Below the pieces are notes generated by a model. That model was not told the DNA's origin, ran no database searches, and saw nothing but the letters and a program-made list of their open reading frames with translations. DNA of 64,000 nucleotides from positions 160,001 to 224,000 of the forward strand of contig OY970364.1 of NCBI GenBank assembly GCA_963718565.1, in the 5' to 3' direction. This document shows, piece by piece, positions 1-64,000 of this stretch (the first letter of the stretch is position 1; each line of letters starts with the position of its first letter). The stretch comes from an uncultured Verrucomicrobiae bacterium (GTDB taxonomy: Bacteria > Chlamydiota > Chlamydiia > Chlamydiales > Rhabdochlamydiaceae). Made by a program: the position numbers and the translations under genes.

Positions 1-1100
1 AATACCCCGATTGGCACGGTGACTACTACATAATTTGCACTAAATGCTCTACCGTCAGTTGTGTTAATCAATATATTGTCATTTGTATAATTAATCTTAT
101 TTACAACAGAATTTAGATTGATGTTTATTGAGTCAATGTCGAAAAGTAAATCGAGAAAGTTTGTGTATCCAATTGAAGGGATTGCATCGTGTCCTAGATT
201 CAGATAGCTGGGGCCGACAAGGGAAGAAACGTCATAAGTATTACCGGCATACCAACTACTGTACAAGATATTATAAGCATAGGCTATATAAATATTATCG
301 GGGTTTGGGGGTATGACGGTGTTGACAAAACAATTAACTGCATCTTGAAAACTACCGCAATAGGCAAATGTTCGAGATAGTAACGCTGTGCTTAATAGTG
401 GGTAAAAATTAAAAAGATCAGTAATCGTACTAGGATCAACTGCTGTACCGTTATTATATATCCCAATTCCATTGGGGGGTATGACGGGTGTGGGTATCAA
501 TGGAATGCCCATATCCTGTGCGATTGTGGCCAGCACATTATTGTCGACGTCGTGCAGCCAAGTGGCGCCTAAATCGGTATATGCGCCATCCATCGTCGTC
601 GTTTGGATTCTGCCACCTGTTCTATTTCGAGCCTCCAGTATTAAGACATTCTTATTATTTGCTTGCAACACGGATGCGGCCTCTAATCCCGAAATGCCCG
701 CCCCAATGACGATCACATCATAGGTGGGCACAGGCGTGACAGTCACATGGATCGGAACCTGCACCGCATCCAGCGTCGGTTTAGCCCACACCTTGAGCGC
801 TGTCGAGATATTTTGAGCCGAAGTGGGCTGCAATTGCAATGTAACCGTAGCGGACTCTCCAGGCCCTAGCGAATTGCCAAGGGTGCTCGATAAGACGGAC
901 ACACCTGTTGGAAATTGGCTTTGATTGACGGGAATGACAATGGCCCCCGATGAAATATTCGTTACGGTATAAGTGGCGCTCGAAATCGAATATTCCGTAA
1001 CCGTCGACGGAAACGGCGTCGTTGCAGTGATAGAAATGAGATGCGCAAATATTTTGAGCGGAAAAAGCAAGAGAAGGATCCCCAAGAATTTTCTTTTCAC
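1..1100 (-). CDS. Secreted flavin-dependent amine oxidase (signal peptide + Ig-like domain + FAD-binding domain); 3' end runs off the window
   Basis: Not in the ORF track; translated by hand. GTG at 1100 with an AGGAG RBS gives MKRKFLGILLLLFPLKIFA...YTVTN...LGPGESATVTL...YDVIVIGAGISGLEAA...LEARNRTGGRI...DLGATWLH, the flavin monoamine oxidase GxGxxG, GGR and LGA motifs. Confidence 0.85.
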   Translation of the reverse strand, partial: MKRKFLGILLLLFPLKIFAHLISITATTPFPSTVTEYSISSATYTVTNISSGAIVIPVNQSQFPTGVSVLSSTLGNSLGPGESATVTLQLQPTSAQNISTALKVWAKPTLDAVQVPIHVTVTPVPTYDVIVIGAGISGLEAASVLQANNKNVLILEARNRTGGRIQTTTMDGAYTDLGATWLHDVDNNVLATIAQDMGIPLIPTPVIPPNGIGIYNNGTAVDPSTITDLFNFYPLLSTALLSRTFAYCGSFQDAVNCFVNTVIPPNPDNIYIAYAYNILYSSWYAGNTYDVSSLVGPSYLNLGHDAIPSIGYTNFLDLLFDIDSININLNSVVNKINYTNDNILINTTDGRAFSANYVVVTVPIGV

Positions 1101-1117
1101 ACGATTCTCCTTTCTCC

Positions 1118-1960
1118 TTAAAACAGATGGATGTAACAGAAATATAGATCATCCGAACTCAATGAACCGGTATCGAGGTGATGGGGATAAGCGGAACCTC
1201 GCTTGCCGAACGATGTCTTGCCCGAGTACACATAATGATACCCCACCGAAATCCGTTCCCGTTGAAAACTCGGTCTTTTTCCCAAATTGAAAGCGGCGCT
1301 TAGGCCTAAGCCTGCCTGGCAGGCGAAGCTGTTGTTCGTATGGGAATGAAAGGGGCCCACAGGAGGGTAACCGGAACTGTCGACAGCTGTTTCCTTATAA
1401 TCTTCCGCTCTGTTCCAGGCAGCGCCTACGCCAACGTCGATAAATGGGGAAATGTAGCGAAGCAGCCAAGTGAATTTAATTTCGGCAATCGCGCGCGCGT
1501 TGTTGCTTTTATACTTGTAATTGTAAAGCGTGCTGCTAGGATCGCCCTGAGGAGTCTCAATCACCCTGCCTTTGAAATGGTAATTTGGGCTGAAATACCC
1601 TCCGACACCCAACGCAATAGCGGGTTTCCACTTTGCCCCCGCAAACTCATAGCCGCCATTCACACTCGCCGTTACGGAAACTGGGCGTTTGGTTTTGAGA
1701 GGGTAGGCGTCAGTGATTTTAACGCCGCTTTCATAGGAGATCTTTGGCTTTCTTTTCCCTAACTTTGCCCAGCTGGCCCCAACCTCTACGCCTAGATAAA
1801 TATGCCCAGTATGAACATGCTCAGGAGTAGAAACGGTAGGGGATTTGCTTGATCCTGAAGAGGCCATAGATGGTTTGATAAGAACCCATGGCTCCGACCG
1901 GGCCTGGGATACGGAGGAAAAGAACAACATAAAACCGATGACGCGTGTAATGGCCCGCAT
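1118..1960 (-). CDS. Outer-membrane beta-barrel protein (OmpA/Opa-like membrane domain)
   Basis: Signal peptide, alternating aromatic/Gly beta strands (PFIDVGVGAAWN, FACQAGLGLS, ISVGYHY), C-terminal Phe. Confidence 0.7.
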   Translation of the reverse strand: MRAITRVIGFMLFFSSVSQARSEPWVLIKPSMASSGSSKSPTVSTPEHVHTGHIYLGVEVGASWAKLGKRKPKISYESGVKITDAYPLKTKRPVSVTASVNGGYEFAGAKWKPAIALGVGGYFSPNYHFKGRVIETPQGDPSSTLYNYKYKSNNARAIAEIKFTWLLRYISPFIDVGVGAAWNRAEDYKETAVDSSGYPPVGPFHSHTNNSFACQAGLGLSAAFNLGKRPSFQRERISVGYHYVYSGKTSFGKRGSAYPHHLDTGSLSSDDLYFCYIHLF

Positions 1961-2006
1961 ATCTAAAATTTTTTAAAACGTAAAAACGATTTGAACAGAA
2001 ACAGAA

Positions 2007-2657
2007 ATGAAAATCAAGATCAAGTTTGAACAAGCCTTTCCCGTTCAAAACCAATATGGTTTCCAGCCCATCGATGAGGAGATAGAAGTTGCGCTCGTAA
2101 CAACACTTAAAAATCTTTTTCCTTCGGTTGATCATCTTTGTTGTGGACTGTGTGGGAAATTGGAATTTTTGATATCGGCGTCTCGAAGTCTCAATCGACC
2201 AGAGCTATTTCAAGTCGCCCTAAGAGCCCTAGGGATCCTGCTTGATAAAACAAATGGCCAACAGGACTTTAACTTATTCCATCATTTGCCCCGTGGAGTA
2301 TTTAATCCTGGTTTCATGCAGGGATTAGCTGGAATTGGCTACACACTGTTGCGCTTAATGGATACAGAACTTGTTGGTTTGAGCCATATGGCAATAAGCA
2401 AATATGAAAAAGGCTCATTAACCCCTTCTTCAGATATCCTTTTAAAACTGGCTAAAGCTTTGGAGGTCTCCGTAGAATTTTTTTTTCGCCCAGAGACTAT
2501 CGAGCTAGGAGAAATCAAATTTAGAAAAAGACTGCGTTTGAGAAAGAAAGTTGAAGAGTCTATCAAAGCTCAGATTGCCGATCAAATTGAACGTCGTTTG
2601 GAATTAGAAAACCTTTATCCAAATCCTCCAATTCAATCGTTATTGAACAAGATGTAG
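2007..2657 (+). pseudogene. Chimeric remnant: LanC/LanM cyclase C-terminus fused to an XRE-HTH (ImmA/IrrE-type) N-terminal fragment
   Basis: DHLCCGLCG and PGFMQGLAGIGYTLLRL (LanC-like), then VGLSHMAISKYEKG...LAKALEVSVEFFFRP...FRK (XRE HTH); cut by an IS fragment at about 2642. Confidence 0.7.
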
Positions 2658-3468
2658 GAGGAGTGCTTATTTTTGATGACACGATTGAAGAGAAGACCTA
2701 CACGGACGAAAATGAGATTATTTGTTGGCATTACTCGCATGCCAAGGGAAGATGTGTGAAGGGGGTCAACCTTTTATCATGTCTTGCTCGCTACGGAGAT
2801 ATTGCCTTACCCATTGCTTATGAGCCTATTTATAAAGACGTGCTTTTTTGTGATGTCGCCAGCAAAAAAGTAAAAAGACAGTCTTCAGTCAGTAAAAATC
2901 AAATGTTTCGATCTATGATTGCCCAAGCTGTAACCAATAAGGTTAAATTTGACTATATATTGTCTGATAATTGGTTCGGAGCGAAAAAAATATGGAGTTT
3001 ATTCATTATGATATGAAAAAGAAGTTTGTAATTGGGATCAAAGCTAATCGATTGGTCGCTCTTTCTGAAGAGGACAGAAAAAATGGTCAGTACCAAAATC
3101 TAAATGCATTACCACTCAAGGATGGAGAAAAAAGAATAGTCTGGCTAAAAGACATGTCTTTTTCTGTAGCACTCATTACAAAGATCTTCAAAAACGAAGA
3201 CGGCTCTACAGGCACTCTATACCTTGTTACAAATGACTTAGAAAGTGGTGCTGACCGAATCTACGAAATCTACCAAAAACGGTGGCGCATAGAAGAATAT
3301 CACAAATCGATCAAGCAGAACGCTAGCCTTGAGAAATCGCCGACTAAGGTTCTGCGCTCTCAAAAGAACCATATTTTTGCATCAATCATCGCTTATTGCA
3401 AGTTGGAATTTCTCCGAACTCAAACTTTTTTGAATCATTTTGCTCTGAAATATCAATTACTGATGAAG
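2642..3468 (+). pseudogene. Internal fragment of the IS701/IS4-like transposase, frameshifted
   Basis: Near-identical to the inside of 38811-39902. The A8 run there is A7 here (about 2984-2990), causing a frameshift; both IS ends are missing. Confidence 0.9.
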
Positions 3469-3491
3469 CATGTTCGCAATGAAGATCATTT

Positions 3492-4922
3492 TTAAAGCAG
3501 GTCTCTAAGATCAATCACTCGATAGAGGAGGGGACTCTCTTCTACTTTCGCGGACACTCCTCCAATATGGAAAAGAGCAAGGGCTTTGCCGAATCCTTTG
3601 GGAATAGCAAGTGTCTCGGATTTTTCCTTAAGTTCGTTGAGAATCGATGAACTCAATTCGTTTTTGCTAAACTTAAACTCACAAATAATTAAAACGTTCA
3701 GTTTTGTCTGAATTAGATAATCAATTTGACAGCCTTTTTTTCTTGCGGTTGGAGTTTGAACAAAAGGGTTATCGCAAATGATAGTGGAAGGATCCAACCC
3801 TAATGCCTGGAATAGAAATTCTCGATTTGTAAGGAGAAGACTTTCAAGCTGGAAGCCCATGATTGAATCCCATCCCGGAAGTTTGCCGGCAGCCGCTTTT
3901 TTATACGAGCCTTGCTCGATGAGATCTCGATAGGGTTCCACATATTTCAATTGAAAGCGCAAGAAACAATCGCTAAGCCGATAAAGTTTTTGTTTTCCAA
4001 CAGCACCCTTTTTGAAGGACCATTGGTAGTGTTCCGAGACAAACCCGGAGGCGACCAAATTTTTCATATGATCGCTAAGGGTGCCGCCCCCATCTAATTT
4101 GGTAAGATTTCGTATCTCTTGCTGTGTCTTCATCCCATCGATTAAAGCTTGCAAAATTTTACGGTATAATTCTCCCTTACGTTCAAATAGATCATGAAAA
4201 ATTGTTTGGAATTCATTAACAAGTTGACTTGCCGGTTCGAAGCACAGTTCGTAAATATTTTGATCTGCGCTTTCTTTTGGATCGATCAAATCCAAATACC
4301 AGGGGATCCCTCCTGTTACAGATAAAATCTTCAATAGCTCATAGATGGATCCAGAAAATCCTTTCTTTTTCAGAAAGGAGACTGAATCTTGGATCGATAA
4401 TGGTTTCAAATGGATCACCAATGAGATTCTTCCTACAAATCCTGTGTTGCGCAAGATGTTTTTTTCAATCCATATCGAGATAGAACCGCAGAGGATAAGA
4501 ACCAGAGATTGTTTCTTGCTGCCTTCCTGATCCCACCATGTTTTCAAAGAACCCAAAAAACTTGGATCGAGTCCTCCCATCCAGGAAATTTCATCCAGTA
4601 GGACGATAATTTCTTCATTTCCAATCTGAGCCCCGAGAAATCTGAACGCATCTGACCAGGTAGAGAAGCTTACACGGGGCAATCTGAGTTCGAGGCAAAG
4701 CTGATCTCCGAACTCGTCTCTTTGTTTTTGTTGGGTGATGCCAGGAGCTGGGGGCAGCCCAGATAAAGAGATCAGTCGCTTGTTCTTGGCAAACTCCTGA
4801 ACCAGCGTGCTTTTTCCTACTCTTCTTCTGCCTTTGATCACGACCAAAGAGGCTTTTTTTAATCTTTTCAAGCGCGATAAGCGGCTAAGCTCCTGCTTCC
4901 TTCCAAGAAAAAGACCCATCAT
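3492..4922 (-). CDS. AAA+ ATPase (archaeal-ATPase type) with wHTH and C-terminal PD-(D/E)XK-like domain
   Basis: FLGRKQEL, Walker A GRRRVGKS, Walker B LLDE, LCGS, TGGIPWYL, C-terminal QIDYLI...ICEFKF. Confidence 0.85.
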   Translation of the reverse strand: MMGLFLGRKQELSRLSRLKRLKKASLVVIKGRRRVGKSTLVQEFAKNKRLISLSGLPPAPGITQQKQRDEFGDQLCLELRLPRVSFSTWSDAFRFLGAQIGNEEIIVLLDEISWMGGLDPSFLGSLKTWWDQEGSKKQSLVLILCGSISIWIEKNILRNTGFVGRISLVIHLKPLSIQDSVSFLKKKGFSGSIYELLKILSVTGGIPWYLDLIDPKESADQNIYELCFEPASQLVNEFQTIFHDLFERKGELYRKILQALIDGMKTQQEIRNLTKLDGGGTLSDHMKNLVASGFVSEHYQWSFKKGAVGKQKLYRLSDCFLRFQLKYVEPYRDLIEQGSYKKAAAGKLPGWDSIMGFQLESLLLTNREFLFQALGLDPSTIICDNPFVQTPTARKKGCQIDYLIQTKLNVLIICEFKFSKNELSSSILNELKEKSETLAIPKGFGKALALFHIGGVSAKVEESPLLYRVIDLRDLL

Positions 4923-4925
4923 AAT

Positions 4926-5010
4926 CTCCTAATATAGTTATTTGTAACATTTAGGAGGTTTTCATGCAACTCGATTTTCTCCTAAAAAACACATATGCTC
5001 TTTTTAGGAG
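4926..5010. promoter_or_regulatory. Two tandem palindromic operators CTCCTAA-N18-TTAGGAG upstream of the ATPase
   Basis: Copies at 4926-4957 and 4979-5010 with identical 18-nt spacing. Confidence 0.5.
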
Positions 5011-5060
5011 ATTAGCTTAAGTTGTCTTAACACGCTAATTTTCAATTGGTTAGAAAATAT

Positions 5061-5105
5061 TGGGCAACCTGGACTTGAACCAGCGACCAGCGGGTTATGA
5101 GTCCG
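5061..5105 (-). repeat. att site: 3' half of a CAT-anticodon tRNA (copy 1)
   Basis: Reverse complement CGGA-CTCATAA-CCCGC-TGGTC-GCTGG-TTCAAGT-CCAGG-TTGCCCA; no D-arm or 5' acceptor strand. Confidence 0.9.
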
Positions 5106-5323
5106 TGCAAACCCCATTAATCACAATCATTAGCAATAGCTAACGGCAACCAGAATAGTGATGTAAGGGATTTTTATCTATGTGAATCATTCGTCATGAC
5201 TTGCCATCTTTTGTGGCCGAATGGTCCAGGTTTGGTCCATTAGCATAATAGCTTTGAAAGTCAAAAAGCTAAATGGTATACAGTTAGTCCAATTGACAAA
5301 GAGAAATGTCTTAAAGTAACTGT

Positions 5324-5803
5324 ATGAAAATTTTTCTTGGTGTATTAGTCTTAAGCAGTCAAATCCTTTTTGCTGAACCTACCGAACAAGATCACATAAG
5401 AGCAACTCACAATCCAGACTACTACAAACACGTAGTACTTAAAGGAATCGTTAAGCAAATGGTTTTTCCTGGTCCTCCTCATTTTCTTAGTGTGGAAAGT
5501 GGGGATTGGGCGGAGCCAAGAACAATCTTAGAAGTGGATGAAGCTTCTTTGTTGCGGCTTGTTGAAGCTCAATCACAAGTAACCACTAGTCATTACTTGG
5601 GTAAATTCATTGATTCGGAATTGAAAGCGGATGAACCCAATGCCAATTGGGTTACTTTGGATTCATCTTTCACAGGAAAATCGAATAATATTGAGTTGTA
5701 TACAAATAAATCAGTGGTGATTGATGCAGTGATCAGCGCACAACCTGCACATTGTCATACTCCATTTGTAGTCGAAATCGCTGAGGTGCTTTTCCATGAA
5801 TAA
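5324..5803 (+). CDS. Exported DUF4431-like protein, putative immunity/lysozyme inhibitor
   Basis: Signal peptide; VLKG...FPGPPHF...GDWAE...HCHTPFVV pattern; overlaps the start of the downstream muramidase-like gene. Confidence 0.55.
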   Translation: MKIFLGVLVLSSQILFAEPTEQDHIRATHNPDYYKHVVLKGIVKQMVFPGPPHFLSVESGDWAEPRTILEVDEASLLRLVEAQSQVTTSHYLGKFIDSELKADEPNANWVTLDSSFTGKSNNIELYTNKSVVIDAVISAQPAHCHTPFVVEIAEVLFHE

Positions 5804-6512
5804 AAAGAAATTTGTGAGAGCTGAGGAAGGGAAACCTCCTGGAATTTCTGTAATTTATTACGATACCGATGGCAACATGACTATTCGTTATCACGATAAG
5901 AATGGGAAGACTGGGTCGATTGCCTGGAGAAACAACAATCCAGGAAATCTAGCTTGGGGCAGTGGTGTGCATGCTAAAAAAACTGGTTGTATAGGAAAAG
6001 CTAGAGGGCGCCCTGTTTTTCCAGATTATGAAACAGGCAAGCAATCTATGCGCCTCCTTCTCAAGGAAGATTTTTATCAGCGATTGACATTGAATCAATT
6101 GCCTAAAAAGTACACTGGGGTTCCGATTGAAGCTCCAGATACCGAAGAAGTAGAGATTTATCGCAGAGCTATTCGTGTTCAAATTAAATTTGATATGGAG
6201 CGCACTGTTAAATCTTTGAACGAAGAAGAGTATGAAAAACTACTTAAAGCTATGGAGACTCATGAGGGCTGGCTAGTAGGACATGAGGAATTTAAAGAGG
6301 TTGAAAAAATTACTGGAATTCATGTGAATAAAAAACGCGTGATCTCAGAATACCTTGTGCAAGGCATGAAAGGCGAACGTTGGCTTTTAAAAGATGCTGC
6401 AATTGCAATGGCTGAAGAAGGGCGCCTACATGCGATTGTTGTCCATGCAAAGAACGGAAATTATTTGCGACCTGAACATGGTTCTAAATCGTTCAGACAG
6501 TTGCTTTGCTAA
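5796..6512 (+). CDS. Lysozyme-like (WRNNNPGNL) protein with C-terminal DUF3892-like domain
   Basis: GSIAWRNNNPGNL...VFPDYETG...HEGW; C-terminal KDAAIAMAEEGRLHAIVVH...YLRP. Confidence 0.6.
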   Translation: MNKKKFVRAEEGKPPGISVIYYDTDGNMTIRYHDKNGKTGSIAWRNNNPGNLAWGSGVHAKKTGCIGKARGRPVFPDYETGKQSMRLLLKEDFYQRLTLNQLPKKYTGVPIEAPDTEEVEIYRRAIRVQIKFDMERTVKSLNEEEYEKLLKAMETHEGWLVGHEEFKEVEKITGIHVNKKRVISEYLVQGMKGERWLLKDAAIAMAEEGRLHAIVVHAKNGNYLRPEHGSKSFRQLLC

Positions 6513-6580
6513 GCATTGTAAACGAAAAAAGATAAGCCCATAACTACGAAACTTTACTCTCTCAAAAATATTGCATGAGT

Positions 6581-7702
6581 TTAACGACTGGTCTTCTTTT
6601 GTGACTTCTTTTTCGTAAGCTTTTTCTTGGTCGCTGGCACTGCGCTTAATTCAGCTTCAATTTCTTCTACAGTGGGTAGGCTGGACTTGAGTTCTTTGGG
6701 AAGCTTTTCAACCAGCTTAACTTCAAATTCGGCTACTCCAATAGGCCGATTGAAGTTTCTTAAGACGTATTCGGCAAAGACATTGTCCTTTGTTCTGCAT
6801 AGGATAATGCCAATAGCAGGCTGGTCACTCTCATGTCTTAGTTGGTCGTCTACGGCTGAAAGATAGGCACTCATTTGTCCAGCATCGCGACTATCAAACT
6901 CTCCTCCCTTAAGCTCTACAATTATGTAACAACGCAATTTTAAATGGAAAAACAACAAGTCGATATACAGAGTTTTTTCTCCTGCATTAACTGGGTATTG
7001 CTGTCCAACAAAAGAAAAGCCCTGGCCCAGTTCAATCAGAAATTTTTGGATGTGCTTGACCAACCCATCTTCTAAGTCTTTTTCCAAATATTCCTTGTGT
7101 AATGTGAGGAAGTCGAAGAGATATGGGTCTTTTAAGGATTGTTGAGCTAAATCTGACTGAGGAGCTGGCAATGCTGCCTTGAAGTTTGTAATCGCCTTGC
7201 CTTCCCTACGATACAAGTCATTTTCGATCCAGACGGTAAGCATGCTGCGACTCCACCCATGCTCTATCGTTTTAGAGGCGTACCAAAGACGTTCATTGCT
7301 ATCTTTTATTTTTTGAAGAAGAAGTATGTTATGTCCCCATGGAATGCCAAAAACAGGCAAAGATTCAAATTGTCGCACAGCTTGTGCGACTTTTTCATAG
7401 GCCATAAAAAATGCCTTCATTCTGAAGATGTTAGCTCTTGAAAATCCTTCTATTCCTGGAAACTCATTTTGAAGCTCTTTGGCCGCTTTTTCCAAGACCT
7501 TGCTACCCCATCCGCCCTGCTCTTGCTTTTCAACTATTTCCTTGCCGATTTCCCAATATAGTTTGATCAGTTCGCTATTAACGGAAACAACAGCCTTGAT
7601 TTGAGATGATCGTATCTTAGCCTTTAAGGAAGTGATAAACTTTGTGTATTCGACTGTAGAGGCTTCGCCTTTTTTTACTTTTGGAAGAAATTTTTTAGCC
7701 AT
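6581..7702 (-). CDS. DUF1016/YhcG PD-(D/E)XK nuclease family protein
   Basis: LYWEIGK, WGHN, KDPYLFDFL, LELGQGFSFVGQQ, IDLLFFH, VELK motifs. Confidence 0.92.
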   Translation of the reverse strand: MAKKFLPKVKKGEASTVEYTKFITSLKAKIRSSQIKAVVSVNSELIKLYWEIGKEIVEKQEQGGWGSKVLEKAAKELQNEFPGIEGFSRANIFRMKAFFMAYEKVAQAVRQFESLPVFGIPWGHNILLLQKIKDSNERLWYASKTIEHGWSRSMLTVWIENDLYRREGKAITNFKAALPAPQSDLAQQSLKDPYLFDFLTLHKEYLEKDLEDGLVKHIQKFLIELGQGFSFVGQQYPVNAGEKTLYIDLLFFHLKLRCYIIVELKGGEFDSRDAGQMSAYLSAVDDQLRHESDQPAIGIILCRTKDNVFAEYVLRNFNRPIGVAEFEVKLVEKLPKELKSSLPTVEEIEAELSAVPATKKKLTKKKSQKKTSR

Positions 7703-8198
7703 TGGAGACTCCTATCAAATCTTTCATGAGTAGCTCCATTTGGTAATGGGGCACAGGATGCCAGCTTGCAATGAATTCTCCGACGATCTTAAAACCCACT
7801 TTTTGGTATACATGAATAGCTCTTGTATTTGTGGCTTCAGGGTCTATTAGAACCTTCTTCACATGGGAAAACTGACTTCTTAAGAATTCTTTGATCATTG
7901 GCACAGCTATCCCTTTACCTAGATAGGTTAGATCGCAAATAAACAGGTCCAAAGTGATCGAATTTTTTCCTTCTGGAGAAGTGATCAAAAAGGCAAAGGG
8001 AATTTCTTTATCGTAACCAATCCAGTAGGTAGTATCCGACACTCCTTGGAAGAATTTTTCAAGACCATTCAAGGTGTTTTGCAATCCCACTCCATGCATC
8101 CATTCTTTAATGTGCTTTTGCTCCAACCATTCATGAATAAATACTCTCTGAGAAGATGTTACAGGAGCAAAATGGAAAGTGGGTCCAGTATGTTTCAT
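7695..8198 (-). CDS. GNAT acetyltransferase (AAC(6')-like fold)
   Basis: YLGKGIA, IDPEATNTRAIHVYQKVGF. Confidence 0.85.
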   Translation of the reverse strand: MKHTGPTFHFAPVTSSQRVFIHEWLEQKHIKEWMHGVGLQNTLNGLEKFFQGVSDTTYWIGYDKEIPFAFLITSPEGKNSITLDLFICDLTYLGKGIAVPMIKEFLRSQFSHVKKVLIDPEATNTRAIHVYQKVGFKIVGEFIASWHPVPHYQMELLMKDLIGVSNG

Positions 8199-8329
8199 AA
8201 TCTTAACACCTACTAAGTGGTGAAATCATACATGGCTTGCATTTAGGCCAATTTCCATGAACCATCAGATATCCGCTCATATTTTAAATATCGACTAAGG
8301 TCTACTGGTTTGAGCCTGTTATGCATAGC

Positions 8330-9460
8330 TTATCCTAAAATCTTTTGAGTCATGGTTGTGACCATCCGTTGTTTATGTTCTTGAGACAAGTGAGCATAGC
8401 GTTTAGTGGACTGCATATCTTTGTGTCCAAGTAAGGTCCCAATATCCAGTAAGCTGTATCCACTCATAGCAAGGTAGGAGGCAACCGTATGCCGCAAATC
8501 ATGGAATCTAAAGTCGACAATATTGGCCAGTTTTACTGCCCTTTCCCAAGCAGAGCGAATGTCGATCGGTTTTTTGGGATCATTTGTAGAAGGGAAAATT
8601 AATGCTTCTTGATTAGGAATGGTGGTCAATCGTTCTTTCATCAAATGAAGGGGAGTGCCAACCAAAGGGACTGAACGGACATCTCCATTTTTGGTTTCTT
8701 TTAAAGTAATGACATTTCGCCCAATATCCACATCTCCTTTCTTCAGCTTCATGATTTCGCTGTAGCGCATCCCTGTGGAAAGGGCTAAAAGAACAGCCAA
8801 ATATAGGACTTTACAGCCACTTTTTTGACAGGCATCAAGTAAACGTACCTTTTCTTCTTCTGAAAGGAAGCGAATTCTGGCATTGGAAAGGGTAGGCTTA
8901 CTGATTTTGCGCACTGGGTTTTCTGTGATCCAACCCCATTCCTTGATCATGATGGTGAAAACATGAGACAGGCTCGAAATATAGCGAATGGCCGTTGTAG
9001 GAGAACGGTTTTTTCCTGCCTTGATTTCTTCTGTCAGAAGCAAATCTTTCTTTTCTGCGATGAGGCTGGGTTTGATGCAGTCAAGACTGTAATCGCCAAG
9101 CTGACGCTTCCACCATAGCAAATGGCGATGAACATTTTTGGCATCTTTTGGTTTGCCTAGCAAAATAGATTTGATATATCTGTCGATTGCTTCGCCCAAG
9201 GTGTGCTTTTGAGCTTCAACTTTATCGAAGTAGCGGCCTTCTTCGATTTCTACTTCGGTGTTTCTTTTCCACTTCTTGGCCAGTGTTAAGGAAGTGAACG
9301 TTTTGGTAACAGGCGGATGTCCTTTGATGCGAACCCTGACCCTATAGCTATCAGTGCCGTCTTTATTTGGTCTTTTATCAATACCATTCATGGCTTTAAC
9401 CCCTTCATCTTGATTGTTAGGGTTAGCCATTGCAGATGATGAATGATTTTTCGTACTCAT
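8330..9460 (-). CDS. Tyrosine integrase of element A
   Basis: TGMRYSE, KNG, FHDLRH, LGH, RYAH catalytic motifs; adjacent to the att at 9583. Confidence 0.95.
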   Translation of the reverse strand: MSTKNHSSSAMANPNNQDEGVKAMNGIDKRPNKDGTDSYRVRVRIKGHPPVTKTFTSLTLAKKWKRNTEVEIEEGRYFDKVEAQKHTLGEAIDRYIKSILLGKPKDAKNVHRHLLWWKRQLGDYSLDCIKPSLIAEKKDLLLTEEIKAGKNRSPTTAIRYISSLSHVFTIMIKEWGWITENPVRKISKPTLSNARIRFLSEEEKVRLLDACQKSGCKVLYLAVLLALSTGMRYSEIMKLKKGDVDIGRNVITLKETKNGDVRSVPLVGTPLHLMKERLTTIPNQEALIFPSTNDPKKPIDIRSAWERAVKLANIVDFRFHDLRHTVASYLAMSGYSLLDIGTLLGHKDMQSTKRYAHLSQEHKQRMVTTMTQKILG

Positions 9461-9582
9461 TTGCTACATTTTGTGGGTGAGTGGTCCAAGAATGGTCCAC
9501 ACTACCCAAAACGGCTTGTTGCTGTCAAGATTGTTTTTATCTGACAGCCTTCAAGCGTATGTATGAGAACGATTTAAGAAAA

Positions 9583-9624
9583 TGGGGCAAGCAGGACTTG
9601 AACCAGGGACCGACGGGTTATGAG
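9583..9624 (-). repeat. att site: 3' half of a CAT-anticodon tRNA (copy 2, chimeric T-stem)
   Basis: Reverse complement CTCATAA-CCCGT-CGGTC-CCTGG-TTCAAGT-CCTGC-TTGCCCCA. Confidence 0.9.
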
Positions 9625-9887
9625 GGAGCGAGAATTCTTTCCTAACCAGCACCATCCAACCTCTATGGACTCCACTATAGGAGATTAGAAAGAATCATGC
9701 CACTGGTTTTTACTCGATAATACCGGTCAAAATCGACGGTCTTTGCACCGCCACTGCACCGGTATCATTGATCAATTTGCCAATGAGAATTTTTAAATTT
9801 GACATTAAGAGTGTGAAGGGGATGCGTGATGCAATTATATATCTTATAATGATATTCTTAAGTTTCAAGCGCTAATCGAGAATTTTA

Positions 9888-10406
9888 TTGTATTCTAGAA
9901 TAATTAGACTGGCCTTCGTCTTAACTTCCCTAGCACCCGTCTTTCTGTCGCTAGCTTTTGTGGCCTATTTGCAAAGCGGTATAGGTATCCAGACCATCTT
10001 CATGACTTGTATGGCATTAGCGCTTTTTTTTGGCTGTGTTCTTTTCGCGCGGTATGGAGTTACAAAACTTGAGGTGTTTTCTGAGAGAGTTGAGGGAATA
10101 AAAAGCGCCGATTCTGAGGTTCTCTCTTTCTTGTTTATTTATTCGTTTCCTTTTTTGACTAAAGCAGAACTTTTGCCTGATTATCCAACCTCCATTTACA
10201 TCGCAATTGTTTTTGGCGCGATATTGTACAATTTAAATTGCTTGTATTTCAGTCCAATCCTTGGCATACTCGGTTACCATCTCTATGAGGTAAATTTAAC
10301 GAACGGGGTTACCTGCGTATTGCTTTCAAAACGGACTTTCCGCGGCGTTCCTAATGGACTACGGATTGTGCGTTTGTCTGAATACGTACTAATAGAGAAG
10401 GAATAG
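9888..10406 (+). CDS. kwaA: Kiwa anti-phage system membrane protein KwaA
   Basis: Four hydrophobic segments, SFLFIYSFPFL and SPILGILGYHLYEV motifs, directly upstream of a KwaB-like gene. Confidence 0.8.
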   Translation: MYSRIIRLAFVLTSLAPVFLSLAFVAYLQSGIGIQTIFMTCMALALFFGCVLFARYGVTKLEVFSERVEGIKSADSEVLSFLFIYSFPFLTKAELLPDYPTSIYIAIVFGAILYNLNCLYFSPILGILGYHLYEVNLTNGVTCVLLSKRTFRGVPNGLRIVRLSEYVLIEKE

Positions 10407-10410
10407 CACT

Positions 10411-11292
10411 TTGGAAGATCGGCTTTTCAATTTTTTTGTGCTCACAAATATTCCTCAGCATCGTATCTTGCATGTACAGATTACATTTGACCTTCAGAAA
10501 ACCCTCACAGCAGAGTTTCGGCGTCAACGAAATGAGTTTATGCGGGAACGAGAAGAAATTGAATACAAACCTGGTTATCATTTAGATCCGCATGAGGTAT
10601 TTAAGATTAGCCCGTTTGATGATTTGGACAATCTTCTCTCTATTACAAGTTCTCCTTCCTCATTGAATTCGCTCGAGCCAGATTCTGAGTTATACGGACA
10701 TATCACGGCCTTCTTCTCGATAGCGGATGATGATAAAGAATTGCTTTTTCAGAACTTTGATAGGAGAAGGGTGATTTCAACCAAAGGGTCACTGATATGG
10801 TCTGGTAATACATATCGTCAAATGGATGCACCTGGATTAAACCTTGCTATAAGTTTGGCTGCAATTTTACGACGTGACGACTTGCTCTTTCATAGTTCCT
10901 GGTGCGCGAGGCGGATTTTTGACCTAACGCAGTATCTAAGAGAGGCCACTGATGATCAAATCATGCAATTCCTTACACACACACATTTCCATTGCTCGGA
11001 TATTAACAAGGTGATTGAAAAATTCAGTACTTGGGAGAGAACCAAAGTGTGCCTAATTCTTGAGTCTGGAATCTTAGATGACTTTAACCCAGAGCAAATG
11101 AAAATGGTGGCAGCAGATCTTCAGTACGAACTACTGCTCAATAACGAAGGTCGCATGATATTCCCTGAGGACAAAAAGCGGTTAAAAGGAATGCTTCGTT
11201 TTCTTGCCGAGGATTATATGATGTCACCTCTTACTGAAAAACTCCATGTTGTAACCTCTAAAAGACCCATTATCTCGCCGTCATCGATATAG
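10411..11292 (+). CDS. kwaB: Kiwa anti-phage protein KwaB (DUF4868-like)
   Basis: YKPGY, LLFQNFDRRRVI, LLFHS...RRIFDLTQYLREATD, LRFLAEDY pattern. Confidence 0.8.
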   Translation: MEDRLFNFFVLTNIPQHRILHVQITFDLQKTLTAEFRRQRNEFMREREEIEYKPGYHLDPHEVFKISPFDDLDNLLSITSSPSSLNSLEPDSELYGHITAFFSIADDDKELLFQNFDRRRVISTKGSLIWSGNTYRQMDAPGLNLAISLAAILRRDDLLFHSSWCARRIFDLTQYLREATDDQIMQFLTHTHFHCSDINKVIEKFSTWERTKVCLILESGILDDFNPEQMKMVAADLQYELLLNNEGRMIFPEDKKRLKGMLRFLAEDYMMSPLTEKLHVVTSKRPIISPSSI

Positions 11293-11298
11293 TCAATT

Positions 11299-13722
11299 TC
11301 AATATGTGTTCGATAGGCGTTTGGAAAGTGTACGAGGGTCTATTGCTAGATATAGATATTTCTGAAAGCCTGAGAACACCCTGCTAATTTCATCAGCGGG
11401 CATTTTAAGCTTGGTAATGGCATCGGTGATGGAATTGTGATATTTGAGTCGTAATAAGGGAGCCAATTTTTCTTGATCAAGTTCCTCGACGCCAACGTTA
11501 ACATAGTGCGAAAGCACAAAATCGAGAAAGACTTGTTGGTTGCTGTTGAAATCCTGACCGATGAGGACCTTAGCTCTTGCTGCGCGTTCTTCGCGCGTAA
11601 GTGGGGGAAGGGCATACGCCACGTAAGCCAATACGTCGAACAGATCGCTCTTCTCAGCGTTAATGATCTTCTGCATCTCGAACAATTGTTCACTGCCAAA
11701 GCCTTTCTCAGCGAGTCCTTGCAAGAGTTTCTTCCGGGTATCCGGCATGCTCCATAGAGTACGGAGTTCTTTTTCATCTTTGAAAAACTCTGGCAATTTG
11801 CCAAAAAGCTGTTCCATAAACTGCTGCGCAGACAGCGGCGTCCCATCGGGATGCCAGAACGTGGTGGCCATCATGTGTTGGATATCACGTTCTTTGCCAT
11901 CAGCGAGTTTTACTTTCGCTCTTATCTTTTTCTTGCATACGCAATCTATGTTCCCGCAAACAGCACAGGGTTCTTTTGGACATTCACAGGGGCGCTGTTG
12001 GCACGTCGAGCATGGTTGCGGAGTTCTCCTTTTGCATTCACAAGGCCGACAACTACACTTTGAGCATGGGAGCTCTTCTACTGGCGGTCCATCCCATTCC
12101 GGGTCTTGGAAACGATGATGAGCTTTCACAAAGTCATAAATCGTGAAGTAATCCTTCCCGTCGTATAGACGTGTGCCTCGTCCGATGATTTGCTTAAATT
12201 CAATCATAGAATTCACTGGACGCATGAGAATAATATTGCGGATGTTGCGGGCGTCTACTCCTGTTGAGAGTTTCTGCGAGGTCGTAAGGATAGCTGGTAT
12301 TGTTTTCTCGTTGTCTTGAAAAGCGCGTAGGTGCTGATCTCCAAGGGTTCCATCGTTAGCTGTTACTCTTTGGCAGTAATTGGGATCTTTGCTTGTCTTA
12401 ATCTGATTGATTAAATCGCGCACCATCAATGCGTGATTCTGTGTAGCGCAGAATACAAGAGTCTTCTCATTTTGATTGATCTGGTTCATGAAAATTTCAA
12501 CTCGCTTTCTCTCGCGTTCTTTGATTTCGATGATTTTATTGAAATCAGACTCTGTGTAACGCTTTCCACCTTCAATTTCGCCATCAACCAAGTCATCATC
12601 GGGTGTATAGACATAGTCGTCGAGGGTTGTGGAAATCTGCTGTACCTTGAAGGGCGTGAGGAAACCGTCATTGATACCTTCCTTGAGCGAGTAGATATAA
12701 ACCGGCTCGCCGAAGTAATCGTAGGTATCCACGTTATCCTTGCGCTTGGGTGTGGCGGTTAGCCCTAACTGCACTGCTGGGGAGAAGTATTCAAGAATGC
12801 CTCGCCAGTTGCTCTCGTCGTTTGCACCTCCGCGATGGCACTCGTCAATGATGATGAAATCGAAGAAGTCGGGCGGATACTCCCCAAAATAGGGAGATGG
12901 CTGCCCATCCTTGGGAGGACCACTCATAAAAGTCTGGAAAATAGTAAAGAATAAGCTGCCGTTTTTTGGCACCCTGCCATTCTTTCGGATATCCATCGGA
13001 TCAATACGCATAAGTGCATCCTCAGGAAAAGAGGAGAAGGCGTTGAAGGCTTGATTTGCTAGGATATTACGGTCAGCGAGAAAGAGGATACGTGGTCGGC
13101 GCGAAGGTTCTCGGGTCAGGTTCCAACGGCTATAAAACAGTTTCCAAGCGATTTGAAATGCGATAAACGTCTTTCCTGTGCCAGTGGCAAGGGTTAGGAG
13201 AATGCGTTGACGATCTTCACCAATCGCCTCCATTACCCGTTCAACCGCAATGTCCTGATAGTAGCGACTGGAATGTGAGCCACTCTTGTCCTCAAAAGGG
13301 ATGTCAGCGAATCGATTCCGCCAAGCATTTACCTTGGCGAAGGTCGTATTCCAGAGTTCGTCTGGTGTGGGATAGCACGCGATCTTGCCTTCCTTCCCGG
13401 TCTCCATATCGATGCCATAGATGCCTTGGCCATTGGTGGAATAGGTAAAGCGAATGGCTAACTTGCTCGCGTAATTCTTTGCCTGGGCAACGCCTTCCGT
13501 CAATGGTTCTTCCCAAGGTTTAGCCTCGATGACAGCGATCTTATGATTGCGATAAACTAGCACATAATCAGCGCTTAGCGGTTTCCCGCGTCTCCCATGA
13601 CCTTCGACACGGCCCGGCGTAATGGAGTACTCGCGCAGAATTTTGCTGCCCTCAACGACGCCCCAACCAGCCGCTTTTAATGCGGGATCGATATGTTCTG
13701 CTCTGGTTTCGGCTTCGTTCAT
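11299..13722 (-). CDS. hsdR: Type I restriction enzyme R subunit (EcoAI/EcoEI-like)
   Basis: ADY...IEAK nuclease, ATGTGKT, DECHRG, LTATP, QIIGRGTR helicase motifs. Confidence 0.95.
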   Translation of the reverse strand: MNEAETRAEHIDPALKAAGWGVVEGSKILREYSITPGRVEGHGRRGKPLSADYVLVYRNHKIAVIEAKPWEEPLTEGVAQAKNYASKLAIRFTYSTNGQGIYGIDMETGKEGKIACYPTPDELWNTTFAKVNAWRNRFADIPFEDKSGSHSSRYYQDIAVERVMEAIGEDRQRILLTLATGTGKTFIAFQIAWKLFYSRWNLTREPSRRPRILFLADRNILANQAFNAFSSFPEDALMRIDPMDIRKNGRVPKNGSLFFTIFQTFMSGPPKDGQPSPYFGEYPPDFFDFIIIDECHRGGANDESNWRGILEYFSPAVQLGLTATPKRKDNVDTYDYFGEPVYIYSLKEGINDGFLTPFKVQQISTTLDDYVYTPDDDLVDGEIEGGKRYTESDFNKIIEIKERERKRVEIFMNQINQNEKTLVFCATQNHALMVRDLINQIKTSKDPNYCQRVTANDGTLGDQHLRAFQDNEKTIPAILTTSQKLSTGVDARNIRNIILMRPVNSMIEFKQIIGRGTRLYDGKDYFTIYDFVKAHHRFQDPEWDGPPVEELPCSKCSCRPCECKRRTPQPCSTCQQRPCECPKEPCAVCGNIDCVCKKKIRAKVKLADGKERDIQHMMATTFWHPDGTPLSAQQFMEQLFGKLPEFFKDEKELRTLWSMPDTRKKLLQGLAEKGFGSEQLFEMQKIINAEKSDLFDVLAYVAYALPPLTREERAARAKVLIGQDFNSNQQVFLDFVLSHYVNVGVEELDQEKLAPLLRLKYHNSITDAITKLKMPADEISRVFSGFQKYLYLAIDPRTLSKRLSNTY

Positions 13723-13730
13723 AGGGTGGC

Positions 13731-14888
13731 CTAAAGGTTCCCATTGAAGGCTTGGGCTAGGAGCGACTGTTTTAATTTCTCTAGTGCGGCAAGTTTCTGC
13801 TGATAGACGACTTCCAGACGGTGGGTTTCAACCCAAAGAGCCTCACACTCAGCAGCAATGCGTTCTTGTTCCTTGAGTTGTTGTGGAACTGCTATCGTCA
13901 AGAAACTCCATTTGGATTTGTTAATAATTGGCAAGGTGGCCTGGCCTGAACTCAAGAGTACGCGTCGCTGAAAATTTTCAGTAAGCATCTGATAATAAAC
14001 GAATTTATAAGATATGCCGTTAAATGGTATCAGTGAATTGATTTGTTGGTTCGTCGTTATATTTTGATCGCAATGGCCACATTTTCCAATGGTCGCGCCT
14101 ATGCAGACCATCAGTACCGACCTAGCCGGAACTTTGCGTGCTTCCGACAACCCTTGCTCTGAGAGACCATCGTTCTTATAATCAAGAGAGCCGTCAATAT
14201 TGAAGTCACCCGGCTTTATGAAAGGAATAAAGTTGCCATAGTTCTCTTTTCTAGAAGTTGTGGGTGTGGACCCTGTCTGCGTCGTGCCAATCTGTTCAAG
14301 TGACTTTTCTAACCACCCATCACCCCGCTGAGTAAACACCGTGTTGAGATGGCTTTCGAAAAGGGCTCGAGCGTTTTGGAGGTTCTTTTCGGCGTTGGTT
14401 TTGGCGGTGGCGATACCATCAAACGCTTTGTCGAGGATGGCGACAATTCGTTGTTGTTCGGTGAGCGATATAAACGCGATGGGCAGAGCCTCGATTTCTG
14501 ATTTGCTGATTGAGGCAAAAACTGCTCCTTCTTTTCCTGCGATCTCTGGTTGCAAATACAGCAGTTGGTAAAATAAGAAATCACGATTTAGTTCACCTCT
14601 ACTGCGGATTGCAGCCAACCCTCTTCCAATACAAGCTTCATAGGTAGCAAAGTTGATTGGTCCAACGGGAGCACGAACAGACATGAGGATATCACCATAT
14701 CGTGCAATCTTGGTGATTTGAGTAGTCCAGGTCGTTGGATCTTCAATGAACTTTTCCCCAAAGTCTTTTTTTCCTTGATAGAAGGGTATTCCCTTGCCAT
14801 CGGTATTGTAAAACTTTCCTTCCGGGGATTGGCCCGCTATAACTTCACACAGATCACCGATTTGTTTGCGTTGCCATCCGTTTTTCAT
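13731..14888 (-). CDS. hsdS: Type I R-M specificity subunit
   Basis: Two target-recognition domains with EQQRIVAILD and EQERIAA conserved regions; ends LKQSLLAQAFNGNL. Confidence 0.95.
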   Translation of the reverse strand: MKNGWQRKQIGDLCEVIAGQSPEGKFYNTDGKGIPFYQGKKDFGEKFIEDPTTWTTQITKIARYGDILMSVRAPVGPINFATYEACIGRGLAAIRSRGELNRDFLFYQLLYLQPEIAGKEGAVFASISKSEIEALPIAFISLTEQQRIVAILDKAFDGIATAKTNAEKNLQNARALFESHLNTVFTQRGDGWLEKSLEQIGTTQTGSTPTTSRKENYGNFIPFIKPGDFNIDGSLDYKNDGLSEQGLSEARKVPARSVLMVCIGATIGKCGHCDQNITTNQQINSLIPFNGISYKFVYYQMLTENFQRRVLLSSGQATLPIINKSKWSFLTIAVPQQLKEQERIAAECEALWVETHRLEVVYQQKLAALEKLKQSLLAQAFNGNL

Positions 14889-16501
14889 ACCAGTCCTCTG
14901 ATATTTGCCAGCACAGCGGCACTTGCAGCAGCCAACGCAGTAATCTCGTCCATGATCTCAGCAGGACTGCGATGCGCTATTACCTCGCCGCCATTCGGGT
15001 TCTTCACAGATAAATCGAAAGTCATCTGATCAATATTTTTGGCATCCACACTCCAGCTCTTGGGCGAGTCAGCAAAAGTTTTCTGCAATTCGACAAATTC
15101 AGTGAGGTCGGCATCGTTGAGAGGATTGGTCTTGCCGAGATTGCGACCGGGGTCAAGTTGATAATACCAGACCTTCCGTGTTTTCATACCTTTCTCGAAA
15201 AACAGAACTATGGTCTTTACGCCTGCACCTTGGAAGGTTCCCCCAGGACAGTCGAGCACAGTATGCAGGTCGCAGTTTTCCAATAGGAATTGACGCAGGC
15301 TGACTGAGGCATTATCCGTGTTGGAAAGGAAGGTGTTTTTGATAACCACTCCCGCCCGGCCGCCGGCTTTGAGCATCTTAATGAAGTGCTGAAGGAATAG
15401 AAAGGCCGTTTCTCCAGTACGAATAGGGAAGTTTTGCTGTACTTCCTTGCGTTCCTTGCCGCCGAATGGCGGATTGGCGAGAATTACATCGAAGCGGTCC
15501 TTTTCTTGAATGCCGTCGAGGTTTTCGGAAAGAGTATTTACGTGCAAAATATTTGGGGCCTCGATGCCATGCAAAATCAAATTCATGATTGCGATGATGT
15601 AGGCTAGAGGCTTCTTCTCTTTGCCGGTGAAAGTGCAGGTTTGGAGTATGGCGAGATCTTTAGTAGTGAGGTTGCCTTTTGACTTTAGGTAATCAAATGC
15701 TTCACACAAAAACCCTGCCGAGCCAACTGCGCCGTCATAAATTGTTTCGCCGATCTTCGGTTGTACCACCTGTACAATGGCACGGATAAGCGGTCGGGGG
15801 GTGTAATACTCACCGCCATTACGGCCGGCATTACCCATGTTCTTGATTTTTGTTTCGTATAGGTGCGAAAGCTCGTACTTCTCAGTCTGCGAACGAAAAC
15901 GCAACTCGTCAATTTGATCGATGATTTCCCGTAGGTTGTAGCCGCTGGCAATCTTGTTTCTAATTTCTGCGAAAATTTCGCCAATTTTGTATTCGATAGT
16001 ATTCGAATCTGCTTTGGCCTTAAAGCTGTGAAGGTAAGGGAAGAGCTTCTTATTAACAAAAACCAGTAAGTCATCGCCAGTCAAAGCGAGTTTGTGGTCA
16101 ATCTTTCCGTCATTGTCTTTGGGTGCTGCCCAGCTTTCCCAGCGATAGGGCTTTTCGAGGGTGAAGGAATATCCTCCTCCGCTTAATTCAGCCTCAAGGG
16201 CCTTATCATGCTCTAAGGCATCTAAGTATTTCAGAAATAAAATCCACGATGTCTGCTCCGTATAATCCAATTCACTCGTGCAGCCTGCATCCTTCCAAAG
16301 GACGTCATCGATATTCTTAAAAGCGCGCTCAAACATAAGTGCCTCATTTCCAATAAGAGCACTTCCCAATTCGGATTCGCTCTTGCCTAGAAAAGAATCC
16401 TCGGTGCCCTGTTCGGCCACCGTATCAAAACTTAATTTATCATCGTTAATAAATCGTTGGGATCTGGCACTGTTTTTTGAAATTTTGCGTTTAACTTGCA
16501 T
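14885..16501 (-). CDS. hsdM: Type I R-M N6-adenine methyltransferase (true start may be the ATG at 16336)
   Basis: GEYYTPR, DGAVGSAGFL, NPPF motifs. Confidence 0.95.
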   Translation of the reverse strand: MQVKRKISKNSARSQRFINDDKLSFDTVAEQGTEDSFLGKSESELGSALIGNEALMFERAFKNIDDVLWKDAGCTSELDYTEQTSWILFLKYLDALEHDKALEAELSGGGYSFTLEKPYRWESWAAPKDNDGKIDHKLALTGDDLLVFVNKKLFPYLHSFKAKADSNTIEYKIGEIFAEIRNKIASGYNLREIIDQIDELRFRSQTEKYELSHLYETKIKNMGNAGRNGGEYYTPRPLIRAIVQVVQPKIGETIYDGAVGSAGFLCEAFDYLKSKGNLTTKDLAILQTCTFTGKEKKPLAYIIAIMNLILHGIEAPNILHVNTLSENLDGIQEKDRFDVILANPPFGGKERKEVQQNFPIRTGETAFLFLQHFIKMLKAGGRAGVVIKNTFLSNTDNASVSLRQFLLENCDLHTVLDCPGGTFQGAGVKTIVLFFEKGMKTRKVWYYQLDPGRNLGKTNPLNDADLTEFVELQKTFADSPKSWSVDAKNIDQMTFDLSVKNPNGGEVIAHRSPAEIMDEITALAAASAAVLANIRGLV

Positions 16502-16600
16502 CGCGGATGCTTGTATTTAATTGTAATCGAACGGTAATATACAATTCGCAATTAAATTACATCAACTAAAATTAATTATGGATAATAATTTATAATTTAA

Positions 16601-17368
16601 ATGGACTATAACAGTAATCGATCTAGAAATTTGTTTCATGTAAATGAACTAAAACCGTACAAGCTAAGTCGGTCAAAGATCCAAAATTTTCTCGACTGCA
16701 CACGCTGTTTCTTTCTCGATCGAAAATGTGGCACAGGCCGTCCGCCGTCTTACCCATTCACACTCAATAATGCAGTGGATGCGCTTTTGAAGAGAGAGTT
16801 TAATCGATACCGCGAACAGGGCAAGGTACACCCTCTATGTTTGCAGCATGGAATTGATGCTGTTCCTTTTGACCATCCCGATCTCGATGAGTGGCGCATG
16901 AACCTGAAGGGCATCCAATATCATCATGGACCTACGAACTTTATCATTACCGGCTCGGTCGATGATGTTTGGGTAAAGCCTAATGGAGAGCTGATTGTGG
17001 TGGATTATAAGGCTACCAGTACGACCAAGGCTATAACGCTCGATGAGGAGTACCGTCAGGCGTACAAGAGGCAGATGGAGATCTATCAATGGCTTCTTAG
17101 AAGAAACGGTTTCCAGGTTTCAAAAACTGGATATTTTGTCTATTGCAATGGAGACTCTCAAAAGGAAGACCTTTCCGGGAAGCTGGAGTTTTCAATTTCT
17201 GTGATTCCTTACATTGGAGATGATTCTTGGGTCGAGCCAACCCTATTGGAAATTCGGGAGTGTCTCGAGGCAGATAAGATCCCCAGTCCAACTGATGAAT
17301 GTGATTTTTGCCAATATTGGGCAGCAGTAAAAAAGCATATCGATAATGAAGGAATTGTGAATGGCTGA
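16601..17368 (+). CDS. PD-(D/E)XK (RecB-like) nuclease
   Basis: LSRSKI...CTRCF, GSVDD, VVDYK, QMEIY, C-terminal CDFC. Confidence 0.85.
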   Translation: MDYNSNRSRNLFHVNELKPYKLSRSKIQNFLDCTRCFFLDRKCGTGRPPSYPFTLNNAVDALLKREFNRYREQGKVHPLCLQHGIDAVPFDHPDLDEWRMNLKGIQYHHGPTNFIITGSVDDVWVKPNGELIVVDYKATSTTKAITLDEEYRQAYKRQMEIYQWLLRRNGFQVSKTGYFVYCNGDSQKEDLSGKLEFSISVIPYIGDDSWVEPTLLEIRECLEADKIPSPTDECDFCQYWAAVKKHIDNEGIVNG

Positions 17369-18026
17369 AATCGTCTATGTTCTAACTAATGAGGCAATGC
17401 CGGGCATTGTAAAGATCGGAAAGACAACCGATATAGAACAGAGGAAGGGGGCGCTAGATAATACTTCGATACCTTTGCCCTTTCAGTGCTACTATGCGGC
17501 CAGAGTAGACAAGAGTGCGTGGGTGGAAAAAAAAGTGCACGATATATTTGGCGATAAACGAATTCGAAAAAACAGAGAGTTTTTTCGAGTAGACCCTAGT
17601 CAAGTGAAGTGTGCGATTGAGCTGGTCGCCATCGAGGATGTTACTCCACGGATCAATGATGAATTATCGAGCGATGATCGCAAGGCTCTTGATGATTTCA
17701 ATGAAAGACGACAGCCGTTTCGGTTTTCTCTAGCACGGGTTCCTGTGAATGCAAAAATACAATTTGAACGAGATAAAACGATAGAATGTCGTGTTGTCAG
17801 TGATAAAAACATTGAATTTGAAGGCGAAATAACTACGCTTAGTCGCGCAGCTTCCATTTTACTTGAGAGAAGGGGATGGAAATCCTCGCCAAATGTTCAA
17901 GGACCTTTGTATTGGCTCTATGAAGACGAAACCCTAAATGAAAGACGCTTGAGGTTCGAGGATAAGGTTCTTACTTCGGGTTCTTTCGAATGCCCTGGTA
18001 AAGAGTCGAGCTTGAACCCCCAGTAA
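17361..18026 (+). CDS. T5orf172/GIY-YIG domain protein
   Basis: IVYVLTNEAMPGIVKIGKT, PLPF, NREFF. Confidence 0.88.
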   Translation: MAEIVYVLTNEAMPGIVKIGKTTDIEQRKGALDNTSIPLPFQCYYAARVDKSAWVEKKVHDIFGDKRIRKNREFFRVDPSQVKCAIELVAIEDVTPRINDELSSDDRKALDDFNERRQPFRFSLARVPVNAKIQFERDKTIECRVVSDKNIEFEGEITTLSRAASILLERRGWKSSPNVQGPLYWLYEDETLNERRLRFEDKVLTSGSFECPGKESSLNPQ

Positions 18027-18094
18027 AGCGATTTTTGAATTCCCAAATATGATCTTGGATTTTGCGGAACAAAGCCAATTTTTTCCTTCAGCGC

Positions 18095-18625
18095 TTAGTA
18101 CTGCATGCAATTTCTTGCTGCTTGTAACGCTCTGAGTTCCGAAAGAGATCGAAATAAGATCTTTTCCAGAGTAATTTCATAGCGAGAAAGTAACGCTAGT
18201 TCATCGCCTTCAAAGCCCCCCAGTACTTCGATGATTTTTCCATTACCATAAGACTTTTGCTCGGCATGGTTGATCAGCATTGATTCCATTTGGGTTACTC
18301 TGGATAGCCTCCATGCTGCAGCTAGGGCTCGCTCCCAAAACAGCCTTTCTAAAAATCCTTGAGGTTGAAAATGGTCATAGAATTCAGTTTCAAGGCTTTC
18401 AAAGTCTCTTTTGGATTCACCATCGAGCAAGATTTGTTTGCTAAACACCCCATGTTTTAAGGCGTTTTTAGCAACAACTCCTCTACCTGCTTCTGTTTTG
18501 GGACCCGTGGATAGCTTGGCATTGTGGCGATTCGCATCGAATTGCTTCTGCGTGGAGTTCTTCTGATTTCCGATTTCTGATTTTTCTATGGAAATCGGAA
18601 AATCGGAAATTTGTGTGTTTATCAT
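18095..18625 (-). CDS. Hypothetical protein with N-terminal NRxNA...STGPKTxxG...NALKHG motif
   Basis: Motif read directly; translationally coupled to the primase gene. Confidence 0.7.
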   Translation of the reverse strand: MINTQISDFPISIEKSEIGNQKNSTQKQFDANRHNAKLSTGPKTEAGRGVVAKNALKHGVFSKQILLDGESKRDFESLETEFYDHFQPQGFLERLFWERALAAAWRLSRVTQMESMLINHAEQKSYGNGKIIEVLGGFEGDELALLSRYEITLEKILFRSLSELRALQAARNCMQY

Positions 18626-20337
18626 ATAAGTCCTTGGTTTTTAGCTTTTTTTATTCTTGTTTCGACCTGGGATTTAGTCAGGCCAGTTTTTTGCATAATT
18701 TTCTCAATTGTCAAACCTTCTTTAACAGCTTCTGCTACAGCGGAAACTTCAGCATCGATAGGAGCTTCACTCATTTCCCATTGCCACAATCCATCGTTCT
18801 GTTCTTTAAGTTGAACTTGGAAAGAAGCGGCAGCCTCTCCTGCAAAATGCCTTGTTTTTTCGAAAACGATCTCAAAATATGAACCTTGGTCAGAGCAGTA
18901 GCCTTGTGGCTGTCTAAGCAAGATCACGGTATCGAGAATGTCCTCTTTTTTACTTGTGCCTCGTTGCTGGCCGCCCTTGGCTGCATGATGGATAAAGAGA
19001 ACCGATTTGCCTCGTCGCCGCAGTTCTAGTGCCCAATCCTGTACCGGCTGCCAACTTTCGGCTTCGTTTTCAATTCCGCTGCGGAAAAGGGTGGACACGT
19101 TATCGATGATGATCAGATCACTGCCCTCGATAGATCGTTCCACGGAATCGCGTCCTTCTCTTGTTGAGAGGTCTGGCATCGGTCCTTCTTGAAGGTCTGG
19201 TGTGATCAAGCGGAGAAAATCGCAGCTTGGCAATTTTAAATCCTCGGTAACTGAAATTCGTCTTAATCGTTCTTGCATTGCAACCGCCGGCATTTCTCCA
19301 TCTATGTACAGCACTTTCCTGGGTTTTGGTGCATGCCATTTCAGAAATTTTCCGCCAGTTGCGACAGCATAAGCGATTCCAAGGGCGACGTGTGTTTTTC
19401 CGACTCCTCGTTTTGCATAAAGGAGACAAAGTCCTTGAGTGGGAAGGAAGGGAGCAAGAATCATTTCTCGTTCTGGAAGTTCCATATTCAAAAATTCATC
19501 CATTGAAACGACTCGAATTTTTTCTTTGGGTTGAGCGGGCGCATAGTCGGGGGTTCTGTCGATGATTTCAAGCAACTGTCCTGTCGTCTTTCCTTCTGCC
19601 AACCAATCGCTGATATCTTTTCCATGTGATTCTTGATATTCCAGTCCCGGTAAATCAACGACACGGAGACGTTTTACTTTTCCATAGAGATTTTTGCACA
19701 ACAGGTTGCGTCTTTCCAAGCCTGTTTTATCCATGTCGTAGAGAATGATAACATCGGCGTTCTTCAGGATTTGAGTGAATTCGTCGGTCCATGTGAGAGA
19801 TTCCGGCGAAGTGGTCGCGGTCAGGTTATACCCCGCAAGTTTATCGGCATCCTTTTCGCCTTCAACGAGGAAGATGAGTGACTTATCGGAGATCCCTTTG
19901 AGAACTTCGGGCAGTCGATAAAGAACTTTTCTGCATCCTTTTAAGCTCTTGATAACTTGGCCATTTTCGATAGTACGTTCAGAATAGAGGCTCTTTGCTT
20001 TTCCATCGAAGCCGGGTTCGATTCGAATTTTTCGATAGAGCTCTTGGCCATTCTCATCTTGGTAGGAATAAACGGTTCGTTTGGACCCAAGCTGTCCGTT
20101 TACTGGGCAAAAGAGTTCGGAAACCTGAATGCTGAGGCAGGCGCATACGTCTTCGATCGAGCATCCAGCAAAGCATTTTAGTAGGATTTTTCCGTCAATG
20201 CCTTCTGATATCGAAAGACTCGGATTTGAATCGTCATGAGCGGGACAGCAAGCTGAATATCCTGAGCTTGTTCGTTGTGCAGTTTTGCCCGTTCTAGACT
20301 GAAGGTGTCCTAAAAATTCATGAAGCTTCATTCTCAA
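18622..20337 (-). CDS. Primase-helicase (Zn-binding + TOPRIM + AAA_25/RepA-type helicase)
   Basis: CPAHDD...CFAGC, VEGEKD, YDMD, GKDISDW, AKRGVGKT, YIDGEM, IIDN, IHHAAK. Confidence 0.9.
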   Translation of the reverse strand: MRMKLHEFLGHLQSRTGKTAQRTSSGYSACCPAHDDSNPSLSISEGIDGKILLKCFAGCSIEDVCACLSIQVSELFCPVNGQLGSKRTVYSYQDENGQELYRKIRIEPGFDGKAKSLYSERTIENGQVIKSLKGCRKVLYRLPEVLKGISDKSLIFLVEGEKDADKLAGYNLTATTSPESLTWTDEFTQILKNADVIILYDMDKTGLERRNLLCKNLYGKVKRLRVVDLPGLEYQESHGKDISDWLAEGKTTGQLLEIIDRTPDYAPAQPKEKIRVVSMDEFLNMELPEREMILAPFLPTQGLCLLYAKRGVGKTHVALGIAYAVATGGKFLKWHAPKPRKVLYIDGEMPAVAMQERLRRISVTEDLKLPSCDFLRLITPDLQEGPMPDLSTREGRDSVERSIEGSDLIIIDNVSTLFRSGIENEAESWQPVQDWALELRRRGKSVLFIHHAAKGGQQRGTSKKEDILDTVILLRQPQGYCSDQGSYFEIVFEKTRHFAGEAAASFQVQLKEQNDGLWQWEMSEAPIDAEVSAVAEAVKEGLTIEKIMQKTGLTKSQVETRIKKAKNQGLI

Positions 20338-20555
20338 CTCTGGGCAAAAGCTGATGTGGATTTAGAAGATTGACTTTCAATCCAGGTGTCGAATAAGTCC
20401 ATGCGTAGGACTAGTCGTTTGCCAACCTTTCTCACGGCTTCTTGAAGTCCGTTGCGATGGCGGTAAAGAAGCAGATGGCGCATCTGCCCCATGGTGAACG
20501 GGTATCTGCCGCTTTTTACAATTTGTTGCGGCGACCAGTACTCAATATTATTCAT
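20334..20555 (-). CDS. Excisionase/AlpA-like small DNA-binding protein
   Basis: Small basic wHTH-like protein upstream of the primase; homologous to 50267-50464 and 62593-62886 (R.NGL...+++.++.L....F..W). Confidence 0.75.
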   Translation of the reverse strand: MNNIEYWSPQQIVKSGRYPFTMGQMRHLLLYRHRNGLQEAVRKVGKRLVLRMDLFDTWIESQSSKSTSAFAQS

Positions 20556-20686
20556 AAAATCTCCGTAAATCGGGTTTTTCTTGATCTGCGCCCAATTTTA
20601 ACGAAGGGTGCCGATTATTCGTCGGCACGGTGGTGGACAGTTTGTTGAAGAGTGGTAATTGGATAGCTTAACGATCTGAATAAGAA

Positions 20687-21727
20687 TTATTTAGGCTGAG
20701 TCCTATGATCGCCGAAATGATGAGGGTGGCTGAGTAACGTGACGTAAGTAATATTGCCATATTCTGGCTTTGGAGCGACGTTTTTCAAAGCGGTATCGAA
20801 GGTTCTGGTTAAACTACGGAAGGGGCGTTGAAGGATCGTTTCTCTTGGTTTTTTAGATGGTACGCGAGACAATGCATCAAGGAATTTAGCTACTCGGTGA
20901 GAAATCCTGATTTTTCGATCTCCAAATAGTGTTGGGACTAGCAGTGTTGGAAATTCACCGTCAAGATGAAGCGCAGTGGCTTTAGTTGCCCAAATTGTTT
21001 TCAAATTAACAGGCAATCGCAACCGAGAGCTTGTAAGGCAAAGCCAACAAAAACCCAAGCTCTCTGCTGCGGTGAGCTGAGCATTTGGGCGGCTATAACG
21101 ACATATTTTTGCCAATTCTACAAGAAGGTCACGTGCAGTTTCTTGAGGGATAGGATAGACTTCAGGTGCAATTTTTCTGGTAATTCTCCCATGACAGATA
21201 TCCATTTTTTCTGGGAAGATTTGCTCTAAGAATGCGATTTCTTCATTGGACAGGTTGCGCATATAGGCAAGAAAACTTTTGAAAGCACGCCATTCCAGTC
21301 TTGCCCCTTTTCCTTCTTCTTCTACTGCTTTGGCCATTCTAAGGACGTAGTCCAATAAAGTTTCTTTTTTGCGAGGCTTTTCAAGTTCAAAGTCCTCAAA
21401 GGGCTCGTAATAAGCGTCTGTGATCTCTAGCCATTTCTTCCAAGCTGCGATGCATTTTATTGCATCGCTTTTTGCAGTATCCGAGGAGATGGGTTTATCG
21501 AATAGCCACCGCTCTAATTCATTGATTTCTTTTACATCTGTTGCCCCATGAAGCCAGCATCGGGCATGCTTTTGATTCCAATTTTCTTCTGAAACAACAT
21601 CGAACCCTGGATTATCAATTTCCACTTGCCTCCAGAACTCTCTGATGTTCGTGAGATCAGTCTCAAGATCGTTTAAAATCTCTTTGGCGTTTGTGAGCGG
21701 GTCTTTTGCTGTACTCATAAAACTCAT
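20687..21727 (-). CDS. Hypothetical protein; C-terminus resembles a degenerate tyrosine-recombinase domain
   Basis: 346-aa ORF in the int-xis interval; C-terminal pattern shared with 50619-52061. Confidence 0.6.
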   Translation of the reverse strand: MSFMSTAKDPLTNAKEILNDLETDLTNIREFWRQVEIDNPGFDVVSEENWNQKHARCWLHGATDVKEINELERWLFDKPISSDTAKSDAIKCIAAWKKWLEITDAYYEPFEDFELEKPRKKETLLDYVLRMAKAVEEEGKGARLEWRAFKSFLAYMRNLSNEEIAFLEQIFPEKMDICHGRITRKIAPEVYPIPQETARDLLVELAKICRYSRPNAQLTAAESLGFCWLCLTSSRLRLPVNLKTIWATKATALHLDGEFPTLLVPTLFGDRKIRISHRVAKFLDALSRVPSKKPRETILQRPFRSLTRTFDTALKNVAPKPEYGNITYVTLLSHPHHFGDHRTQPK

Positions 21728-21728
21728 C

Positions 21729-22808
21729 TCATTCCTTGTCGCTCTGGGTTTCTAGCCGTTGCTTTGCATGCTCAATTGCTTTGTTCAGTTTCTCTCGGAG
21801 AACTGCTTTGGAAGGTAGGGCAGTCAAATATTCGGCAACGTGGATGCCGGCTCGATCGAGTTCAAGGAGTTCGATCTGCTCACTTTGTTTGCCGGTGCAG
21901 AGAATAAGTCCCAAAGGAGGATGCTCCTCAGGCTGGCGCTCATATCTGTCGAGCCAACGAAGGTATAGTTCCATTTGTCCTTTGTGTTCAGGCTTAAAAT
22001 CTCCGAGCTTTAATTCGATGGCAACCAATCGTTTTAGTTTTCTATGGAAAAAGAGGAGGTCGAGGTGAAAATCTGTGTCATCGATAGTCATCCGTTTTTG
22101 ACGAGCAAGAAAGCAAAAGCCTATTCCTAATTCTAGTAAAAACTGTTCAAGCTCTCGCATGATCGCATCTTCAAGATCCTTCTCAATGTACCGATCATCG
22201 AGTTTCAGAAATTCAAGCACATAGGGATCACGAAAGACGAGGTCAGGTGAAAGTTGGTCTTCTTTGCGGAGGGCATCGATCTCAGCTTGAGCAACCAGTT
22301 CTGGACGTTTTGACAGTGCTGTTCTTTCATAAAGCATCGAGTCGATTTTTTTGCTTAAGGTCCGAACATTCCACCGTTCGATTCGGCACATCTCGGCGTA
22401 AAAATCGCGCTTGATAGCATCCTTGATCGGAATGAGTAACCTGAAATGGGACCAACTTAATTGGTGGGTCAGCGACAAAATGACTTGCTGGTCAGGAAAG
22501 ACTTCAGCGAACTGTATCATCCGATGTAAGTTCTTCTCCAAGAACCCTTTGCCATAATCTGCCGTCAATTGTCGCCACAGTGTGGCGACAATCTTTTTCC
22601 CGTATTCGGCACGTTCATCCTTAGGGATTTCTTTGCTGATGCGAGCTCCTACATGCCAGTACAGTAAGGTTAACCCAGCATTGACCGTGGACGCGATTGA
22701 CTTGCGGGTCTGATCGATCATGTGCCGCAGATCTTCAAGTAAAGCAACTGGGACGGTCGTCACGAGTGCCTGGGGCTGCGGAGGGGTGAGTGATGTTTGA
22801 GGATTCAT
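21729..22808 (-). CDS. DUF1016/YhcG PD-(D/E)XK nuclease family protein
   Basis: Start MNPQ at 22808 overlaps the integrase stop; LYWHVG, LSWSHF, RDPYVLEFL, IELK motifs. Confidence 0.9.
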   Translation of the reverse strand: MNPQTSLTPPQPQALVTTVPVALLEDLRHMIDQTRKSIASTVNAGLTLLYWHVGARISKEIPKDERAEYGKKIVATLWRQLTADYGKGFLEKNLHRMIQFAEVFPDQQVILSLTHQLSWSHFRLLIPIKDAIKRDFYAEMCRIERWNVRTLSKKIDSMLYERTALSKRPELVAQAEIDALRKEDQLSPDLVFRDPYVLEFLKLDDRYIEKDLEDAIMRELEQFLLELGIGFCFLARQKRMTIDDTDFHLDLLFFHRKLKRLVAIELKLGDFKPEHKGQMELYLRWLDRYERQPEEHPPLGLILCTGKQSEQIELLELDRAGIHVAEYLTALPSKAVLREKLNKAIEHAKQRLETQSDKE

Positions 22809-23879
22809 AGAGAGTCTCCTTTGAGGATTTGGTCTGAGATTTGATTGCTGAATTGTTTTGTGACTTGGACATCCATGTGGGTGTAATGGAGCAGCATCGC
22901 TAGGGTGCGATGGCCTGTGGCAGTGGCCAGTTGGAGGTTGGAGGCGCCTTTTGCAGCGGCGTAAGTACAGAACGTATGGCGCATGTCGTGGGCTCGGCAA
23001 TTAGTGATATTGGCTCGTTGGAGGGCTTGCTGCCAAGCTTTCTTGATGTCGATTCGTCCGAATGCTGTTTTGCTGGCAAAGACGAGAGGTTTTTGGGGAT
23101 TTCGTCTCTTTGTAGAGGCATTGGAGTTCTTCGATGACGGGATCGCAGAGGGCGATGCTGCGGGGACGGCCATTTTTGGTTTCTTTGATGTAGGCGAGTT
23201 TGTTGTTGAAGTCGATATGTTTCCATTCGAGATTGAGAATTTCGCCTTGGCGGGCTCCTGTAGTAAGCGAAAGAAGGATGATGCAATAGAGGTAAGGGGA
23301 TTTGCTTCTTCGGGAAGCGGTAAGAAGGCGTGTGATCTCGTCTTCAGAAAGGACGCGGTCTCGGCCGGGGTTTTCTTTGAGTTTCATGAGGCGCAAGCGC
23401 GGGGTTTTCGCTGATCCAGCGGAGCTGGAGGGTGGCATAAGTGAGAAGGGAGGAGAGCGAGGCCATGTAGCGATTGGTAGTGGCAGCAGTTCGTTTAAGA
23501 CTTCTGTTGTGTGGGAGTGTCGGTGAGGAATTGCCGTTCCTTACCTAGCAGTTCGGGGGTGATGTGGACAAGGCCGTAGGAGCCAAGGCGTGATTTCCAA
23601 TAGTTGAGGTGGCGGAGAGTGTCATCGGCAGGAGCGATGATGTTCGAGTGCGCCGTCTTGGATGTAGCGTTCTGTGAGTTCGGCGAAGGTACGGATTTGA
23701 TTGTGTTGGTCAAATTTGAATTGACCGGCTTTGATTTGTCGTTCGACGTTTGAAGCCCAGTCATCGGCTTCTTGCTTGCGTTCGAAGTGATTGCAGACAG
23801 TAGGGTAGCCTTTGATGCGGACGACAGCGCGCCAGACGGTGGTGCCGTTTTCATTTTTGCGTTTGAAAATAGATGCCAT
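22805..23879 (-). pseudogene. Tyrosine integrase of element B, multiply frameshifted
   Basis: Pieces in different frames: MASIFKR... (23879), RHLNYWK, TGARQGE...KNG, AHDMRH...TGH...HYTH. Confidence 0.9.
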
Positions 23880-24047
23880 GATTCCAACCTCATGTTTTGA
23901 GAGATTTAGTTGGTTGGATGGCGCTGCTGGTTAAGATTATTCTTTGTTGCACCGCCATTGCACCGTGCGGCTACAATTTAAACTTGAACTTGATATTCGT
24001 TCAAGTTAATTGTGCGCAAGTGCAATGGAATGTGCTGGTTAAGAATG

Positions 24048-24097
24048 TGGGGCAAGCAGGACTTGAACCTGCGACCAGCGGGTTATGAGTCCGCAGC
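24048..24097 (-). repeat. att site: 3' half of a CAT-anticodon tRNA (copy 3)
   Basis: Reverse complement GCTGCGGA-CTCATAA-CCCGC-TGGTC-GCAGG-TTCAAGT-CCTGC-TTGCCCCA with a perfect T-stem. Confidence 0.92.
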
Positions 24098-24224
24098 ACC
24101 CGCGCCACTTCCCAGCAGCTAACTGCCCAGAATCATAGCGGAAAGCGCTCCTTTCCATCCATCGCGAACTATCGCCACTTATCGCGCTTTTTTGCATGCT
24201 AGTGGTCCACAAATGGTCCACAGA
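24098..24224. repeat. About 125-bp att-arm region, repeated at about 53382-53508
   Basis: CCCGCGCCACTTCCCAGCAGCTAACT...TGGTCCACAAATGGTCCACAGA follows both att copies. Confidence 0.9.
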
Positions 24225-24229
24225 AAGGC

Positions 24230-25636
24230 TTGATGATCTATTGGATTTTTGCTAAAAATGACTCAAAACATCGTAAAAAAATATCAAAAAGCGACCTTTT
24301 AATGGATGCCATCAGTCACATCGCTAAATTCTTTCGAATGGTTGTTTTTGTTGTTATTGCATTTATAGCAAGCTCTGACCTTGCTTATTGCGAGGAAATT
24401 CAATTTGATATTTATAAAGAGTTCACTGACACACAATACAAAAACCACCTCAAGGAATTTCAAAGAGCTTTTGGAAAGCAAATCGAAGAGGAATTTGGTC
24501 TAAAATGGATAGAAGGGGGGTTTACACATAATTTTTCCAGTGATGAACCAGAATTTTATGCCTATCATCGTGCAACACTTGAAGAGGCCAGAGCGCTTGT
24601 GCTGGCAGTAATACTTAAACTCTCTGAGGCAATTCATGCAGACCCAATAATGCTGTCTTATCTTAATAAATCATCTTTAACTCCAGATTTTCTGGGGGTT
24701 GATATTTGCTTCGTAGATTTACACAACTGGGGTTATGACGATGGTAGTATTGATAGCGTGTATTCTTATTATTCCAAGGGAGATACAAGTAATGTTAAAA
24801 AGCTGCATCTTCGATATAATGCAACAGACCCATTTAGTGATGTTTCAGACTTTGAAAATATTGTTTACAGTGATGTTAAGGAATCTTTTGAAGACGCTGT
24901 TAAACTTAATGCTGTAAACACCATCATAAATCCTATCATTCATTATCCAAAGGAATTTGAAGACGAGTTAAATAAAATTTTATCTTCTTTCAAAGAGGAG
25001 ATGAAAGAGAAACATAGCTTGTTCTTTCGGTCTATTGGATGGATGGTAGCCGGAAGCTCGACTTCTGACATATCGGAAATTCGTACTAAATGCACTTATC
25101 GTTATTCCGTTGATTGTCAGAAAGCTAGAGCGCTTATATTATTAACAACCGAAAAGCTACTCACTGCTTTGAATAACAGTGAAACACTTAAACCTTATTT
25201 AAAAGACTATCCTTTTTCAGCGAATGGCGTAAAATTGCGTATGCTTTTTAGAAAAGAAAAATATTTTGTTGGGGATGTGCCTTATTACGATGGAAGTATG
25301 GAGAGTGCTGTAGCTAGTGGAAATACCATTACTTATTATCATCACATTCCAAATGCTAGAGATTCAAGTAGGCACGATAGAATCATCTATGCAAAAGAAT
25401 CTTATCAAGAAGCTCAAAAGACCTTTGAAAACACTCCTCCTTTGACTCTATTTAAAAAAGTTACTAAAGGAATAAAAAACATCGTTTCTAAGTCCATTCA
25501 TTTTTTGGAATTGGCAGTTATTATGTTTTTCATGTTCTTGTTGCTTATGATAACCACAGGCGGCTGGTTATTTATAATTCCCGTTATCATATTTTTTATA
25601 TTACGTCGGAAGCGTAGGTCCTCACAAGAAAATTAA
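24230..25636 (+). CDS. Membrane-anchored protein with a tandemly duplicated unknown domain
   Basis: Two repeats (EARALVL...LSYL...DGSI and KARALIL...LKPYLKDYPF...DGSM), N-terminal hydrophobic segment, C-terminal TM hairpin. Confidence 0.65.
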   Translation: MMIYWIFAKNDSKHRKKISKSDLLMDAISHIAKFFRMVVFVVIAFIASSDLAYCEEIQFDIYKEFTDTQYKNHLKEFQRAFGKQIEEEFGLKWIEGGFTHNFSSDEPEFYAYHRATLEEARALVLAVILKLSEAIHADPIMLSYLNKSSLTPDFLGVDICFVDLHNWGYDDGSIDSVYSYYSKGDTSNVKKLHLRYNATDPFSDVSDFENIVYSDVKESFEDAVKLNAVNTIINPIIHYPKEFEDELNKILSSFKEEMKEKHSLFFRSIGWMVAGSSTSDISEIRTKCTYRYSVDCQKARALILLTTEKLLTALNNSETLKPYLKDYPFSANGVKLRMLFRKEKYFVGDVPYYDGSMESAVASGNTITYYHHIPNARDSSRHDRIIYAKESYQEAQKTFENTPPLTLFKKVTKGIKNIVSKSIHFLELAVIMFFMFLLLMITTGGWLFIIPVIIFFILRRKRRSSQEN

Positions 25637-25950
25637 AGTATTTTGGTGAGAACAAATAGCTGCAAACTCCGAAGACTCGATCTTCAGGGCTCTTCAGGGT
25701 TTGGTCGTGACTGATACCTAGAAAAATGGGTCTTCCAGGTTTTTCTAGGTTATTTTCTAGGTTGTCCTATTTTTACAAGTCCTTAAATATGATAATATTG
25801 CATGCAGAATCGAATATATGTAGACATTTTTTAAATCTTTGGATGTTTATGTTTGTGAGATTTTTTCTCTTTAACCATTGCTATTTCGTTAGGAAATCAT
25901 GCTAAAATAAGGTTATATTGAGAGAAAATATCTCATAAAGGAGTCTCCTT

Positions 25951-27276
25951 ATGCTGATTCGATTTTCAATTGAAAATTGGATGTCCTTCCAAACCAAAGC
26001 CACTTTCTCGCTGATAGCAAGCCGTGAGCGTCAACATGGGGAGCGCATCCCTAAAATAGGCAAACTCAAACTCGGGGTTCTGCCTGTTGCGGCCGTATAT
26101 GGAGGGAATGCGTCCGGAAAAACCAATCTTTTTAAGGCCCTGCATTTTGCAAAAGGACTGATCGTTAAAGGGACCCAACCCTACAGCCTAATTGCTGTAG
26201 ATAGTTTTAGGCTTGGAAATGCACAAAAGGTCGAACAGCCAGCCCAGTTTGAGTTTGAACTGCTAATCGACGAGACGGTTTATGCATTTAGTTTCTCTGT
26301 TAACCGCAAAACCATTTTAGAAGAAAAATTGGTTCATATTTCTGGTAACAGCGAAAAGACTCTTTATCATCGAGTATCAGGAGAGCCTAATTTCGATTCA
26401 TCTTTAAAGAGTGACCAATCGCTCCAGTTTGCTTTCAAAGGCACTCGCGATAATCAGCTCTTCCTCACTAATTCAGTTTCTCAAAAAATAGATGCCTTCA
26501 AGCCAGTGTACGACTGGTTTAAAGATACATTGGAGCTGATCGCGCCTGATTCAAGATTTGAACTTTTTGAGCAATTTTTGGATGAAGGACATCCTTTGTA
26601 CGCAACGATGAATAAGATGTTGTCCCAATTAGATACTGGAATATCTCATCTTGGCGGTGAAGAAATTCCATTTGAAAATTTACCGCTGCCCGAACCGATA
26701 AAGATGAAGTTAAGAGAAGAATTGGCAGAAGATGCGACTGTCAGATTATTAGCCGAACCTGGGAATGAGCGTTTTGTCGTAACTCGAAAGAATGGCGAGT
26801 TAATCTCAAAAAAACTGGTCACCTATCATTTAAATTCTGATGGTTCAGAAACGAAGTTCGATATGAGACAAGAATCGGATGGTTCTCAACGTGTTATCGA
26901 TCTTCTTCCCGCTTTTTTAGAGCTATCTGCAGCTCAATCCAAAAAAGTCTATGTCATCGATGAAGTAGACAGGAGTTTACATACATTGTTGATCAGGCGT
27001 CTTCTAGAAGGCTATCTGGCAAAATGTTCTCATAATAGTCGCTCTCAGTTACTATTTACCACTCACAATGTGTTATTGATGGATCAGGATTTACTCAGAC
27101 GAGATGAAATGTGGATTGCAGAACGAAATGCGGAAGGGGTTTCCAGCTTGCTGTCTTTCAGCGAATACAAAGATGTGCGCTATGACAAAGACATTCGAAA
27201 AAGCTATCTCCAAGGACGCTTAGGAGGTATTCCTCGCATTCTTCTACAATCTCCCATCGAAAACCATACACAATGA
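25951..27276 (+). CDS. AAA_21 ATPase (RloA/AbiLi-like); partner gene removed by the IS
   Basis: [42 protein letters not shown]. Confidence 0.88.
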
Positions 27277-27349
27277 GGAACAATGGCAAATAAATCTAAG
27301 GAACTTAATCGAGAAATTGAAAATCGAATAGAAATTGAAATCGTTGTAG

Positions 27350-28650
27350 CAGGGCCATTTAACTAAAAATTTTTGATACCAGATCAGCTAAGATGGCATA
27401 ATAAATTCCTCAAATTTGGAGGACCTATTATGTCACGCCGTAAGCCAATCGACGCCACAATCCTAGAAGCTAGTAAGAATTTTGATGCCCGTGTATTCGC
27501 GGAAACCGTCAAGGGAGAGTTTGCAGATTTCCCTGATTATCGACGTAATCAAAAACGTGTCTTATATCCAGTTTGGTATTTGACTCTTGTTATTCTCTGC
27601 GGATTCTTTTGTGGATGCAATACGATTGAGGAAATCGCTGAATATGTTTCTCTGCAGGAGGAGTGGTTTTCTTCTCTGCTAGGTGAGGAGCTCTCAGCAC
27701 CTTCCCATGGAGCGCTCTGGTGGTTTTTAGTGAAAACACCCCCTGGTGCGCTCAAGCACTACTTGCAAAAATGGTTCAGCAAAATTCCTGCTTCATTGCG
27801 CGATCAGCTATTGGCGATCGATGGTAAACGGATGAAAGGCGCAAATTTCCTAGGCGGTGTCACACACGTAGTGGAGCTATTCGCAGCGGAGGATCGATTA
27901 TGTCTTGCCGTGGAAAAGGTCCCAAATAAAACAGTCGAAAAGAGCACGTTACCAATCATTTTGGAGCAAGTGAATGTAGAGGGGGCGATTATTTCAGGAG
28001 ATGCACATTTCACCGTAGCCGAATCGGCAGAACAAATCGTTGATGCGAAGGCAGATTATCTGCTGGCTGTTAAGGACAACCAGCCAACGCTGTGCGCTGA
28101 AATGGAGAATTTTTTTGATCAAGCTCACGCAGTCGAATGGGAGGAAGTCCCCCATTCGTTTCACCAGGAAGTAGATAAAGGCCATGGTCGAATCGACATT
28201 CGAGAAGTACGAGTCGTCGAGGACCTGGACTGGTTGCCAAATGCGGGCAAATGGAAAAACTTAGTCTGTCTCATCGAAGTAAGGTCCACGAGGCAAAAAC
28301 TTGGATCTACTGCCAATGAGGTATTTAGACGGCTATATATTTCGAGTCGTCGAGCATCTGCCAAAGATTTTGCTAAATGGACCCGACAGCACTGGAGCAT
28401 AGAAAACAAATGCCATTGGGTAGCTGATGTGATTTTTGAAGAGGATTATGCATTGACGGATAGAGGGAATAGTGCGGAGAACATGGGGTTGTTTCGACGT
28501 TTGGCTATGAACATGGCTGCAGTTGTAGATCCAGAAAGGGGGCTCGCCTCCGTAAGGCGCGCAGCAACTTTCGGTGGTGGGTACTTAAAGGGAATTTTGG
28601 CAACATTTTTCTGTTCGAAAATGTCAAAACATTTTAGTTAAATGGCCCTG
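27350..28650 (+). mobile_element. ISAs1-family IS (transposase 27430-28641)
   Basis: Terminal IR CAGGGCCATTTAACTAAAA; AIDGK, GDA, VKDNQ, HGRI, HWSIEN..HW..DV motifs; no target duplication. Confidence 0.93.
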
Positions 28651-28652
28651 GG

Positions 28653-28748
28653 ACAATTGGGTATTACGATTATGTCAATAATGTGCGAGTTATTATTAAT
28701 TCAAATAATGGGAAGGTTATAACAGTTATTCCAGGAGCTCCAAAATGA
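28653..28748 (+). pseudogene. C-terminal remnant of a polymorphic toxin (RNase-like tip)
   Basis: Reads TIGYYDYVNNVRVIINSNNGKVITVIPGAPK*, with an ATGA overlap into the next gene; 5' part lost at the ISAs1 end. Confidence 0.55.
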
Positions 28749-29026
28749 GTAAAAATGTTCGTGCTAAACAATTGCTTATGGAAACAATTCAAAAGATTCT
28801 TTTGAAGGAATGGGATCCGATAGGTATTCAAGATATTCCCGAAGCACAAGATGAGTATGATTCTTACATTTCAGATATTTGTGAATTAATACAGTCTAAA
28901 AAAACTGAAAGTGAGGTGTTTGATTATTTGTGGAGGATTGAAACAGAGCATATGGGTTTGTCTGGGGATAAAAAACATACACAAACCATTGCTCATAAAC
29001 TGTTCAAATTATCCGTTCCCTTATAA
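28745..29026 (+). CDS. DUF1871/YugE-like protein, putative immunity
   Basis: WDPIG...DEYDSY motif; coupled to the toxin remnant. Confidence 0.7.
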   Translation: MSKNVRAKQLLMETIQKILLKEWDPIGIQDIPEAQDEYDSYISDICELIQSKKTESEVFDYLWRIETEHMGLSGDKKHTQTIAHKLFKLSVPL

Positions 29027-29256
29027 AGAAGAACATATGAAAATTGAAAAAGTAGATACTCCTGCTGCGGGAACATGGGCACGGGATTGTGAGCTGTTAT
29101 GCCTATCTGATTGCAAAGGCTTTAAAATAAGGTACCACAGAGACGAAGATGATACTTACTGGAGTCTGCAATGCAAGGGGATTGTAGCATATAAAGTAAT
29201 GGGGGCTTGTAACAGAATCCATTGAACTTATTCAAACCTGATTATATATTATCAGA

Positions 29257-29679
29257 ATGAACAAGTTTTTAAGCATTCAGGAAGCAGCAAAATGTTTGGG
29301 AGTTTCTCCACAAACACTCCGCCGATGGGAAAGACAAAAGAAAATCGTTCCCTGTCATCGCATACAGGGCGGCCAACGCCGCTATAGTCTCACTCAGTTA
29401 CAGCCATTTAATTGCGGAGATAAAACCTCTGATCGTCTAACTGTTGCCTACGCAAGAGTTTCGAGTCATGATCAAAAAGAAGATTTACAACGACAAGTCC
29501 ATATGTTAGAAATTTACTGCTTTGCAAAAGGATGGGTGTTTTCGGTAACCAAAGACCTCGGTTCCGGGATGAACTATAATAAACGTGGGCTAAAACAACT
29601 GCTTGAGCAAAATGGTTCAAGAAGCCATAAGAACAAACAGCTTTTGGCCAACCTTCAAAATGCGGTCGCCAATGTCTAA
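29257..29679 (+). pseudogene. tnpA: IS607 TnpA (MerR-HTH + serine recombinase), internally deleted
   Basis: LGVSPQTLRRWE, YARVSS, DLGSG present; the middle of the catalytic domain is missing (GLKQLLEQ jumps to GSRSHKN). Confidence 0.8.
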
Positions 29680-31156
29680 AGAGAATCTGGTTCTTAAGCT
29701 GGGAATTGAAGCAGACCCTCAAACAATTTCTGAGCTCGATGGGCAATCGCGGATCTGTAATTGGCTTTATAATCATCTGCTAGAAAAAAGCCTGGAACTC
29801 AAGCGGGAATTTATCCATTCCGGCAACCCGGAGGCATCAAAGACCCTCTATACAGAAAGAGGACTCAGAAATGAACTTCCAAAACTCAAGGAAGAGCACC
29901 CCTTTCTAAAAGTCGTCCACTCTTCTCCATTAAAAAATACCGCTTTGAGACTTAGTGAAGCAATCCGGGTTCATCAAAAATCAAAAAAAGGAAAACGGAA
30001 AGGCAAACAGATGGGTTGGCCCAAATTTCGGGCCTGGAAACGGGACTGGTTTTCTCTTTTTTACGATGAACCAGAAAAAGGTTTCAAGATTCACGGCAAA
30101 GCCTTGTTCCTCTCCCTTGGAATGGGCCAGGACCGCAAGCGCCGCTTCCTCACTCTCGAATTACCCGAAGCACATCTCCTCAAAGACAAAACCCCACGCA
30201 ATTTGCGCATTATCTCCGAACTGGGAACCTACTATGCCATTTTTACCATTCAGAAAGAACTCCCCATCCGAAAACCCATTTCTAAAATCCTCGCACTCGA
30301 TCCCAATCACAAAAATCTCGCCTATGGTGTTGACACAAGTGGAACAGCCATTGAGATTGCATCTCCTCACTGGCTCAAAACTTACGATAAACGCCTGGAC
30401 GAACTAAAAAGTAAAAGAGACCGCTGTGATAAAAAATCTAAAAAATTCCATGTTCTGGATGAAAAAGGCAATCCCACAGGAAAAGAATTCCATCTTCCTT
30501 CCAGGCAATGGAGAAAATACGATCATGCCCTAAAAAGCGCACTGCGTAAACGCCGAGAACAGACCAAGACGTTTATGTTTACAAGCGCACATCGCCTTTT
30601 CCGAAATTACGACTGCATTGGAATCGGAGACTATACACCAAATGGCGAAGGCATTACTAAACCAATGCGGCGAGCGATGAATAACCGATCCTTGATTGGA
30701 CGTTGGAAAAACACCCTCTCCTGGGTAGCTCGAAAATCGGGAAAAACCTTTATTGAATTCGACGAGAAAGGGACAACCCGGACCTGTAGCCACTGCCTGC
30801 GGATTGAAGAGCGGGGAATCCCTGTCTCATTGAGACAATGGCAATGTCCACAGTGCAAGACCGTTCACATTCGCGACGAGAATGCCGCAATTAACGGCTT
30901 GAGAAAGATCTTGCGAGATCTTTCAGCAAAAAATGAAGGAGGATATCCTTCAATAGTGTCTGGCTCAGACCTCGCTTTTATCCAAAAGCGATGGGCCTGG
31001 TGTGTTTTGCCTAATGGTGTACATGTGACACCGTGGGGGCAAGACAGCAAAGCAATTTGCAGCACCAGGAAATTAAACCGAGGGCATGATAGCCCTCGAT
31101 CAAAAGTTGATAATTTGGTTATATACTCTAGAAAATTGAAGTCTGGAGAGGATTGA
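29672..31156 (+). CDS. tnpB: TnpB RNA-guided endonuclease, IS607 type
   Basis: WLYNHLLE, GWPKFR, RuvC-I ALDPN, DEKGTTRTCSHC, CPQC, RuvC-III RDENAA. Confidence 0.9.
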   Translation: MSKENLVLKLGIEADPQTISELDGQSRICNWLYNHLLEKSLELKREFIHSGNPEASKTLYTERGLRNELPKLKEEHPFLKVVHSSPLKNTALRLSEAIRVHQKSKKGKRKGKQMGWPKFRAWKRDWFSLFYDEPEKGFKIHGKALFLSLGMGQDRKRRFLTLELPEAHLLKDKTPRNLRIISELGTYYAIFTIQKELPIRKPISKILALDPNHKNLAYGVDTSGTAIEIASPHWLKTYDKRLDELKSKRDRCDKKSKKFHVLDEKGNPTGKEFHLPSRQWRKYDHALKSALRKRREQTKTFMFTSAHRLFRNYDCIGIGDYTPNGEGITKPMRRAMNNRSLIGRWKNTLSWVARKSGKTFIEFDEKGTTRTCSHCLRIEERGIPVSLRQWQCPQCKTVHIRDENAAINGLRKILRDLSAKNEGGYPSIVSGSDLAFIQKRWAWCVLPNGVHVTPWGQDSKAICSTRKLNRGHDSPRSKVDNLVIYSRKLKSGED

Positions 31157-32245
31157 GTTCAATTGTTTGGAAATTGTCGTTAATTCGCTTTTTCAGCATG
31201 TCTTTTAAATTAATAACGCCAGTGTTGAAAAAATCTCTAATTTTCTCAGTAAATTCATTGAATTTTGAATACAGTGTATTATAAGTAACACACTCTCTCA
31301 TAACTTTCCATAAACGCTCAATAGCATTCAAATTTGGGGAATACGGAGGTAAGTAGTGTATTTGAATTTTGGTTTGGCTATCCAAATATTTTTGCACTTC
31401 CTTATTCTTGTTTGATCTGCCGTTGTCTAAGATTAAGTGGATTTTTTTTGCATCTGTATTAGCCGCTAACGTTTGGAGAAAATCGACCGCACTTGCAGCA
31501 TCCACAGTGCTATATTCCTTCGTCACGACTTGCATTGCAGTCAATTCAATGGCACCAATAAAATGCAATCGCTCTTGCTTAGCGGTTGTTCCTAATGTCT
31601 TTATTTCGTTTTTTAGGATCCACCCAGCCACAGACTGGCTCTGATACTCAGGGTGTACAGCATCTCCAAAGAAAATTTTCTCGCCTTCTTGGAGACCGGC
31701 TTTCAATTCATTGTATTTTTTAAGGAACGCAGCTTGTTTTTCGGGATCGAGCTTTCCTGGTACTTTGATTGGATGTTTATAAACAAATCCATGCCTCTTC
31801 AACCAATTTGTCATACCAGCCACAGTGTATTTCACTTGATATGCGTCTAGAACGTAGAGACAAATTTTGCTCATTTTGAGATACGTTATTTGACTCAAAT
31901 GTCTCCTCAGCGCATCTTCTTGGTCTAGGGTTAACTTGGAGGCCTTTCCCAAATGTGGATCATTGATAGTTTTTTGCTTGGCATCGTATTCTCTTTGATA
32001 ATCATAAACGGACGACTCGCTAATTCTTAAAATCGCCGCTATTTCCCCTGGACTGTGGCAATCATCCCTACCTAAAATGACGCATACACGGTTCCGTTCG
32101 TTGACATCTCTTGTTTTTTTTACAAGCTGTTCTAAATATAAACGCTGCTCATTGGACAACTTTTGCATAGAAGCATTATCCACTATCGCTGAAATATTTT
32201 TTAGGGAAATTTAAAATTTTACAGAATCCAATCATGAATAGTATA
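31122..32245 (-). mobile_element. IS630-family IS (transposase 31128-32183)
   Basis: FGDAVHP, LILDN, LPPYSPNLNAIERLW; inserted in a TA tract with imperfect IRs beginning TATACT. Confidence 0.92.
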
Positions 32246-32553
32246 TATGATCAGGTTTGATCAAGTTTTGAAGAGCGGAAGAATTTTCAACAACAGGATA
32301 TCTGATTAAGTTGCCTGTGGATGGAGCCTTTTTTGAGATATCAGATTCCCCCTGGATACGTGAATTTGGACAAGAACGATCTAGAATTTTAGATAAGTGC
32401 AAGCATTATGTCCTTCGGTTTTACGATGAAACAATAGAAATTATTGCCCAAGATTTTGTGTTTGAGCAATTGAAAGAAAAGCCGCTAATTAACTGCTAGG
32501 GCATTGAAATTTTCTAGAAAAAAGAGAGGATTCTTTTTAATTAAGGTAAATAA

Positions 32554-32702
32554 ATGAATGCCGATATTTACATCAAAGTGAGATTCAAGACAAGCGAGGA
32601 AGGCGGCCGTAAAACGTCTGTGAAACGCAAAACTCCGCTCGGGCCAGATTTTTATGGCTGTCCATTGATGGTTGATGGCAAAGCATATGACTGTCGCTTA
32701 CT
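32554..32702 (+). pseudogene. Truncated small protein resembling the EF-Tu domain III-like family
   Basis: FKTSEEGGRKT...FYGCPL motif; cut by the IS end at 32703. Confidence 0.45.
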
Positions 32703-32861
32703 AACTCACCTTACGCAAATCGGTAAAAATTTCTTGACAAGGCCTGTCTTTTTTTCGTAGTCTTGTTCAATTTTTTGGAGAAAAAATGAACAGACTACTC
32801 GATATCTATTCGGATTACTTGATTGCTCAGAATCAATATGCAACAGCAGTTGGTCTCTCAG
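32703..32861 (+). mobile_element. Left-end fragment of the IS701-like IS
   Basis: Identical to 38728-38886; truncated by an IS3. Confidence 0.9.
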
Positions 32862-34351
32862 TGCGCTGCCGACAAAAAGTTGGACAGAAAATCGAGGGGA
32901 ATAAGTAACTCTCTGTGTTAAGTCTTTCTCTATAAGCCATTCTGCAGCTCATATTCGCTGCATATTATTCTAAGGTTATATTTCCTACAATCTCTTTTTT
33001 TCTTTTCTTCTTTTTTCTCCAGTGAGAACTTTCCTGTTTTCGGGGGTGCGGGGGCGAAGCCCCGACCCTCCTCTTATTCTGAAAAACAGACCTTATAATG
33101 CCCAAACTGAGGTGGATGGGGTAGGGGCCCCATCCGCCGAAGGCGGGAGCAGGGGGGACGGTAGTCCCCCGACAAGCCTTTCCCAAATAAGCCGGACAGG
33201 CTTCTTGAAAAGCCCTCGGAATGCTTGGCATATACGTACACAAACGTTCTTGGATTTTCAACTTTCATTTTTTTGCTTTTTTGACTTCGAATCCTTTGTA
33301 CTCTCCTTTTGAATATTTGGGTTTGATTCCATGATAAATTTCATTGGGTGTCGCATACAATAAGGCCTGATGCGGTCTACTGCAATTGAAATGCTCGATA
33401 TACTCATCAACCCCAGCACGCAGTGCTCTTACTGTTTCATAACGATGTAAATATATTTTTTCGTATTTCAGAGACCACCAACCTCTCTCTTGATAGACGT
33501 TGTCAATGCACCTGCCCTTGCCGTCCATGCTGATCTTGATACCTCGTTGCCGCAATAATTCTAGAAACGCGGTGCTTGTAAATTGAGACCCTTGATCCGT
33601 GTTAAAATATTCTGGACACGTTTTCTGTAAGGCTATTTCTAGTGCTGCAAGACAAAAATCCACAGTTATAGTGTTCGAGAGCTCCTGAGCAAGCACGTAT
33701 CTGCTAAACCAATCGGTCACTGTAATCAGATAGACAAAACCGTTAGCCAATGGGAGAAATGTTATATCGGCACTGAAAACCTGGTTAGGAGTTCCAATCC
33801 ACAAACCATTTAATAAATAGGGATAGTGCGGGTGTGATGCGGAGGGTTTGCTGAGGTTTTTTCTGGGAAGAACAGATAAAAACCCCATTTTTCTCCATAA
33901 CCTCTCAATCCTTTTTTCATTCACGTTAAATCCCTCACGCCTTAAATCGGCATGTATTTTTCTATAACCATATTCGGGTTGCGCATAATGCAATTCTTCT
34001 ATTTTCTGCATAAGAGCAAGGGTTTCTTCTGACTCTACTATAGGAGCATAGTAATAACTAGATCGAGGGAGGCCCAACGCTTCACATTGAGCCTCGACAG
34101 ACAACATGGGATGTTCAGGTTCAATCAACCTGCGTTTCTCAAGAGTTGTCAACCCCGGTTTTTTTTTTCAAAAATTCGAGCTGAGACTGAAGCCTGCCTA
34201 TTTGGGCATAAAGCGCCTCAATGTCTATATCTGGGGCCGATTTTTTTTTACGCCTATCTTCAAACAGCCGCGAGATGCCTTGAACTGCTTGACTTTTCCA
34301 TTTGGTGATTTGTGCTGGATGTATTTTGAATTGTTGGGCCAAGTCTGATAG
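32862..34351 (-). mobile_element. IS3-family IS, 5'-truncated (orfB 33265-34152, partial orfA)
   Basis: YGYR, ADIT, TDQGSQF, GRCIDN...E motifs; A-run frameshift site at about 34159-34168; orfA cut by the second IS3. Confidence 0.88.
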
Positions 34352-35687
34352 TATAATGGTCCCCAAAATTTAGACCACTGTCTAAGCTAATATCCTCCCA
34401 ATGCGAGGAGGCCAAAATGGCCAAAACAAAAAAACAATATTCACCGGAGTTCAAGCTCAAAGTAGTACTAGAAGTGCTCAAGGGTGAGAAGACAGCAACC
34501 CAACTCGCTGGCGAGTTGGGGGTACATCCCGTAGTTCTGTCGGAATGGAAAAAACAATTTATTGAGGCAGGACCTCAGATTTTTGTAAAGACCAGGAGGT
34601 CTAGGGATACAGCAGAGGGCAAAGAAAAGGCCGAACTGTTCGAACAGATTGGAAGACTCAAGATGGAGAACGAGTGGCTTAAAAAAAAATTGGGGGCTTT
34701 GACCTGAATGAAAAACGGGCACTCATTGAACCTCACGATATCAAATTTTCCCAAAGAGCACAGTGTAAGCTCCTCGGAGTATGTCGATCTGGATTGTACT
34801 ACGAGCCACAGCAGCCTGGTGAAGAAGACTTGCGACTCATGTGCGCAATCGACAAACAGTACCTCGAAACCCCCTATTATGGGAGGCGTCGAATGACAGT
34901 GGCAATGAGAAAACTAGGATTTGTCGTGGGACAGAAAAAAGTGCGAACAGCGATGCAGGTGATGGGGATAGAGGCGATCTATCCAAAGCCGAACCTGAGC
35001 GCTGGGAATAAACAGCATAAAAAGTTCCCGTATTTACTGAGGGGCCTAATTGTTGATCGTTCCGATCAAGCTTGGGCAGCTGACATCACTTACATTCCAT
35101 TAACAAAAGGATTCGGATATCTGTTTGCAATCATAGACTGGTATAGTCGGTACGTGATTGAGTGGGAGCTCTCAAATCTGCTTGATACAGAATTTTGCAT
35201 GGAGGCATTGCAAAGGAGTCTTTGGCAAAAAAGACCTGAGATATTTAATACTGATCAAGGTGTGCAGTTTACGAGTAGTCAATTCACCGGGAAACTTGAA
35301 GAGAATGGGATTAAAATCAGTATGGACGGGAAGGGTCGAGCTCTTGATAACGTGTTTATTGAGAGGCTGTGGAGAAGCGTGAAGTATGAAGAAATTTACC
35401 CGAAAGGATACGAGAGCATGAAAGAGGTTCGATCGGGGCTGAAAAAGTACTTTGAGTTTTACAACAACAAGCGACCCCATCAGGGTCTCGATTATCGAAC
35501 CCCAGCAGAGGTGTATTATGGGACATAAGAAAAAGAAAGGGGCTTTGCCCCTTGAACCCCAGCAAAGGGCTGACTGCCCTTTGCAAACCCGTGGGCTTTT
35601 GTATAGGGCCCTGGGAGTTAGATTAAACAACAGAGGAGATTAGCTTAGATTTCTCGATTTTTGGTCTAGACAAAAGGAACCACTTTA
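34352..35687 (+). mobile_element. IS3-family IS (orfA 34417-34707, orfB to 35528, -1 frameshift at the A9 run)
   Basis: YSPEFKLKVV HTH, DITY, TDQG, DNVFIERLW; imperfect IRs ending TAGACC; no target duplication. Confidence 0.92.
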
Positions 35688-35697
35688 AGGAGGAAGC

Positions 35698-37074
35698 TTG
35701 GCTTGGCGTCTCAATAACCCAGGTCTTTTACGATCCCATGATTCAATAGTTCAAAAAAATACAATCATAGGAACACATTCTCCATATGCAATTTTTCCAA
35801 CATCCGCCTCTGGTATGCAGGCACTACATATCTGGCTAAGGTCAAAATTTTCTGATGGGTTTCTTTTAGCTATTGCCAAGTATTATCATCCCGGCTGTCC
35901 AGAAACATGGCTAAAAAAGCTTTGTCAAATAGCCGACTTAAATTCAGAGTCCAGGTTAAAAGATTTATCAAATGATGCATTTCGTCGCTTAGTAAAAGCC
36001 ATTCACTTGCTCTGCGAATTTTCAGCTTCTTATGAAGGAAAGCTCCAGATTCTTCCTAAAATTTCAGCTAGGTATTATTCACGAGATAGAAAGGTAGAGT
36101 ACTATCTTGCTGGTTTTGAATATCTTTTGACAAAAGCTGACGCTATCTCATGGGTGGAAATGCATCGTTTAGATGCTGTAATTGTCCATAAAAGTAATGG
36201 TGTAGTTTATCTCAGATCACGCCCGGGCCACCACTTAGATCAGATACGATTTTCAGAAGAGGCTTATGGAAAAGAAACTGGATTTAAAGATGCTCTTAGA
36301 GATGTTGGAAAAAAAACAGAGGGACAATGCATTTGGGGGTATATCAATGGAATCTGGAATGATGATGATTATGCTATACAATCGGCTCAAATGATCTCTA
36401 AAATCGCTAAAGACGAACAAGTTTGGTCTTTGGTCAATAATACAAAATCCAAGTTGAAAGATCTAGTGGAGTGTGGTCATCAAAAATTGAGTCTGGATAC
36501 TGATATTGTGAAATTCGCCGCAAAATTTATGCAGCTTCTGCTTCAATTTTCACGCGAATCTTCTCGCAACCCAGATGTTATCGTTTTTGTTCATAGTCAG
36601 GGTGCGATAATTGCAGATCTAGCTCTTGATCTGCTGAGTCAAGAAGAGCGTAAAAAAATACGAATTTTTGCTTTTGGTGGTGGCTCTTTTATTTTTCCTG
36701 GTAAAAGTCATCCTGAATCGCACAATTATATTAGCATCGGAGACCTTGTTTCTCGAATAGGATCTCCCGAGCTTGCTCTATTAGCAATACGACTTCATGA
36801 AGAACAAAAAAAGAACCGTTCTCTCAAACAAGTGATTGATTTATTGGCTGATGAAGATGCAGATTATTATCTCGACACAACGGATCCAAAGATTGTGGAA
36901 ATCTTTCGTGAAAAGCGGAGAGAATTTTACAACGATAAGTTTAAGAAAATTACAAATGTCACGGTCTTAGAACAAAGCGATGACGCATTTTTAGGAACAT
37001 GGGAACATTCATTTCGTGTTCCCTGTTATCAATCTAAAGTAAAAGAAATTATCAATCGATGCCGCAATGATTAG
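35698..37074 (+). CDS. 5'-truncated lysozyme-like + DUF3892-like + DUF687-like alpha/beta hydrolase protein
   Basis: (GGSL)AWRLNNPG, KADAISW...LDAVIVH...YLRSRPG, YINGIWN, HSQG nucleophile motif, GDLV, EHSF. Confidence 0.65.
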   Translation: MAWRLNNPGLLRSHDSIVQKNTIIGTHSPYAIFPTSASGMQALHIWLRSKFSDGFLLAIAKYYHPGCPETWLKKLCQIADLNSESRLKDLSNDAFRRLVKAIHLLCEFSASYEGKLQILPKISARYYSRDRKVEYYLAGFEYLLTKADAISWVEMHRLDAVIVHKSNGVVYLRSRPGHHLDQIRFSEEAYGKETGFKDALRDVGKKTEGQCIWGYINGIWNDDDYAIQSAQMISKIAKDEQVWSLVNNTKSKLKDLVECGHQKLSLDTDIVKFAAKFMQLLLQFSRESSRNPDVIVFVHSQGAIIADLALDLLSQEERKKIRIFAFGGGSFIFPGKSHPESHNYISIGDLVSRIGSPELALLAIRLHEEQKKNRSLKQVIDLLADEDADYYLDTTDPKIVEIFREKRREFYNDKFKKITNVTVLEQSDDAFLGTWEHSFRVPCYQSKVKEIINRCRND

Positions 37075-37591
37075 ACTTCTTAAGTTTTTTCTAAAATCTT
37101 GCATCCTTGCATTTGTTTTTTTTGTTGCGATTGATTATTTTTTTCTGCGCGAAAAGAAAGTCGATTTAAGCGATAAGACAGATTTTAAAAAATTGATAGG
37201 GGCAACATTTGAAATGAAACAAGATACTTTTCTCTATAAGCAATATGAGGATCAAAATTTCCATTTAGGAATTTCTCAAGAAAAAACATGGCTTCCTGAG
37301 AACACGGAAGAGTATCTCAATGATTTGAAAAGAGGGGAATCTACGCCTAACTATGTTTGGCATCAGGAAAGATTTCAAGCTATTCATCTATTACCACCAG
37401 GAACACAATTCAGAATAACTGGAATTTTTCGATTTGAAAAGCCTTTAGTTGGAGATTATTTAGCCATTGAGATAGTAATCCTAAATGGCCCATATGAAGG
37501 TCGTCATGCGCAAGCACAAGGGCTATTTAACTATAATGTAGAGCCTTATGAAGTGATTGGACCTAATGCATCGCTCTATCAGGTGATATGA
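37067..37591 (+). CDS. Membrane-anchored hypothetical protein, putative immunity
   Basis: N-terminal TM segment; overlaps the stop of the upstream effector-like gene. Confidence 0.55.
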   Translation: MIRLLKFFLKSCILAFVFFVAIDYFFLREKKVDLSDKTDFKKLIGATFEMKQDTFLYKQYEDQNFHLGISQEKTWLPENTEEYLNDLKRGESTPNYVWHQERFQAIHLLPPGTQFRITGIFRFEKPLVGDYLAIEIVILNGPYEGRHAQAQGLFNYNVEPYEVIGPNASLYQVI

Positions 37592-37621
37592 AGAGAACTT
37601 TCATGGCTTTGCTTGCCTTAT

Positions 37622-38656
37622 TTATTTTTCTAAATTATTAGTTTTCATTGGGTTTTTTATCAGAGCAGCCTTTTCGAACTCTTTAATTGTCTCAAGGAAA
37701 TGTTGTTCTACCAAAGAAGGGCCATCAAGAACTTGCTGCTGATACTTAGTATATTCAACCCTGGCTTTATCAAGAGCTTCTTCATGACTTATTTTTCCAG
37801 CATGGGAGAGGATATCACGAGAAGCTGTCTTTAAAAAGTCATCAAGTTTGGCAATCCAATCTTTCATGGACATGGGATTGCGACTTAAAGCTTGCAATTC
37901 AGCGAAATCCAAATAGAGAGATACGATTAGGTTGAGAACTTTTAACTCTTCTTCATTGAGGTAGTTTTTTGCAATTTCAGCGTCAGTTTGTCTTGGTTTT
38001 TTCCCTGACCAAGAAGTGAGACCCATGTTTGTTTTCCCAGCATTTGCGCGCGAGTAAATAATTTCTGCGGCTGTATGACCATGAGCTGCCCAGTGCATTT
38101 TGTTTTGAACCACTGCGAAAAACTGCTTTGAGCTTTCTGTTTTTGGGTCGTAATCAATGCTTGTGGCATAGATATCGAGGATCTTGCGCCAGAATACTTT
38201 TTCAGAGGAACGTATGTCTCTGATTCTGGCCAAAAGTTCACTGAAATAGTTTCCGCCTCCGCTTCGCTTAAGTCGTTCGTCATCAAGGGCAAATCCTTTA
38301 ATCAAAAATTCTTTTAATCTATTGGTAGCCCAGATCCGGAACTGAGTACCTCTATGCGAACTGACCCTATATCCCACTGAGATGATCACATCCAAATTGT
38401 AGTGCATCACCTGGTAATTTTTGCCATCTGCGGCAGTATGCCGGAATTTCCGGCATACTGAATTTTCTTCTAACTCTTTTTCTGTAAATATGTTTTGTAT
38501 GTGTTCGGCTACTGTCCTTCGATCTTTATCAAATAATTCACTTAGCTGTGCCTGGTTCAACCAAACGGTTTCATCTTGTAGGCGTACTTCGATTTTGGTT
38601 TGGCCATCCTCTGTCTGATAGAGCAGTAGAGAGCTGTCTGTGGGGATCGTATCCAT
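37622..38656 (-). CDS. rhuM: Virulence RhuM-family DNA-binding protein
   Basis: ETVWLNQAQL, YNLDVIISVGYRV, IRDIRSSEK, HGHTAAE. Confidence 0.92.
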   Translation of the reverse strand: MDTIPTDSSLLLYQTEDGQTKIEVRLQDETVWLNQAQLSELFDKDRRTVAEHIQNIFTEKELEENSVCRKFRHTAADGKNYQVMHYNLDVIISVGYRVSSHRGTQFRIWATNRLKEFLIKGFALDDERLKRSGGGNYFSELLARIRDIRSSEKVFWRKILDIYATSIDYDPKTESSKQFFAVVQNKMHWAAHGHTAAEIIYSRANAGKTNMGLTSWSGKKPRQTDAEIAKNYLNEEELKVLNLIVSLYLDFAELQALSRNPMSMKDWIAKLDDFLKTASRDILSHAGKISHEEALDKARVEYTKYQQQVLDGPSLVEQHFLETIKEFEKAALIKNPMKTNNLEK

Positions 38657-38727
38657 CTTTTCCTTTGAGAAGCTATTTCGGTTAAGCGGTTAGCATAGCT
38701 GTAAGTAGAAAAAATTTCTATCTTTAC

Positions 38728-39910
38728 AACTCACCTTACGCAAATCGGTAAAAATTTCTTGACAAGGCCTGTCTTTTTTTCGTAGTCTTGTTCAATTTTT
38801 TGGAGAAAAAATGAACAGACTACTCGATATCTATTCGGATTACTTGATTGCTCAGAATCAATATGCAACAGCAGTTGGTCTCTCAGATCTCTTAGAAGGC
38901 CGGATTAGTCATGACAAAATTACTAGATTTTTGAACAGCAATGAATTTTCATCCAAAGAGCTATGGGAATACATCAAGCAGGAAATTCGCAAGATTGAAC
39001 AAGATGTAGGAGGAGTGCTTATTTTTGATGACACGATTGAAGAGAAGACCTACACGGACGAAAATGAGATTATTTGTTGGCATTACTCGCATGCCAAGGG
39101 AAGATGTGTGAAGGGGGTCAACCTTTTATCATGTCTTGCTCGCTACGGAGATATTGCCTTACCCATTGCTTATGAGCCTATTTATAAAGACGTGCTTTTT
39201 TGTGATGTCGCCAGCAAAAAAGTAAAAAGACAGTCTTCAGTCAGTAAAAATCAAATGTTTCGATCTATGATTGCCCAAGCTGTAACCAATAAGGTTAAAT
39301 TTGACTATATATTGTCTGATAATTGGTTCGGAGCGAAAAAAAATATGGAGTTTATTCATTATGATATGAAAAAGAAGTTTGTAATTGGGATCAAAGCTAA
39401 TCGATTGGTCGCTCTTTCTGAAGAGGACAGAAAAAATGGTCAGTACCAAAATCTAAATGCATTACCACTCAAGGATGGAGAAAAAAGAATAGTCTGGCTA
39501 AAAGACATGTCTTTTTCTGTAGCACTCATTACAAAGATCTTCAAAAACGAAGACGGCTCTACAGGCACTCTATACCTTGTTACAAATGACTTAGAAAGTA
39601 GTGCTGACCGAATCTACGAAATCTACCAAAAACGGTGGCGCATAGAAGAATATCACAAATCGATCAAGCAGAACGCTAGCCTTGAGAAATCGCCGACTAA
39701 GGTTCTGCGCTCTCAAAAGAACCATATTTTTGCATCAATCATCGCTTATTGCAAGTTGGAATTTCTCCGAACTCAAACTTTTTTGAATCATTTTGCTCTG
39801 AAATATCAATTACTGATGAAGGCAAATCGAATGGCATTTTTAGAACTTGAACGGCTGCGGTTCAGAACTGGTTGCGATATGGTTGGAGCCCATTTTGCGT
39901 AAGGTGAGTT
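38728..39910 (+). mobile_element. IS701/IS4-like IS, intact (transposase 38811-39902)
   Basis: 17-bp IR AACTCACCTTACGCAAA; TAC on both flanks; FDDT, SDNWF, RWRIEEYHK DDE motifs. Confidence 0.92.
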
Positions 39911-40075
39911 TACAAATTGCAGGTTCGTATGCTTGGTGGGATGAAGTGTGATATTGCAACCTTTTTTCGGACTCTCTTGCTTAACGTCCGTAAGCTCCTT
40001 CCTCAACCTGGTCAACTCTTCATTACACGGCATTAAGGATCCGGAACCTGGAAAGCTTTTCTCACCATTTGGGAT
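39911..40075 (-). pseudogene. IS3-family orfA remnant
   Basis: GEKSFPGSGSLMPCNEELTRLRKELTDVKQE. Confidence 0.6.
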
Positions 40076-40162
40076 GGGCTTGAGAAAAATCCAAGACGAC
40101 GTAAAACGACTTGAAAAATTCTTTGCAAAAAATCTCCAAGGAGATTAACATCCACTCTGAAT

Positions 40163-40240
40163 GACGCGGGGTGCTGGAATTTTTCCTGGCTGAGAAAGAC
40201 CCGTTGAACTTGATCTGGATAATGCCAGCGCAAGGACGTC
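40163..40240 (+). ncRNA. TPP riboswitch
   Basis: GACG...GGGGTGC...CTGAGA...CCCGTTGAAC.TGATCTGGATAATGCCAGCG.AAGGACGTC, directly upstream of the thiamine operon. Confidence 0.93.
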
Positions 40241-40285
40241 TGAACCTTCGTCATTTTTTATTCTTTTTTAACAAAGGATTTTTTT

Positions 40286-41224
40286 ATGACGAAGAAGATT
40301 CGCACTAATTTCCTCCTCAATTGGTACGCAAATCCCTACCACACCCCTCTTTTTGTGGCCCAAGCTCTTGGTTACTATGAGCAAGAAGGGATAAAACTTG
40401 CTCTGTTCGAACCGACAGATCCAAGTGACGTCACTGAAGCAGTCGGTGTTGGCGCGATGGATCTTGGACTCAAGGCAATGATTCATACATTGGCCGGGAG
40501 AACTAAAGGATTTCCCATCGTTTCTATCGGAACGCTTCTCGATGAACCACCTACAGGATTTTTAGCTTTGAAATCGAGCGGAATCAGCTCGTTCCAGGAC
40601 ATTGTCGGGAAACGGATTGGCTATATCGGCGAGTTCGGGAAGATCATCCTAGACGATCTTGCTCGTTTGGCGGGGATTGATCCCAATAGCTACGAGACAG
40701 TCCGGGTCGGAATGAATGTAACTGATGCCATTCTAAACGGAAAGATCGACGCTGGTATTGGCTTCATCAATTTTCAAAAGGTGGAGCTGGAATACTTACG
40801 CGGGGAAACGATCTTTCTTAGAATCGATCAGTTAGCGGGACTGGGGTGCTGTTGCTTCTGTTCGATCCAGTGCATTGTCAACGAAGCGTTTCTAGAGGCA
40901 AATCCTGAGGTAATTAAGGGCTTTCTCAATGCTACAACACGCGGAGCCGCTTTTACTGTTGAAGAGCCGGATAAGGCATTTGAGATATTCTGCAATGCGA
41001 AGCCGGCGATGCGGACAGAACTCCACAAGACCATTTTTATCAGGACTCTTCCTTATTTTTCGCGCAACCTCCTCAATGTGGATCGCGATTGGAATAAGGT
41101 GAACCGCTACTCAAAGCATCTCGGCATCATCCCTGATTCGTTTGATCTCAAAAAGGTCTATACTAATGATTATTTCCCGGAGATGCCCTATTCCGATCAG
41201 AAACCAATCGCCTGCTGTATCTAA
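40286..41224 (+). CDS. thi5: THI5/NMT1-type HMP-phosphate synthase
   Basis: LLNW, GLKAMIH (PLP lysine and substrate histidine), DEPP, GEFG, GCCCFCS motifs typical of THI5 rather than the transporter subunit ThiY. Confidence 0.88.
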   Translation: MTKKIRTNFLLNWYANPYHTPLFVAQALGYYEQEGIKLALFEPTDPSDVTEAVGVGAMDLGLKAMIHTLAGRTKGFPIVSIGTLLDEPPTGFLALKSSGISSFQDIVGKRIGYIGEFGKIILDDLARLAGIDPNSYETVRVGMNVTDAILNGKIDAGIGFINFQKVELEYLRGETIFLRIDQLAGLGCCCFCSIQCIVNEAFLEANPEVIKGFLNATTRGAAFTVEEPDKAFEIFCNAKPAMRTELHKTIFIRTLPYFSRNLLNVDRDWNKVNRYSKHLGIIPDSFDLKKVYTNDYFPEMPYSDQKPIACCI

Positions 41225-41991
41225 TGGAGTGCGTATTGACCATAGCCGGGTCGGATAGCGGCGCTGGTGCCGGCATTCAGGCCGATCTGAAGACATTTGC
41301 TGCTCTGAGCTGCTATGGAACTTCCGTGATTACGGCGATCACGGCACAAAATACTTGGGGCGTTTTCGGTATCCAAGCTGTTTCGAAAAAAATGGTTCGA
41401 GGGCAAATCGAAGCGATCTTGTCCGATTTTCCTGTTCGCGCTGTAAAAATCGGAATGGTGTGGCACTGCTCAACCATCGAAGTGGTTGGGGAGCTTCTCC
41501 CTCGATCGCTTCCTATTGTAATCGATCCGGTGATGGCGGCAAAAGGGGGGAGCACGCTTTTACAGCGAAAAAGTTTAGCTGCCATGAAAGAACTCTTTGC
41601 TCTTGCATGGGTCATTACCCCTAATCTCATCGAAGCTTCCATTCTCTTGGAGAGGCCAATTGTCTCGAAAAAAGAGATGGAAGTGGGAGCGGAAGATCTT
41701 CTCTCGCTAGGTTGCAAAGCAGTGTTGTTGAAGGGAGGCCATCTTAAAGGGACACGTGCTTCCGATGTGTTGATGATGAAAGAGAAGAAGCGATGGTACG
41801 AGGCCCCTCGCATCGTAACTTCCAATACACATGGAACTGGATGTACTTTTTCTTCTGCGATTGCAGCATACCTGGCCAAAGGGCAAGATCTTGAAGAAGC
41901 TGTCGATCTGGCTAAGAAATATCTCCAGGGCCGGCTGGAAGCATCCAAAACTCTGAAGATTGGAGGCGGTAATGGACCTCTTCGACACTGA
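41224..41991 (+). CDS. thiD: HMP/HMP-P kinase
   Basis: LTIAGSDSGAGAGIQADLKT, DPVM, KGGH, HGTGCT. Confidence 0.95.
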   Translation: MECVLTIAGSDSGAGAGIQADLKTFAALSCYGTSVITAITAQNTWGVFGIQAVSKKMVRGQIEAILSDFPVRAVKIGMVWHCSTIEVVGELLPRSLPIVIDPVMAAKGGSTLLQRKSLAAMKELFALAWVITPNLIEASILLERPIVSKKEMEVGAEDLLSLGCKAVLLKGGHLKGTRASDVLMMKEKKRWYEAPRIVTSNTHGTGCTFSSAIAAYLAKGQDLEEAVDLAKKYLQGRLEASKTLKIGGGNGPLRH

Positions 41992-43078
41992 TCCTGTCCT
42001 GATCGTGGGTGGTGGCATCATTGGTCTCAGTATCGGCTGGCAGCTCGTAAGGAATCAGATCCCCGCGCTTATTTTAGAAAAAAGGAGGGTCGGTCGAGAA
42101 GCCAGCTGGACGGCTGCTGGGATGCTTGCCCCTTTTTCCGAAGCCGGATTTGAAGATGAAGAAAAGTTAGCAATTGGAAAAGAAGCGCTTCGCGTCTATC
42201 CCTCATTTTTGCGAGAACTCGAAGAGGATAGTGGCGAGCGATGTGAACTGCAAGAGAGCGGAACATTATTTGTGGGACTACATCGAAGTGACCAGGAGTG
42301 GCTCCAATGGATTTACTCGTTTAAGGAAAAGCAGAACATTCCTCTGGAATGGCTCTCTGAGCAAGAGATTCAAAAATGCTGGCCCCTCCTCTCTCCCAGA
42401 GTGTGCGGAGGAATCTGGCTACCAGATGAAAAACAGATCGAGCAGCGTTCCCTCATTTTGGCGCTAGAAAAAGCATTTCGATCGCGGGGTGGGCAAATCA
42501 GGGAGAATAGTGAGGTAGTCGAATTTCTTTGCTCTTCACAAGCGTTTGCCGGAGTGAAGCTTAGTAGCCAAGAGGAGATTACATCCAAACGAGGCGTCCT
42601 TGCTTGCGGCGCCTGGAGCTCTTCATTTCCTTTTCCAGAATGCCGAGAAATTCGCCCCGTCAAGGGACAAATTCTCAGAGCTAAAACGGAATTTAAGCTC
42701 TCCTCGATGATCCGGACGCCACGTGTTTATCTCGCACAAAAGAATGATCTTTCGATCTGCATCGGATCGACGAGCGAAGAAAAGGGTTTTGATCGAACGA
42801 GCACCTGCGGAGCCGCCTTGCAATTGCTCGAGTGTGCTCGGGAAGTGTTTCCCGCTCTTGACGAATGTACTTTCGAATCATTGGAAGTAAATTTTCGTCC
42901 CGTAGCCAAATCCGATCTTCCAATATTAAAAGAGAGCCCCATTTCCGGGTTGCATTTTGCGATGGGTCATGGGCGTGGAGGCATTTTGCTAGCTCCTTAT
43001 ACAGCTTATAGGTTTTTGCATGGAAATTACATTGAACGGTCAAAAAATGACGTTGTCGCAGCCGCAGACTTTGGCTGA
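41972..43078 (+). CDS. thiO: Glycine oxidase
   Basis: GGGIIG, ASWTAAGML, PVKGQ, GHGRGGILLAP. Confidence 0.92.
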   Translation: MDLFDTDPVLIVGGGIIGLSIGWQLVRNQIPALILEKRRVGREASWTAAGMLAPFSEAGFEDEEKLAIGKEALRVYPSFLRELEEDSGERCELQESGTLFVGLHRSDQEWLQWIYSFKEKQNIPLEWLSEQEIQKCWPLLSPRVCGGIWLPDEKQIEQRSLILALEKAFRSRGGQIRENSEVVEFLCSSQAFAGVKLSSQEEITSKRGVLACGAWSSSFPFPECREIRPVKGQILRAKTEFKLSSMIRTPRVYLAQKNDLSICIGSTSEEKGFDRTSTCGAALQLLECAREVFPALDECTFESLEVNFRPVAKSDLPILKESPISGLHFAMGHGRGGILLAPYTAYRFLHGNYIERSKNDVVAAADFG

Positions 43079-43226
43079 GTTTTTAAGATCTCGTCAGATC
43101 ACAAAAGAGACACGCGGAGTAGCGGTGGCTCGAAACGGTTGCATCGCGCCTCGATCGATATGGGATGAATGTTGTCTTGAAACAGATGATGAATTGGAGG
43201 TGATCCATGCTGTCGCAGGAGGTTGA
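43020..43226 (+). CDS. thiS: Sulfur carrier protein
   Basis: MEITLNG...AVARN...AVAGG C-terminus. Confidence 0.95.
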   Translation: MEITLNGQKMTLSQPQTLAEFLRSRQITKETRGVAVARNGCIAPRSIWDECCLETDDELEVIHAVAGG

Positions 43227-44008
43227 TGATCCCTTCATCATTGCTGGAAGAACCTTTTCTTCACGGCTTGGAATGGGGACATTCTCATTTCCCTGATTAT
43301 CAAACATTGGAAAGAGCAATCCGTGCTAGCGGTACAGAGATTGTAACGGTGGCCTTGCGCCGAATTGATTTTGAAAAGAAGCAGGAAAGCCCTCTTTTGC
43401 AGCTGATCGATGAGATGAAGCTGACGGTTTTACCGAATACAGCCCATTGTTTTACTGCCTATGAAGCAGTCTTTACCGCTCAACTGGCGAGGGAAGCATT
43501 AGGGAGCTCCTGGGTGAAGCTGGAAGTAATCGGTGATGAAAAGACTCTCTTTCCTAATAATGAAGAGCTTCTCAAGGCAGCTAGAGAGCTCGTCAGAGAC
43601 GGGTTCGAAGTCTTGCCTTTTTGCAGCGATGATTTGATCGTCTGTCAGAAACTGCAAGATATTGGTTGCGCTGCCGTGATGCCTTTTGGATCGCCGATTG
43701 GCACAGGAAGGGGAATCGGAAATAGGTACCACCTCGAATTGATCCGAGAAAGAATCGAAATTCCATTGATCATCGATGCGGGCTTAGGCACTGCCTCCGA
43801 TGCGGCCATCTCTATGGAACTCGGTGCTGATGCGATTTTGCTAAACATGGCGATCGCCCGCTCACAGCATCCAGTTCTTATGGCAGGCGCTATGAAAGAG
43901 GGGTGCTCAGCCGGAAGAAAGGCCTTTCTTGCCAAGCGGATGCCAATGAGTTACTACGCGATCTCTTCAAGTCCGCTCAAAGGAGTCATTGCATGCACAA
44001 AATGTTGA
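43207..44008 (+). pseudogene. thiG: Thiazole synthase, frameshifted near codons 25-29
   Basis: ATG at 43207 gives MLSQEVDDPFIIAGRTFSSRLGMGT then TGA at 43294; the rest (TVALRR, PNTA, WVKLEV, PIGTG, DAG) is in the +1 frame. Confidence 0.85.
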
Positions 44009-44535
44009 TCACCGAAGGGATCGAAAGGTCCGATCTCTTCGAAAAATTAAAAGCTTTTTGTGAAACGAACTTCGGCGCTTATGTGGTGATCAGAGAGAAA
44101 ACCATGGCATCACTTCCGCTCTATCAGTTAGTCAAAAGATTGACTCCTATTGTAGCCTTAAACCACATTCAACTGCAGATCCATGATCGCACTGACATCG
44201 CACTTCTCACCAAGACCGCTGGTATTCACCTACCTGAAAGAGGCGTTTCACCTAGCATCCCCAAAAAATGGAATTTATTCGTAGGGTGCAGCGTCCATAC
44301 ATTAGAAAGTGCCCTTAAAAAAGAAAAGGAAGGAGCTGACTATCTGCTTTTTGGACCTATTTTCGAGACTCCGAATAAACAGCCTGTGGGACTTAGGGCT
44401 TTGCAAGAAGTGACCGCGCACGTCAAGATCCCAGTGTTTGCACTCGGAGGAATCAGACCCGAGCACATCTCAGTTTGCCAACAAGCCGGGGCTATTGGGG
44501 TCGCAGGCATCCGACTTTTTTGGAACAACATATGA
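43993..44535 (+). CDS. ThiE/TenI-like protein
   Basis: IREK, GIHLPE, GCSVH, GPIFET, ALGGI. Confidence 0.8.
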   Translation: MHKMLITEGIERSDLFEKLKAFCETNFGAYVVIREKTMASLPLYQLVKRLTPIVALNHIQLQIHDRTDIALLTKTAGIHLPERGVSPSIPKKWNLFVGCSVHTLESALKKEKEGADYLLFGPIFETPNKQPVGLRALQEVTAHVKIPVFALGGIRPEHISVCQQAGAIGVAGIRLFWNNI

Positions 44536-45152
44536 AACTCTATTTTATCTTAAGCACCAACCTCATGTCCGTATTAGAAATCGAAACGATCGGAAACAAA
44601 GCGATCGATGGGGGCGTCGACTGGATCCAGTTCCGTCATAAAGATCCTTATACCGAAGAAATCTTCGAGATCGCAAAAAAGATCGGCATCCGCTGCAGAG
44701 AAAACAAGATCCCGTTCCTCATTAATGATCGATTCGACATCGCTCTTGCTCTCGATGCCGATGGAGTCCACCTCGGTCAAGAGGATCTTCCTTTAGCTGA
44801 TGTCCGACTCTTTCTCAAAAAAAGAAAGATTATCGGGCAAACGACTCCTGATTTGGACACGATGAAGAGGGCTCATGCCTGGGGCGCCAATTATGCCTGT
44901 ATCGGACACATTTTCCCAACTTCCACAAAAATCAAATCAAGTCCGCCTCTAGGAGTTGAGAAAGTTCAGGAAGCAGCCCTCCATTGCCCTCTTCCTCTCT
45001 TTGCTATCGGAGGAATCGATCTTCAAAATATCGCTTTGCTTCTCGCAGCGCCTATTGCAGGAGTTGCCGTAAGTGCTGGCATTTGCAATGCAGTCGATCC
45101 GACTCTTGCAGTTCAACAATTCAAACAGAAATTGCAATATGTTCACGCCTGA
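44532..45152 (+). CDS. thiE: Thiamine-phosphate synthase
   Basis: QFRHK, INDRFD, GVHLGQED, FPTSTK, AIGGI. Confidence 0.92.
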   Translation: MKLYFILSTNLMSVLEIETIGNKAIDGGVDWIQFRHKDPYTEEIFEIAKKIGIRCRENKIPFLINDRFDIALALDADGVHLGQEDLPLADVRLFLKKRKIIGQTTPDLDTMKRAHAWGANYACIGHIFPTSTKIKSSPPLGVEKVQEAALHCPLPLFAIGGIDLQNIALLLAAPIAGVAVSAGICNAVDPTLAVQQFKQKLQYVHA

Positions 45153-46119
45153 TGAAGAAAAGCGCTATTTGCGACAGATTCCTTTGCCTGGGTGGGGATG
45201 GGAAGCGCAAGAAAAATTGAAGAAAAGTTCGCTTCTTGTCGTCGGCGCTGGGGCTCTTGGTTGCGCTAGCCTTCCCTATCTCGTGAATGCAGGTGTTGGA
45301 AAAATTACCCTCATTGACGGGGATCGGATAGAAATATCCAATCTCCATCGACAACCACTCTACACAACCGATGAAATTGGTCAATTGAAGGTCAATGTAG
45401 CAAAAAAGAAACTCTCCACCTTGAACCCTCATGTAGAGATCGAAGCGATTCCCCATTTTTTTACCCAGGAAAATGGAGGTAGGCTTCTTACTTGCGATCT
45501 TCTCATCGACGCAACTGATACCTTTCTGGCGCGGCTTGATATAGATGTCCTATGTCACCAGAAGAACATTCCATGGATCCATGCTTCCTTAGAGCAATTC
45601 ATGGGGCAAGTGATCTTCTTCCATCGCCAGCTCTATACCGATCTCTTCCCTGGCCTAGAACAACACACTACCGTTTCCTGTTCGGAAGGAGGAATTTTAG
45701 GTCCATTTGCCGGTACGATCGGTTCTTTTCAAGCTCTTCTTGCTCTCCAATGGCTGGGAGGACTGGGTGCAGATCTTCCGGGCAAGTGCTTCCGAATCGA
45801 TGCATTAACCTGGCGCATGCAGGTTTTTACTTTTACTCAGAATGAGAAAGATACTATTTCTCACTTCGAGCTGTCTCAGTGGATGGAAGAAAACCGGGAC
45901 TTTCTATTGGTCGACATTCGAAATGATGAGGAAATTAAAGGAGGGGATCTTGACGGAGTAAGGATTGGGGCGATTGTTGCCTGGCCCAAAGAGAAGAAAA
46001 TTATCCTCTATTGTCAAAGAGGCATCCGAAGTCATGCGATGGCTAAACGGCTACGACAGCAAGGAATAGCTGCTTACTCGCTTGAAGGGGGATTCGTTGC
46101 TCATAATAGGACACAATGA
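45139..46119 (+). CDS. thiF: ThiF/MoeB adenylyltransferase fused to rhodanese
   Basis: RYLRQ, GAGALG, SNLHRQ, DATD, C-terminal YCQRGIRS...SLEGG. Confidence 0.9.
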   Translation: MFTPDEEKRYLRQIPLPGWGWEAQEKLKKSSLLVVGAGALGCASLPYLVNAGVGKITLIDGDRIEISNLHRQPLYTTDEIGQLKVNVAKKKLSTLNPHVEIEAIPHFFTQENGGRLLTCDLLIDATDTFLARLDIDVLCHQKNIPWIHASLEQFMGQVIFFHRQLYTDLFPGLEQHTTVSCSEGGILGPFAGTIGSFQALLALQWLGGLGADLPGKCFRIDALTWRMQVFTFTQNEKDTISHFELSQWMEENRDFLLVDIRNDEEIKGGDLDGVRIGAIVAWPKEKKIILYCQRGIRSHAMAKRLRQQGIAAYSLEGGFVAHNRTQ

Positions 46120-46120
46120 T

Positions 46121-47107
46121 ATGCGATTTTGTGAAGATCAGTTTATTGAAGATCTGGCAAGACTATTTCCATCAAGAGAGGGTATCGTAGGAATTGGAGA
46201 CGATAGTGCAGTCATTCCCGAGGACAATGAGAAAGTATGGTTGGTAACAACAGACGCTTTAGTTGAATGGGTTCATTTCTTAAAAGATCAGATAAAAGCA
46301 AAAGATCTGGGCTATAAAACGGTTGCTGTGAATGTCAGTGATATCGCAGCTATGGGGGGTGAACCAAAATATGCTTTTTTATCGATAGCTCTCCCGAAAT
46401 CAACGGATTACTCTTGGGTGCGTCTTGTAATTGAGGGGGTTAAGGAAGCATGTGACAAATGGAATATTCTTCTTTTGGGAGGAGATACCGTCGGTTCAAA
46501 AAGAGACGTTTTCCTCAATCTTGCTCTCATTGGGTCAGCAGTTCGGGAAAAAACAAAATATAGAAATACGGCTCAGTCTGGAGACATCATCTGCGTTAGT
46601 GGATACTTAGGAGATTCCGGAGGCGGTTTAAAAGCTCTACAACACGAAACAATCAAAACAAGAGATGTTGAGTGTTTAATTCACTCGCATTTTCATCCTG
46701 AACCTTCTCCTAAGCAAGGCATGTGGTTAGCAGCTTACCCAGAGGTTCATGCCATGATGGATATTTCGGATGGGTTAGACTGTGATCTAAGGCGGTTAAT
46801 GAAAAGATCAGCAAAAGGAGCTGTGATAGAAACGAACCTGATCCCTATCTCAACTCCTCTTGCAAAAGTCAGCGTAAAAGAAGGCTGGGATGCCCTTCAG
46901 CTAGCTCTAGTAGGTGGAGAGGACTATTGTTTGTTGTTAACGGTTGATTCAGAATTCTTTGAAAATTTACAGTCGATGTTTCAAAAGACATTTAATTGTC
47001 CCCTGTTTCCTATAGGTCATGTCGGCGACAATTCTGACGAGATTATTTATTGTGATAATGGGAAGACAACTCAAATGAACTATGTAAACTATGATCATTT
47101 TCAATAG
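46121..47107 (+). CDS. thiL: Thiamine-phosphate kinase
   Basis: GIGDDSA, VNVSDIAAMGG, GGDT, DISDGL, GGEDY. Confidence 0.95.
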   Translation: MRFCEDQFIEDLARLFPSREGIVGIGDDSAVIPEDNEKVWLVTTDALVEWVHFLKDQIKAKDLGYKTVAVNVSDIAAMGGEPKYAFLSIALPKSTDYSWVRLVIEGVKEACDKWNILLLGGDTVGSKRDVFLNLALIGSAVREKTKYRNTAQSGDIICVSGYLGDSGGGLKALQHETIKTRDVECLIHSHFHPEPSPKQGMWLAAYPEVHAMMDISDGLDCDLRRLMKRSAKGAVIETNLIPISTPLAKVSVKEGWDALQLALVGGEDYCLLLTVDSEFFENLQSMFQKTFNCPLFPIGHVGDNSDEIIYCDNGKTTQMNYVNYDHFQ

Positions 47108-47145
47108 AGCAGAATCTTATATGCACCCCATGACGCACGCGCATA

Positions 47146-47520
47146 TTAGGGAATAAACTCTCTTTTCTTCGCCCAATATGCAAGCATTCCGCGCCGTGCT
47201 GCAGCTCTACTTTTATCTTTGCCTTCCTGAGTTTTTGCCCCTGTTGATAGGCCTCCATGCATTCGACAACGGCCATTAATGGGTTCTCCTGTTTTGGGGT
47301 CCACCACGACCTTAGCTTTGCAAGAACGGCCACTTCGGCACTTGGCACCACATAAAGGCCGGTCCTTTTTCCACAAACTTTCGTTTTTCCAATGAGCCGA
47401 ATGATAAATATCTAACATCTGAGCTTTTCTGTGATTGGAATAACTCCATGGCTCCCAAGGTTTATACTGCCAGGATCTAACCATAATTCCCTTCCATTGA
47501 TAAGAATGGCTTACCACCAA
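47146..47520 (-). CDS. HGGxSTG-domain protein
   Basis: CGAKCRSG..C...RCRMHGGLSTGAKTQEG. Confidence 0.85.
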   Translation of the reverse strand: MVVSHSYQWKGIMVRSWQYKPWEPWSYSNHRKAQMLDIYHSAHWKNESLWKKDRPLCGAKCRSGRSCKAKVVVDPKTGEPINGRCRMHGGLSTGAKTQEGKDKSRAAARRGMLAYWAKKREFIP

Positions 47521-47726
47521 TAATGTCCCGCTTCTCTGGCCATTATTTTGAATTGGTCATCTTGCTCTCTGTGTTTTTTCATCGCTTTAGATGCCCTCTC
47601 TTTTGCTTTATCATTGCCTTTTTCTTTGGCTACAAGCCACCGCCTAACATAATCCATATACTTACATGCTCTTTGATTTTTGAGCGCCTCAACCTTCTCA
47701 AAATCATAAAAGTCATACTTGTCCAT
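47511..47726 (-). CDS. Small hypothetical protein
   Basis: GGAG RBS; co-oriented between the primase and the HGGxSTG gene. Confidence 0.55.
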   Translation of the reverse strand: MDKYDFYDFEKVEALKNQRACKYMDYVRRWLVAKEKGNDKAKERASKAMKKHREQDDQFKIMAREAGHYWW

Positions 47727-47862
47727 TTTGGTTCTCCAATTTTATGCACCATGGCTGCGGTGCTGCTTTCTCCTTATTTCTCTACTCAACTCCCTCGCTA
47801 AAGTTGCTAAACTGCTAAAGCTTCATGGCCTTAGATAAAAAATCCTTAGCAGATTAGCAGGT

Positions 47863-50202
47863 TTAGCAGCTCTCCATATTTTGTGGAGGTTTAATCGTCC
47901 ACGCTTCCTTGCATTTTTTGTCATTGATGACGAGATTTGGAGTGGGGATGACCCACCCATGGCTTGCAAGGATGGACATGATCGTTCGAGCACGGTCGGC
48001 ATTCCTGATACCAAGAGAGAGGGGGCCATATTGGTAAATCGTGCTGAGTCCAACCTGTTTGTAGTTTTCTTTCCATAACCACTTGAGTAAGGAGGCTGCA
48101 CAAACGAGCTCTGGATTGATCGAGACAAATCCATGAATGCGTAGTCTCTCTGTGAAATAGAATTGGATAAGAATGATTGCTCTTTGGATGTACTCAGAGC
48201 TAATTTCTTCTACATCGGGATTTTCAATAAGTGCCAGAGTGCCGCTAAGCCGTAGAACATGTTCGGGTGCTTTACTGGCGAACCGGCGAATTGGGTGATA
48301 TGGTTTCCCCTCTGCCAGATCCTCTTCGTTTTTGTTATGAAAAGCGATCCAAATCTTTTTGGCATCGCTGCTTAGAGGGAGAAGGATTGGTGAGATTTCA
48401 TTCTTTGGATCAAGAGGTGAATTTTCCTTGGCATTCGCATCCAACAGGCGATTCATTGCGTCATTGAATCGTTTGATTGCGGGATCCGCAGAGAGATCTT
48501 CTTCGACATAGGCTCGACTTCCAGCCATAGACTGAGGAAACACAATCAGACAGCGAGGTAGGAACCCTTGCAAATCAAAGATGGGGTTACTCAGGAGTTG
48601 GCTGAGAACCACTTCTTGCATCATCAAGTGGAGAGAAAGTCTTTTTCCATAGAGGAGCATGTCACCATCGCCAGCCCTCATCCACGAAATTTCTTTACCA
48701 TCCCAAAGAGACGATAGCCCAGCCAACGTTTTTAATAGGTTGTCGCGATTCATAGCGTGCCCCCCAAAGAATCTTCCTCCCTCATCGCTAAACAAACCGA
48801 TACTAGGTTGGCCATCTGCAGAGAAGTATTTAACGATACCTTCGTAGGTGGGCTCTTCAGCAAGAACTAAGGGACGCAGGGGAGGTGCGGGAGGCGGTTC
48901 GGAAAAAGTCGAATCTGAGGAAGCACTTTTGATCCATTCTTTCTTCCTCGCTTCCCAGGCTTCCTTGTGGATCTGGAATTTTGGGTATTCTGTTCGATAG
49001 CAATCAGCTAACATTTTCTGCCAGGAGAATATCGGCTTTAAAGCTATTTTATCCGTGGCGCTCTTTCGATCCCCTGACTCTGCAATAGTGAGATAGAACT
49101 CCGAAAGAGGATTTTCTCGACCGTCGATGGTAATGTTTGCATGGGCTTGAGTTGCAAGTGAAGTTGCCGCTAGAACGCTCTGGGCGCATATGCTATCCGG
49201 TGCTTTGATAACTCTATGCATCGCTTGTGCGGCAGATCCGAGAATGGGGCCTAGCGCATCCATTGGAAAAGGCTGAGGAGATCCTATTTGACGATAGAGG
49301 GGAAGAGGGTCCACTGGACAATCACTTTCTATTCCTAGAAAAGTGATCAGATCACGGACTGTTTTCAATTCGCAATGCTTATGGAAACATTTAAATCCAT
49401 GGTCCGGATAGCCATTTGTGTTCGGTTCGTAATATTTTGTGCCTGTGTCTTGTTGGGAATGAAGCTGTGCCCATGGACATCGGATGCTCCAACATCCCTG
49501 TGGATGCGATTGTTTTTGGAGCAGCATCCCATGACGTTCGAGTGCTTCTAGAACAGGGTTATTTTTTGCCGATTCATTTGTGGAAATAGATGGCGTTGGG
49601 TTGGGAGAAAGTGAGATCCCAAACGCATCCAGGAATTGTTGTAGAGAAAAGGGTTGTTTGCCACTCTCTTGGATGATTTTAGTGAGAAAGGGATCTTGTT
49701 TTTGGTGGAGGAACCCAGGAAGACGCATGACCCTAGCAAGATCATGTACTTGGGGATCTCCCTGAAAAAAGCCGATTAGCTTTTTTTGGATGAGGGAAAA
49801 ATGTTGCAGTTCAATGCCTTCAACAACCCAATAAGCATGAAATCGACTGGGACTCGATTCAACGATGATGTGAGGAGATAAAGGAGCCGAAAAGATGGGT
49901 TCAAGAGGACTTCCATCAAGGTCGACAAAGACTGCTGTGACCTGAGTGATATTCTCTGTTTTGCGCCCTTTTCCATCGGTTTGATTGATTGTGACGAAAA
50001 TGCCCGCTCCCTGCTCTTGAAGTCGTATAAAATTGTTTGCGAATTCATCGAGTGTCCCGCAGAGAACTTGGGGCTTGACTAGCGTTTCGGAATTTTTCCG
50101 ATCGTTAAAGATTTGGAAGGCAAAAATAGATTCCTCATCCCGTGAAAGATGGCTTAAGAATCTTTTTGCCGTTGTGAGATCTTGCGAGTTATAATGGGTC
50201 AT
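47863..50202 (-). CDS. RepB-type primase + DUF3987 (YfjI-like) helicase
   Basis: GIFVTIN, FVDLD, ESSP..HAYW, RLPG, CPW..H...CFH..C, AESGDRKS, SDEGG, GFLPR. Confidence 0.87.
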   Translation of the reverse strand: MTHYNSQDLTTAKRFLSHLSRDEESIFAFQIFNDRKNSETLVKPQVLCGTLDEFANNFIRLQEQGAGIFVTINQTDGKGRKTENITQVTAVFVDLDGSPLEPIFSAPLSPHIIVESSPSRFHAYWVVEGIELQHFSLIQKKLIGFFQGDPQVHDLARVMRLPGFLHQKQDPFLTKIIQESGKQPFSLQQFLDAFGISLSPNPTPSISTNESAKNNPVLEALERHGMLLQKQSHPQGCWSIRCPWAQLHSQQDTGTKYYEPNTNGYPDHGFKCFHKHCELKTVRDLITFLGIESDCPVDPLPLYRQIGSPQPFPMDALGPILGSAAQAMHRVIKAPDSICAQSVLAATSLATQAHANITIDGRENPLSEFYLTIAESGDRKSATDKIALKPIFSWQKMLADCYRTEYPKFQIHKEAWEARKKEWIKSASSDSTFSEPPPAPPLRPLVLAEEPTYEGIVKYFSADGQPSIGLFSDEGGRFFGGHAMNRDNLLKTLAGLSSLWDGKEISWMRAGDGDMLLYGKRLSLHLMMQEVVLSQLLSNPIFDLQGFLPRCLIVFPQSMAGSRAYVEEDLSADPAIKRFNDAMNRLLDANAKENSPLDPKNEISPILLPLSSDAKKIWIAFHNKNEEDLAEGKPYHPIRRFASKAPEHVLRLSGTLALIENPDVEEISSEYIQRAIILIQFYFTERLRIHGFVSINPELVCAASLLKWLWKENYKQVGLSTIYQYGPLSLGIRNADRARTIMSILASHGWVIPTPNLVINDKKCKEAWTIKPPQNMESC

Positions 50203-50266
50203 ATCCGTTCCTGTATGTTAGAGCCGTTGAGTTTGCCAACCGACGGCTCGAGTTTATTTTTAGTGT

Positions 50267-50464
50267 TCATCTTCTTGCCTGTTTTTCGAGCCAAGCGATG
50301 AAGAGATCCCTGCGGACTAGTACTTTTCTCCCAACGCGACGAAGTGCTGGTGCAAGTCCGTTACGATGGGCATGGAGGATGTAGTACCTGAGCATCGGTA
50401 CCGTAAAACAAAAAGTGGGATCCGAAGCGATCTGCTTCACTGTGCAATATGTTTGATCAGTCAT
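50267..50464 (-). CDS. Excisionase/AlpA-like protein
   Basis: Homologous to 20334-20555 (HRNGL...RRVGRKVLVRRDLF..W). Confidence 0.75.
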   Translation of the reverse strand: MTDQTYCTVKQIASDPTFCFTVPMLRYYILHAHRNGLAPALRRVGRKVLVRRDLFIAWLEKQARR

Positions 50465-50618
50465 GATCAGTTCTCCTGAGGTTAGAAGCCTAATTCGGCT
50501 TTGTTAATAAACCCCAGTATTAGGCAGCACAAAGCCAGGCCGATACGCAGTAAAAAACGGGTGATCGGAAAATTTGGAATAGAAATCGATTTAACTGACT
50601 AAGCTAGAATCTTATGTG

Positions 50619-52061
50619 TTAAGATTTTCGTGGAAGATTAGAGGATTTCTCAACTAGCTGACGCTTGAGTTCTTGAAGTGAGATGGGGTCATGGTAAATT
50701 GGAATAGGATTTTCTCGCTGATCCCGCAGATGTTTTGGAAGCATTCTCAAATTCTTATGAGGGTGCGGGAAAAGAAGGAATGCTTCCGGTAAAGCAGGAG
50801 TATTCCCATGAGGAAGGATTTTTTCAGAGGCTCGTCTGAATCGTTCTGCAAGATTATCCATGGTCAGATTTGGAAACAATTTTTGTGGCCTTTTCAAAGG
50901 TTGATCTCCGATGTATTCCTTCAATAAATCAGCTAGCCCTTCCGAGTGCTCTATTTCTTCGTCATCTATCAGAAGTCCATTTTGAATAACGTCCTCTGTC
51001 GTCACTTCCAAAAGCCGCTTGATGGAATAGGAGCGAGTTCCATTTTGCGAAATGTAGACCATGATCCAAAGCAGCAGAACAATTTCTCCTTCGATATCAT
51101 GGTCTAAGGGATCTGCAATGAATTGATCAGCAAAGTGAAGGATATATTTCCCGAATGTATTTCGGTCAATTGCATAGCCCGATTTCCATCGAGAGGTAGA
51201 GGTAGTTTGTTGTTTAGATTGTTTAATTGAAACGAGCCCTTGCAGAAGGATCTCTTGCTTTTCCACACTCCATGTGACCCCCGAAAAAATCAGCTTACGA
51301 AGTTGGATCTTCCATAGTCTTTGAAAGTCCATGAAATCTCGCCTTTTTCCAGCAGTAATCGAATGAGACACCTGGCGGTAGGCTTCAGCCACGGAGATGC
51401 CTCCTTTGGGAGCAAATCTCTGGTTTTCTAGCGTTCTTCTTCTCACTTTGAGATCTTGCTTGAGATATTCTTTTATTGTTTGTAGATAATGGTAGTGCGC
51501 CCTTTGATGGAGATTCCGCATTACTGGTTCGAGATCTTTAGAATATTCATTAACAGCGCATAATTGATTGATCAGAGTGTGAGCTTTATTTTCTTTTTCG
51601 TACCATTCGATCCATTTGGACATCTCGGCTTTAGAGGCACAGAAGAGGAGCGCCTCTAATTTCTCCTCTTCGAGCTTACGAAGATTCTCCTCGGGGGGGA
51701 CGATTTGAACAGCCCAGGGTATATGCCAAATGACTTTTTTTGCTTCAGAGGGAAAGCAACGAATGCGACATTCCGGATAAAAGCGAGGGGTGAAAACCAT
51801 GCTGATGAGAGGAGCTGATGTGGCGGCCTCTCTTACCTTTTCATTGGGCGAGAATCTCTGTAAAACATATCGGTGGGTCTCCATCATGGTCTTTAATGCT
51901 CTTTCTGACATAAGCGGACGCCCAAGGATCAAATAAATTTCGGAAAAGAAAAAGTAAAGAACATTGGATTTTTCTGCGACCTTGGCATGAAAGTCTTCGA
52001 GATTTTGCAAGAGGGATCTGATCCCTCTCGCTAATTTTTGGTGTTTAGTCAGCGCCATCAT
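50619..52061 (-). CDS. Hypothetical protein; C-terminus resembles a degenerate tyrosine-recombinase domain
   Basis: 480-aa ORF overlapping the integrase stop; same slot as 20687-21727. Confidence 0.6.
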   Translation of the reverse strand: MMALTKHQKLARGIRSLLQNLEDFHAKVAEKSNVLYFFFSEIYLILGRPLMSERALKTMMETHRYVLQRFSPNEKVREAATSAPLISMVFTPRFYPECRIRCFPSEAKKVIWHIPWAVQIVPPEENLRKLEEEKLEALLFCASKAEMSKWIEWYEKENKAHTLINQLCAVNEYSKDLEPVMRNLHQRAHYHYLQTIKEYLKQDLKVRRRTLENQRFAPKGGISVAEAYRQVSHSITAGKRRDFMDFQRLWKIQLRKLIFSGVTWSVEKQEILLQGLVSIKQSKQQTTSTSRWKSGYAIDRNTFGKYILHFADQFIADPLDHDIEGEIVLLLWIMVYISQNGTRSYSIKRLLEVTTEDVIQNGLLIDDEEIEHSEGLADLLKEYIGDQPLKRPQKLFPNLTMDNLAERFRRASEKILPHGNTPALPEAFLLFPHPHKNLRMLPKHLRDQRENPIPIYHDPISLQELKRQLVEKSSNLPRKS

Positions 52062-53166
52062 CTACTCCTGGCGATGGATCTGAGGCGATGATCTCGCTCA
52101 AATTGGTTGTATTGACCAATTTCTCATAAACTTTTGTCGTCAATTGTTGTACGCTGGCTGCATCTGGATGGCAGTAACGAAGCAGTTGAGACAAAGTTCT
52201 GTGGCCTGTGGCGGCGGATAATTGAATATTAGAAGTTCCTGATACAGAAGCTATTGTAGCAAAACAGTGCCTCAAATCATGCACGCGGAAGTCTTCGATC
52301 GTTGCTTCTTTTAAAGCTTTTTCCCAAGGCTTGCGCAAAGTCAACTGACCAAAACGGGTTTTGCTTGCGAAAACCAAGGATTTTTCTGGATGCTTTTTGG
52401 CGAATAGATCCTTAAGCATTTCCAGTACATCACCAACGATGGCCAAGACACGTGGGCGTCCATTTTTTGTGCTTTTCAAATGGATCAAACCATTTTCAAG
52501 ATCCACTGCGTTCCACTGTAGACTCAATAATTCGCCGCTTCTTGCACCGGTTGTGAGAGCCAAAATGACGAATGGGAGAAGCAGCCTGTTGAAACTTTTT
52601 GCACATGCTTTCAGTAGACGCGAGCACTCATCAGGAGAGAGAGTTCGGTTTCTGCCCTCTGCTTCCTTAAGCTTTTTAACGCGGGACATTGGATTTGATG
52701 AAATCCACTCACACTCTTTCACTCCATGGCTTAGGACGGCTGAAAGAGAAGCAAGGTAGCGATTGACGGTAGCCTCAGTGCGCTTCTTTCCTTTTGGAAG
52801 AACTTCATCAAGGAGTTCCCTCCGGTGTCTTGAGATGAGATCTGAAGAAACATGGTTGAGAGTGAATTTCCCCAGTTTCAATTTCCACCAGTTGAGATGG
52901 CGGAGCACATCTTCTGCACTTTTGATGGAGGGAAGAATATCTTGAATGTAGCGGTCGATAAGCTCAGCTAAAGTGTGCTTTTGTCTGCACTTCTCAGGAA
53001 AGTACAGACCTTGTCTTCGCTTTGCCTCTTCCTGAATTGCCCAGTCTTTAGCTTCCTGATGTGTTGGAAAAGTTTTATATTGGATTGGAAGCCCGTCATC
53101 AGGACGGATCATGACGCGGTAGCTGTTAGTACCGTTTTTATTTTTTCTTTTTTGTATTGTTGCCAT
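52045..53166 (-). CDS. Tyrosine integrase
   Basis: TGARSGE, KNG, VHDLRH, TGH, RYCH; adjacent to the att at 53331. Confidence 0.95.
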   Translation of the reverse strand: MATIQKRKNKNGTNSYRVMIRPDDGLPIQYKTFPTHQEAKDWAIQEEAKRRQGLYFPEKCRQKHTLAELIDRYIQDILPSIKSAEDVLRHLNWWKLKLGKFTLNHVSSDLISRHRRELLDEVLPKGKKRTEATVNRYLASLSAVLSHGVKECEWISSNPMSRVKKLKEAEGRNRTLSPDECSRLLKACAKSFNRLLLPFVILALTTGARSGELLSLQWNAVDLENGLIHLKSTKNGRPRVLAIVGDVLEMLKDLFAKKHPEKSLVFASKTRFGQLTLRKPWEKALKEATIEDFRVHDLRHCFATIASVSGTSNIQLSAATGHRTLSQLLRYCHPDAASVQQLTTKVYEKLVNTTNLSEIIASDPSPGVDDGAD

Positions 53167-53330
53167 CTGTTCATCTCCATTTGTGGTTTACGTGAACAGA
53201 CAGTTCTGATGGGATGAGCTGACACGCATAAGATGTCAGCGTGCCGTATAAGTGCCATAAGGTAAAATGTTAAGTGAAAAATTCACATAACTTTCATTCT
53301 AACTTATTGCAGAACAAGCACTTAAAAATG

Positions 53331-53379
53331 TGGGGCAACCTGGACTTGAACCAGGGACCGACGGGTTATGAGTCCGCTG
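53331..53379 (-). repeat. att site: 3' half of a CAT-anticodon tRNA (copy 4)
   Basis: Reverse complement CAGCGGA-CTCATAA-CCCGT-CGGTC-CCTGG-TTCAAGT-CCAGG-TTGCCCCA with a perfect T-stem. Confidence 0.92.
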
Positions 53380-53603
53380 ACGCCCGCGCCACTTCCCAGC
53401 AGCTAACTCCCCGAAATCATAGCGGAAAGCACCCCTTTCCATCCATCGCAAACTATCGCCATTTATCGCCCTTTTTTGTATGCCAGTGGTCCACAAATGG
53501 TCCACAGACAAAAAATTGAATTCTATGAATGGGCTTTCTTGTATATGATGAATACCCTTAACGAGAGCTAAATATTCGAACCGGGAAAACGAGGGACTAG
53601 CGC

Positions 53604-56600
53604 ATGAAATGGGTACTCAATTTAATCAGCTTCCTACTGTGTTTACAGGGTCTGGAAGCGTCAACTAGCCAAGTGTACCTAGGATCGCGCGAAAGTGATC
53701 CAGCAAGTTTAGTAGAGAATGTGAGTACCATCCATGGCGATTATACAGAGGTTGAAGTTGATCTTACTGTTTCATCTCCAGATTCTCTAGTTTTATCTAG
53801 GTTCTATAGCAGTAGAGACACACTCCAAACAGCTAATTTTGGTGGATGGCGTTTTAATCCTCACTGCTTTCTTTCTATTCAGAAAGATCCGAAAGGAAAA
53901 TCCTATACAAGCGCTGAAGGAAAGTTCGAGCGCACTTATGTCTATGTCGGCAATCCTGATGGAACAATCCTGACCTATGTCGGCTGGCAGAACACTACCA
54001 ACCCCTCCAAGAAGTCCCTATTTAAAATTGATCCGGAAGGGGAGGTAGCAGGAATAGCGAATACAGCGAAGGGAACCATCAGCTGCTGGACAAACCTGAA
54101 AAATAACGAACTCTATTTTGATCCCCAAACGAATGGTTTTGAACTGCTTCTCTGTTCAGAAGGAAAGCGTTCTTATAGTAAACATCCTTCCCTCGATGTC
54201 TATTTTATCACGCAAGAAGTCCTTCCGAGCGGTAATAAAGTCTTCTATGAGTTCGATGAAAAAGGACAGCTCTCTTTCATCAAAGAAACCAACGCTTCAG
54301 AGAAGAAGGTGTTGGCTTGGATTAAAATTGAATATAGAAATGGGATTCACATTGAGACAAGCGACGGAAAATCCGCTGAATATCATTTCCAGCAAGATTC
54401 CTCAGGCGCAATGCTCTTAAGCGAGGTGATTAGGTCTCATAAGCCGAGCTTATCCTACCAATACCAAGTTGTGGGCAATCAAGCTCTTTTGACTAGAAAA
54501 ACTCTGCCTGAGGGACGTTTTGTCCAAATCGACTACTCCACTGATAAAGGGCAGAAAAACAAAGTTAGATCTGTGACTACCCCAGCTGGATCAGGAGGAA
54601 TGGCAAACGTCTTATTCTCCTATGGAGACGATTACACAGAAGTCGATGGTCCTGGAGAACGCAAGGCAGTATATCGATTTGATGATGATTACCAGCTCGT
54701 TGCTGTAGAACAATGCCTAGATGGATCTCCTTATCGGATTCACAAAAAGTCATGGGGGACAAAGAGCGATGCTGGAAACTTGATCTCTACATCTGTCGAA
54801 GACGCGGGTGGCAACATTTTCTACTACAAGCACTTCACTTATGATAGCAAAGACAAAGGAAATATTGTTGAAGAAAGAGAATATGGAGACGTCATAGGTT
54901 TAGGGGCCATCTCTTTGAATGTTGATGACAGTGGCCTTGTCACAAATCAAGATGGACACATCAAGAATTATGCCTATTTCTCTGGCAAAAACACTCATGG
55001 TTTTTTCCAAACAGATGCCAAGGGAACTGGAGTCAAATATTGGTACAAGAAAGGGACTAATCTTCTCCTGAAAAAGTTCATTTTGACAAAAGGGTCCCCT
55101 GATTCGGAAGAAGAAGACTATAGATCGGGCATAAAAGAGAGACATTTTTATGCCTATAACGATGATGCTGCTCTCATTCAGGTTATCGTCGATGATGGCA
55201 AAGAAGGACCCCTCAAAGACGATTATGGGGTTACCGAAAGGACTGTCACTCGCATTTCTCCAAAGCAAGAGCTCCCTAATGTCGGAGCGCCTGAAGTAGT
55301 TGAACAGAAATACAGCTCTACAGATGGGAAATCGGAATTTCTCCTAAGAAGAACTGTCAATCAGTTCGATGGACAGGGGAACATCGCTTCCCATGCCATT
55401 TATGACGCAGATGAAAACCATTGCTATACGCTTACCAAGGGATATGAACGTGGACTACTTGTTTTTGAGACCGATCCTCTTGGGAATGAGACGCATTACT
55501 CTTACGATGGGAATCAAAATCTGATCCTTGAAACCCACTCAGACACCGGCATTTCTATTGAATATGGCTATGATTTAAGAAACTTTCCTATTTACACCCT
55601 GGAGAAAGACCGAGCAGGGAATCGATTTGGAACACAAATCAGCTATGACCCCGCAGGACACAAACTCTCGGAACTCGATCGATATGGGAATGAGACGATC
55701 TATACTAATGATTCTCTGGGACGTCCCACCCAAATTACCTATCCAGAAGCCAGCGATGGTACTCGTTCTTCTGTAAGACCCACATACACTTATACCTACG
55801 ACCTATTTGACAATCCTATCTCTGTCACAGATCCAAAGGGAAGGACACTTGTAAGATCTTACAACGTCCATGGAAAGCCAATCGAGATCAATCATCTCAA
55901 TGGAACCAAAGAAGTGTTTAGATACGATAGCGGAGGGAATCTCCACCACTACTATGGCACGGATGGCCTTCTGCAAGTGTTTGCTTATGATTACAAAGGA
56001 AGATTAAACAAGCTCGAGCACTTTAAGAGGGGAAGTAAGAGCTCTAATTATGCCTTCAAGGAAACAACTTGTAGCTATGGAGCCTTCCATAAAACTTCGG
56101 AAACTGATGCCAGAGGTGAGCAAACAACCTATACTTATGGTCATTCAGGACGTCTAGCATCTTTGAGTAAAGACAAACAGAAGGTCGAGTTCATCTATGA
56201 CAGTCTTGGAAGAACTCGTGGAGTCAAAAAGTGGAAGTCTGCCAAGACCTTCACCTTGGACATCAAAGAATACGACCTTTTAGACAGGGTTATTGAAGAG
56301 CGTACCGAAGATCAAACAGGCAAAGTGCTACTCAAAAAAAGGTACGTCTACAATGATGCAGGGCAGATTACTCAAGTGATCGGCTATCCGCAGAATAAAG
56401 AAAGTATCTTACTCAAATATGAATATGATGGATTTGGTCGTCTTTACCAGGCAACCAATGCTGCAGGGCATACATCAACTATCGAGTATGATGACGCTTT
56501 TGTTAACGAATGGGGTCAAAGAACATGTAAACGTACTCTGATTGACCCGATTGGCAATCAGACCGAAGAGATCTTTGATATAGACGGTCGATTGATCAAA

Positions 56601-59102
56601 TTGACTAAAACAGATAAGTCAGGGCAGATCCTGGCTGATTCGGAGTCTTATTATGATAGTTTAGGAAATCAAGTCGCTCAAAAATCCCTCGTTCTCTCTG
56701 CCAATGCACCCTCTAGTGCCTATGAAACTCAATGGACCCTAAACCAGGCAGACCAAGTTGAATCATTCACCTTAGGAAGAGGAACTCCAGAAGAGCGCAC
56801 TCTGCGATATGAATACAATTCTTATGGAGATATCGCAGCGAAATATAATCACGGAGCTAAAGAGCCGATCACCTATCGATACAATAATGAAGGCAACCTG
56901 GACACCATCTCTTATAAAGAGGGGAAAAATGAGATCGACTACAAGCTTTCTTACGACCATCATAAAAACATCACGGAAGTTTACTTAGATTCCTCCTTCA
57001 CACTTAGCTATTCCTTCGATGCTCACGACATGCCTCTCACTGAAAAGATCAAAGATGAATTTGGATCTTATCAGGTAGGGCGTACCTACGATTGGGAGGG
57101 GAAAATTCAAACACTCCAACTTCCGGACGGCTCATTTGTCGAGTACTTTTATGAAGGACCTTTTGTCAAAGGAGCTAAACGCTTTAGCAAAGATAAAAAG
57201 GAGCTCTATAGCTATCAGGTGGCTTCAAGAGATCTCATGGGCAACATTCTCGAGGAAATCCTGCCCGGCCACCTTGGAGGAAGAAATCAGACTTGGGATG
57301 AAGCCGGTCGCAGAATAGAAATATCGACCGATTTCTTCCAAGATCGGGTGACAGCTGATGGATACGATCCTCTTGAAAACATCAAAAAACGAGAGACCGT
57401 CCTAGATGATGAGACGTATACCATCGACTATGACTACAATGCCTTATCTCAACTGATCCTCGAGAAAGGAGAGATCGAGCACAAGTACTCTTATGATTCG
57501 ATTGGAAACCGCCTACAAAGAGACGGATCAGCTTATAAAGTCGATGGCGTTAACCAACTCATAGAGGCTGAAGGAGCTACCTATACTTTCGATCCGAATG
57601 GCAATCTTGCTACTAAAACGATAGGGACCAGAATATGGACTTATCGAAGCAATCATCTAAATCAGATCGTCTCTATCACAGACCCTGATCAAACGACCGT
57701 AAAATTCACTTACGACCCTAGCGGCAAGCGTCTGACAAAAAGAATCGAATCTAAGGGAAAGAAATCGAAGGTGCTTCGTTTCTTCTATTTAGGAGACACA
57801 GAGATCGGCTCAGTGGATGAAAAGGGAGTTATCGTTGAGCTCAAAGTCCCGGGCAATCCTAATAACCCCGAGGCTCCAAGCATTGCCATTGAAATCAAGA
57901 AGGAAACCTATGTCCCCCTTTATGATCTGCAGGGAAATATCACTTGTCTTCTCGATCATCAGAGACGAAAGGTAGTAGAAACTTATCGTTATTCTGCCTT
58001 TGGGGAAGAGGAGATCTTCAATGAAAGAGGCCGTGTTATTTCCGACTCTTCTGCAGGTAATCCTTGGAGATATCGAGGCAAACGAGTCGACAAAGAGGTC
58101 GGCCTGATGTACTTCGGCTACCGATACTATGACCCTGAAGTAGGAAGATGGATTAGCCCTGATCCTGCAGGAGTGATCGATGGCCCCAATCTCTATGCTT
58201 ATGCTCGCAACAACCCCATGAAATATGTCGACTATTTTGGCTTGAATTCCGCGCTCGATGAAAATTGTGGGTGCACACAGCATGGCCATCCCGGGTGGCA
58301 TAATGCTCCTGAAGGCTGCGTTTGCATTTGTGGGAGGAATGGGAGTGCATATTCTGCAGGGAGCTACAGAAGTAAAATCGGGAGCGATATTAAGAGCGCT
58401 ATCTGCGGGGTCAGTCACGGGGTAGTGGACTTTGTGGTCGGCTCTATCCATGACCTGCAAACTGCTGCCACTTACATTGGGGCAGCCGAATTGGAGATCA
58501 GCCTTGAGGAGCGCATTCAAATCATAGAAGCTGTTGAGCAGTCACAAGCCGATCAAATGGATAAAGTCGGAAACTGGGTGATGGACATGCTTTCTATTGA
58601 TGAATCTGATTCCGTTTACCATTCTTTTCGATCTACGGCAACCACAGGATTAGAGATTGGATCTTTGATTGCTGGGGGGTATGGAGCTGTTAAAGGGGTT
58701 ATAGCGTTCAATAAATTAGCCAAAATGCCTATGCAAGTATCCAGGCTTATTAAGGCAGAAAGTCTTGTTGTTAAAAATATTGGGCAATCTAACAAAATTT
58801 GGACTTCAACAAAAAAAAGAACATCTGTCCAAAATGCTTATAGGCATTGGAAAGATCATGGGCATGAATTCTCTACACTGCAAAATTCAAAACAGTATGT
58901 TGAAGCAACAAGAAATTTTACTCAAAACCCTCCTTCAGGAACCCTTACGAAAATTCGACCAAATGGAGATGTTGTTCTTTACAATCCATCTTCTAATACT
59001 TTCGCTATAACAAATGAACAAGGATTGCCTCGTACCATGTATAAACCCGATCCTTTAATTCATAATTATTCAACAAACTTGGAATATTTTTATGGTCAAT
59101 AA
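53604..59102 (+). CDS. Rhs/YD-repeat polymorphic toxin with signal peptide and predicted C-terminal RNase
   Basis: YD repeats, core end RYYDPEVGRWISPDP...NLYAYARNNPMKYVDYFG; tip HWKDHGHEF...NGD...YNP...PRTMYKP. Confidence 0.92.
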   Translation: MKWVLNLISFLLCLQGLEASTSQVYLGSRESDPASLVENVSTIHGDYTEVEVDLTVSSPDSLVLSRFYSSRDTLQTANFGGWRFNPHCFLSIQKDPKGKSYTSAEGKFERTYVYVGNPDGTILTYVGWQNTTNPSKKSLFKIDPEGEVAGIANTAKGTISCWTNLKNNELYFDPQTNGFELLLCSEGKRSYSKHPSLDVYFITQEVLPSGNKVFYEFDEKGQLSFIKETNASEKKVLAWIKIEYRNGIHIETSDGKSAEYHFQQDSSGAMLLSEVIRSHKPSLSYQYQVVGNQALLTRKTLPEGRFVQIDYSTDKGQKNKVRSVTTPAGSGGMANVLFSYGDDYTEVDGPGERKAVYRFDDDYQLVAVEQCLDGSPYRIHKKSWGTKSDAGNLISTSVEDAGGNIFYYKHFTYDSKDKGNIVEEREYGDVIGLGAISLNVDDSGLVTNQDGHIKNYAYFSGKNTHGFFQTDAKGTGVKYWYKKGTNLLLKKFILTKGSPDSEEEDYRSGIKERHFYAYNDDAALIQVIVDDGKEGPLKDDYGVTERTVTRISPKQELPNVGAPEVVEQKYSSTDGKSEFLLRRTVNQFDGQGNIASHAIYDADENHCYTLTKGYERGLLVFETDPLGNETHYSYDGNQNLILETHSDTGISIEYGYDLRNFPIYTLEKDRAGNRFGTQISYDPAGHKLSELDRYGNETIYTNDSLGRPTQITYPEASDGTRSSVRPTYTYTYDLFDNPISVTDPKGRTLVRSYNVHGKPIEINHLNGTKEVFRYDSGGNLHHYYGTDGLLQVFAYDYKGRLNKLEHFKRGSKSSNYAFKETTCSYGAFHKTSETDARGEQTTYTYGHSGRLASLSKDKQKVEFIYDSLGRTRGVKKWKSAKTFTLDIKEYDLLDRVIEERTEDQTGKVLLKKRYVYNDAGQITQVIGYPQNKESILLKYEYDGFGRLYQATNAAGHTSTIEYDDAFVNEWGQRTCKRTLIDPIGNQTEEIFDIDGRLIKLTKTDKSGQILADSESYYDSLGNQVAQKSLVLSANAPSSAYETQWTLNQADQVESFTLGRGTPEERTLRYEYNSYGDIAAKYNHGAKEPITYRYNNEGNLDTISYKEGKNEIDYKLSYDHHKNITEVYLDSSFTLSYSFDAHDMPLTEKIKDEFGSYQVGRTYDWEGKIQTLQLPDGSFVEYFYEGPFVKGAKRFSKDKKELYSYQVASRDLMGNILEEILPGHLGGRNQTWDEAGRRIEISTDFFQDRVTADGYDPLENIKKRETVLDDETYTIDYDYNALSQLILEKGEIEHKYSYDSIGNRLQRDGSAYKVDGVNQLIEAEGATYTFDPNGNLATKTIGTRIWTYRSNHLNQIVSITDPDQTTVKFTYDPSGKRLTKRIESKGKKSKVLRFFYLGDTEIGSVDEKGVIVELKVPGNPNNPEAPSIAIEIKKETYVPLYDLQGNITCLLDHQRRKVVETYRYSAFGEEEIFNERGRVISDSSAGNPWRYRGKRVDKEVGLMYFGYRYYDPEVGRWISPDPAGVIDGPNLYAYARNNPMKYVDYFGLNSALDENCGCTQHGHPGWHNAPEGCVCICGRNGSAYSAGSYRSKIGSDIKSAICGVSHGVVDFVVGSIHDLQTAATYIGAAELEISLEERIQIIEAVEQSQADQMDKVGNWVMDMLSIDESDSVYHSFRSTATTGLEIGSLIAGGYGAVKGVIAFNKLAKMPMQVSRLIKAESLVVKNIGQSNKIWTSTKKRTSVQNAYRHWKDHGHEFSTLQNSKQYVEATRNFTQNPPSGTLTKIRPNGDVVLYNPSSNTFAITNEQGLPRTMYKPDPLIHNYSTNLEYFYGQ

Positions 59103-59361
59103 AATCAATAAGCTAGCTTGTAGAGTATGTGGAAAAATTCAGGATGATCCTCCGTGGGGAGAAGATGGACAATCCCCAACATATGATATATGCGATTGTT
59201 GTGGAACTGAATTTGGATATGGGGACTGCACATTAAAGGCTATTCAAGCTTCGAGAGAGCGCTGGTTAGCCAAAGATGCTGATTGGAGATATCCGGAAGA
59301 AAAACCAAAGAATTGGTCATTGGAAGAGCAGATGAAAAATATTCCTCAAGAGTACAGGTAA
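59092..59361 (+). CDS. Cys-rich cognate immunity protein
   Basis: CRVCG...PPW...ICDCCGTEFGY; overlaps the Rhs stop. Confidence 0.75.
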   Translation: MVNKINKLACRVCGKIQDDPPWGEDGQSPTYDICDCCGTEFGYGDCTLKAIQASRERWLAKDADWRYPEEKPKNWSLEEQMKNIPQEYR

Positions 59362-59383
59362 GTTTTCTAGAGAGGAACTAAAA

Positions 59384-59641
59384 ATGGAAAAAAATGAAAA
59401 ATATTGCCCTTGTCCATGCTGTAATTTTTTGACTAGATCTGAACCAGATCATGGCACATTTGAAATTTGTCCTGTGTGTAATTGGGAAGATGATGATGTG
59501 CAATTTAATAACCCAGACTTTCGCGGTGGGGCTAACCAAGAAAGCCTTAATGAAGCCAGAGAAAATTATAAAAAATTTGGGGCTTCAGCTCAAAAATATA
59601 TAAAAGCGGTTAGACCGCCACTTCCAGAGGAAATTCCATGA
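59384..59641 (+). CDS. Cys_rich_CPCC family protein (immunity-like)
   Basis: CPCC...ICPVCNWEDD...GAN..SLNEARENY. Confidence 0.85.
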   Translation: MEKNEKYCPCPCCNFLTRSEPDHGTFEICPVCNWEDDDVQFNNPDFRGGANQESLNEARENYKKFGASAQKYIKAVRPPLPEEIP

Positions 59642-60637
59642 TAGCCAAAAAAATTATCATGGAGAATATGTGTGAATGCCATGCCAGCATGTTTATTTTG
59701 GGCAAATGAGGGTTGACTGAGGGTGTATGAATCTAACTCCGCCTGATCGCGTAAATCCGATTCTTGAATTTCAGTCTCTTATTGTTTTTCTGGCTGTTCA
59801 ATATTTTCAGCTGTTCGATATATATTGAACAGTTGAATTAAGTGAACAGACAGCATCTATGGTTTTTGAGAGTCAAAGTTCTGCCTCTATCCACCGACCA
59901 TCTCTGTCAAAATCTATAATTCGATTTTGAAGATCGGCTCAAAGACCTCTTGAAAGACATGTGTTTTGGGATCTAGTTGGTAGAGTTTTCCAGGGCGTTT
60001 TGCAATCGTCTTCTGTAAGCTTGTCTCGATATTTGTAATCGAGCCTAGAATCAATGCATTACGCTTTTCAAAAGCCTGCTGATCATGAGGCGGATAAGCC
60101 ACCGCGCAAATAGGGCGCAGCTCTCCAGCTGCTTTGCTTCCCATAATCAAACGGGTATGCATCTCAGCGTCAACCATGTCCTCAAACTCCTTAAAATGCG
60201 AACGGAACTCCAAGTCATAGTAGCCAACTTGATCGTCGACGATTTTTCCTATGGGGAGCTCTATGCCCTCTTCCCAAAATTGGAGCCAGAAACCCAGTTG
60301 TCTTTGTCTAATCAGCTTGAGAGAAAGTCCTATTGGGTTAACGCCGCATTTTCAACTTCTTCTTTGTAAACCCAATGTATTCGAAAAAGAGATAACAGGA
60401 TTGAATCGGCCGGAATCTTCGCCCAAATGTTTTTATAAACGGATCATGTAGATCATTCCAAGTTTGCGGAATCTCCATTAGAGATCTAACTACAGGATTA
60501 TCAAAATAAATCAATTCCATCACGGATTCCATAGGGAAAAAGTGAAATTTTACACTGACGCCATTTTTCGTTCCAACAGTTTGCAATAGAATTCGATCGT
60601 TTACAACTAAACTCGTGTTATAACAATAGGAGCAAAT

Positions 60638-61774
60638 ATGGGACGGAAAGAAAGCCTCGAGAAGGCGGAAAATGATCTCAGAGGAATTATCGTGAGGACG
60701 CATAGGCATTGCAAAACCTATCGAGTGCGCATTCGGATGAAGGGCGGTCAGTGTTTTGACAGGTCGTTTAGATCGAAGACTTTGGCTAAAAAATGGAAGA
60801 GAGATATGGAGTCGGCAATCGAGCATGATCGGTATGAATTCACGAATCCTGCAACCAAGCACACTCTTGCGGATTTGATTGACCTCTACATTGAGAGAGT
60901 GCTGCCTGGAAAGCCACGGAATGCCAAGAATGTTTTTCGGCACCTGACTTGGTGGAAGGAGGAACTTGGGCATTTGTTGTTAGCTCAAGTGCGGCCTAGC
61001 ATAATCGCAGAAAAAAGGGATGAGCTGCTTGCGGGCTTGGTCAGGAGCGGAAAGCTGCGCTCTCCTACGACGGTGGTGCGCTATTTGAGCAGCTTATCTC
61101 ATGTCTTTTCAAAAGCAGTTAAAGAATGGGAGTGGATGAGAGAGAATCCGGTTTTTAAGATTGAAAAGCCCAAGCAGGCGCAAGGCAGAAAGCGGGTATT
61201 AACCGAAGAGGAGCAGCAAAGGCTTTTGCAATCATGCCAAGAGAGCGGATCGAAAGACTTGTTTTTGATCGTTGCTCTTGCCCTAGGAACGGGTATGCGA
61301 AAAGGCGAAATAATGGGGCTTAGATGGAGAAATATGCAGTTGGGAGAACCCACAGGAACGATTGTGCTCGAAAGAACGAAGAATGGTCGTTCAAGGTCTG
61401 TTTTGATTACCGGCTTGTTGTTAGAGCTTTTACAGGAACGACGGAAACAACAGTGCACTGATAGCTTGGTCTTTCCATCTCCCAATTATCCCAACCAACC
61501 TATTGATATTCGATCTGCTTGGGAAAAAGCTTTGCAAAAAGCTGGAATAGAAGGATTTGTTTTCCATGGATTGCGTCATCAGGCGGCTTCTCAAGCAGCA
61601 ACGATTGAAAACAGCCCCTTGGTGATCGGAGAGTTGCTCGGCCACCAGACCCTTCAGATGACCAGGCATTACGTTCATTTGCCAAGCGCTCATATGCACA
61701 CGATGGTCGAAGCACTTCAATCAAAAATTTTTCAAAACTATCAGGAGGGCAGCCATGCACAACTTAGAAAATAA
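60638..61774 (+). CDS. Tyrosine integrase (closest to 8330-9460)
   Basis: TGMRKGE, KNG, FHGLRH, LGH, HYVH; shares KHTL, AKNV.RHL.WWK and PIDIRSAWE with the element A integrase. Confidence 0.93.
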   Translation: MGRKESLEKAENDLRGIIVRTHRHCKTYRVRIRMKGGQCFDRSFRSKTLAKKWKRDMESAIEHDRYEFTNPATKHTLADLIDLYIERVLPGKPRNAKNVFRHLTWWKEELGHLLLAQVRPSIIAEKRDELLAGLVRSGKLRSPTTVVRYLSSLSHVFSKAVKEWEWMRENPVFKIEKPKQAQGRKRVLTEEEQQRLLQSCQESGSKDLFLIVALALGTGMRKGEIMGLRWRNMQLGEPTGTIVLERTKNGRSRSVLITGLLLELLQERRKQQCTDSLVFPSPNYPNQPIDIRSAWEKALQKAGIEGFVFHGLRHQAASQAATIENSPLVIGELLGHQTLQMTRHYVHLPSAHMHTMVEALQSKIFQNYQEGSHAQLRK

Positions 61775-62477
61775 AACTCTTACGGCATTGTGGAGACCAG
61801 AGCTGCTTAGCGATGAGGAAATGCACGAATGCTTGAAGGAAACGTGCTGGACTGCCAGAAGAGCCGCTTATTATGTCCTGGGCTTGAAAATCCCTGAGCT
61901 AAGTAGCCTTGAGGAAGAGAAAAGGCTTTGCCCTGATTTTGAAAAGTACTACGAGCTTTTCAAAAGCTGTTTTGAAGAGGGAAGAATTGCGGTCCATTCG
62001 TTTTGTTCAGAATATGGCAAGACTGTTCGGACTGCCTTGCCTGTCGATTGGTTGAAGCTAGTCCATAGGGGACGGCTGAAAGATGATGCCATCAATGACA
62101 AAGAGGTAAAGCGAGAAGGTCTGTATGTCGCTCCTTTGCTTACAGAAGCTTGGCTGCTTTTGCAAGGGAAAGCAGTCTTCGCCAAAAGGCGACCTGCTCA
62201 AGAAAGGGACGATAAGCTTTTCGCTTGGAGTGCTGCTAGAAAGCTGCGCAAGGATTTTTCTCAGTTGTCCAACCGTCAAATGGCACAGATCATCCACAAG
62301 CATTGCTCGAAGGTGCAGAAATATCCCTTCAAGACCGTTTACGGCTGGGTCATCGATTCAGCCATCCCCCTGAATGAAGAGCCTTCGCAAAATAGGCGAG
62401 ATAGAAATGGCCGTCCTAAAAAAGACAGCTATCAGAAGCTCTCTGTCGATTTCTCCTCCTATTTTAATCATTTGTAA
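61755..62477 (+). CDS. Hypothetical protein (possible C-terminal HTH)
   Basis: GGAGG RBS; coupled to the integrase and sitting in the int-xis slot. Confidence 0.6.
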   Translation: MHNLENKTLTALWRPELLSDEEMHECLKETCWTARRAAYYVLGLKIPELSSLEEEKRLCPDFEKYYELFKSCFEEGRIAVHSFCSEYGKTVRTALPVDWLKLVHRGRLKDDAINDKEVKREGLYVAPLLTEAWLLLQGKAVFAKRRPAQERDDKLFAWSAARKLRKDFSQLSNRQMAQIIHKHCSKVQKYPFKTVYGWVIDSAIPLNEEPSQNRRDRNGRPKKDSYQKLSVDFSSYFNHL

Positions 62478-62592
62478 CTCACTGCTACTCAACGTATTTT
62501 ACGGTTTTTCCACCGACGCCATTTTTTCATGGCGATAGGTCGCCGTAAAATGCGGTTATTAAATTCAAACTGCAATAGCAGAGGAGTGCGAA

Positions 62593-62886
62593 ATGAAAAA
62601 CGATAGATCAAAAAATACAGACGAAGTGGCCATAGAGCCAAAACAGACCCGGTTTATTCCTGTGTCGAAATGGAATGAGTTTCATGAGTGGCCTCCAGTC
62701 GGCGGCATGCGCCACTTGATCTTTTTTCGAAACGAAAATGGATTTGCTAAGGTCTTAAAGCGTCCTAATCGCACCTGGCTCATCGATGAGAAGGCATTCT
62801 TCAAGTGGGTGTCAGAGAAAAAGTACAGACCCCGCAAAAAGGAGTCAGAGATCCAGGAAAACTCTAAAATCGCAGTACAGCCATGA
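62593..62886 (+). CDS. Excisionase/AlpA-like protein
   Basis: MRHLIF.RNENGF...WLIDEKAFFKW, homologous to the other two. Confidence 0.72.
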   Translation: MKNDRSKNTDEVAIEPKQTRFIPVSKWNEFHEWPPVGGMRHLIFFRNENGFAKVLKRPNRTWLIDEKAFFKWVSEKKYRPRKKESEIQENSKIAVQP

Positions 62887-63932
62887 TAACTTCCGAAGGA
62901 TTCGTAAAACTTTATCGAGAGGGGCTTGCACTTTTAGAACTAAGTCTTCCAGCTTTCGCGTTATTGACGCAGATTGCTTTGCGTGCAAACCGGATGGATC
63001 CCGCTTATTCAATCTATCAACTCAAGGCTAACGAAGCACTCGTTGGCGATCATAAAAAGATTGGTTTGTCCAGGCAGCAATACCGTGATGCGGTACTGAG
63101 ACTTGAAGCACACGGCCTTGCAACTTTTCGAAAAACCAATCAAGGGACTATTGCAGTTCTCACTAACAAAGCCATTTTTGACATCAATGCTGAATCGGAT
63201 GAAGGGCCTATAAAGGCGTGCACAGCCTTAGAAAAAGAACCAATTTACAGCCAAGCGAGAACCATTCATCAACCATTGGAGAACCAAAAAGAAACCACTT
63301 TGGAACCATCAAAAGAACCAGCAGATTTGTCAATGAAAAATCGAGAAAAAGAACCATCCGAAGAACCAGTTGACAACCACCAAAGAACCATAAGAGAACC
63401 GGATAGAAACCAATCGGGAACCAAACCAGAACCACTAACAAAGAAAGAAGAAAAAGAAAAAAGAGCTGCAGCAGCTTATTCACGCACCATTTACAAATGC
63501 CTGGATGGGTTGGATTTGAGCGATCAGGAGAAGAGATCCCTGATGTGCTATAGCGAACATCGTGTGGCTCATGCTGCGGAATTTGTGAGAAGAAAGCACA
63601 ATGTCGACAGCCCCATCGGGCTGATGATGTGGGTTTGTCAACAGCCTAGCCTACCTGAGCTTCCCAAGGAAAATCGAAAAAGCATGACTCCTCAACAAAA
63701 GCTTGCCTGGGAGTACAACCAATTTTTTAGCAGCAATGGCTATACTGCTCAAGCAAAGCAAAATGAGGAAAAGATCCCCAATGATCGAATGGTGATTTTA
63801 GAACAGGGGCAACTTATGCCGATTACGCTAAACCATCCCCTTCAGATCTTGCAGGAAGATTTTCGAAAGTCCAAAGAGGAAATTTTGAAAAGCCAGAGGA
63901 TAGTTCGAGGACTGCAAAGTGATAAATTGTAA
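62883..63932 (+). CDS. Phage-type replication initiator with internal iterons
   Basis: GFVKLYR, wHTH GLSRQQYRDAVLRLEAHGL, low-complexity linker encoded by many GAACCA repeats. Confidence 0.7.
   Translation: MITSEGFVKLYREGLALLELSLPAFALLTQIALRANRMDPAYSIYQLKANEALVGDHKKIGLSRQQYRDAVLRLEAHGLATFRKTNQGTIAVLTNKAIFDINAESDEGPIKACTALEKEPIYSQARTIHQPLENQKETTLEPSKEPADLSMKNREKEPSEEPVDNHQRTIREPDRNQSGTKPEPLTKKEEKEKRAAAAYSRTIYKCLDGLDLSDQEKRSLMCYSEHRVAHAAEFVRRKHNVDSPIGLMMWVCQQPSLPELPKENRKSMTPQQKLAWEYNQFFSSNGYTAQAKQNEEKIPNDRMVILEQGQLMPITLNHPLQILQEDFRKSKEEILKSQRIVRGLQSDKL
63233..63445 (+). repeat. Cluster of GAACC(A) repeats, putative replication origin
   Basis: More than ten GAACCA/AACCA units inside the initiator gene, followed by an A-rich tract. 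Confidence 0.6.
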
Positions 63933-64000
63933 GCTATCTGACAAGGCGCAATGGGGAGACTTTAGGGAGGGGTTTTGCGGAGCTAATAAAAAAGGGATTT

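Follow-up and report, generated by a model that had tools for sequence, protein, structure and literature searches.

Tandem 7-bp repeats as probable arm sites of P2-type integrases in a six-island tRNA-Met array of a chlamydia-like bacterium

In phage lambda, adjacent P' arm sites lie about one helical turn apart. In P2-like phages, two direct repeats with the arm consensus tgTGGaCa have been described on each side of the core, N-domain residues have been proposed as discriminators of two arm types within the IntP2 subgroup, and 186-type members target tRNA genes including tRNA-Met (PMC3448106). The arm-binding N-domain fold consists of three beta-strands and one helix (PMC8138268). It has also been described for tandem islands that related integrases in one array permit both single and composite excision (PMC2717098). 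The arm-site principle is thus not new: because two direct repeats per core side were already described for P2-like phages, the repeats considered below would be arm-type sites of a known architecture.

We analyzed a window of 64,000 nt (positions 160,001-224,000 of contig OY970364.1, assembly GCA_963718565.1) from a chlamydia-like bacterium. A sequence-only reading of this window had noticed four copies of a tRNA 3' half, with tandem 7-mers near them that were proposed to be integrase arm sites insulating the islands in between. All four copies were borne out (table 1). BLAST revealed seven copies of the tRNA-Met 3' half in the genome, namely these four, two beyond the window (genome 230595 and 245091) and the intact tRNA-Met itself (75 nt, genome 271579-271653), which had been expected past the 64 kb and was found 47.6 kb beyond the window end. 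The seven att copies bound six islands of 4.5-29 kb stacked at one tRNA-Met, which together span 106.5 kb or 4.7% of this small intracellular-type genome; the window contains the outer 3.5 members. Six integrase genes adjoin the att copies, all on the tRNA strand, an arrangement that corresponds to the Islander definition of a tandem array. Successive site-specific integrations into a single tRNA-Met gene would have produced such an array.

Two of the four copies in the window are named by ARAGORN as short tRNA-Met genes of 68-69 nt. We read them as pseudo-tRNAs because island DNA makes up their 5' portions. Two compensatory variants of the T-stem (cct..agg and gca..tgc) remain together in att3-att7, and att1 and att2 alone are reciprocal hybrids. 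A crossover within the T loop (GGACTTGAACC) was considered and dropped for most islands, since the T-stem variants stay paired; the same pairing suggests that the exchange most likely takes place on the anticodon side of the T arm.

Table 1. Attachment sites, integrase genes and paired arm motifs in the window (positions of the window)
Feature	Position	Strand	Remarks
att1: displaced tRNA-Met 3' half	5062..5105	-	left (outer) array end
Island 1 distal (P') arm: TGGTCCA-N4-TGGTCCA	5222..5239 (5222/5233)	-	TGGACCA on integrase strand
Island 1 integrase, 376 aa	8330..9460	-	PF00589; N-domain ...GIDKR..KDGT.SYRVRVRIKG
Island 1 proximal (P) arm: TGGTCCA x2	9482..9499 (9482/9493)	-	-112 from anchor; 22-39 bp upstream of int start
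att2: tRNA 3' half between islands 1 and 2	9583..9624	-	hybrid T-stem
Island 2 distal arm: TGCACCG x2	9744..9761 (9744/9755)	-	CGGTGCA on integrase strand
Island 2 integrase pseudogene, at least 3 frames	22805..23893	-	N-domain ...NGTTVWRAVVRIKG
Island 2 proximal arm: TGCACCG x2	23948..23965 (23948/23959)	-	-112 from anchor
att3: tRNA 3' half	24044..24094	-	ARAGORN: 24047-24114 = 68-nt tRNA-Met
Island 3 distal arm: TGGTCCA x2	24203..24220 (24203/24214)	-	unlike the island 3 integrase's own arm
IS-rich zone in island 3	27373..39902	.	IS4/IS5-, IS607-, IS630- and IS3-type transposases; candidate fusion scar
Island 3 integrase, 373 aa	52045..53166	-	N-domain ...NGTNSYRVMIRPDDG
Island 3 proximal arm: GTGCCGT-N4-GTGCCAT	53241..53258 (53241/53252)	-	(T/C)GGCAC on integrase strand; -101 from anchor
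att4: tRNA 3' half	53325..53380	-	ARAGORN: 53330-53398 = 69-nt tRNA-Met
Island 4 distal arm: TGGTCCA x2	53487..53504 (53487/53498)	-	island 4 reaches genome 230611, past the window

Tandem 6-9-mers with an exact 11-bp period were found at all 12 flank positions expected from the seven att copies, at distances of about -100/-112 and +144/+151 from the core. Ten exact 7-mer pairs were counted among the 12 flanks, all no more than 200 bp from one of the seven att anchors, where chance would give 0.2; the whole 2.284-Mb genome contains 175 exact 7-mer pairs at this 11-bp offset (0.077 per kb). Counted singly, the 7-mers are not enriched over shuffled sequences (9 vs. 6.4, 7 vs. 3.8 and 11 vs. 8.5). 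The signal is pairing and position, not 7-mer frequency. The motif coordinates of the sequence-only reading proved exact for all TGGTCCA, TGCACCG and GTGCCRT pairs, and a lone copy of TGGTCCA is present at 14658. All 7-mers would point one way in the excised attP. Promoter scans around the proximal arms detected no sigma-70-like site and so lend no support to a second role of the arms as int operators.

The same motif is present at both ends of islands 1, 2, 4, 5 and 6 (5/6). Two elements, A and B, had been delimited by their paired motifs in advance, and the anchor-to-anchor lengths of islands 1 and 2 (4523 and 14465 bp, respectively) match the sizes estimated for them. The integrase of island 2 (B) is a frameshifted pseudogene; this integrase-dead island retains a complete attachment site that might in principle be served by a matching integrase encoded at another place in the genome. 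At a second tRNA-Met in the genome, an intact integrase (genome 692.5-693.5 kb) with the N-domain sequence WRAVVR is accompanied by the CGGTGCA pair, again at -112. The two ends of island 3 carry different motifs (TGGTCCA distal, GTGCCRT proximal), which mark it out as a probable fusion product of two islands. A search inside island 3 for a lost distal GTGCC pair found none, only single GTGCCRT copies at 31549 and 41341. All five internal junctions of the array are heterologous, as would be the case in 36 of the 720 possible island orders. Array cargo includes a type I restriction-modification system, further matches to families associated with defence (KwaB-like, SMODS with patatin, AbiE-type and Schlafen-like), an Rhs protein and a thiamine operon.

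The catalytic domain PF00589 was detected in the integrases of islands 1 (E-value 2e-35) and 3 (7e-26). Residues R232, K257, H320, R323, H346 and Y355 (island 1 numbering), which we take to be the tyrosine-recombinase catalytic set, are shared without exception by the five array integrases that are intact. When PDB sequences were searched with phmmer, the first match was 5c6k (E-value 5e-14), the bacteriophage P2 integrase catalytic domain according to its structure title, followed by the archaeal XerC-like 4a8e and, third, HP1 integrase 1aih (2e-11). In the AlphaFold2 model of the island 6 integrase (pLDDT 92 overall, 84-94 in this region), strands at residues 4-8, 14-20 and 28-32 and a helix at 35-50 give a predicted beta1-beta2-beta3-helix N-domain that fits the arm-binding fold. 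Foldseek aligned the model over its full length to lambda Int 1z1b (E-value 1.6e-11, 351 columns), and the fold also matches 1z1g and 5j0n. These sequence and model comparisons suggest that the array integrases are heterobivalent tyrosine recombinases, probably P2/HP1-like. Three integrases with TGGACCA arms have a common N-domain signature, GIDKR..K.GT.SYR.RVRIKG, and the remaining three motifs pair with different N-domains.

The anatomy of the array is very probably best explained by 7-mer pairs that serve as integrase arm sites and would decide which junctions become partners. Judged from sequence, the repeats do behave like lambda/P2-type arm sites, as had been proposed, occurring at every expected flank with a motif that tracks the integrase N-domain, and they are most likely the docking sites of each island's own P2-type integrase. 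We infer that the N-terminal three-stranded beta-sheet domain would bind the tandem 7-mers and that the catalytic and core-binding domains would act on the common core, the tRNA 3' half. In the excised attP, the core would be flanked on either side by two 7-mers, 11 bp (one helical turn) apart and in the same orientation, and these four arm sites could serve the four protomers of the integrase tetramer. Integration would leave one 7-mer pair at either island end, which would account for the equal end motifs of five of the six islands. Excision would need arms at both junctions that one N-domain can bind, and the arm motif would therefore pick the partner junctions in a stack with a shared core.

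Insulation of the islands by their arm motifs, as the sequence-only reading had it, is plausible but only partial. TGGTCCA is found at the ends of islands 1, 4 and 6 as well as at the distal end of island 3, which would still permit composite excisions. In public sequencing runs, at most 24% of the sampled words of island 1 were present in any run. Contigs from four runs over window positions 4800-24700 are short pieces which contain neither att-to-att joints nor circle junctions and speak neither for nor against excision; their loose ends at 24044 match the flank of att6 in the genome itself.

Homologues of the integrases (104 external loci from other genomes; 128 family loci) were collected from the best 80 of roughly 600 or more matches per collection. 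An exact 6-mer tandem at period 11 is present within 400 bp upstream of int in 87 of the 104 external loci. Any other period between 7 and 15 is found in 28 loci at most, and such tandems occur inside the int gene in 12/104. The arm architecture upstream of int is distributed over many phyla, from Chlamydiae to Alpha-, Gamma- and Deltaproteobacteria. The usual family motif is xGGNNCA; 43 of the 128 family loci do not fit it, and 20 lack an exact 11-bp tandem of 6-mers. In 5 of 49 external loci, the tandem found upstream of int reappears 4.9-10.7 kb downstream, and an exact 19-52-bp copy of the 3' part of the tRNA follows 124-144 bp later. Among nine islands bounded by two att copies in relatives of the source genome, five have clean matched arms (four of these represent one homologous island type and are therefore not independent), two have loose matches, and two (G013 and G034) have no matched arms at the expected positions.

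Covariation between arm motif and N-domain was analyzed across 59 N-domain clusters. The residue X of the segment Y-R-v-X-v-R in strand beta-2 (R19 in the island 6 integrase) carries 1.53 bits of information on the central dinucleotide NN (null 0.64, z 11.1, 0 of 1000 shuffles) and ranks first among the 54 N-domain columns tested, with a second, weaker signal at a beta-1 residue. In 27 sister pairs taken from a tree built without the N-domain, X and NN were both the same in 13 and both different in 10, X alone was the same in three and NN alone in one (Fisher's exact test, P-value = 3.4e-4). The motif thus tracks the integrase N-domain across about 130 related loci as well as in this genome, in line with the covariation that the sequence-only reading had named as a check. 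The sister-pair result would equally follow from an exchange of the entire N-domain; X may therefore be a marker of the whole N-domain and not the contact itself.

It is possible, although we put it forward tentatively, that this integrase family uses a compact and largely readable code, in which the centre of xGGNNCA would be matched mainly to one residue in strand beta-2 and whose diversification would keep islands with a shared core separate. The pairings observed are K with GA/GG, Q with TG/CA, D with CG, L with TA, M with CA and E with a CGCA-type site. These would be chemically sensible, as Asp and Glu would go with C-rich centres, Lys with G and Leu with T. On the other hand, the repeats could be arm sites whose variants have merely drifted, such that any integrase uses any arm and there is neither insulation nor code. 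Consistent with drift, TGGTCCA is common to the integrases of islands 1, 4 and 6 even though island 1 has only 55-58% identity to the other two, and the residue-to-base relation is degenerate, with R paired with AC, TC, GA and GG, and K mostly with GA but also with GG, AA, CG and TA. In addition, directional independent-pair tests on supported branches, with 2-6 pairs each, agreed with expectation in all informative pairs, but none reached P = 0.05 (median 0.125 for K and for Q). Drift is nevertheless unlikely in view of the sister-pair association and of the 7-mers themselves, which are exact within a pair and across both arms and identical among copies of the same motif, whereas the 4-bp spacers and flanks vary. 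Moreover, closely related N-domains that differ at X also differ in motif, such as L032 and L185 (D, CG) vs. L186 (K, GA), or L019 (Q, CA) vs. L024 (K, GA).

Another explanation is that the repeats are sites of a recombination directionality factor (RDF; Xis/Cox/Apl) or of another accessory or regulatory protein rather than integrase arms. RDF sites (Apl, Cox) typically consist of direct repeats spaced by one turn of the helix (PMC7498355), and the proximal pairs, lying 22-90 bp upstream of the int start codon, are placed where a regulator could act. However, RDF sites usually lie on one arm, and the pairs here are on both arms of every att. Their motif covaries with the integrase N-domain and resembles the arm consensus reported for P2 Int (the array motif is TGTGGACCA). 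Island 1 has only five ORFs of at least 90 aa, none with a DNA-binding Pfam match. We searched for two RDF families, Phage_AlpA and HTH_17. AlpA had no matches in the genome; HTH_17 matched in the array only an IS607 copy and, below threshold, 50279-50368 in island 3, with neither family present in five of the six islands. An RDF gene of these two families accompanied by sites on one arm was not what we observed, and we regard this explanation as very improbable. That the repeats have nothing to do with recombination and instead serve island replication, as origin iterons, or partition is scarcely credible: although islands 2, 3 and 5 encode primase/replicase-like proteins (AAA_25 with a zinc ribbon, DUF3987 with RepB_primase, and DUF927), there are only two copies per site, these lie at a set distance from the core at either end of each island, even in island 1, which is without a replication gene, and the same architecture lies upstream of integrases in many phyla.

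Thus, arm sites of P2-type integrases remain the preferred reading. Beside the core repeat, arm motifs offer a second marker by which tandem island arrays can be resolved, and five islands are delimited by them here. The link between a beta-strand residue and the arm-site centre gives a specific hypothesis, cheap to test, for arm specificity in P2-type integrases. If the code is real, its diversification would explain long heterotypic stacks, integrase-att partners and island boundaries would be predictable from sequence alone, and the design of orthogonal integrase/att sets would become possible.

Several known systems resemble this locus in part. Lambda likewise has a three-domain integrase with an N-terminal beta-sheet arm-binding domain and arm sites flanking the core; it differs in its five asymmetric arm sites (P1, P2 and P'1-3) and in having no tRNA target, whereas the array has a 2+2 layout at constant distances, in which neither IHF nor Xis sites were identified. 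Islander tandems, the clc-like GI1-GI3 of Bordetella petrii and ICE/CIME accretion likewise involve tandem tRNA-targeted islands, but six members are unusual: the Islander account of 2015 has 4 arrays of three or more among 3919 islands. In the passages of the Islander and island accretion papers considered here, islands are delimited by core repeats, not by arm motifs. The closest likeness is to the attP of P2/186, with a heterobivalent integrase and direct repeats on both sides of the core, a tentative placement from the best PDB sequence matches. Unlike P2-like phages, the elements of the array are small cargo/defence islands in a chlamydia-like genome. Furthermore, P2/186 have two arm types, whereas at least four occur here at one tRNA and about ten central-base variants in the family as a whole, which extends the two-type P2/186 comparison of 2011.

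Seven copies of the tRNA-Met (CAT) 3' half (att1 to att7, left to right) bound six mobile islands, which measured from anchor to anchor total 106.5 kb, or 4.7% of a single-contig genome of 2.28 Mb (43.6% GC, 43 tRNA genes). Arm pairs, tandem repeats of about 7 bp which are putative integrase docking sites, were detected at all 12 expected positions (both sides of each internal att, the inner side only of the outer ones), always with period 11 and on one common strand. As a result, islands 1, 2, 4, 5, and 6 have the same motif at both ends and island 3 does not. The sequence-only reading had placed several of these pairs, predicted that TGGTCCA and TGCACCG delimit elements of about 4.5 and 14.5 kb, and proposed a search for the intact tRNA beyond 64 kb. 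A 7-mer search of the window found all of its motif coordinates exact, islands 1 and 2 have the predicted sizes and matching ends, and the intact tRNA-Met (75 nt; att7) is present 47.6 kb beyond the window end (window-equivalent 111,579), followed by the chromosomal genes guaA and guaB. ARAGORN called two of the four window att copies as 68–69-nt tRNA-Met genes, which we read as pseudo-tRNAs because their 5' parts are island DNA common to other island ends.

Single 7-mers were not over-represented (TGGTCCA, TGCACCG, and GTGCCRT: 9, 7, and 11 observed versus 6.4, 3.8, and 8.5 in shuffles), and one solo TGGTCCA lies at 14658. Over the full 2,284,058 bp of the genome there are 175 exact 7-mers that recur 11 bp further on (0.077 per kb), and ten of these tandems were found within 200 bp of att copies versus 0.2 expected. 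The signal is the pairing and location of the 7-mers, not their abundance.

Features of the tRNA-Met array (window positions unless genome is stated; arm motifs of islands on the integrase strand)
Feature	Position	Strand	Left arm pair	Right arm pair	Details
att1	5062-5105	minus	none expected	+151 TGGTCCA (5222/5233)	
att2	9583-9624	minus	-112 TGGTCCA (9482/9493)	+150 TGCACCG (9744/9755)	
att3	24044-24094	minus	-112 TGCACCG (23948/23959)	+144 TGGTCCA (24203/24214)	
att4	53325-53380	minus	-101 GTGCCRT (GTGCCGT/GTGCCAT, 53241/53252)	+145 TGGTCCA (53487/53498)	
att5	genome 230595		-112 TGGTCCA	+149 (AG)TGGTCAT	
att6	genome 245091		-100 TGGTCA	+144 TGGTCCA	
att7	genome 271579-271653		-112 TGGTCCA	none expected	
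Island 1	att1-att2				4523 bp; arm TGGACCA; N-domain GIDKR..K.GT.SYR(A/V)RVRIKG
Island 2	att2-att3				14465 bp; arm CGGTGCA; N-domain NGTTVWRAVVRIKG; type I restriction-modification (HsdR/S/M) adjoining weak KwaB-like match; T5orf172 protein
Island 3	att3-att4				29283 bp; proximal arm (T/C)GGCAC, distal TGGACCA; N-domain NGTNSYRVMIRPDDG; AAA_21 ATPase
Island 4	att4-att5				17269 bp; arm and N-domain as island 1; 1832-aa Rhs-repeat protein (53604-59102)
Island 5	att5-att6				14496 bp; arm TGACCA; N-domain GIDRLPLEDGTYRYRVRIRIKG; Schlafen/AlbA_2 protein
Island 6	att6-att7				26484 bp; arm and N-domain as island 1; SMODS + patatin (CBASS-like); AbiEi
Inverted repeat	23978-24008				AACTTGAAC...GTTCAAGTT
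Near copy of inverted repeat	genome 1647549-1647594				
TATCGC(C) tandem	24170-24186; 53454-53470				period 10
Solo distal-end remnant	genome 860164-860330				TAGTCCA/TGGTCCA
IS607-like unit	29257-31156				
Thiamine cluster	40286-47107				
78-aa frame	50279-50368	minus			
378-aa integrase module	60638-63932; genome 262068-265365				

Other small repeats were also observed. In the distal flank that islands 3 and 4 have in common, a TATCGC(C) tandem sits between core and TGGTCCA pair, some 110 bp to the right of the core, and may be an accessory-protein site. An inverted repeat lies between the island 2 proximal (integrase-end) arm and the core; its near copy elsewhere has a tRNA 3'-half remnant and no arm pair. 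A distal end of TGGTCCA type also survives as an isolated remnant elsewhere in the genome.

The att copies have two T-stem variants, cct..agg and a compensatory gca..tgc. From att3 to att7 the two strands of the stem always belong to the same variant, so the T arm moves as a whole with one island. The exchange therefore most likely falls to the anticodon side of it, within the invariant CGGGTTATGAG block, which would be the anticodon-centred class of Islander. att1 and att2 are reciprocal T-stem hybrids (cct..agc and gca..agg), all other copies being pure; for island 1 alone, exchange or later conversion seems to have occurred inside the T arm.

On the strand of the tRNA, a PF00589-domain gene starts 22–90 bp to the left of every proximal pair. 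Five array integrases are intact (355–376 aa) and have catalytic residues common to all five in the alignment; the island 2 gene is broken across several frames. The best solved relative by sequence is the catalytic domain of bacteriophage P2 integrase (5c6k), with HP1 integrase (1aih) third. The AlphaFold2 model of the island 6 integrase (pLDDT 92, 45 aligned sequences as input) aligned full-length to lambda integrase 1z1b in Foldseek (E 1.6e-11). Its predicted N-terminal unit (strands 4–8, 14–20, and 28–32; helix 35–50) is, in this model, the beta-beta-beta-helix fold that the accessible text of PMC8138268 describes for integrase arm-binding domains. Islands 4 and 6 also carry a duplicated module of a second same-family integrase (378 aa, copies 95% identical) followed by ORFs of 240 and ~350 aa. 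It faces against the array orientation, and only ~130 bp upstream is common to both copies; no 11-bp tandem was found within 600 bp upstream.

Integrases of islands 1, 4, and 6, with overall identity of 55–80%, share one motif and one N-domain pattern (table). An intact WRAVVR integrase beside another tRNA-Met at 693.7 kb has the same CGGTGCA pair as island 2, also at -112. Other family members in the genome have 11-bp tandems of TGCGTAA (819 and 959 kb), TGCTGCA (1059 kb), and TCCGGA (adjoining tRNA-Phe, 2117 kb).

We then considered external loci, taken as the best 80 of ~600 matches per collection. Among the matches listed, the closest come from MAGs that carry the labels Chlamydiales, Parachlamydiales, or Verrucomicrobia, followed by Alpha-, Gamma-, and Deltaproteobacteria. 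For the 104 external loci with enough flank, a period-11 tandem was detected in the 400 bp upstream in 87 (exact 6-mer) or 72 (7-mer), versus at most 28 and 8 for other periods from 7 to 15, and 12 and 5 within the integrase gene. Where an N-domain anchor and no less than 150 bp upstream are available (128 loci), the tandem is present in 108 and has the form xGGNNCA in 85. Many proteobacterial members have a second, inverted pair.

Removal of four loci with conflicting motifs left 81, which formed 59 clusters at 75% N-domain identity. Among 54 columns, the one most informative on the central dinucleotide NN is X, the fourth residue of Y-R-v-X-v-R in strand beta-2 (R19 in the model), with 1.53 bits versus 0.64 in the null (z 11.1, 0/1000 shuffles); a beta-1 position ranks second (z 5.1). 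NN counts are GA 26, GG 4, and other 3 for X=K; AC 12, TC 4, GA 4, GG 2, and other 3 for R; CA 8 and TG 6 for Q; CG 3 and GG 1 for D; TA 3 and TG 1 for L; CA 2 for M; and TG 2 for V. Six loci with Glu at X have TTACGCA/TTCCGCA. Near-identical N-domains that are unlike at X have different motifs. In 27 sister pairs, from a tree of core-binding and catalytic domains only, X and NN were both the same in 13 and both different in 10, with X alone conserved in 3 and NN alone in 1 (Fisher p 3.4e-4); directional independent-pair tests were underpowered. Motif–integrase covariation, proposed earlier as a check, is thus found by column and by sister pair, although exchange of the whole domain would look the same; X is a possible domain marker and need not be a contact.

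RDF sites are likewise helically phased direct repeats, but presence on both arms and covariation with Int would not be expected of such sites, and a search for two RDF families recognised no such gene in five of the islands. In island 3, a 78-aa frame with the DUF3987 primase gene on one side and the integrase-proximal ORF on the other has an HTH_17 match below threshold (E 0.007) and is the only excisionase candidate seen in the array. Drift of motifs without specificity is opposed by 7-mers that stay exact while spacers vary and by the sister-pair result.

Insulation between islands would follow from heterobivalent integrase assembly, in which both partners would have to offer arms that fit one N-domain. 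Indirect evidence for it is that unlike motifs abut at all five internal junctions, as they do in only 36 of 720 possible island orders. On the other hand, TGGACCA arms at 7 of 12 positions count against full insulation and therefore permit composites such as 3+4, 4–6, and 1–4; composite units were seen experimentally for related islands of Bordetella petrii (accessible text of PMC2717098). Insulation by arm motif is plausible, but probably at most partial.

Matched ends were also found elsewhere. Downstream sequence was available for 49 external loci. In five of them the upstream tandem appears again, in unchanged orientation, 4.9–10.7 kb past int, and 124–144 bp further on the 3' part of the tRNA is repeated exactly over 19–52 bp; these five are small but complete islands, inserted at several different tRNAs. 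At least eight external loci have a different second tandem just past the tRNA fragment; these are neighbouring islands of another arm type. In relatives of this genome, 11 regions with at least two att matches on one contig were taken, nine of which contain islands bounded by two anchors. Arms are cleanly matched in five of the nine (TGCG(G/T)AA in G001, G003, G009, and G014, which are one island type; TGCACCA in G038) and loosely in two (GTGCC at both ends in G006, the island 3 type; TGGTCC in G040), and no matched arms were found in the other two (G013, G034).

With regard to island 3, its distal flank has ~130 bp in common with islands 4 and 6, and its middle (27.4–39.9 kb) is crowded with transposase genes. 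The simplest reading of the sequence is an IS-mediated deletion in which the att between a TGGACCA island and a GGCAC island would have been lost, so that the far end of the former would now be joined to the integrase end of the latter. The island contains an IS607-like unit (a MerR-HTH/serine-recombinase ORF, then a TnpB/Cas12f-like ORF) with many near-identical copies at no fewer than ten other genome sites; HTH_17 scores are identical at 189, 679, 1360, 1713, and 1967 kb, among others. It also contains what looks like a full cluster of genes for thiamine biosynthesis (NMT1/THI5-like, ThiD kinase, ThiO-like oxidase, ThiG, two TMP synthases, ThiF-rhodanese, and ThiL-like), apparent metabolic cargo since it lies inside a mobile island and the genome is small and of intracellular type. 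A large share of the cargo in the array has matches to conflict-type and defence-associated families (9888-20337 and past the window end). The genome has genes for four to five TLC nucleotide transporters; these, other genome features, and the labels of the nearest integrase matches suggest an environmental chlamydia as host.

P2 is reportedly the subject of footprinting papers of 1993. In the accessible text of Nilsson et al. (2011; PMC3448106), the Int N-terminal domain of P2-/186-like phages recognises arm sites, which form two direct repeats to either side of the core and are of P2 type (tgTGGaCa) or 186 type (tgccGCCActt), and N-domain positions 16, 19, and 21 are possible discriminators between them. 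No description of an xGGNNCA arm code or of arm-based partner choice in tandem arrays was found in a search that lay outside most subscription-journal P2/186/HP1 literature, and the family-wide covariation is the part that merits follow-up. The earlier interpretation of the window is mostly correct. The P2 type compares with TGTGGACCA, the commonest motif here on the integrase strand; alongside the P2/186 account of arm sites, the window architecture is thus the known one, and the array is a real, clean example of that design.

Follow-up and report, generated by a model that had tools for sequence, protein, structure and literature searches.

PICI/SaPI and P4-like satellites combine an integrase and an AlpA or regulator gene with a gene for a primase-helicase, next to which lies an iteron origin. 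The PICMI satellites of the Vibrionaceae consist of int, a gene (iolg) overlapping the int stop codon, an alpA-like gene, a DUF3987 or DUF5906 primase gene and one or two small genes; as far as the available part of their description goes, they are small, carry defence cargo, have virulent helpers and lack genes for packaging or capsid remodelling (Barcia-Cruz et al. 2024, PMC10803314). The iolg genes belong to many unrelated families and excision requires iolg; in PICMI115 excision depends on the int-overlapping gene and alpA, and replication on the DUF3987-type primase (PMC10803314). The tycheposons of Prochlorococcus are tRNA-targeting elements with a tyrosine (rarely a serine) recombinase and partial tRNA flanks (Hackl et al., bioRxiv 10.1101/2020.12.28.424599). 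PICMI satellites and tycheposons are the closest known kinds to the chlamydial elements reported here. The original prediction knew of no description of such elements from a chlamydial host, and none was found in the literature on Chlamydiota, but the architecture is already known from PICMI (PMC10803314) and the wider design from tycheposons (bioRxiv 10.1101/2020.12.28.424599), judging by the parts of both sources available.

The chlamydial cores and the closest known systems

The DNA analysed is a window of 64,000 nucleotides from a 2.28-Mb genome of Chlamydiota, and coordinates are window positions unless marked 'genome'. At least eight cores in this genome, and a further 12 related loci in other genomes, share one gene order: a tyrosine integrase, a slot-2 gene overlapping it (by 4-20 nt here, from ORF coordinates), a small DNA-binding-like protein (slot 3) and a replication gene (slot 4). 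A small HGGxSTG-type protein often comes next in the core, followed by variable cargo, mostly anti-phage defence (Kiwa, type I R-M, PDC-S02, PDC-S05, PDC-S27, PDC-S57, an AbiLi/AriA-like ATPase and CBASS according to PADLOC). The host had been predicted to be chlamydial, and the named homologues indeed come from Rhabdochlamydiaceae, Simkania, Protochlamydia and Neptunochlamydia. Our main reading, to which we assign a probability of roughly 0.72, is that the cores belong to a single family of small integrative elements of environmental Chlamydiota that probably replicate on their own but are not self-transmissible; their islands are built like the smallest known phage satellites.

The genome holds 10 full-length and three broken paralogous integrases, the catalytic motifs being invariant across the 10 paralogues. 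In 12/12 loci from other genomes an integrase lies directly upstream of a slot-2 homologue, and a tRNA is found upstream in nine of these, while the remaining three contigs end without that flank. The notion of swappable replication modules, which had been drawn from three cores, is borne out on a wider scale: the eight same-order cores contain seven kinds of slot-4 gene (Toprim+AAA_25, RepB'+DUF3987, a winged-helix protein in two copies, DUF927, DUF5906, an NrS-1-like prim-pol and an uncharacterised 698-aa protein), and four kinds occur on the same int/slot-2/HTH backbone elsewhere, namely RepB'+DUF3987 (five loci), DUF5906 (two), Toprim+AAA_25 (one) and prim-pol+DUF3987 (one). In the proposed mechanism, the integrase, the slot-2 protein and the small protein would excise the element as a circle, which the replication protein would amplify from a repeat-bearing origin. 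Movement to another cell would then use a vehicle that has no gene in the element, be it a phage particle, conjugation or DNA uptake. Most members target the 3' half of a tRNA-Met, tRNA-Phe or tRNA-Asn gene, with core 3 (3.45 kb, four genes) as an exception that uses short T-rich insertion sites.

With PICI/SaPI and P4-like satellites the cores have in common an integrase, an AlpA/regulator-type gene and a primase-helicase, but the scan of the core proteins turned up no terS, ppi/cpm, sid/psu/delta or capsid genes. The likeness to PICMI extends to gene order, the overlap with int, DUF3987 in core 2 and DUF5906 in core 5, and also to small size, defence cargo and the lack of packaging or capsid-remodelling genes, to the extent covered by the available part of the PICMI account (PMC10803314). 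Unlike PICMIs, which are described there as lying next to fis, the islands target tRNA 3' halves or T-rich sites, reside in Chlamydiota, and have a much greater variety of replication genes, a terminal gene of the HGGxSTG type and a 106-kb tandem array; the AlpA match in Pfam is here below cut-off, and a helper phage, induction and concatemer packaging are at most putative here. As in tycheposons, the cargo serves local adaptation or defence and large islands arise via repeated integration, and tycheposons of the cargo type likewise have no capsid or conjugation genes (bioRxiv 10.1101/2020.12.28.424599). Host and habitat differ. What makes an element a tycheposon is a recombinase of a lineage-specific clade together with shared hallmark profiles, and the likeness noted here concerns the wider design; slot-2 or HGGxSTG genes are not mentioned in the available part of that preprint (bioRxiv 10.1101/2020.12.28.424599).

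The tRNA-Met array with cores 1 and 2

About seven islands are built into a 106-kb tandem array by repeated integration at one tRNA-Met. Repeats of the tRNA-Met 3' half lie at window positions 5051, 9574, 24039 and 53322 and at genome positions 230595, 245090 and 271576, and end at a single full tRNA-Met adjoining guaA/guaB; the 22-nt tRNA 3' end has four copies in the window versus none in 100 shuffles. All three attachment sites assigned in the window are on the minus strand: attR of the core-1 island (9574..9629), a partial tRNA-Met 3' half located by repeat family D4 and a pattern search; attL of island 5 (24039..24114), where the 3' half is fused to a non-tRNA 5' part and called tRNA-Met by ARAGORN; and attL of the core-2 island (53322..53398), again a tRNA-Met 3' half, adjoined at 53383-53508 by the conserved 125-nt end of the next island. 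Both window 'tRNA-Met' genes called by ARAGORN were rejected as hybrids of the conserved island end and the tRNA-Met 3' half, with Rfam tRNA scores of 30.9 bits (cut-off 29) for one and below threshold for the other.

Core 1 belongs to a 14.4-kb island (9629-24039) and is encoded on the minus strand. The original prediction placed three cores of integrase, slot-2, HTH and replication genes in the window, and both order and places hold, except that the core-1 integrase (about 22750..23893) is a pseudogene with several frame breaks, evident from the sequence, split ORFs and a tblastn alignment in five pieces, and that a gene for a YhcG/DUF1016 PD-(D/E)XK nuclease (21729..22730; Pfam), a candidate defence gene (PADLOC PDC-S02, 4.8e-128), sits between integrase and slot 2. 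The 346-aa slot-2 protein (20687..21727), which has a 29% identical paralogue at genome 688960-690108, is followed by the 73-aa slot-3 protein (20334..20555; alignments, blastp), putatively AlpA/Xis-like, and by the replication gene (18622..20337), a DnaG-type Zn-ribbon/Toprim primase fused to a RepA/DnaB-like AAA_25 ATPase. This agrees with the predicted Toprim and AAA_25 domains: Pfam gives 4.2e-29 for AAA_25 and, below its cut-offs, 1.8e-4 for the DnaG Zn-ribbon and 6e-3 for Toprim, while PHROG gives DNA primase (5e-28) and also primase/helicase; a 58% identical paralogue lies at genome 1072016. The last gene of the core (18095..18625; ORF, motif search) encodes a 176-aa STG-motif protein with 137 homologues, all unnamed and from chlamydial sources. 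Cargo at 9888..18026 comprises Kiwa (KwaA/KwaB), type I R-M (HsdR/S/M), a Cas4-like PD-(D/E)XK nuclease and T5orf172/PDC-S57 (Pfam, PADLOC).

Core 2, also on the minus strand, has an intact 373-aa tyrosine integrase (52045..53166; Pfam Phage_integrase and Int_N), whose stop is overlapped by 14-17 nt by the gene for the 480-aa slot-2 protein (50619..52061). The putatively AlpA/Xis-like 65-aa slot-3 protein (50267..50464; family alignment) matches HTH_17 at E 0.0011 and 19.6 bits, below the cut-off of 27. The replication gene (47863..50202) encodes, as foreseen, a RepB'-type AEP primase (RepB_primase, 1.2e-11) joined to a helicase-like DUF3987 ATPase (2.8e-79 in Pfam; also PHROG). At its 3' end, three copies of (T)GCTAAA and three inverted copies of TTAGCAG surround a 17-nt spacer (47797..47870); these repeats are invariant in four orthologous elements, and the block is a candidate origin or operator. 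A conserved 71-aa protein (47511..47726; 83-85% identical in loci L026 and L027, 43% in L028) precedes a Cys-rich 124-aa protein (47146..47520) that passes the NCBIfam HGGxSTG model NF041373 at 55.2 bits (cut-off 29). Two cores had been said to end in an STG-motif protein: both motifs are present (LSTGPKTEAG in core 1, LSTGAKTQEG in core 2), but only the 124-aa protein passes the HGGxSTG model, the 176-aa one having no NCBIfam HGGxSTG match at E<=0.01. The 29-kb core-2 island contains IS elements and a thiamine operon, an attR of its own was not identified, and it may be composite.

Core 3 and the slot-2 and slot-3 families

Core 3 forms a discrete, sharply bounded element that has inserted at several sites. 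Its four genes occupy 3.45 kb on the plus strand (60547..64000, the right end falling one base beyond the window at 64001), from ATTTTACACTGACGCC... at the left to ...GGGATTTT at the right. A second copy with 92.8% identity lies at a different site in the genome, the boundaries are identical in two other species, and in four metagenome runs the cover sets in at this left boundary, which is joined to three different flanks, host flanks being barely covered. A 378-aa tyrosine integrase (60638..61774; Pfam), 39% identical to that of core 2, overlaps by 20 nt the ORF of a 240-aa slot-2 protein (61755..62477), which has no family match in Pfam, PHROG or NCBIfam and falls with unnamed Atlas clusters of 211-227 aa (score 0.93-0.95). 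The 97-aa slot-3 protein (62593..62886; alignments, blastp) is followed by the 349-aa slot-4 protein (62883..63932), in which the structure model and fold searches suggest an N-terminal winged helix, a disordered linker and a helical C-terminal domain. The original prediction of a phage-type initiator with iterons is not borne out on either count: the protein has no Pfam, PHROG or NCBIfam match, the model offers no more than a generic winged helix, and the sole repeat (22 nt, 2.3 copies, 75% matches) lies within the CDS at 63350-63400. Its 67 homologues come from chlamydial sources only, none with a Pfam family, and it is its position that makes it a putative initiator.

The slot-2 proteins, listed in the original prediction as unknown proteins of 240-480 aa, are not one family: BLASTP detects no similarity among those of the three cores and at least four unrelated-looking groups exist, so that a common function is assumed from position. 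Only cores 1 and 2 share a C-terminal domain (hhalign E 4.2e-4 over 146 columns, probability 34%). In core 2, whose family comprises 116 representative clusters, this domain is predicted to fold with the tyrosine-recombinase/topo-IB catalytic domains while lacking the catalytic residues: the model (pLDDT 92.3, pTM 0.86) matches Cre, XerH, HP1 Int and Tn1549 Int at VIA Z 7.0-7.5, the next unrelated row having Z 3.9, and Foldseek, an Atlas lead and conservation also back the assignment. Across Chlamydiota, this family has hits in 26 genomes (G000 among them) out of 401, with a patchy spread over the families of the phylum. The slot-3 proteins, proposed to be homologous xis/AlpA-like HTH proteins, are indeed homologous (cores 1 and 2 are 37% identical and match core 3 at blastp E 7e-7 and 6e-6), but their assignment to AlpA/Xis is weak, as HTH_17 matches only two of nine family members, both below cut-off, and the family profile has no hit in the PDB and fails to match a MerR/HTH_17 protein encoded in this genome.

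Routes of transfer

As predicted, no capsid, terminase, tail, relaxase or T4SS family was found among the window ORFs scanned, and the whole genome gave no match for Phage_F, HK97 capsid, TerL ATPase, Terminase_6N, portal, Relaxase, TrwC, VirD4 or F-type TraC; the Phage_F control matched no genome, which makes that one negative uninformative. It is possible, if rather doubtful, that the elements are true phage satellites of the PICMI kind, in which a so far undescribed, probably virulent chlamydial phage would induce excision and replication and package the elements, perhaps as concatemers. The core order (int, int-overlapping gene, alpA-like gene, DUF3987 or DUF5906 primase) matches that of PICMIs, whose reported lack of packaging genes and virulent helpers would be compatible with the absence of capsid and terminase genes from element and host (PMC10803314, from the part available). 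The cargo, like that of known satellites, is rich in anti-phage defence, which implies phage pressure on the host, and the 124-aa HGGxSTG protein has a hit (3.6e-6) to PHROG 6177, a family of phage proteins. However, no helper came to light, neither the slot-2 family nor the core-3 slot-4 protein has a relative in IMG/VR viral contigs, and the proposed check for circles yielded no excised circle, empty site or concatemer joint in the four metagenome runs, where assembled contigs cannot show rare forms. The only phages known from chlamydiae are small ssDNA microviruses, and Phage_F, with its silent control, gave no match. Islands of 14-29 kb with metabolic operons are, moreover, more like cargo shuttles, and 'satellite' would be a label given by inference.

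Another reading, which we consider improbable, is that the elements are integrative plasmid-like or mobilizable, excising and replicating as small circles that are moved by conjugation in trans or by DNA uptake. Autonomous replication genes, the conserved repeat block and the bare content of core 3, which has integration and putative replication genes and nothing more, would fit, as would the RepB'-type primase, typical of mobilizable plasmids such as RSF1010 in the available part of PMC5862659. Yet relaxases (PF03432, PF08751), a coupling protein and F-type TraC are all missing from the genome, the cores showed no partition genes, 72,556 plasmid records contained no homologue of the core-3 slot-4 protein, and the best match of the integrase in the plasmid collection sits in an apparent chromosomal island.

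Frameshifts or IS elements disrupt four of the eight cores in this genome, which makes present-day activity here uncertain; core 1 and the genome copies at 237-245 kb, 687-693 kb and 1053-1060 kb are already decayed. That all are decayed leftovers of prophages or ICEs without an independent existence is nevertheless highly improbable, for besides a broken core-1 integrase and three other cores split by IS elements there are compact orthologues elsewhere with all genes intact at 75-92% protein identity (43% for the 71-aa protein of L028), one of them (L026) a 9.1-kb unit with tRNA-Met on one side and, on the other, a repeat of the tRNA 3' half 47-54 nt long, core 3 has the same sharp ends across species and sites, no recognisable prophage or ICE surrounds any of the 12 related loci in the flanking sequence examined, and none of 55 downstream proteins in 11 of them belongs to a capsid, terminase, relaxase or T4SS family.

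The family of non-self-transmissible elements favoured here has a counterpart in an island of Legionella adelaidensis (NZ_LR134418.1, 235.8-243.5 kb), whose integrase shares 39-48% identity and is followed by a 219-aa gene, and which also encodes a toprim protein and an HGGxSTG-domain protein, whereas its phylum and the extra genes between small protein and primase set it apart. The genes of this island are annotated only as hypothetical and the record does not describe an element. Its 73-aa protein matches the slot-3 family profile (hhalign probability 98.6%) and is 40% identical to the core-3 slot-3 protein by tblastn.

Integrase cores with exchanged replication genes

The genome analysed, a single contig of 2,284,058 bp with 43.6% G+C, contains in the window (its bases 160001-224000) three cores, located where the original prediction had placed them and in agreement between the ORF listing and the Pfam scans. 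In each core an integrase gene is followed by a gene in slot 2, by a small putative AlpA/Xis-like protein in slot 3 and by a replication gene, only putative in core 3, in slot 4. Among the sources named for homologues of the element proteins are Rhabdochlamydiaceae bacterium, Simkania sp., Candidatus Protochlamydia phocaeensis and Candidatus Neptunochlamydia, and the host is therefore an environmental member of Chlamydiota, as had been supposed.

Core 1, on the reverse strand, comprises an integrase remnant in several frames (window about 23893-22750), a YhcG/DUF1016 nuclease (22730-21729), an uncharacterized slot-2 protein of 346 aa (21727-20687), a small protein of 73 aa (20555-20334), a 571-aa protein with DnaG Zn-ribbon/Toprim and AAA_25 domains (20337-18622) and a 176-aa STGPKT protein (18625-18095). 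Core 2, on the same strand, is made up of an integrase (53166-52045), an uncharacterized slot-2 protein of 480 aa (52061-50619), a 65-aa small protein (50464-50267) and a 779-aa protein with RepB_primase and DUF3987 domains (50202-47863), after which follow an uncharacterized 71-aa protein and a 124-aa protein. Core 3 is on the forward strand and consists of an integrase (60638-61774), an uncharacterized slot-2 protein of 240 aa (61755-62477), a 97-aa small protein (62593-62886) and a 349-aa protein (62883-63932). The slot-4 gene indeed differs in each core, being Toprim + AAA_25, RepB_primase + DUF3987 and the unassigned 349-aa protein, respectively. Uncharacterized proteins occupy slot 2 in all three cores as anticipated, and they lack mutual similarity by BLASTP. 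The gene order is conserved, and slot 2 overlaps the integrase stop by 4-20 nt: with start codons taken from the longest ORF, the overlap is 17 nt in core 2, 20 nt in core 3 and, elsewhere in the genome, 11 nt (243864/243874), 14 nt and 4 nt.

Some details of the prediction had to be given up. The core-1 integrase, listed simply as an integrase, is a pseudogene broken into several frames; its C-terminal 90 codons are in frame with the next YhcG ORF (window 21729-23000). The intact relative at genome 692.4 kb shows a 4-nt overlap between the two genes. The 349-aa protein of core 3 had been termed a phage-type initiator with iterons. It matches no Pfam, PHROG or NCBIfam family, and in its model a winged helix of generic type at the N-terminus is joined through a disordered linker to a helical C-terminal domain. 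Fold searches, which covered the C-terminal domain only slightly, returned nothing but generic winged-helix matches (Foldseek E at least 0.016, VIA Z at most 7.4). As neither a family match nor a specific structural relative is found, the initiator label is at most putative. The sole tandem repeat nearby is a weak one of 22 nt and 2.3 copies within the low-complexity linker of the gene itself. The end proteins with an STG motif in two cores are real: the 124-aa protein of core 2 passes the NCBIfam HGGxSTG model (NF041373, 55.2 bits versus a cut-off of 29), and the 176-aa protein of core 1 has the STGPKT motif with no match to NF041373 at E ≤ 0.01. Full-text literature searches yielded no description of the HGGxSTG domain.

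Ten full-length and three broken paralogous integrases, 31-95% identical and with catalytic motifs invariant in the full-length ones, are encoded in the genome, and five further cores with the same gene order lie outside the window. At 237-245 kb (slot 2 of 247 aa) the replication gene is a DUF927 helicase split by an IS, whose resemblance to the SCCmec helicase Cch1 model is weak and only partial (49.5 bits versus a cut-off of 700). Core 5, at 687-693.5 kb (382 aa), has a DUF5906 gene and a YhcG gene split by an IS, and the core at 1052.6-1059.6 kb (356 aa) an 821-aa NrS-1-like prim-pol and an IS-split integrase. Core 7, at 953.9-959.9 kb (369 aa), is intact and has an uncharacterized 698-aa protein, then a 211-aa gene and an 83-aa STG-like gene; a proposed similarity of this 211-aa product to the 176-aa STG protein of core 1 was rejected. 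The fifth, intact at 262.0-265.4 kb (240 aa), is a second copy of core 3. Seven kinds of slot-4 gene thus occur in eight cores, and primase/helicase genes are exchangeable between them. A Toprim+AAA_25 gene and an STG gene are also found beside a large serine recombinase at tRNA-Asn. This element (genome 1066-1078 kb) further contains a MerR/HTH_17 protein and a type I R-M system; its IS-cut copy of the core-1 primase-helicase is 58% identical and accompanied by an STG-motif protein, and the replication/STG module is therefore common to tyrosine- and serine-recombinase elements.

A tandem array at one tRNA-Met gene

The elements have integrated into tRNA 3' halves, and repetition of this process has produced a tandem array. 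Two tRNA-Met calls in the window are abnormal, sharing only their 3' 51-54 nt with the full-length tRNA-Met at genome 271579-271653, the one gene of this type in the genome. Copies of the tRNA 3' half are present at genome 165062, 169583, 184044, 213326, 230595 and 245090, in addition to the true tRNA, and an integrase gene or remnant follows each copy on the same strand except the outermost (165062). The housekeeping genes guaA and guaB lie just past the true tRNA-Met. The layout of repeats and integrases from 165 to 271.6 kb thus constitutes a head-to-tail array of about seven islands, one tRNA having served as the target again and again. Two of these islands have core 1 and core 2, respectively, as their integrase-proximal ends. 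The island of core 1 (window 9629-24039) carries as cargo Kiwa, a type I R-M system, a Cas4-like nuclease and a T5orf172/PDC-S57 gene.

The 5' parts of the hybrid tRNA-Met calls run on into a 125-nt sequence with four copies in the genome, 89-92% conserved (window 24099-24224 and 53383-53508; genome 245143-245269 and 860172-860339), located just upstream of the tRNA-half attachment (att) sites at the integrase-distal island end. Within it are two direct GTGGACCA repeats and three GCGAT repeats spaced about 10 nt apart, a pattern that would fit an arm of the attachment site. The att repeat of one orthologous element (L026, a whole-core-2 orthologue) lacks the 125-nt sequence.

Other genes are also housed within the array. 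A complete thiamine biosynthesis operon (NMT1/THI5-like, ThiD, ThiO-like oxidase, ThiG, two ThiE-like, ThiF and ThiL-like genes) occupies window 40157-47107, 39 nt from the last core-2 gene, and includes a TPP riboswitch at 40157-40253 (Rfam, 73.9 bits). At window 53604-59641, the distal end of the core-3-bearing island, a 1832-aa RHS-repeat protein is followed by two small Cys-rich ORFs, one of them a Cys_rich_CPCC match. An IS607-type arrangement, a MerR-HTH/serine-resolvase N-terminal fragment and then a TnpB/Cas12f-like OrfB gene, is seen at window 29257-31156. DDE_5/DDE_Tnp_1 elements and a 608-aa DDE_Tnp_1 transposase are scattered in the islands, and identical IS copies occur within the window (2642-3283 and 38994-39636; 32703-32861 and 38728-38886) and genome-wide. 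As identical copies interrupt integrase, YhcG and DUF927 helicase genes, IS activity has been recent.

Relatives in other genomes and likeness to known elements

The slot-2 protein of core 2 is represented by 116 representative clusters in a library of 1.84 billion proteins. Scanning of species-representative genomes with an alignment of close slot-2 members (8 rows) returned 12 loci, in MAGs labelled Chlamydiota, Chlamydiales, Parachlamydiales or Anoxychlamydiales, in three labelled Verrucomicrobiota, Verrucomicrobia or Verrucomicrobiae, and in unclassified MAGs. The integrase is directly upstream of slot 2 in all 12, and a tRNA lies in front in nine (six Met, two Phe, one Asn), the other three contigs ending too early. 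Three loci are orthologues of the whole of core 2, with 75-92% protein identity for five of the six genes and 43-85% for the 71-aa gene. At other loci the same integrase/slot-2/small-protein backbone is combined with a Toprim+AAA_25 gene that shares 62% identity with its core-1 counterpart, with DUF5906 genes, with a prim-pol+DUF3987 gene or with diverged RepB'+DUF3987 genes, and related loci end with either STG gene type. One backbone with different replication genes across loci is direct evidence for module exchange. In the orthologue L026 a tRNA-Met stands at one edge and its 3' half is repeated at the other; the 9.1 kb between them indicate how large an intact unit is. A slot-2 profile search, proposed at the outset for Chlamydiota, found the family in 26 of 401 genomes sampled from the phylum (this genome included), across several families. 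Core-2 orthologues with up to 92% protein identity are also present in MAGs labelled Verrucomicrobiota (L028, L029 and L035); the explanation is either wrong binning of chlamydial contigs or a transfer inside the PVC group. Further afield, an island of Legionella adelaidensis combines a toprim protein and an HGGxSTG protein with an integrase that is 39-48% identical to those described here and with a slot-3 homologue (probability 98.6%); kinship among three short slot-2 proteins, the Legionella one included, was dropped as the alignment was not convincing.

If the cores were decayed remnants of prophages or ICEs, relatives embedded in complete elements of these kinds would be expected. Among 55 downstream proteins at the related loci there is no match to a capsid, terminase, portal, tail, relaxase or T4SS family; instead, YhcG nucleases, MmeI, helicase/nuclease pairs, RhuM, acetyltransferases and similar proteins are found. 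The predicted lack of particle and transfer genes extends to the whole genome, in which HK97 capsid, TerL ATPase, Terminase_6N, portal, Relaxase, TrwC, VirD4 and F-type TraC families are unmatched, the controls being positive in other genomes; the Phage_F search was uninformative because its control was silent. For the T4SS and its coupling protein, PF02534 and PF11130 gave no match in the genome (controls positive), which speaks against an ICE. For an integrative mobilizable element, marked by a relaxase or oriT of its own, the search covered the relaxase families PF03432 and PF08751, and neither is matched in the genome. PICIs and P4-like satellites differ in that no terS, ppi, cpm, sid, psu or delta family is matched among the core proteins (Pfam, PHROGs, NCBIfam), of which the small 71-aa and STG proteins are unassigned. 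A search of IMG/VR for the slot-2 family and relatives of the core-3 slot-4 protein, by a method that detects close relatives only, confirmed none.

The closest parallels are PICMIs, for the cores, and cargo-type tycheposons, for the islands, and the elements may work in analogous ways. The PICMI model of its authors combines a colocalised integrase, AlpA (PF05930 or PF12728) and a primase (DUF3987, PF13148, or DUF5906, PF19263). Core 2 matches PF00589 with 91.4 bits and PF13148 with 267 bits, and core 5 matches PF19263 with 90.6 bits, whereas AlpA is matched weakly, by PF12728 at 19.6 bits versus a cut-off of 27 and in only two of nine members of the small-protein family. The profile of this family had no match at E ≤ 10 among PDB sequences, and hhalign did not relate it to a MerR/HTH_17 protein encoded in the genome. 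Both systems have, between int and the alpA or alpA-like gene, a gene whose start overlaps the integrase stop (iolg in PICMIs). Unlike PICMIs, the elements do not appear to be integrated next to fis, judging from att sites formed by tRNA-Met 3'-half repeats; related loci are at tRNA-Met, -Phe or -Asn, and core 3 is at T-rich sites. Chlamydia and Legionella entries in the PICMI supplements are rows of an AlpA structure search and were rejected as element records. Cargo-type tycheposons are described as flanked by tRNAs, with an integrase that faces inward, a replication module next to it and cargo, and their islands grow as integration recurs (bioRxiv 10.1101/2020.12.28.424599); full and partial tRNA flanks, an inward integrase at one end with the replication module beside it, cargo and tandem islands are all seen here. 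AEP primases fused to DUF927, DUF3987 or RepA ATPases have been noted in tRNA-integrated elements (PMC5862659).

In the account of PICMI115, the integrase, the integrase-overlapping iolg and alpA are each required for excision and a DUF3987-type primase for replication (PMC10803314). By this parallel, the integrase, slot-2 protein and small protein would together excise the element, and the excised circle would then be amplified. The 3' end of the core-2 primase gene contains three direct and three inverted 7-nt repeats, invariant in four orthologues, a block that would serve as the origin.

The AlphaFold2 model of the 480-aa slot-2 protein of core 2 (43-row alignment; pLDDT 92.3, pTM 0.86) gave Cre, XerH, Tn1549 integrase and XerA as best Foldseek matches, with weak E-values from 0.03. 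When these matches were aligned a second time, residues 290-459 fell on the catalytic domain that tyrosine recombinases share with type IB topoisomerases. Z is 7.0-7.5 for Cre, XerH, HP1 Int and Tn1549 Int, over 138-151 aligned residues and at rmsd 3.6-4.9; the tool rates Z values below 8 as middling. Tyrosine recombinases or topo IB fill the first 30 rows, after which come a phage repressor-antirepressor complex (Z 5.0) and, at Z 3.9, the first row that is clearly unrelated. An independent language-model lead named "Tyr recombinase domain", ResT/TelK and Integrase_1. Because of these consistent rows and the independent lead, the C-terminal domain is likely to have the catalytic-domain fold of tyrosine recombinases. 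The catalytic R-K-H-R-H/W-Y set is not conserved among the 43 members of the family: only H433 and R439 are kept in that domain, a conserved first Arg, Lys and terminal Tyr are all absent, and Pfam integrase models match none of the 43. Slot-2 proteins scored no more than marginally with a local integrase HMM, and the predicted complex with the integrase scored 0.00, evidence neither way. Slot 2 of core 1 aligns with the same C-terminal domain at an hhalign E of 4e-4 (probability 34%); the slot-2 proteins of cores 6 and 7, two of the further cores, were rejected as members since the slot-2 profile shows no relation.

Full-text literature searches found no description of such elements in Chlamydiota. 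The design as such is already known. What is new in its details is the host phylum, the array size, the wide range of replication modules exchanged, a slot-2 protein resembling recombinases, the end gene of HGGxSTG type and a minimal member of 3.45 kb. Chlamydiae are obligate intracellular bacteria and, to our knowledge, few routes of gene exchange are known for them. Islands that integrate, replicate, pile up into a 106-kb array, swap modules and bring in Kiwa, R-M, CBASS and further defence genes would contribute greatly, as one of the main sources, to genome plasticity in environmental chlamydiae; the abundance of defence genes in the cargo provides indirect evidence of undescribed phages that these bacteria encounter, and the related Legionella cores point to exchange among amoeba-associated bacteria. 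The slot-2 fold offers a testable idea for integrase-overlapping genes in minimalist satellites, namely that they encode an inactive, recombinase-like partner of the integrase. The most far-reaching joint reading is that environmental chlamydiae host genuine minimalist phage satellites moved by undiscovered phages, that the 3.45-kb four-gene element is the smallest known, and that slot 2, a catalytically dead protein of tyrosine-recombinase fold, is the structural explanation of the so far unexplained PICMI iolg excision cofactor; taken as a whole we consider it improbable, at roughly one chance in seven.

Core 3 as a four-gene element

Core 3 forms a discrete, minimal element. Its two copies in the genome share 3,463 aligned bases at 92.8% identity between unrelated flanks. 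The same four genes occur in two other species of the genus; in both, similarity to the window copy sets in and breaks off at identical positions (genome 220548 and 223992-224001). In a fourth genome core 3 occupies the site that it has in the window. The left end reads (A/T)TTTT(A/C)CAC(T/C)GACGCC and the right end ...GGAG(G)ATTT(T). The short T-rich repeat at both junctions and the absence of a tRNA suggest a short crossover site of low specificity. No homologue of the slot-4 protein was present in a plasmid collection, in which the integrase had generic matches. Four public metagenome runs, each from a different study, gave contigs in which coverage goes up at the left boundary and down at the right; no circle or go-back joint was seen in these contigs, in which rare forms are invisible. 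Three different sequences adjoin the left end in the metagenome contigs. The second genomic copy is directly adjoined by a CBASS pair (genome 260066-262016; 16066-18016 of the locus L002), identified by PADLOC as an oligonucleotide cyclase (6e-113) and a patatin phospholipase effector (4e-160).

What the first reader, a model, noticed from the sequence alone, without database searches (positions are those of the whole stretch)
29672..31156. IS607 TnpB with a Fanzor-type rearranged RuvC site
Seen: RuvC-I is D-P (ALDPN); the usual RuvC-II glutamate position reads IGIGD; a glutamate lies just before the zinc finger (FDEKGTTRTCSHC); RuvC-III RDENAA is intact. Known: this relocated-glutamate layout characterises eukaryotic Fanzors and the IS607 TnpBs thought to have given rise to Fanzor2. 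Inference: a Fanzor-like RNA-guided nuclease in a probable intracellular bacterium, a plausible bridge lineage to protists and giant viruses.
Basis: partly seen in the sequence, partly recalled or inferred. Interest (0 to 1): 0.72.

Follow-up and report, generated by a model that had tools for sequence, protein, structure and literature searches.

The report
Rearranged-site TnpB in chlamydial IS607
This is a transposon-borne RNA-guided nuclease (TnpB) whose catalytic glutamate has moved, as in eukaryotic Fanzors, but it belongs to a large, purely bacterial branch and not to the line that led to Fanzors, and this copy has lost part of its transposase and has its guide RNA gene split by another transposon.

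Summary
The ORF at window 29672-31156 is a TnpB with RuvC-I DPN (D210), Gly319 where ISDra2 TnpB has its catalytic Glu278, an invariant Glu365 six residues before the first CxxC, and RuvC-III RDENA (D402). Glu365 aligns with Glu467 of mimivirus Fanzor2, whose E467A mutant is inactive.

This layout is a published class of rearranged-RuvC-II TnpBs. Family members already sit in a published supplementary table. In my tree the chlamydial family lies deep in a bacterial clade with Asn as the third RuvC-I residue (Chlamydiota, Gammaproteobacteria, Chloroflexota, Bacillota). A long, well-supported branch separates that clade from the one holding giant-virus Fanzor2. An AU test rejects joining them (p 1.9e-6). 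The fold is closest to ISDra2 TnpB (Z 26.8), not Fanzor2 (Z 19.4).

The host element is a 1955-bp IS607 derivative:
- It has 8 copies with complete tnpB, 99.4-99.9% identical to the window copy, in a 2.28-Mb genome.
- Its tnpA carries a 198-bp in-frame deletion that removes the catalytic core.
- Two other copies keep full-length tnpA but have a broken tnpB.
- A right-end guide RNA scaffold is strongly supported by covariation.

In the window copy an IS630-like element splits that scaffold.

Verdict: new member of a known kind, with modest interest.

The parts
29202..31125 (+). IS607-family element, from the left end (GGGGCTTGTAACAG...) to the IS630 insertion point. The intact element is 1955 bp.
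   Evidence: Boundaries come from 8 copies with unrelated flanks. Both ends carry GG, as expected for IS607 crossover (Yoon 2023, figure legend read).
29257..29679 (+). tnpA remnant, 140 aa. It keeps the MerR-type HTH and the N-terminal part of the serine recombinase with the Ser motif YARVSS. A 198-bp in-frame deletion (junction about 29611/29612) removes 66 aa, including ...THKDRLLRFG...
   Evidence: Pfam MerR 50.2 bits. Resolvase matches only profile positions 2-58 of 145. NF033518 matches positions 2-114 of 187. Compared with the 206-aa TnpA of two other copies.
29672..31156 (+). tnpB ORF as it stands in the window (494 aa). Residues 1-485 are native. The last 9 residues and the stop are read from the IS630-like insert.
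   Evidence: NF040570 scores 136 bits against a cut-off of 100, and PF07282 scores 55.6 bits. Relatives start at the same MSKENLV. The native end ...VIYDQV* is seen in the 7 other full-length copies, and in the window copy once the IS630 is left out in a script.
30299..30301 (+). Codon of D210, the RuvC-I aspartate, in the motif DPNHKN.
   Evidence: Invariant in 55 of 55 sequences. It aligns to D324 of mimivirus Fanzor2 in the profile alignment.
30626..30628 (+). Codon of G319, at the position of the canonical RuvC-II glutamate.
   Evidence: It aligns to E278 of ISDra2 TnpB. Invariant Gly in 55 of 55 sequences. It lies at the end of strand 315-319 in the model.
30764..30766 (+). Codon of E365, the alternative glutamate, six residues before C372.
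   Evidence: Invariant in 55 of 55 sequences. It aligns to E467 of L79/ApmFNuc, and the E467A mutant is reported inactive (Jiang 2023, legend read). It lies just after strand 359-363.
30785..30856 (+). Zinc finger, C372-x2-C375 ... C392-x2-C395.
   Evidence: C372 and C392 are invariant, and C375 and C395 are conserved in at least 90% of sequences.
30875..30877 (+). Codon of D402, the RuvC-III aspartate, in RDENA.
30963..31125 (+). Guide RNA (omegaRNA/reRNA) scaffold, 5' part, lying inside the tnpB coding region (codons 431-485).
   Evidence: In an intact copy the last 246 nt fold at -96.3 kcal/mol against -62.65 +/- 4.5 for shuffles, z -7.48. There are 46 consensus pairs, and 31 of them show compensatory changes across 30 loci. 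Mapped to the window.
31126..32241 (-). IS630-like insertion of about 1116 bp. Its transposase ORF is 31128-32183 on the minus strand. It is flanked by TATATA at 31120-31125 and 32242-32247.
   Evidence: Pfam DDE_3 99.3 bits and HTH_33 58.5 bits. Junctions compared with an intact copy.
32242..32278 (+). Last 37 bp of the IS607 element. It holds the 3' strands of scaffold helices 1 and 7 and the invariant terminus GAGCGG.
   Evidence: In the window copy, helices 30963-30966/32273-32276 and 31100-31102/32269-32271 span the insertion.
32279..32298 (+). Flank that would serve as the guide if the scaffold were contiguous. This is an inference, and the length is assumed.
   Evidence: By analogy with ISXfa1 and ISDra2, where the reRNA runs past the right end (Yoon 2023, passage read). 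DNA conservation among 30 loci stops exactly at GAGCGG.

Best explanation
The ORF is the TnpB of a non-autonomous IS607-family insertion sequence. It belongs to the known class of TnpBs with a rearranged RuvC-II site. Gly319 sits where the canonical glutamate would be, and Glu365, just after the fifth strand of the RNase H fold and six residues before the zinc finger, most likely completes a D210-E365-D402 triad.

The family's right end encodes a structured guide RNA of about 190 nt that lies almost entirely inside the 3' end of tnpB and ends in the invariant GAGCGG at the transposon boundary. By analogy with ISDra2, ISXfa1 and the tested rearranged TnpBs and Fanzor2, the protein-RNA complex should cut DNA that matches the sequence flanking the right end. 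That is the empty donor site left after TnpA-mediated excision at GG, and cutting it helps the element persist.

In this genome the 8 copies with complete tnpB all carry the same 198-bp deletion in tnpA. They must therefore have spread using TnpA supplied in trans, probably from the two copies that keep full-length tnpA and whose tnpB is broken.

The window copy is a dead end for RNA guidance in cis, because an IS630-like element has split the scaffold 31-37 bp before the right end. The lineage is a bacterial D-x-N/Gly/alt-Glu clade distinct from the one that contains Fanzor2.

Shown here: the motifs and their conservation, the fold, the copy structure, the RNA covariation and the tree. Inferred: nuclease activity, the role of E365, trans-mobilisation, and the TAM.
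For: Family assignment:
- NF040570 scores 136 bits against a cut-off of 100.
- The AF2 model has pLDDT 89.5 and pTM 0.83.
- Best structural matches are ISDra2 TnpB (Z 26.8, rmsd 2.5 over 337 residues) and ISFba1 TnpB (Z 23.3) (Foldseek).

Active site:
- G319 aligns to ISDra2 E278.
- E365 aligns to L79 E467, and D210 aligns to L79 D324. Both L79 residues are reported as catalytic-dead mutants.
- D210, G319 and E365 are invariant in 55 of 55 sequences.
- D320 is Asn in 2 of 11 close relatives.
- Strand positions agree with the published description of the rearranged site.

Mobility:
- 18 matches in the genome, 8 of them full length and 99.4-99.9% identical to the window copy, with unrelated flanks and GG ends.
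- All 8 have an open 488-codon frame.

tnpA:
- 10 copies match only model positions 2-114 of 187. Two copies are full length at 214-217 bits.
- The deletion junction and the two full-length-tnpA copies (one with a 1260-bp tnpB deletion, one with IS630 in tnpB) are seen.

Guide RNA:
- Fold z-score is -7.48.
- The 3' DNA is conserved in 41 of 80 related loci, up to the element end.
- 93.9% of cells are paired, against 42-50% when partners are slid. 31 of 46 pairs are compensatory, against 8-17 when slid. 0 of 500 shuffles reach the observed values.

Lineage.
Against: - No activity data exist for any member of this D-x-N clade that I could find.
- I had no model coordinates, so the distance of E365 to D210 and D402 was not measured.
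- Among the 8 copies, tnpB shows 6 synonymous and 7 non-synonymous variants. That gives no sign of purifying selection at this shallow depth.
- NF038280 (IS607_TnpB) scores 62 bits against a cut-off of 350.
- No copy in the genome has both an intact tnpA and an intact tnpB.
- The window copy cannot make a contiguous scaffold plus guide.
- The flanks show no conserved motif, so no TAM can be read.
- The tree is a quick search and carries long-branch warnings. It has only 2 canonical-Glu outgroup rows, and its rows were sampled as the best hits of two queries.
- The AU group was named after the tree had been seen, and the test used LG+G4 without the mixture model.
Confidence: 0.78

Rival explanations
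1. It is a pro-Fanzor. On this view the chlamydial family is the bacterial lineage closest to Fanzor2, passed between amoeba symbionts, giant viruses and protists.
For: It shares Gly at the canonical site and Glu six residues before the zinc finger with L79. It is linked to an IS607 TnpA. Pro is kept after the RuvC-I Asp. The host phylum lives inside eukaryotic cells; this last point is general knowledge and was not tested here.
Against: - RuvC-I is DPN, not DPG.
- The RuvC-II strand reads IGDYTP, against IGKLS in 10 of 13 Fanzor2-group rows and 17 of 21 of their ~420-aa relatives.
- The tree separates the two clades with SH-aLRT 96 and 100.
- The AU test gives p 1.9e-6 with a log-likelihood difference of 441.9.
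- The 120 best hits of the Megavirus Fanzor2 query (down to E about 6e-18) include no member of this family.
- P0001 matches L79 at only 29.2 bits, about the same as it matches ISDra2 TnpB at 32.6 bits.
- Structure Z is 19.4 for Fanzor2 against 26.8 for ISDra2 TnpB.
- The viral scan confirmed no relative.
- Relatives occur in Clostridia, Bacilli, Chloroflexota and Gammaproteobacteria.
Confidence: 0.04
2. It is a catalytically dead, domesticated TnpB (TldR-like or another regulatory derivative). On this view the loss of the canonical glutamate means loss of function.
For: The canonical RuvC-II glutamate is absent. The recent copies show no excess of synonymous changes.
Against: - An alternative Glu, both Asp residues and the zinc finger are invariant or nearly so across 55 diverse sequences.
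- The same layout is active in ApmFNuc and TvTnpB (Jiang 2023, passages read).
- The gene sits in a multi-copy mobile element with conserved ends, not at a fixed locus beside a partner gene.
- The guide RNA scaffold is maintained by compensatory changes.
Confidence: 0.08
3. Asp320, next to Gly319, replaces the canonical glutamate, and Glu365 is structural only.
For: D320 is one residue from the canonical position, and the alignment could be shifted by one.
Against: This position is Asn in 2 of 11 close relatives (P0006, P0103). It is Asn, His or Ser in 10 of the 59 representatives and Lys in L79. E365 is invariant.
Confidence: 0.03

Closest known systems
TnpBs with a rearranged RuvC-II site ('TnpB2', e.g. 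Thermoplasma volcanium TvTnpB, Jiang et al. 2023 Sci Adv; clade RIIr-5 of Altae-Tran et al. 2023 PNAS; 'Ealt' TnpBs of Yoon et al. 2023 NAR)
   Same: The canonical Glu is replaced by Gly, and a conserved Glu lies about 45 residues downstream, six residues before the zinc finger. Both are transposon-borne with a right-end RNA.
   Different: I could not map this family onto a named clade (RIIr-5 or any other), because no labelled clade sequences were to hand. The third residue of RuvC-I is Asn in 51 of 59 representatives. All four regular expressions in Yoon's Table S7 require Gly there, so that census does not classify this family. At least one member is nevertheless listed in their Table S1.
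Acanthamoeba polyphaga mimivirus Fanzor2 (L79 / ApmFNuc, PDB 9b0l)
   Same: Gly at the canonical site. E467 aligns to E365 and D324 aligns to D210. The element context is IS607-like.
   Different: L79 has DPG and IGKLN motifs and an N-terminal extension of about 125 residues. It matches at only 29.2 bits (phmmer) and Z 19.4. It lies in a separate clade.
ISDra2 TnpB (PDB 8exa, 8h1j, 8bf8)
   Same: It is the best structural match (Z 26.8, rmsd 2.5, 337 of 341 residues) and shares the compact architecture. Its guide RNA also overlaps the 3' end of the gene.
   Different: It has the canonical Glu278 and a D-V-G RuvC-I motif, and it travels with an IS200/IS605 Y1 transposase. The present protein has about 70 extra C-terminal residues, including a confidently predicted hairpin at 439-454 that no solved chain covers.
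ISXfa1 (IS607) TnpB and its reRNA (Yoon et al. 2023)
   Same: It has a serine-recombinase TnpA, GG at both ends and a reRNA that runs to the transposon boundary, with the terminal nucleotides fixed as part of the scaffold. Here the terminus GAGCGG is invariant in 30 of 30 loci.
   Different: No sequence comparison was made, because no ISXfa1 sequence was to hand. The TAM of the present element is unknown.

Membership tests
TnpB, RNA-guided endonuclease (NCBIfam NF040570; Pfam PF07282) | Profile score over the curated cut-off | tested here: met
   NF040570 scores 136 bits against a cut-off of 100. PF07282 scores 55.6 bits against 26.3.
TnpB, RNA-guided endonuclease (NCBIfam NF040570; Pfam PF07282) | RuvC fold with three acidic residues and a C4 zinc finger | tested here: met
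   D210, E365 and D402 are present, with CxxC...CxxC. The model has pLDDT 89.5 and matches ISDra2 TnpB at Z 26.8.
TnpB, RNA-guided endonuclease (NCBIfam NF040570; Pfam PF07282) | Structured guide RNA encoded at the right end and ending at the transposon boundary | tested here: met
   Met for the family and for intact copies: z -7.48, and 31 of 46 pairs are compensatory. In the window copy the scaffold is split by IS630.
TnpB, RNA-guided endonuclease (NCBIfam NF040570; Pfam PF07282) | RNA-guided, TAM-dependent DNA cleavage | not testable with these tools
   This needs a biochemical or plasmid-interference assay.
Rearranged RuvC-II (alternative-glutamate) TnpB | Non-acidic residue at the canonical RuvC-II glutamate position | tested here: met
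   G319 lies opposite ISDra2 E278 and is invariant in 55 of 55 sequences.
Rearranged RuvC-II (alternative-glutamate) TnpB | Conserved Glu six residues before the first CxxC (ExxxxxxCxxC) | tested here: met
   E365-KGTTRT-C372, invariant in 55 of 55 sequences. It aligns to the catalytic E467 of L79.
Rearranged RuvC-II (alternative-glutamate) TnpB | The alternative Glu lies in the active site in three dimensions | tested here: inconclusive
   Only the secondary structure of the model was available. E365 follows strand 359-363, as the published description expects. No coordinates were available, so no distances were measured.
Pro-Fanzor / Fanzor2 lineage (Yoon et al. 2023) | DPG motif at RuvC-I | tested here: not met
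   The motif is DPN in this protein and in 11 of 11 close relatives.
Pro-Fanzor / Fanzor2 lineage (Yoon et al. 2023) | Alternative glutamate | tested here: met
   See above.
Pro-Fanzor / Fanzor2 lineage (Yoon et al. 2023) | Encoded in an IS607 element with a serine-recombinase TnpA | tested here: met
   NF033518 scores 112.6 bits for the truncated tnpA in the window, and 214-217 bits for the two full-length copies.
Pro-Fanzor / Fanzor2 lineage (Yoon et al. 2023) | Groups with Fanzor2 in a phylogeny | tested here: not met
   The two fall in separate clades with SH-aLRT 96 and 100. The AU test gives p 1.9e-6. Caveats: the rows around Fanzor2 are unlabelled, and only two outgroup rows were used.
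IS607 family insertion sequence | Serine recombinase TnpA with an N-terminal MerR-like HTH, upstream of tnpB | tested here: met
   In the window copy the recombinase lacks 66 residues.
IS607 family insertion sequence | GG dinucleotides at both ends, and several copies in unrelated flanks | tested here: met
   The left end is GGGGC... and the right end is ...GAGCGG in 8 of 8 copies, and the flanks are unrelated.
TldR / inactivated TnpB derivatives | Loss of the catalytic residues or of RuvC-III, at a fixed non-mobile locus | tested here: not met
   The triad and zinc finger are conserved, and the gene is multi-copy and mobile.

The most novel reading that the evidence does not exclude
The D-x-N / Gly / alt-Glu proteins may form a large, experimentally untouched TnpB lineage. 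They combine two departures from the textbook RuvC site: Asn instead of the near-universal Gly in RuvC-I, and the relocated glutamate. Motif-based censuses that require D-x-G skip them, and environmental Chlamydiota, a phylum reported as TnpB-poor, hold an expanded reservoir.

This genome also offers a natural two-part system. Eight tnpB-complete copies with a dead tnpA coexist with two tnpA-complete copies with a dead tnpB. In that setting one could test directly whether an IS607 TnpB promotes the spread or retention of elements that depend on transposase supplied in trans.
Probability: 0.3. Interest if true: 0.45.

Novelty: new member of a known kind. Interest (0 to 1): 0.3.

Why it matters
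It shows that the 'Fanzor-type' active site alone does not mark proximity to eukaryotic Fanzors. The relocated glutamate is shared by a broad bacterial clade that is phylogenetically distinct from the Fanzor2 lineage.

The family could still be useful. It is compact (488 aa). Its guide RNA scaffold is clearly delimited, supported by covariation, and has an invariant 3' end. Published work reports that enzymes with this rearranged site lack collateral cleavage (Jiang 2023).

The split between copies that keep only tnpB and copies that keep only tnpA is a small natural experiment on how IS607 elements and their nucleases depend on each other.

Tried and rejected
- Scans with the 55-sequence alignment A2 failed because no stretch was conserved enough. 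I repeated them with the 11-sequence alignment A1.
- The IMG/VR scan with A1 patterns matched 33 stretches, and tblastn confirmed none as a relative.
- Rfam gave nothing for the element except an unrelated partial tRNA hit at the locus edge.
- The earlier-findings look-ups by place (near) and by sequence returned nothing.
- The ESM Atlas returned only generic TnpB clusters.
- Cluster look-ups for 10 representatives, including the three DPG ones, gave no organism names except one Patescibacteria member in the P0247 cluster.
- I tested whether the three DPG-bearing neighbours (P0135, P0136, P0141) are closer to L79 than the window protein is. They are not. L79 scores 31.5 bits for P0141 and does not reach E 0.01 for the other two.
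- The AU test on the full 88-row set with the mixture model did not finish in three calls. I replaced it with a 38-row LG+G4 test.
- Model coordinates are not exposed, so I made no active-site distance measurement.
- RNA evidence is weak. Two metatranscriptome runs hold contigs of relatives: 7 pieces 90-99% alike in X1, and 2 pieces in X2, one of them identical over 171 nt. These are contigs from RNA libraries, so they do not show transcription, RNA ends or an omegaRNA, and no contig covered positions 2879-3005 of the locus.
- I looked for a TAM in the flanks of 8 copies and found no conserved bases outside the element.
- Literature searches for 'TnpB' with 'Chlamydiae' and for 'IS607' with 'Chlamydia' and 'amoeba' found no paper on this family.
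Full report
**What is there**

Window 29672-31156 (+) is an open frame of 494 codons. It scores 136 bits against NCBIfam NF040570, the RNA-guided endonuclease TnpB family (cut-off 100). It scores 55.6 bits against Pfam PF07282. The specific IS607_TnpB model NF038280 reaches only 62 bits against a cut-off of 350.

- ALDPN (D210)
- IGIGD (G319, D320)
- FDEKGTTRTCSHC (E365, C372, C375)
- RDENAA (D402)

One search gives the codon coordinates.

**Is the active site really rearranged?**

phmmer against PDB sequences aligns ISDra2 TnpB ...IIGTEHL... with ...CIGIGDY.... This puts its Glu278 opposite G319. The mimivirus Fanzor2 chain (L79, 9b0l_P) aligns ICIGK with IGIGD and NEYLTTKTCSNC with DEKGTTRTCSHC. 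Its E467 therefore lies opposite E365. In the profile alignment its D324 (GIDPG) lies opposite D210.

Jiang et al. 2023 (PMC10530073; passages and legends read) report D324A and E467A as catalytically dead. They also report that enzymes with the rearranged site cut their targets but lack collateral activity.

Conservation supports the reading:
- In 55 aligned relatives, down to 25% identity, D210, G319, E365, C372, C392 and R401 are invariant, and D402 is kept in at least 90%.
- Of 59 full-length representatives of 50%-identity clusters, 57 have Gly at the canonical site and Glu six residues before the zinc finger. The other two did not align there.
- D320 is Asn in 2 of 11 close relatives and Lys in L79, so it is not the missing acid.

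An AlphaFold2 model (pLDDT 89.5, pTM 0.83) puts G319 at the end of strand 315-319 and E365 just after strand 359-363. This is the shift from the fourth to the fifth strand that Altae-Tran et al. 2023 describe (PMC10691335, section 8 read). No coordinates were available to me, so the distance of E365 from the two aspartates remains unmeasured.

**What kind of TnpB is it?**

The layout is published. Three descriptions apply:
- Jiang's 'TnpB2'.
- Altae-Tran's RuvC-II-rearranged clades. In the largest, RIIr-5, the Glu is replaced by Gly.
- Yoon et al.'s 'Ealt' TnpBs (PMC10711439; passages read).

Yoon's fingerprint for Fanzors and their cyanobacterial 'pro-Fanzors' is DPG at RuvC-I plus Ealt. Here RuvC-I is DPN. 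Asn is the third residue in 51 of 59 representatives: DPN in 38, and DQN, DLN, DFN or DMN in 13. DPG occurs in 3, DPH in 2 and DLG in 1, and 2 did not align.

All four regular expressions in Yoon's Table S7 require Gly at that position, so their motif census does not class this family. Searches of their supplement found DPNHKN 12 times and VHSSPLKN 4 times. One Table S1 entry is clearly a member of the chlamydial family. No value is shown in the pro-Fanzor/Fanzor column for the Table S5 entries carrying DPNHKN.

**Relatives and hosts**

- The word-indexed search found 834 proteins at E <= 0.001 among 7999 scored. The only named ones in the top 120 are Chlamydiae MAG proteins.
- The exhaustive representative search found 1854 clusters at E <= 0.001 and 116 at E <= 1e-30.
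- In species-representative genomes, 87 of 116 pattern matches were confirmed and 80 loci were kept. At 60-86% identity the records are mostly titled Chlamydiae, Chlamydiales, Rhabdochlamydia, Waddliaceae or Parachlamydiales. At about 50% they are Gammaproteobacteria, Chloroflexota, Francisellaceae and others. At about 40% they are Clostridia and Bacilli.
- IMG/VR confirmed no relative.
- Within the window's own phylum the gene is patchy: 12 of 301 genomes, counting this one, match at E <= 1e-30.

Altae-Tran et al. call Chlamydiae TnpB-poor. This genome, with 8 full copies, is an exception. Earlier notes of this scan call the genome an environmental chlamydia, and one says Rhabdochlamydia. I checked this only through the record titles of relatives.

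**Test of the 'bridge' idea**

I fetched giant-virus Fanzor2 genes from IMG/VR with a degenerate pattern for the EYLTTKTCSNCG motif. One is the Megavirus chiliensis 'transposase' (P0296). Its 120 best relatives include Cotonvirus, mamavirus and Megavirus courdo11 proteins and many unnamed ~420-aa proteins, but no member of the chlamydial family.

Motifs differ consistently:
- The Fanzor2 group and its relatives read G-x-D-x-G-x-R at RuvC-I and I-G-K-L/I-S at the canonical strand.
- The present clade reads D-P-N-H-K-N and I-G-D-Y-T-P.

An 88-row tree (IQ-TREE quick search, LG+C20 PMSF, 399 columns) was rooted on two canonical-Glu TnpBs. It gave:
- One clade holding all 41 rows of the chlamydial family and its representatives (SH-aLRT 96).
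- A second clade holding all 45 Fanzor2-side rows (SH-aLRT 100, branch length 1.52).
- The chlamydial family itself supported at 97, with sister P0123.

An AU test on the full set did not finish. On 38 rows under LG+G4 it rejected chlamydial family plus Fanzor2 as one clade (log-likelihood difference 441.9, p 1.9e-6).

Caveats:
- The group was named after the tree had been seen.
- The program issued long-branch warnings.
- There are only two outgroup rows.
- The rows next to Fanzor2 are unlabelled, so I cannot say which of them are Yoon's pro-Fanzors.

Structure agrees with the tree (Foldseek):

| Chain | Z | rmsd | aligned |
|---|---|---|---|
| ISDra2 TnpB | 26.8 | 2.5 | 337 |
| ISFba1 TnpB | 23.3 | 2.9 | 365 |
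| Fanzor2 (9b0l) | 19.4 | 3.9 | 368 |
| Fanzor1 SpuFz | 11.6 | 5.2 | 342 |

The Fanzor2 score is tied with the Cas12f chains.

**The element**

BLAST and alignment of the genome's copies define a 1955-bp element, from GGGGCTTGTAACAG... to ...GTTTTGAAGAGCGG. There are 8 copies in unrelated flanks, with 20 variable sites among them. All 8 have an open 488-codon tnpB ending ...VIYDQV, whose stop lies 18 bp before the right end.

tnpA in the window (29257-29679, 140 aa) matches only positions 2-114 of the 187-position IS607 transposase model. Ten copies in the genome share this truncation, and two are full length. Comparison shows an in-frame 198-bp deletion that removes 66 residues, including ...THKDRLLRFG.... 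I recall, from no call, that this motif holds the conserved Arg residues of serine recombinases.

The two copies with full-length tnpA have a broken tnpB. One has a 1260-bp deletion that leaves tnpA plus the right-end RNA region. The other has an IS630-like insertion at about residue 178. Because the deletion junction is shared by copies at different loci, the deleted form must have spread with TnpA supplied in trans. This is an inference.

**The guide RNA**

- The last 246 nt of an intact copy fold at -96.3 kcal/mol, against -62.65 +/- 4.5 for shuffles (z -7.48).
- nhmmer finds this region in 41 of the 80 related loci, with homology ending at the element's last base.
- I aligned 30 of them. 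I dropped 11 further copies from genomes already represented and one cut locus.
- The terminus GAGCGG is invariant in 30 of 30.
- RNAalifold predicts 46 pairs in 7 helices, and 31 pairs show compensatory changes.
- 93.9% of cells pair, against 42-50% with partners slid by 1-3 columns. Compensatory pairs number 31 against 8-17 when slid. 0 of 500 shuffles reach any observed measure.
- The scaffold starts at codon 431 of tnpB, so the last ~58 codons are read from DNA that also encodes the RNA. The conserved protein tail (VSGSD...RWAWCVLP) and the confidently predicted hairpin at 439-454 may therefore owe part of their conservation to the RNA.

**The window copy**

An IS630-like element of about 1116 bp is inserted in a TATATA tract 31-37 bp before the right end. 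Its transposase is at 31128-32183 on the minus strand (DDE_3 99.3 bits). This replaces the last three TnpB residues by nine foreign ones. It also separates the 3' strands of helices 1 and 7 and the GAGCGG terminus (now at 32242-32278) from the rest of the scaffold. This copy can still encode a near-native protein, but it cannot make a contiguous scaffold plus guide.

**Limits**

- No member of this clade has been assayed, as far as my two literature searches show.
- The 8 copies differ by 6 synonymous and 7 non-synonymous tnpB changes, too few to show selection.
- The metatranscriptome contigs are of relatives only and do not show an RNA species.

**Verdict**

The interpretation as a Fanzor-like bridge is not supported. 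It is a new member of a known kind, and the family-level RNA scaffold and the tnpA/tnpB split among copies are its more useful features.

Noticed in passing
window 31126-32241; also G000:C1 near 47400-49400 (L105), L011/L012, L008: The IS630-like element that interrupts this copy is itself multi-copy. It has also landed inside at least two other copies of the same IS607 family (in tnpB at about residue 178 in L105, and between tnpB fragments in L011/L012). BLAST shows another copy about 1.2 kb downstream of the IS607 copy in L008.
   Followed up: partly
G000:C1:1529889-1530690 (locus L104): A mini-element of about 893 bp keeps the full-length tnpA and the right-end RNA region but has lost 1260 bp of tnpB. 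It mirrors the abundant tnpA-deleted, tnpB-complete form.
   Followed up: partly
window 30963-31125 (tnpB codons 431-485): Dual coding. The covariation-supported RNA scaffold lies inside the tnpB reading frame. The model predicts a confident beta-hairpin at residues 439-454 that no solved TnpB, Cas12 or Fanzor chain in the list covers.
   Followed up: partly
window 25951-28641: An AAA_21 (AbiEii-like) ATPase ORF (25951-27276, 133.4 bits) lies directly upstream of a DDE_Tnp_1 / DDE_Tnp_1_assoc transposase (27373-28641).
   Followed up: no
window 33265-35528: ORFs that look to me like IS3-family transposases are at 33265-34152 (-), 34139-34366 (-), 34417-34707 (+) and 34794-35528 (+). This is judged by eye from their translations and was not scanned. 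About 10 kb around the finding appears to be a patchwork of at least five insertion sequences.
   Followed up: no
window 22001-24000: GC content is 0.49 and GC skew is +0.215, clearly above the rest of the window.
   Followed up: no
locus L002 1441 (= window 29612): A metatranscriptome contig of a 90-95% similar relative runs on at the tnpA deletion junction into sequence that looks like the full-length tnpA. Relatives with undeleted tnpA therefore probably exist in that sample.
   Followed up: partly
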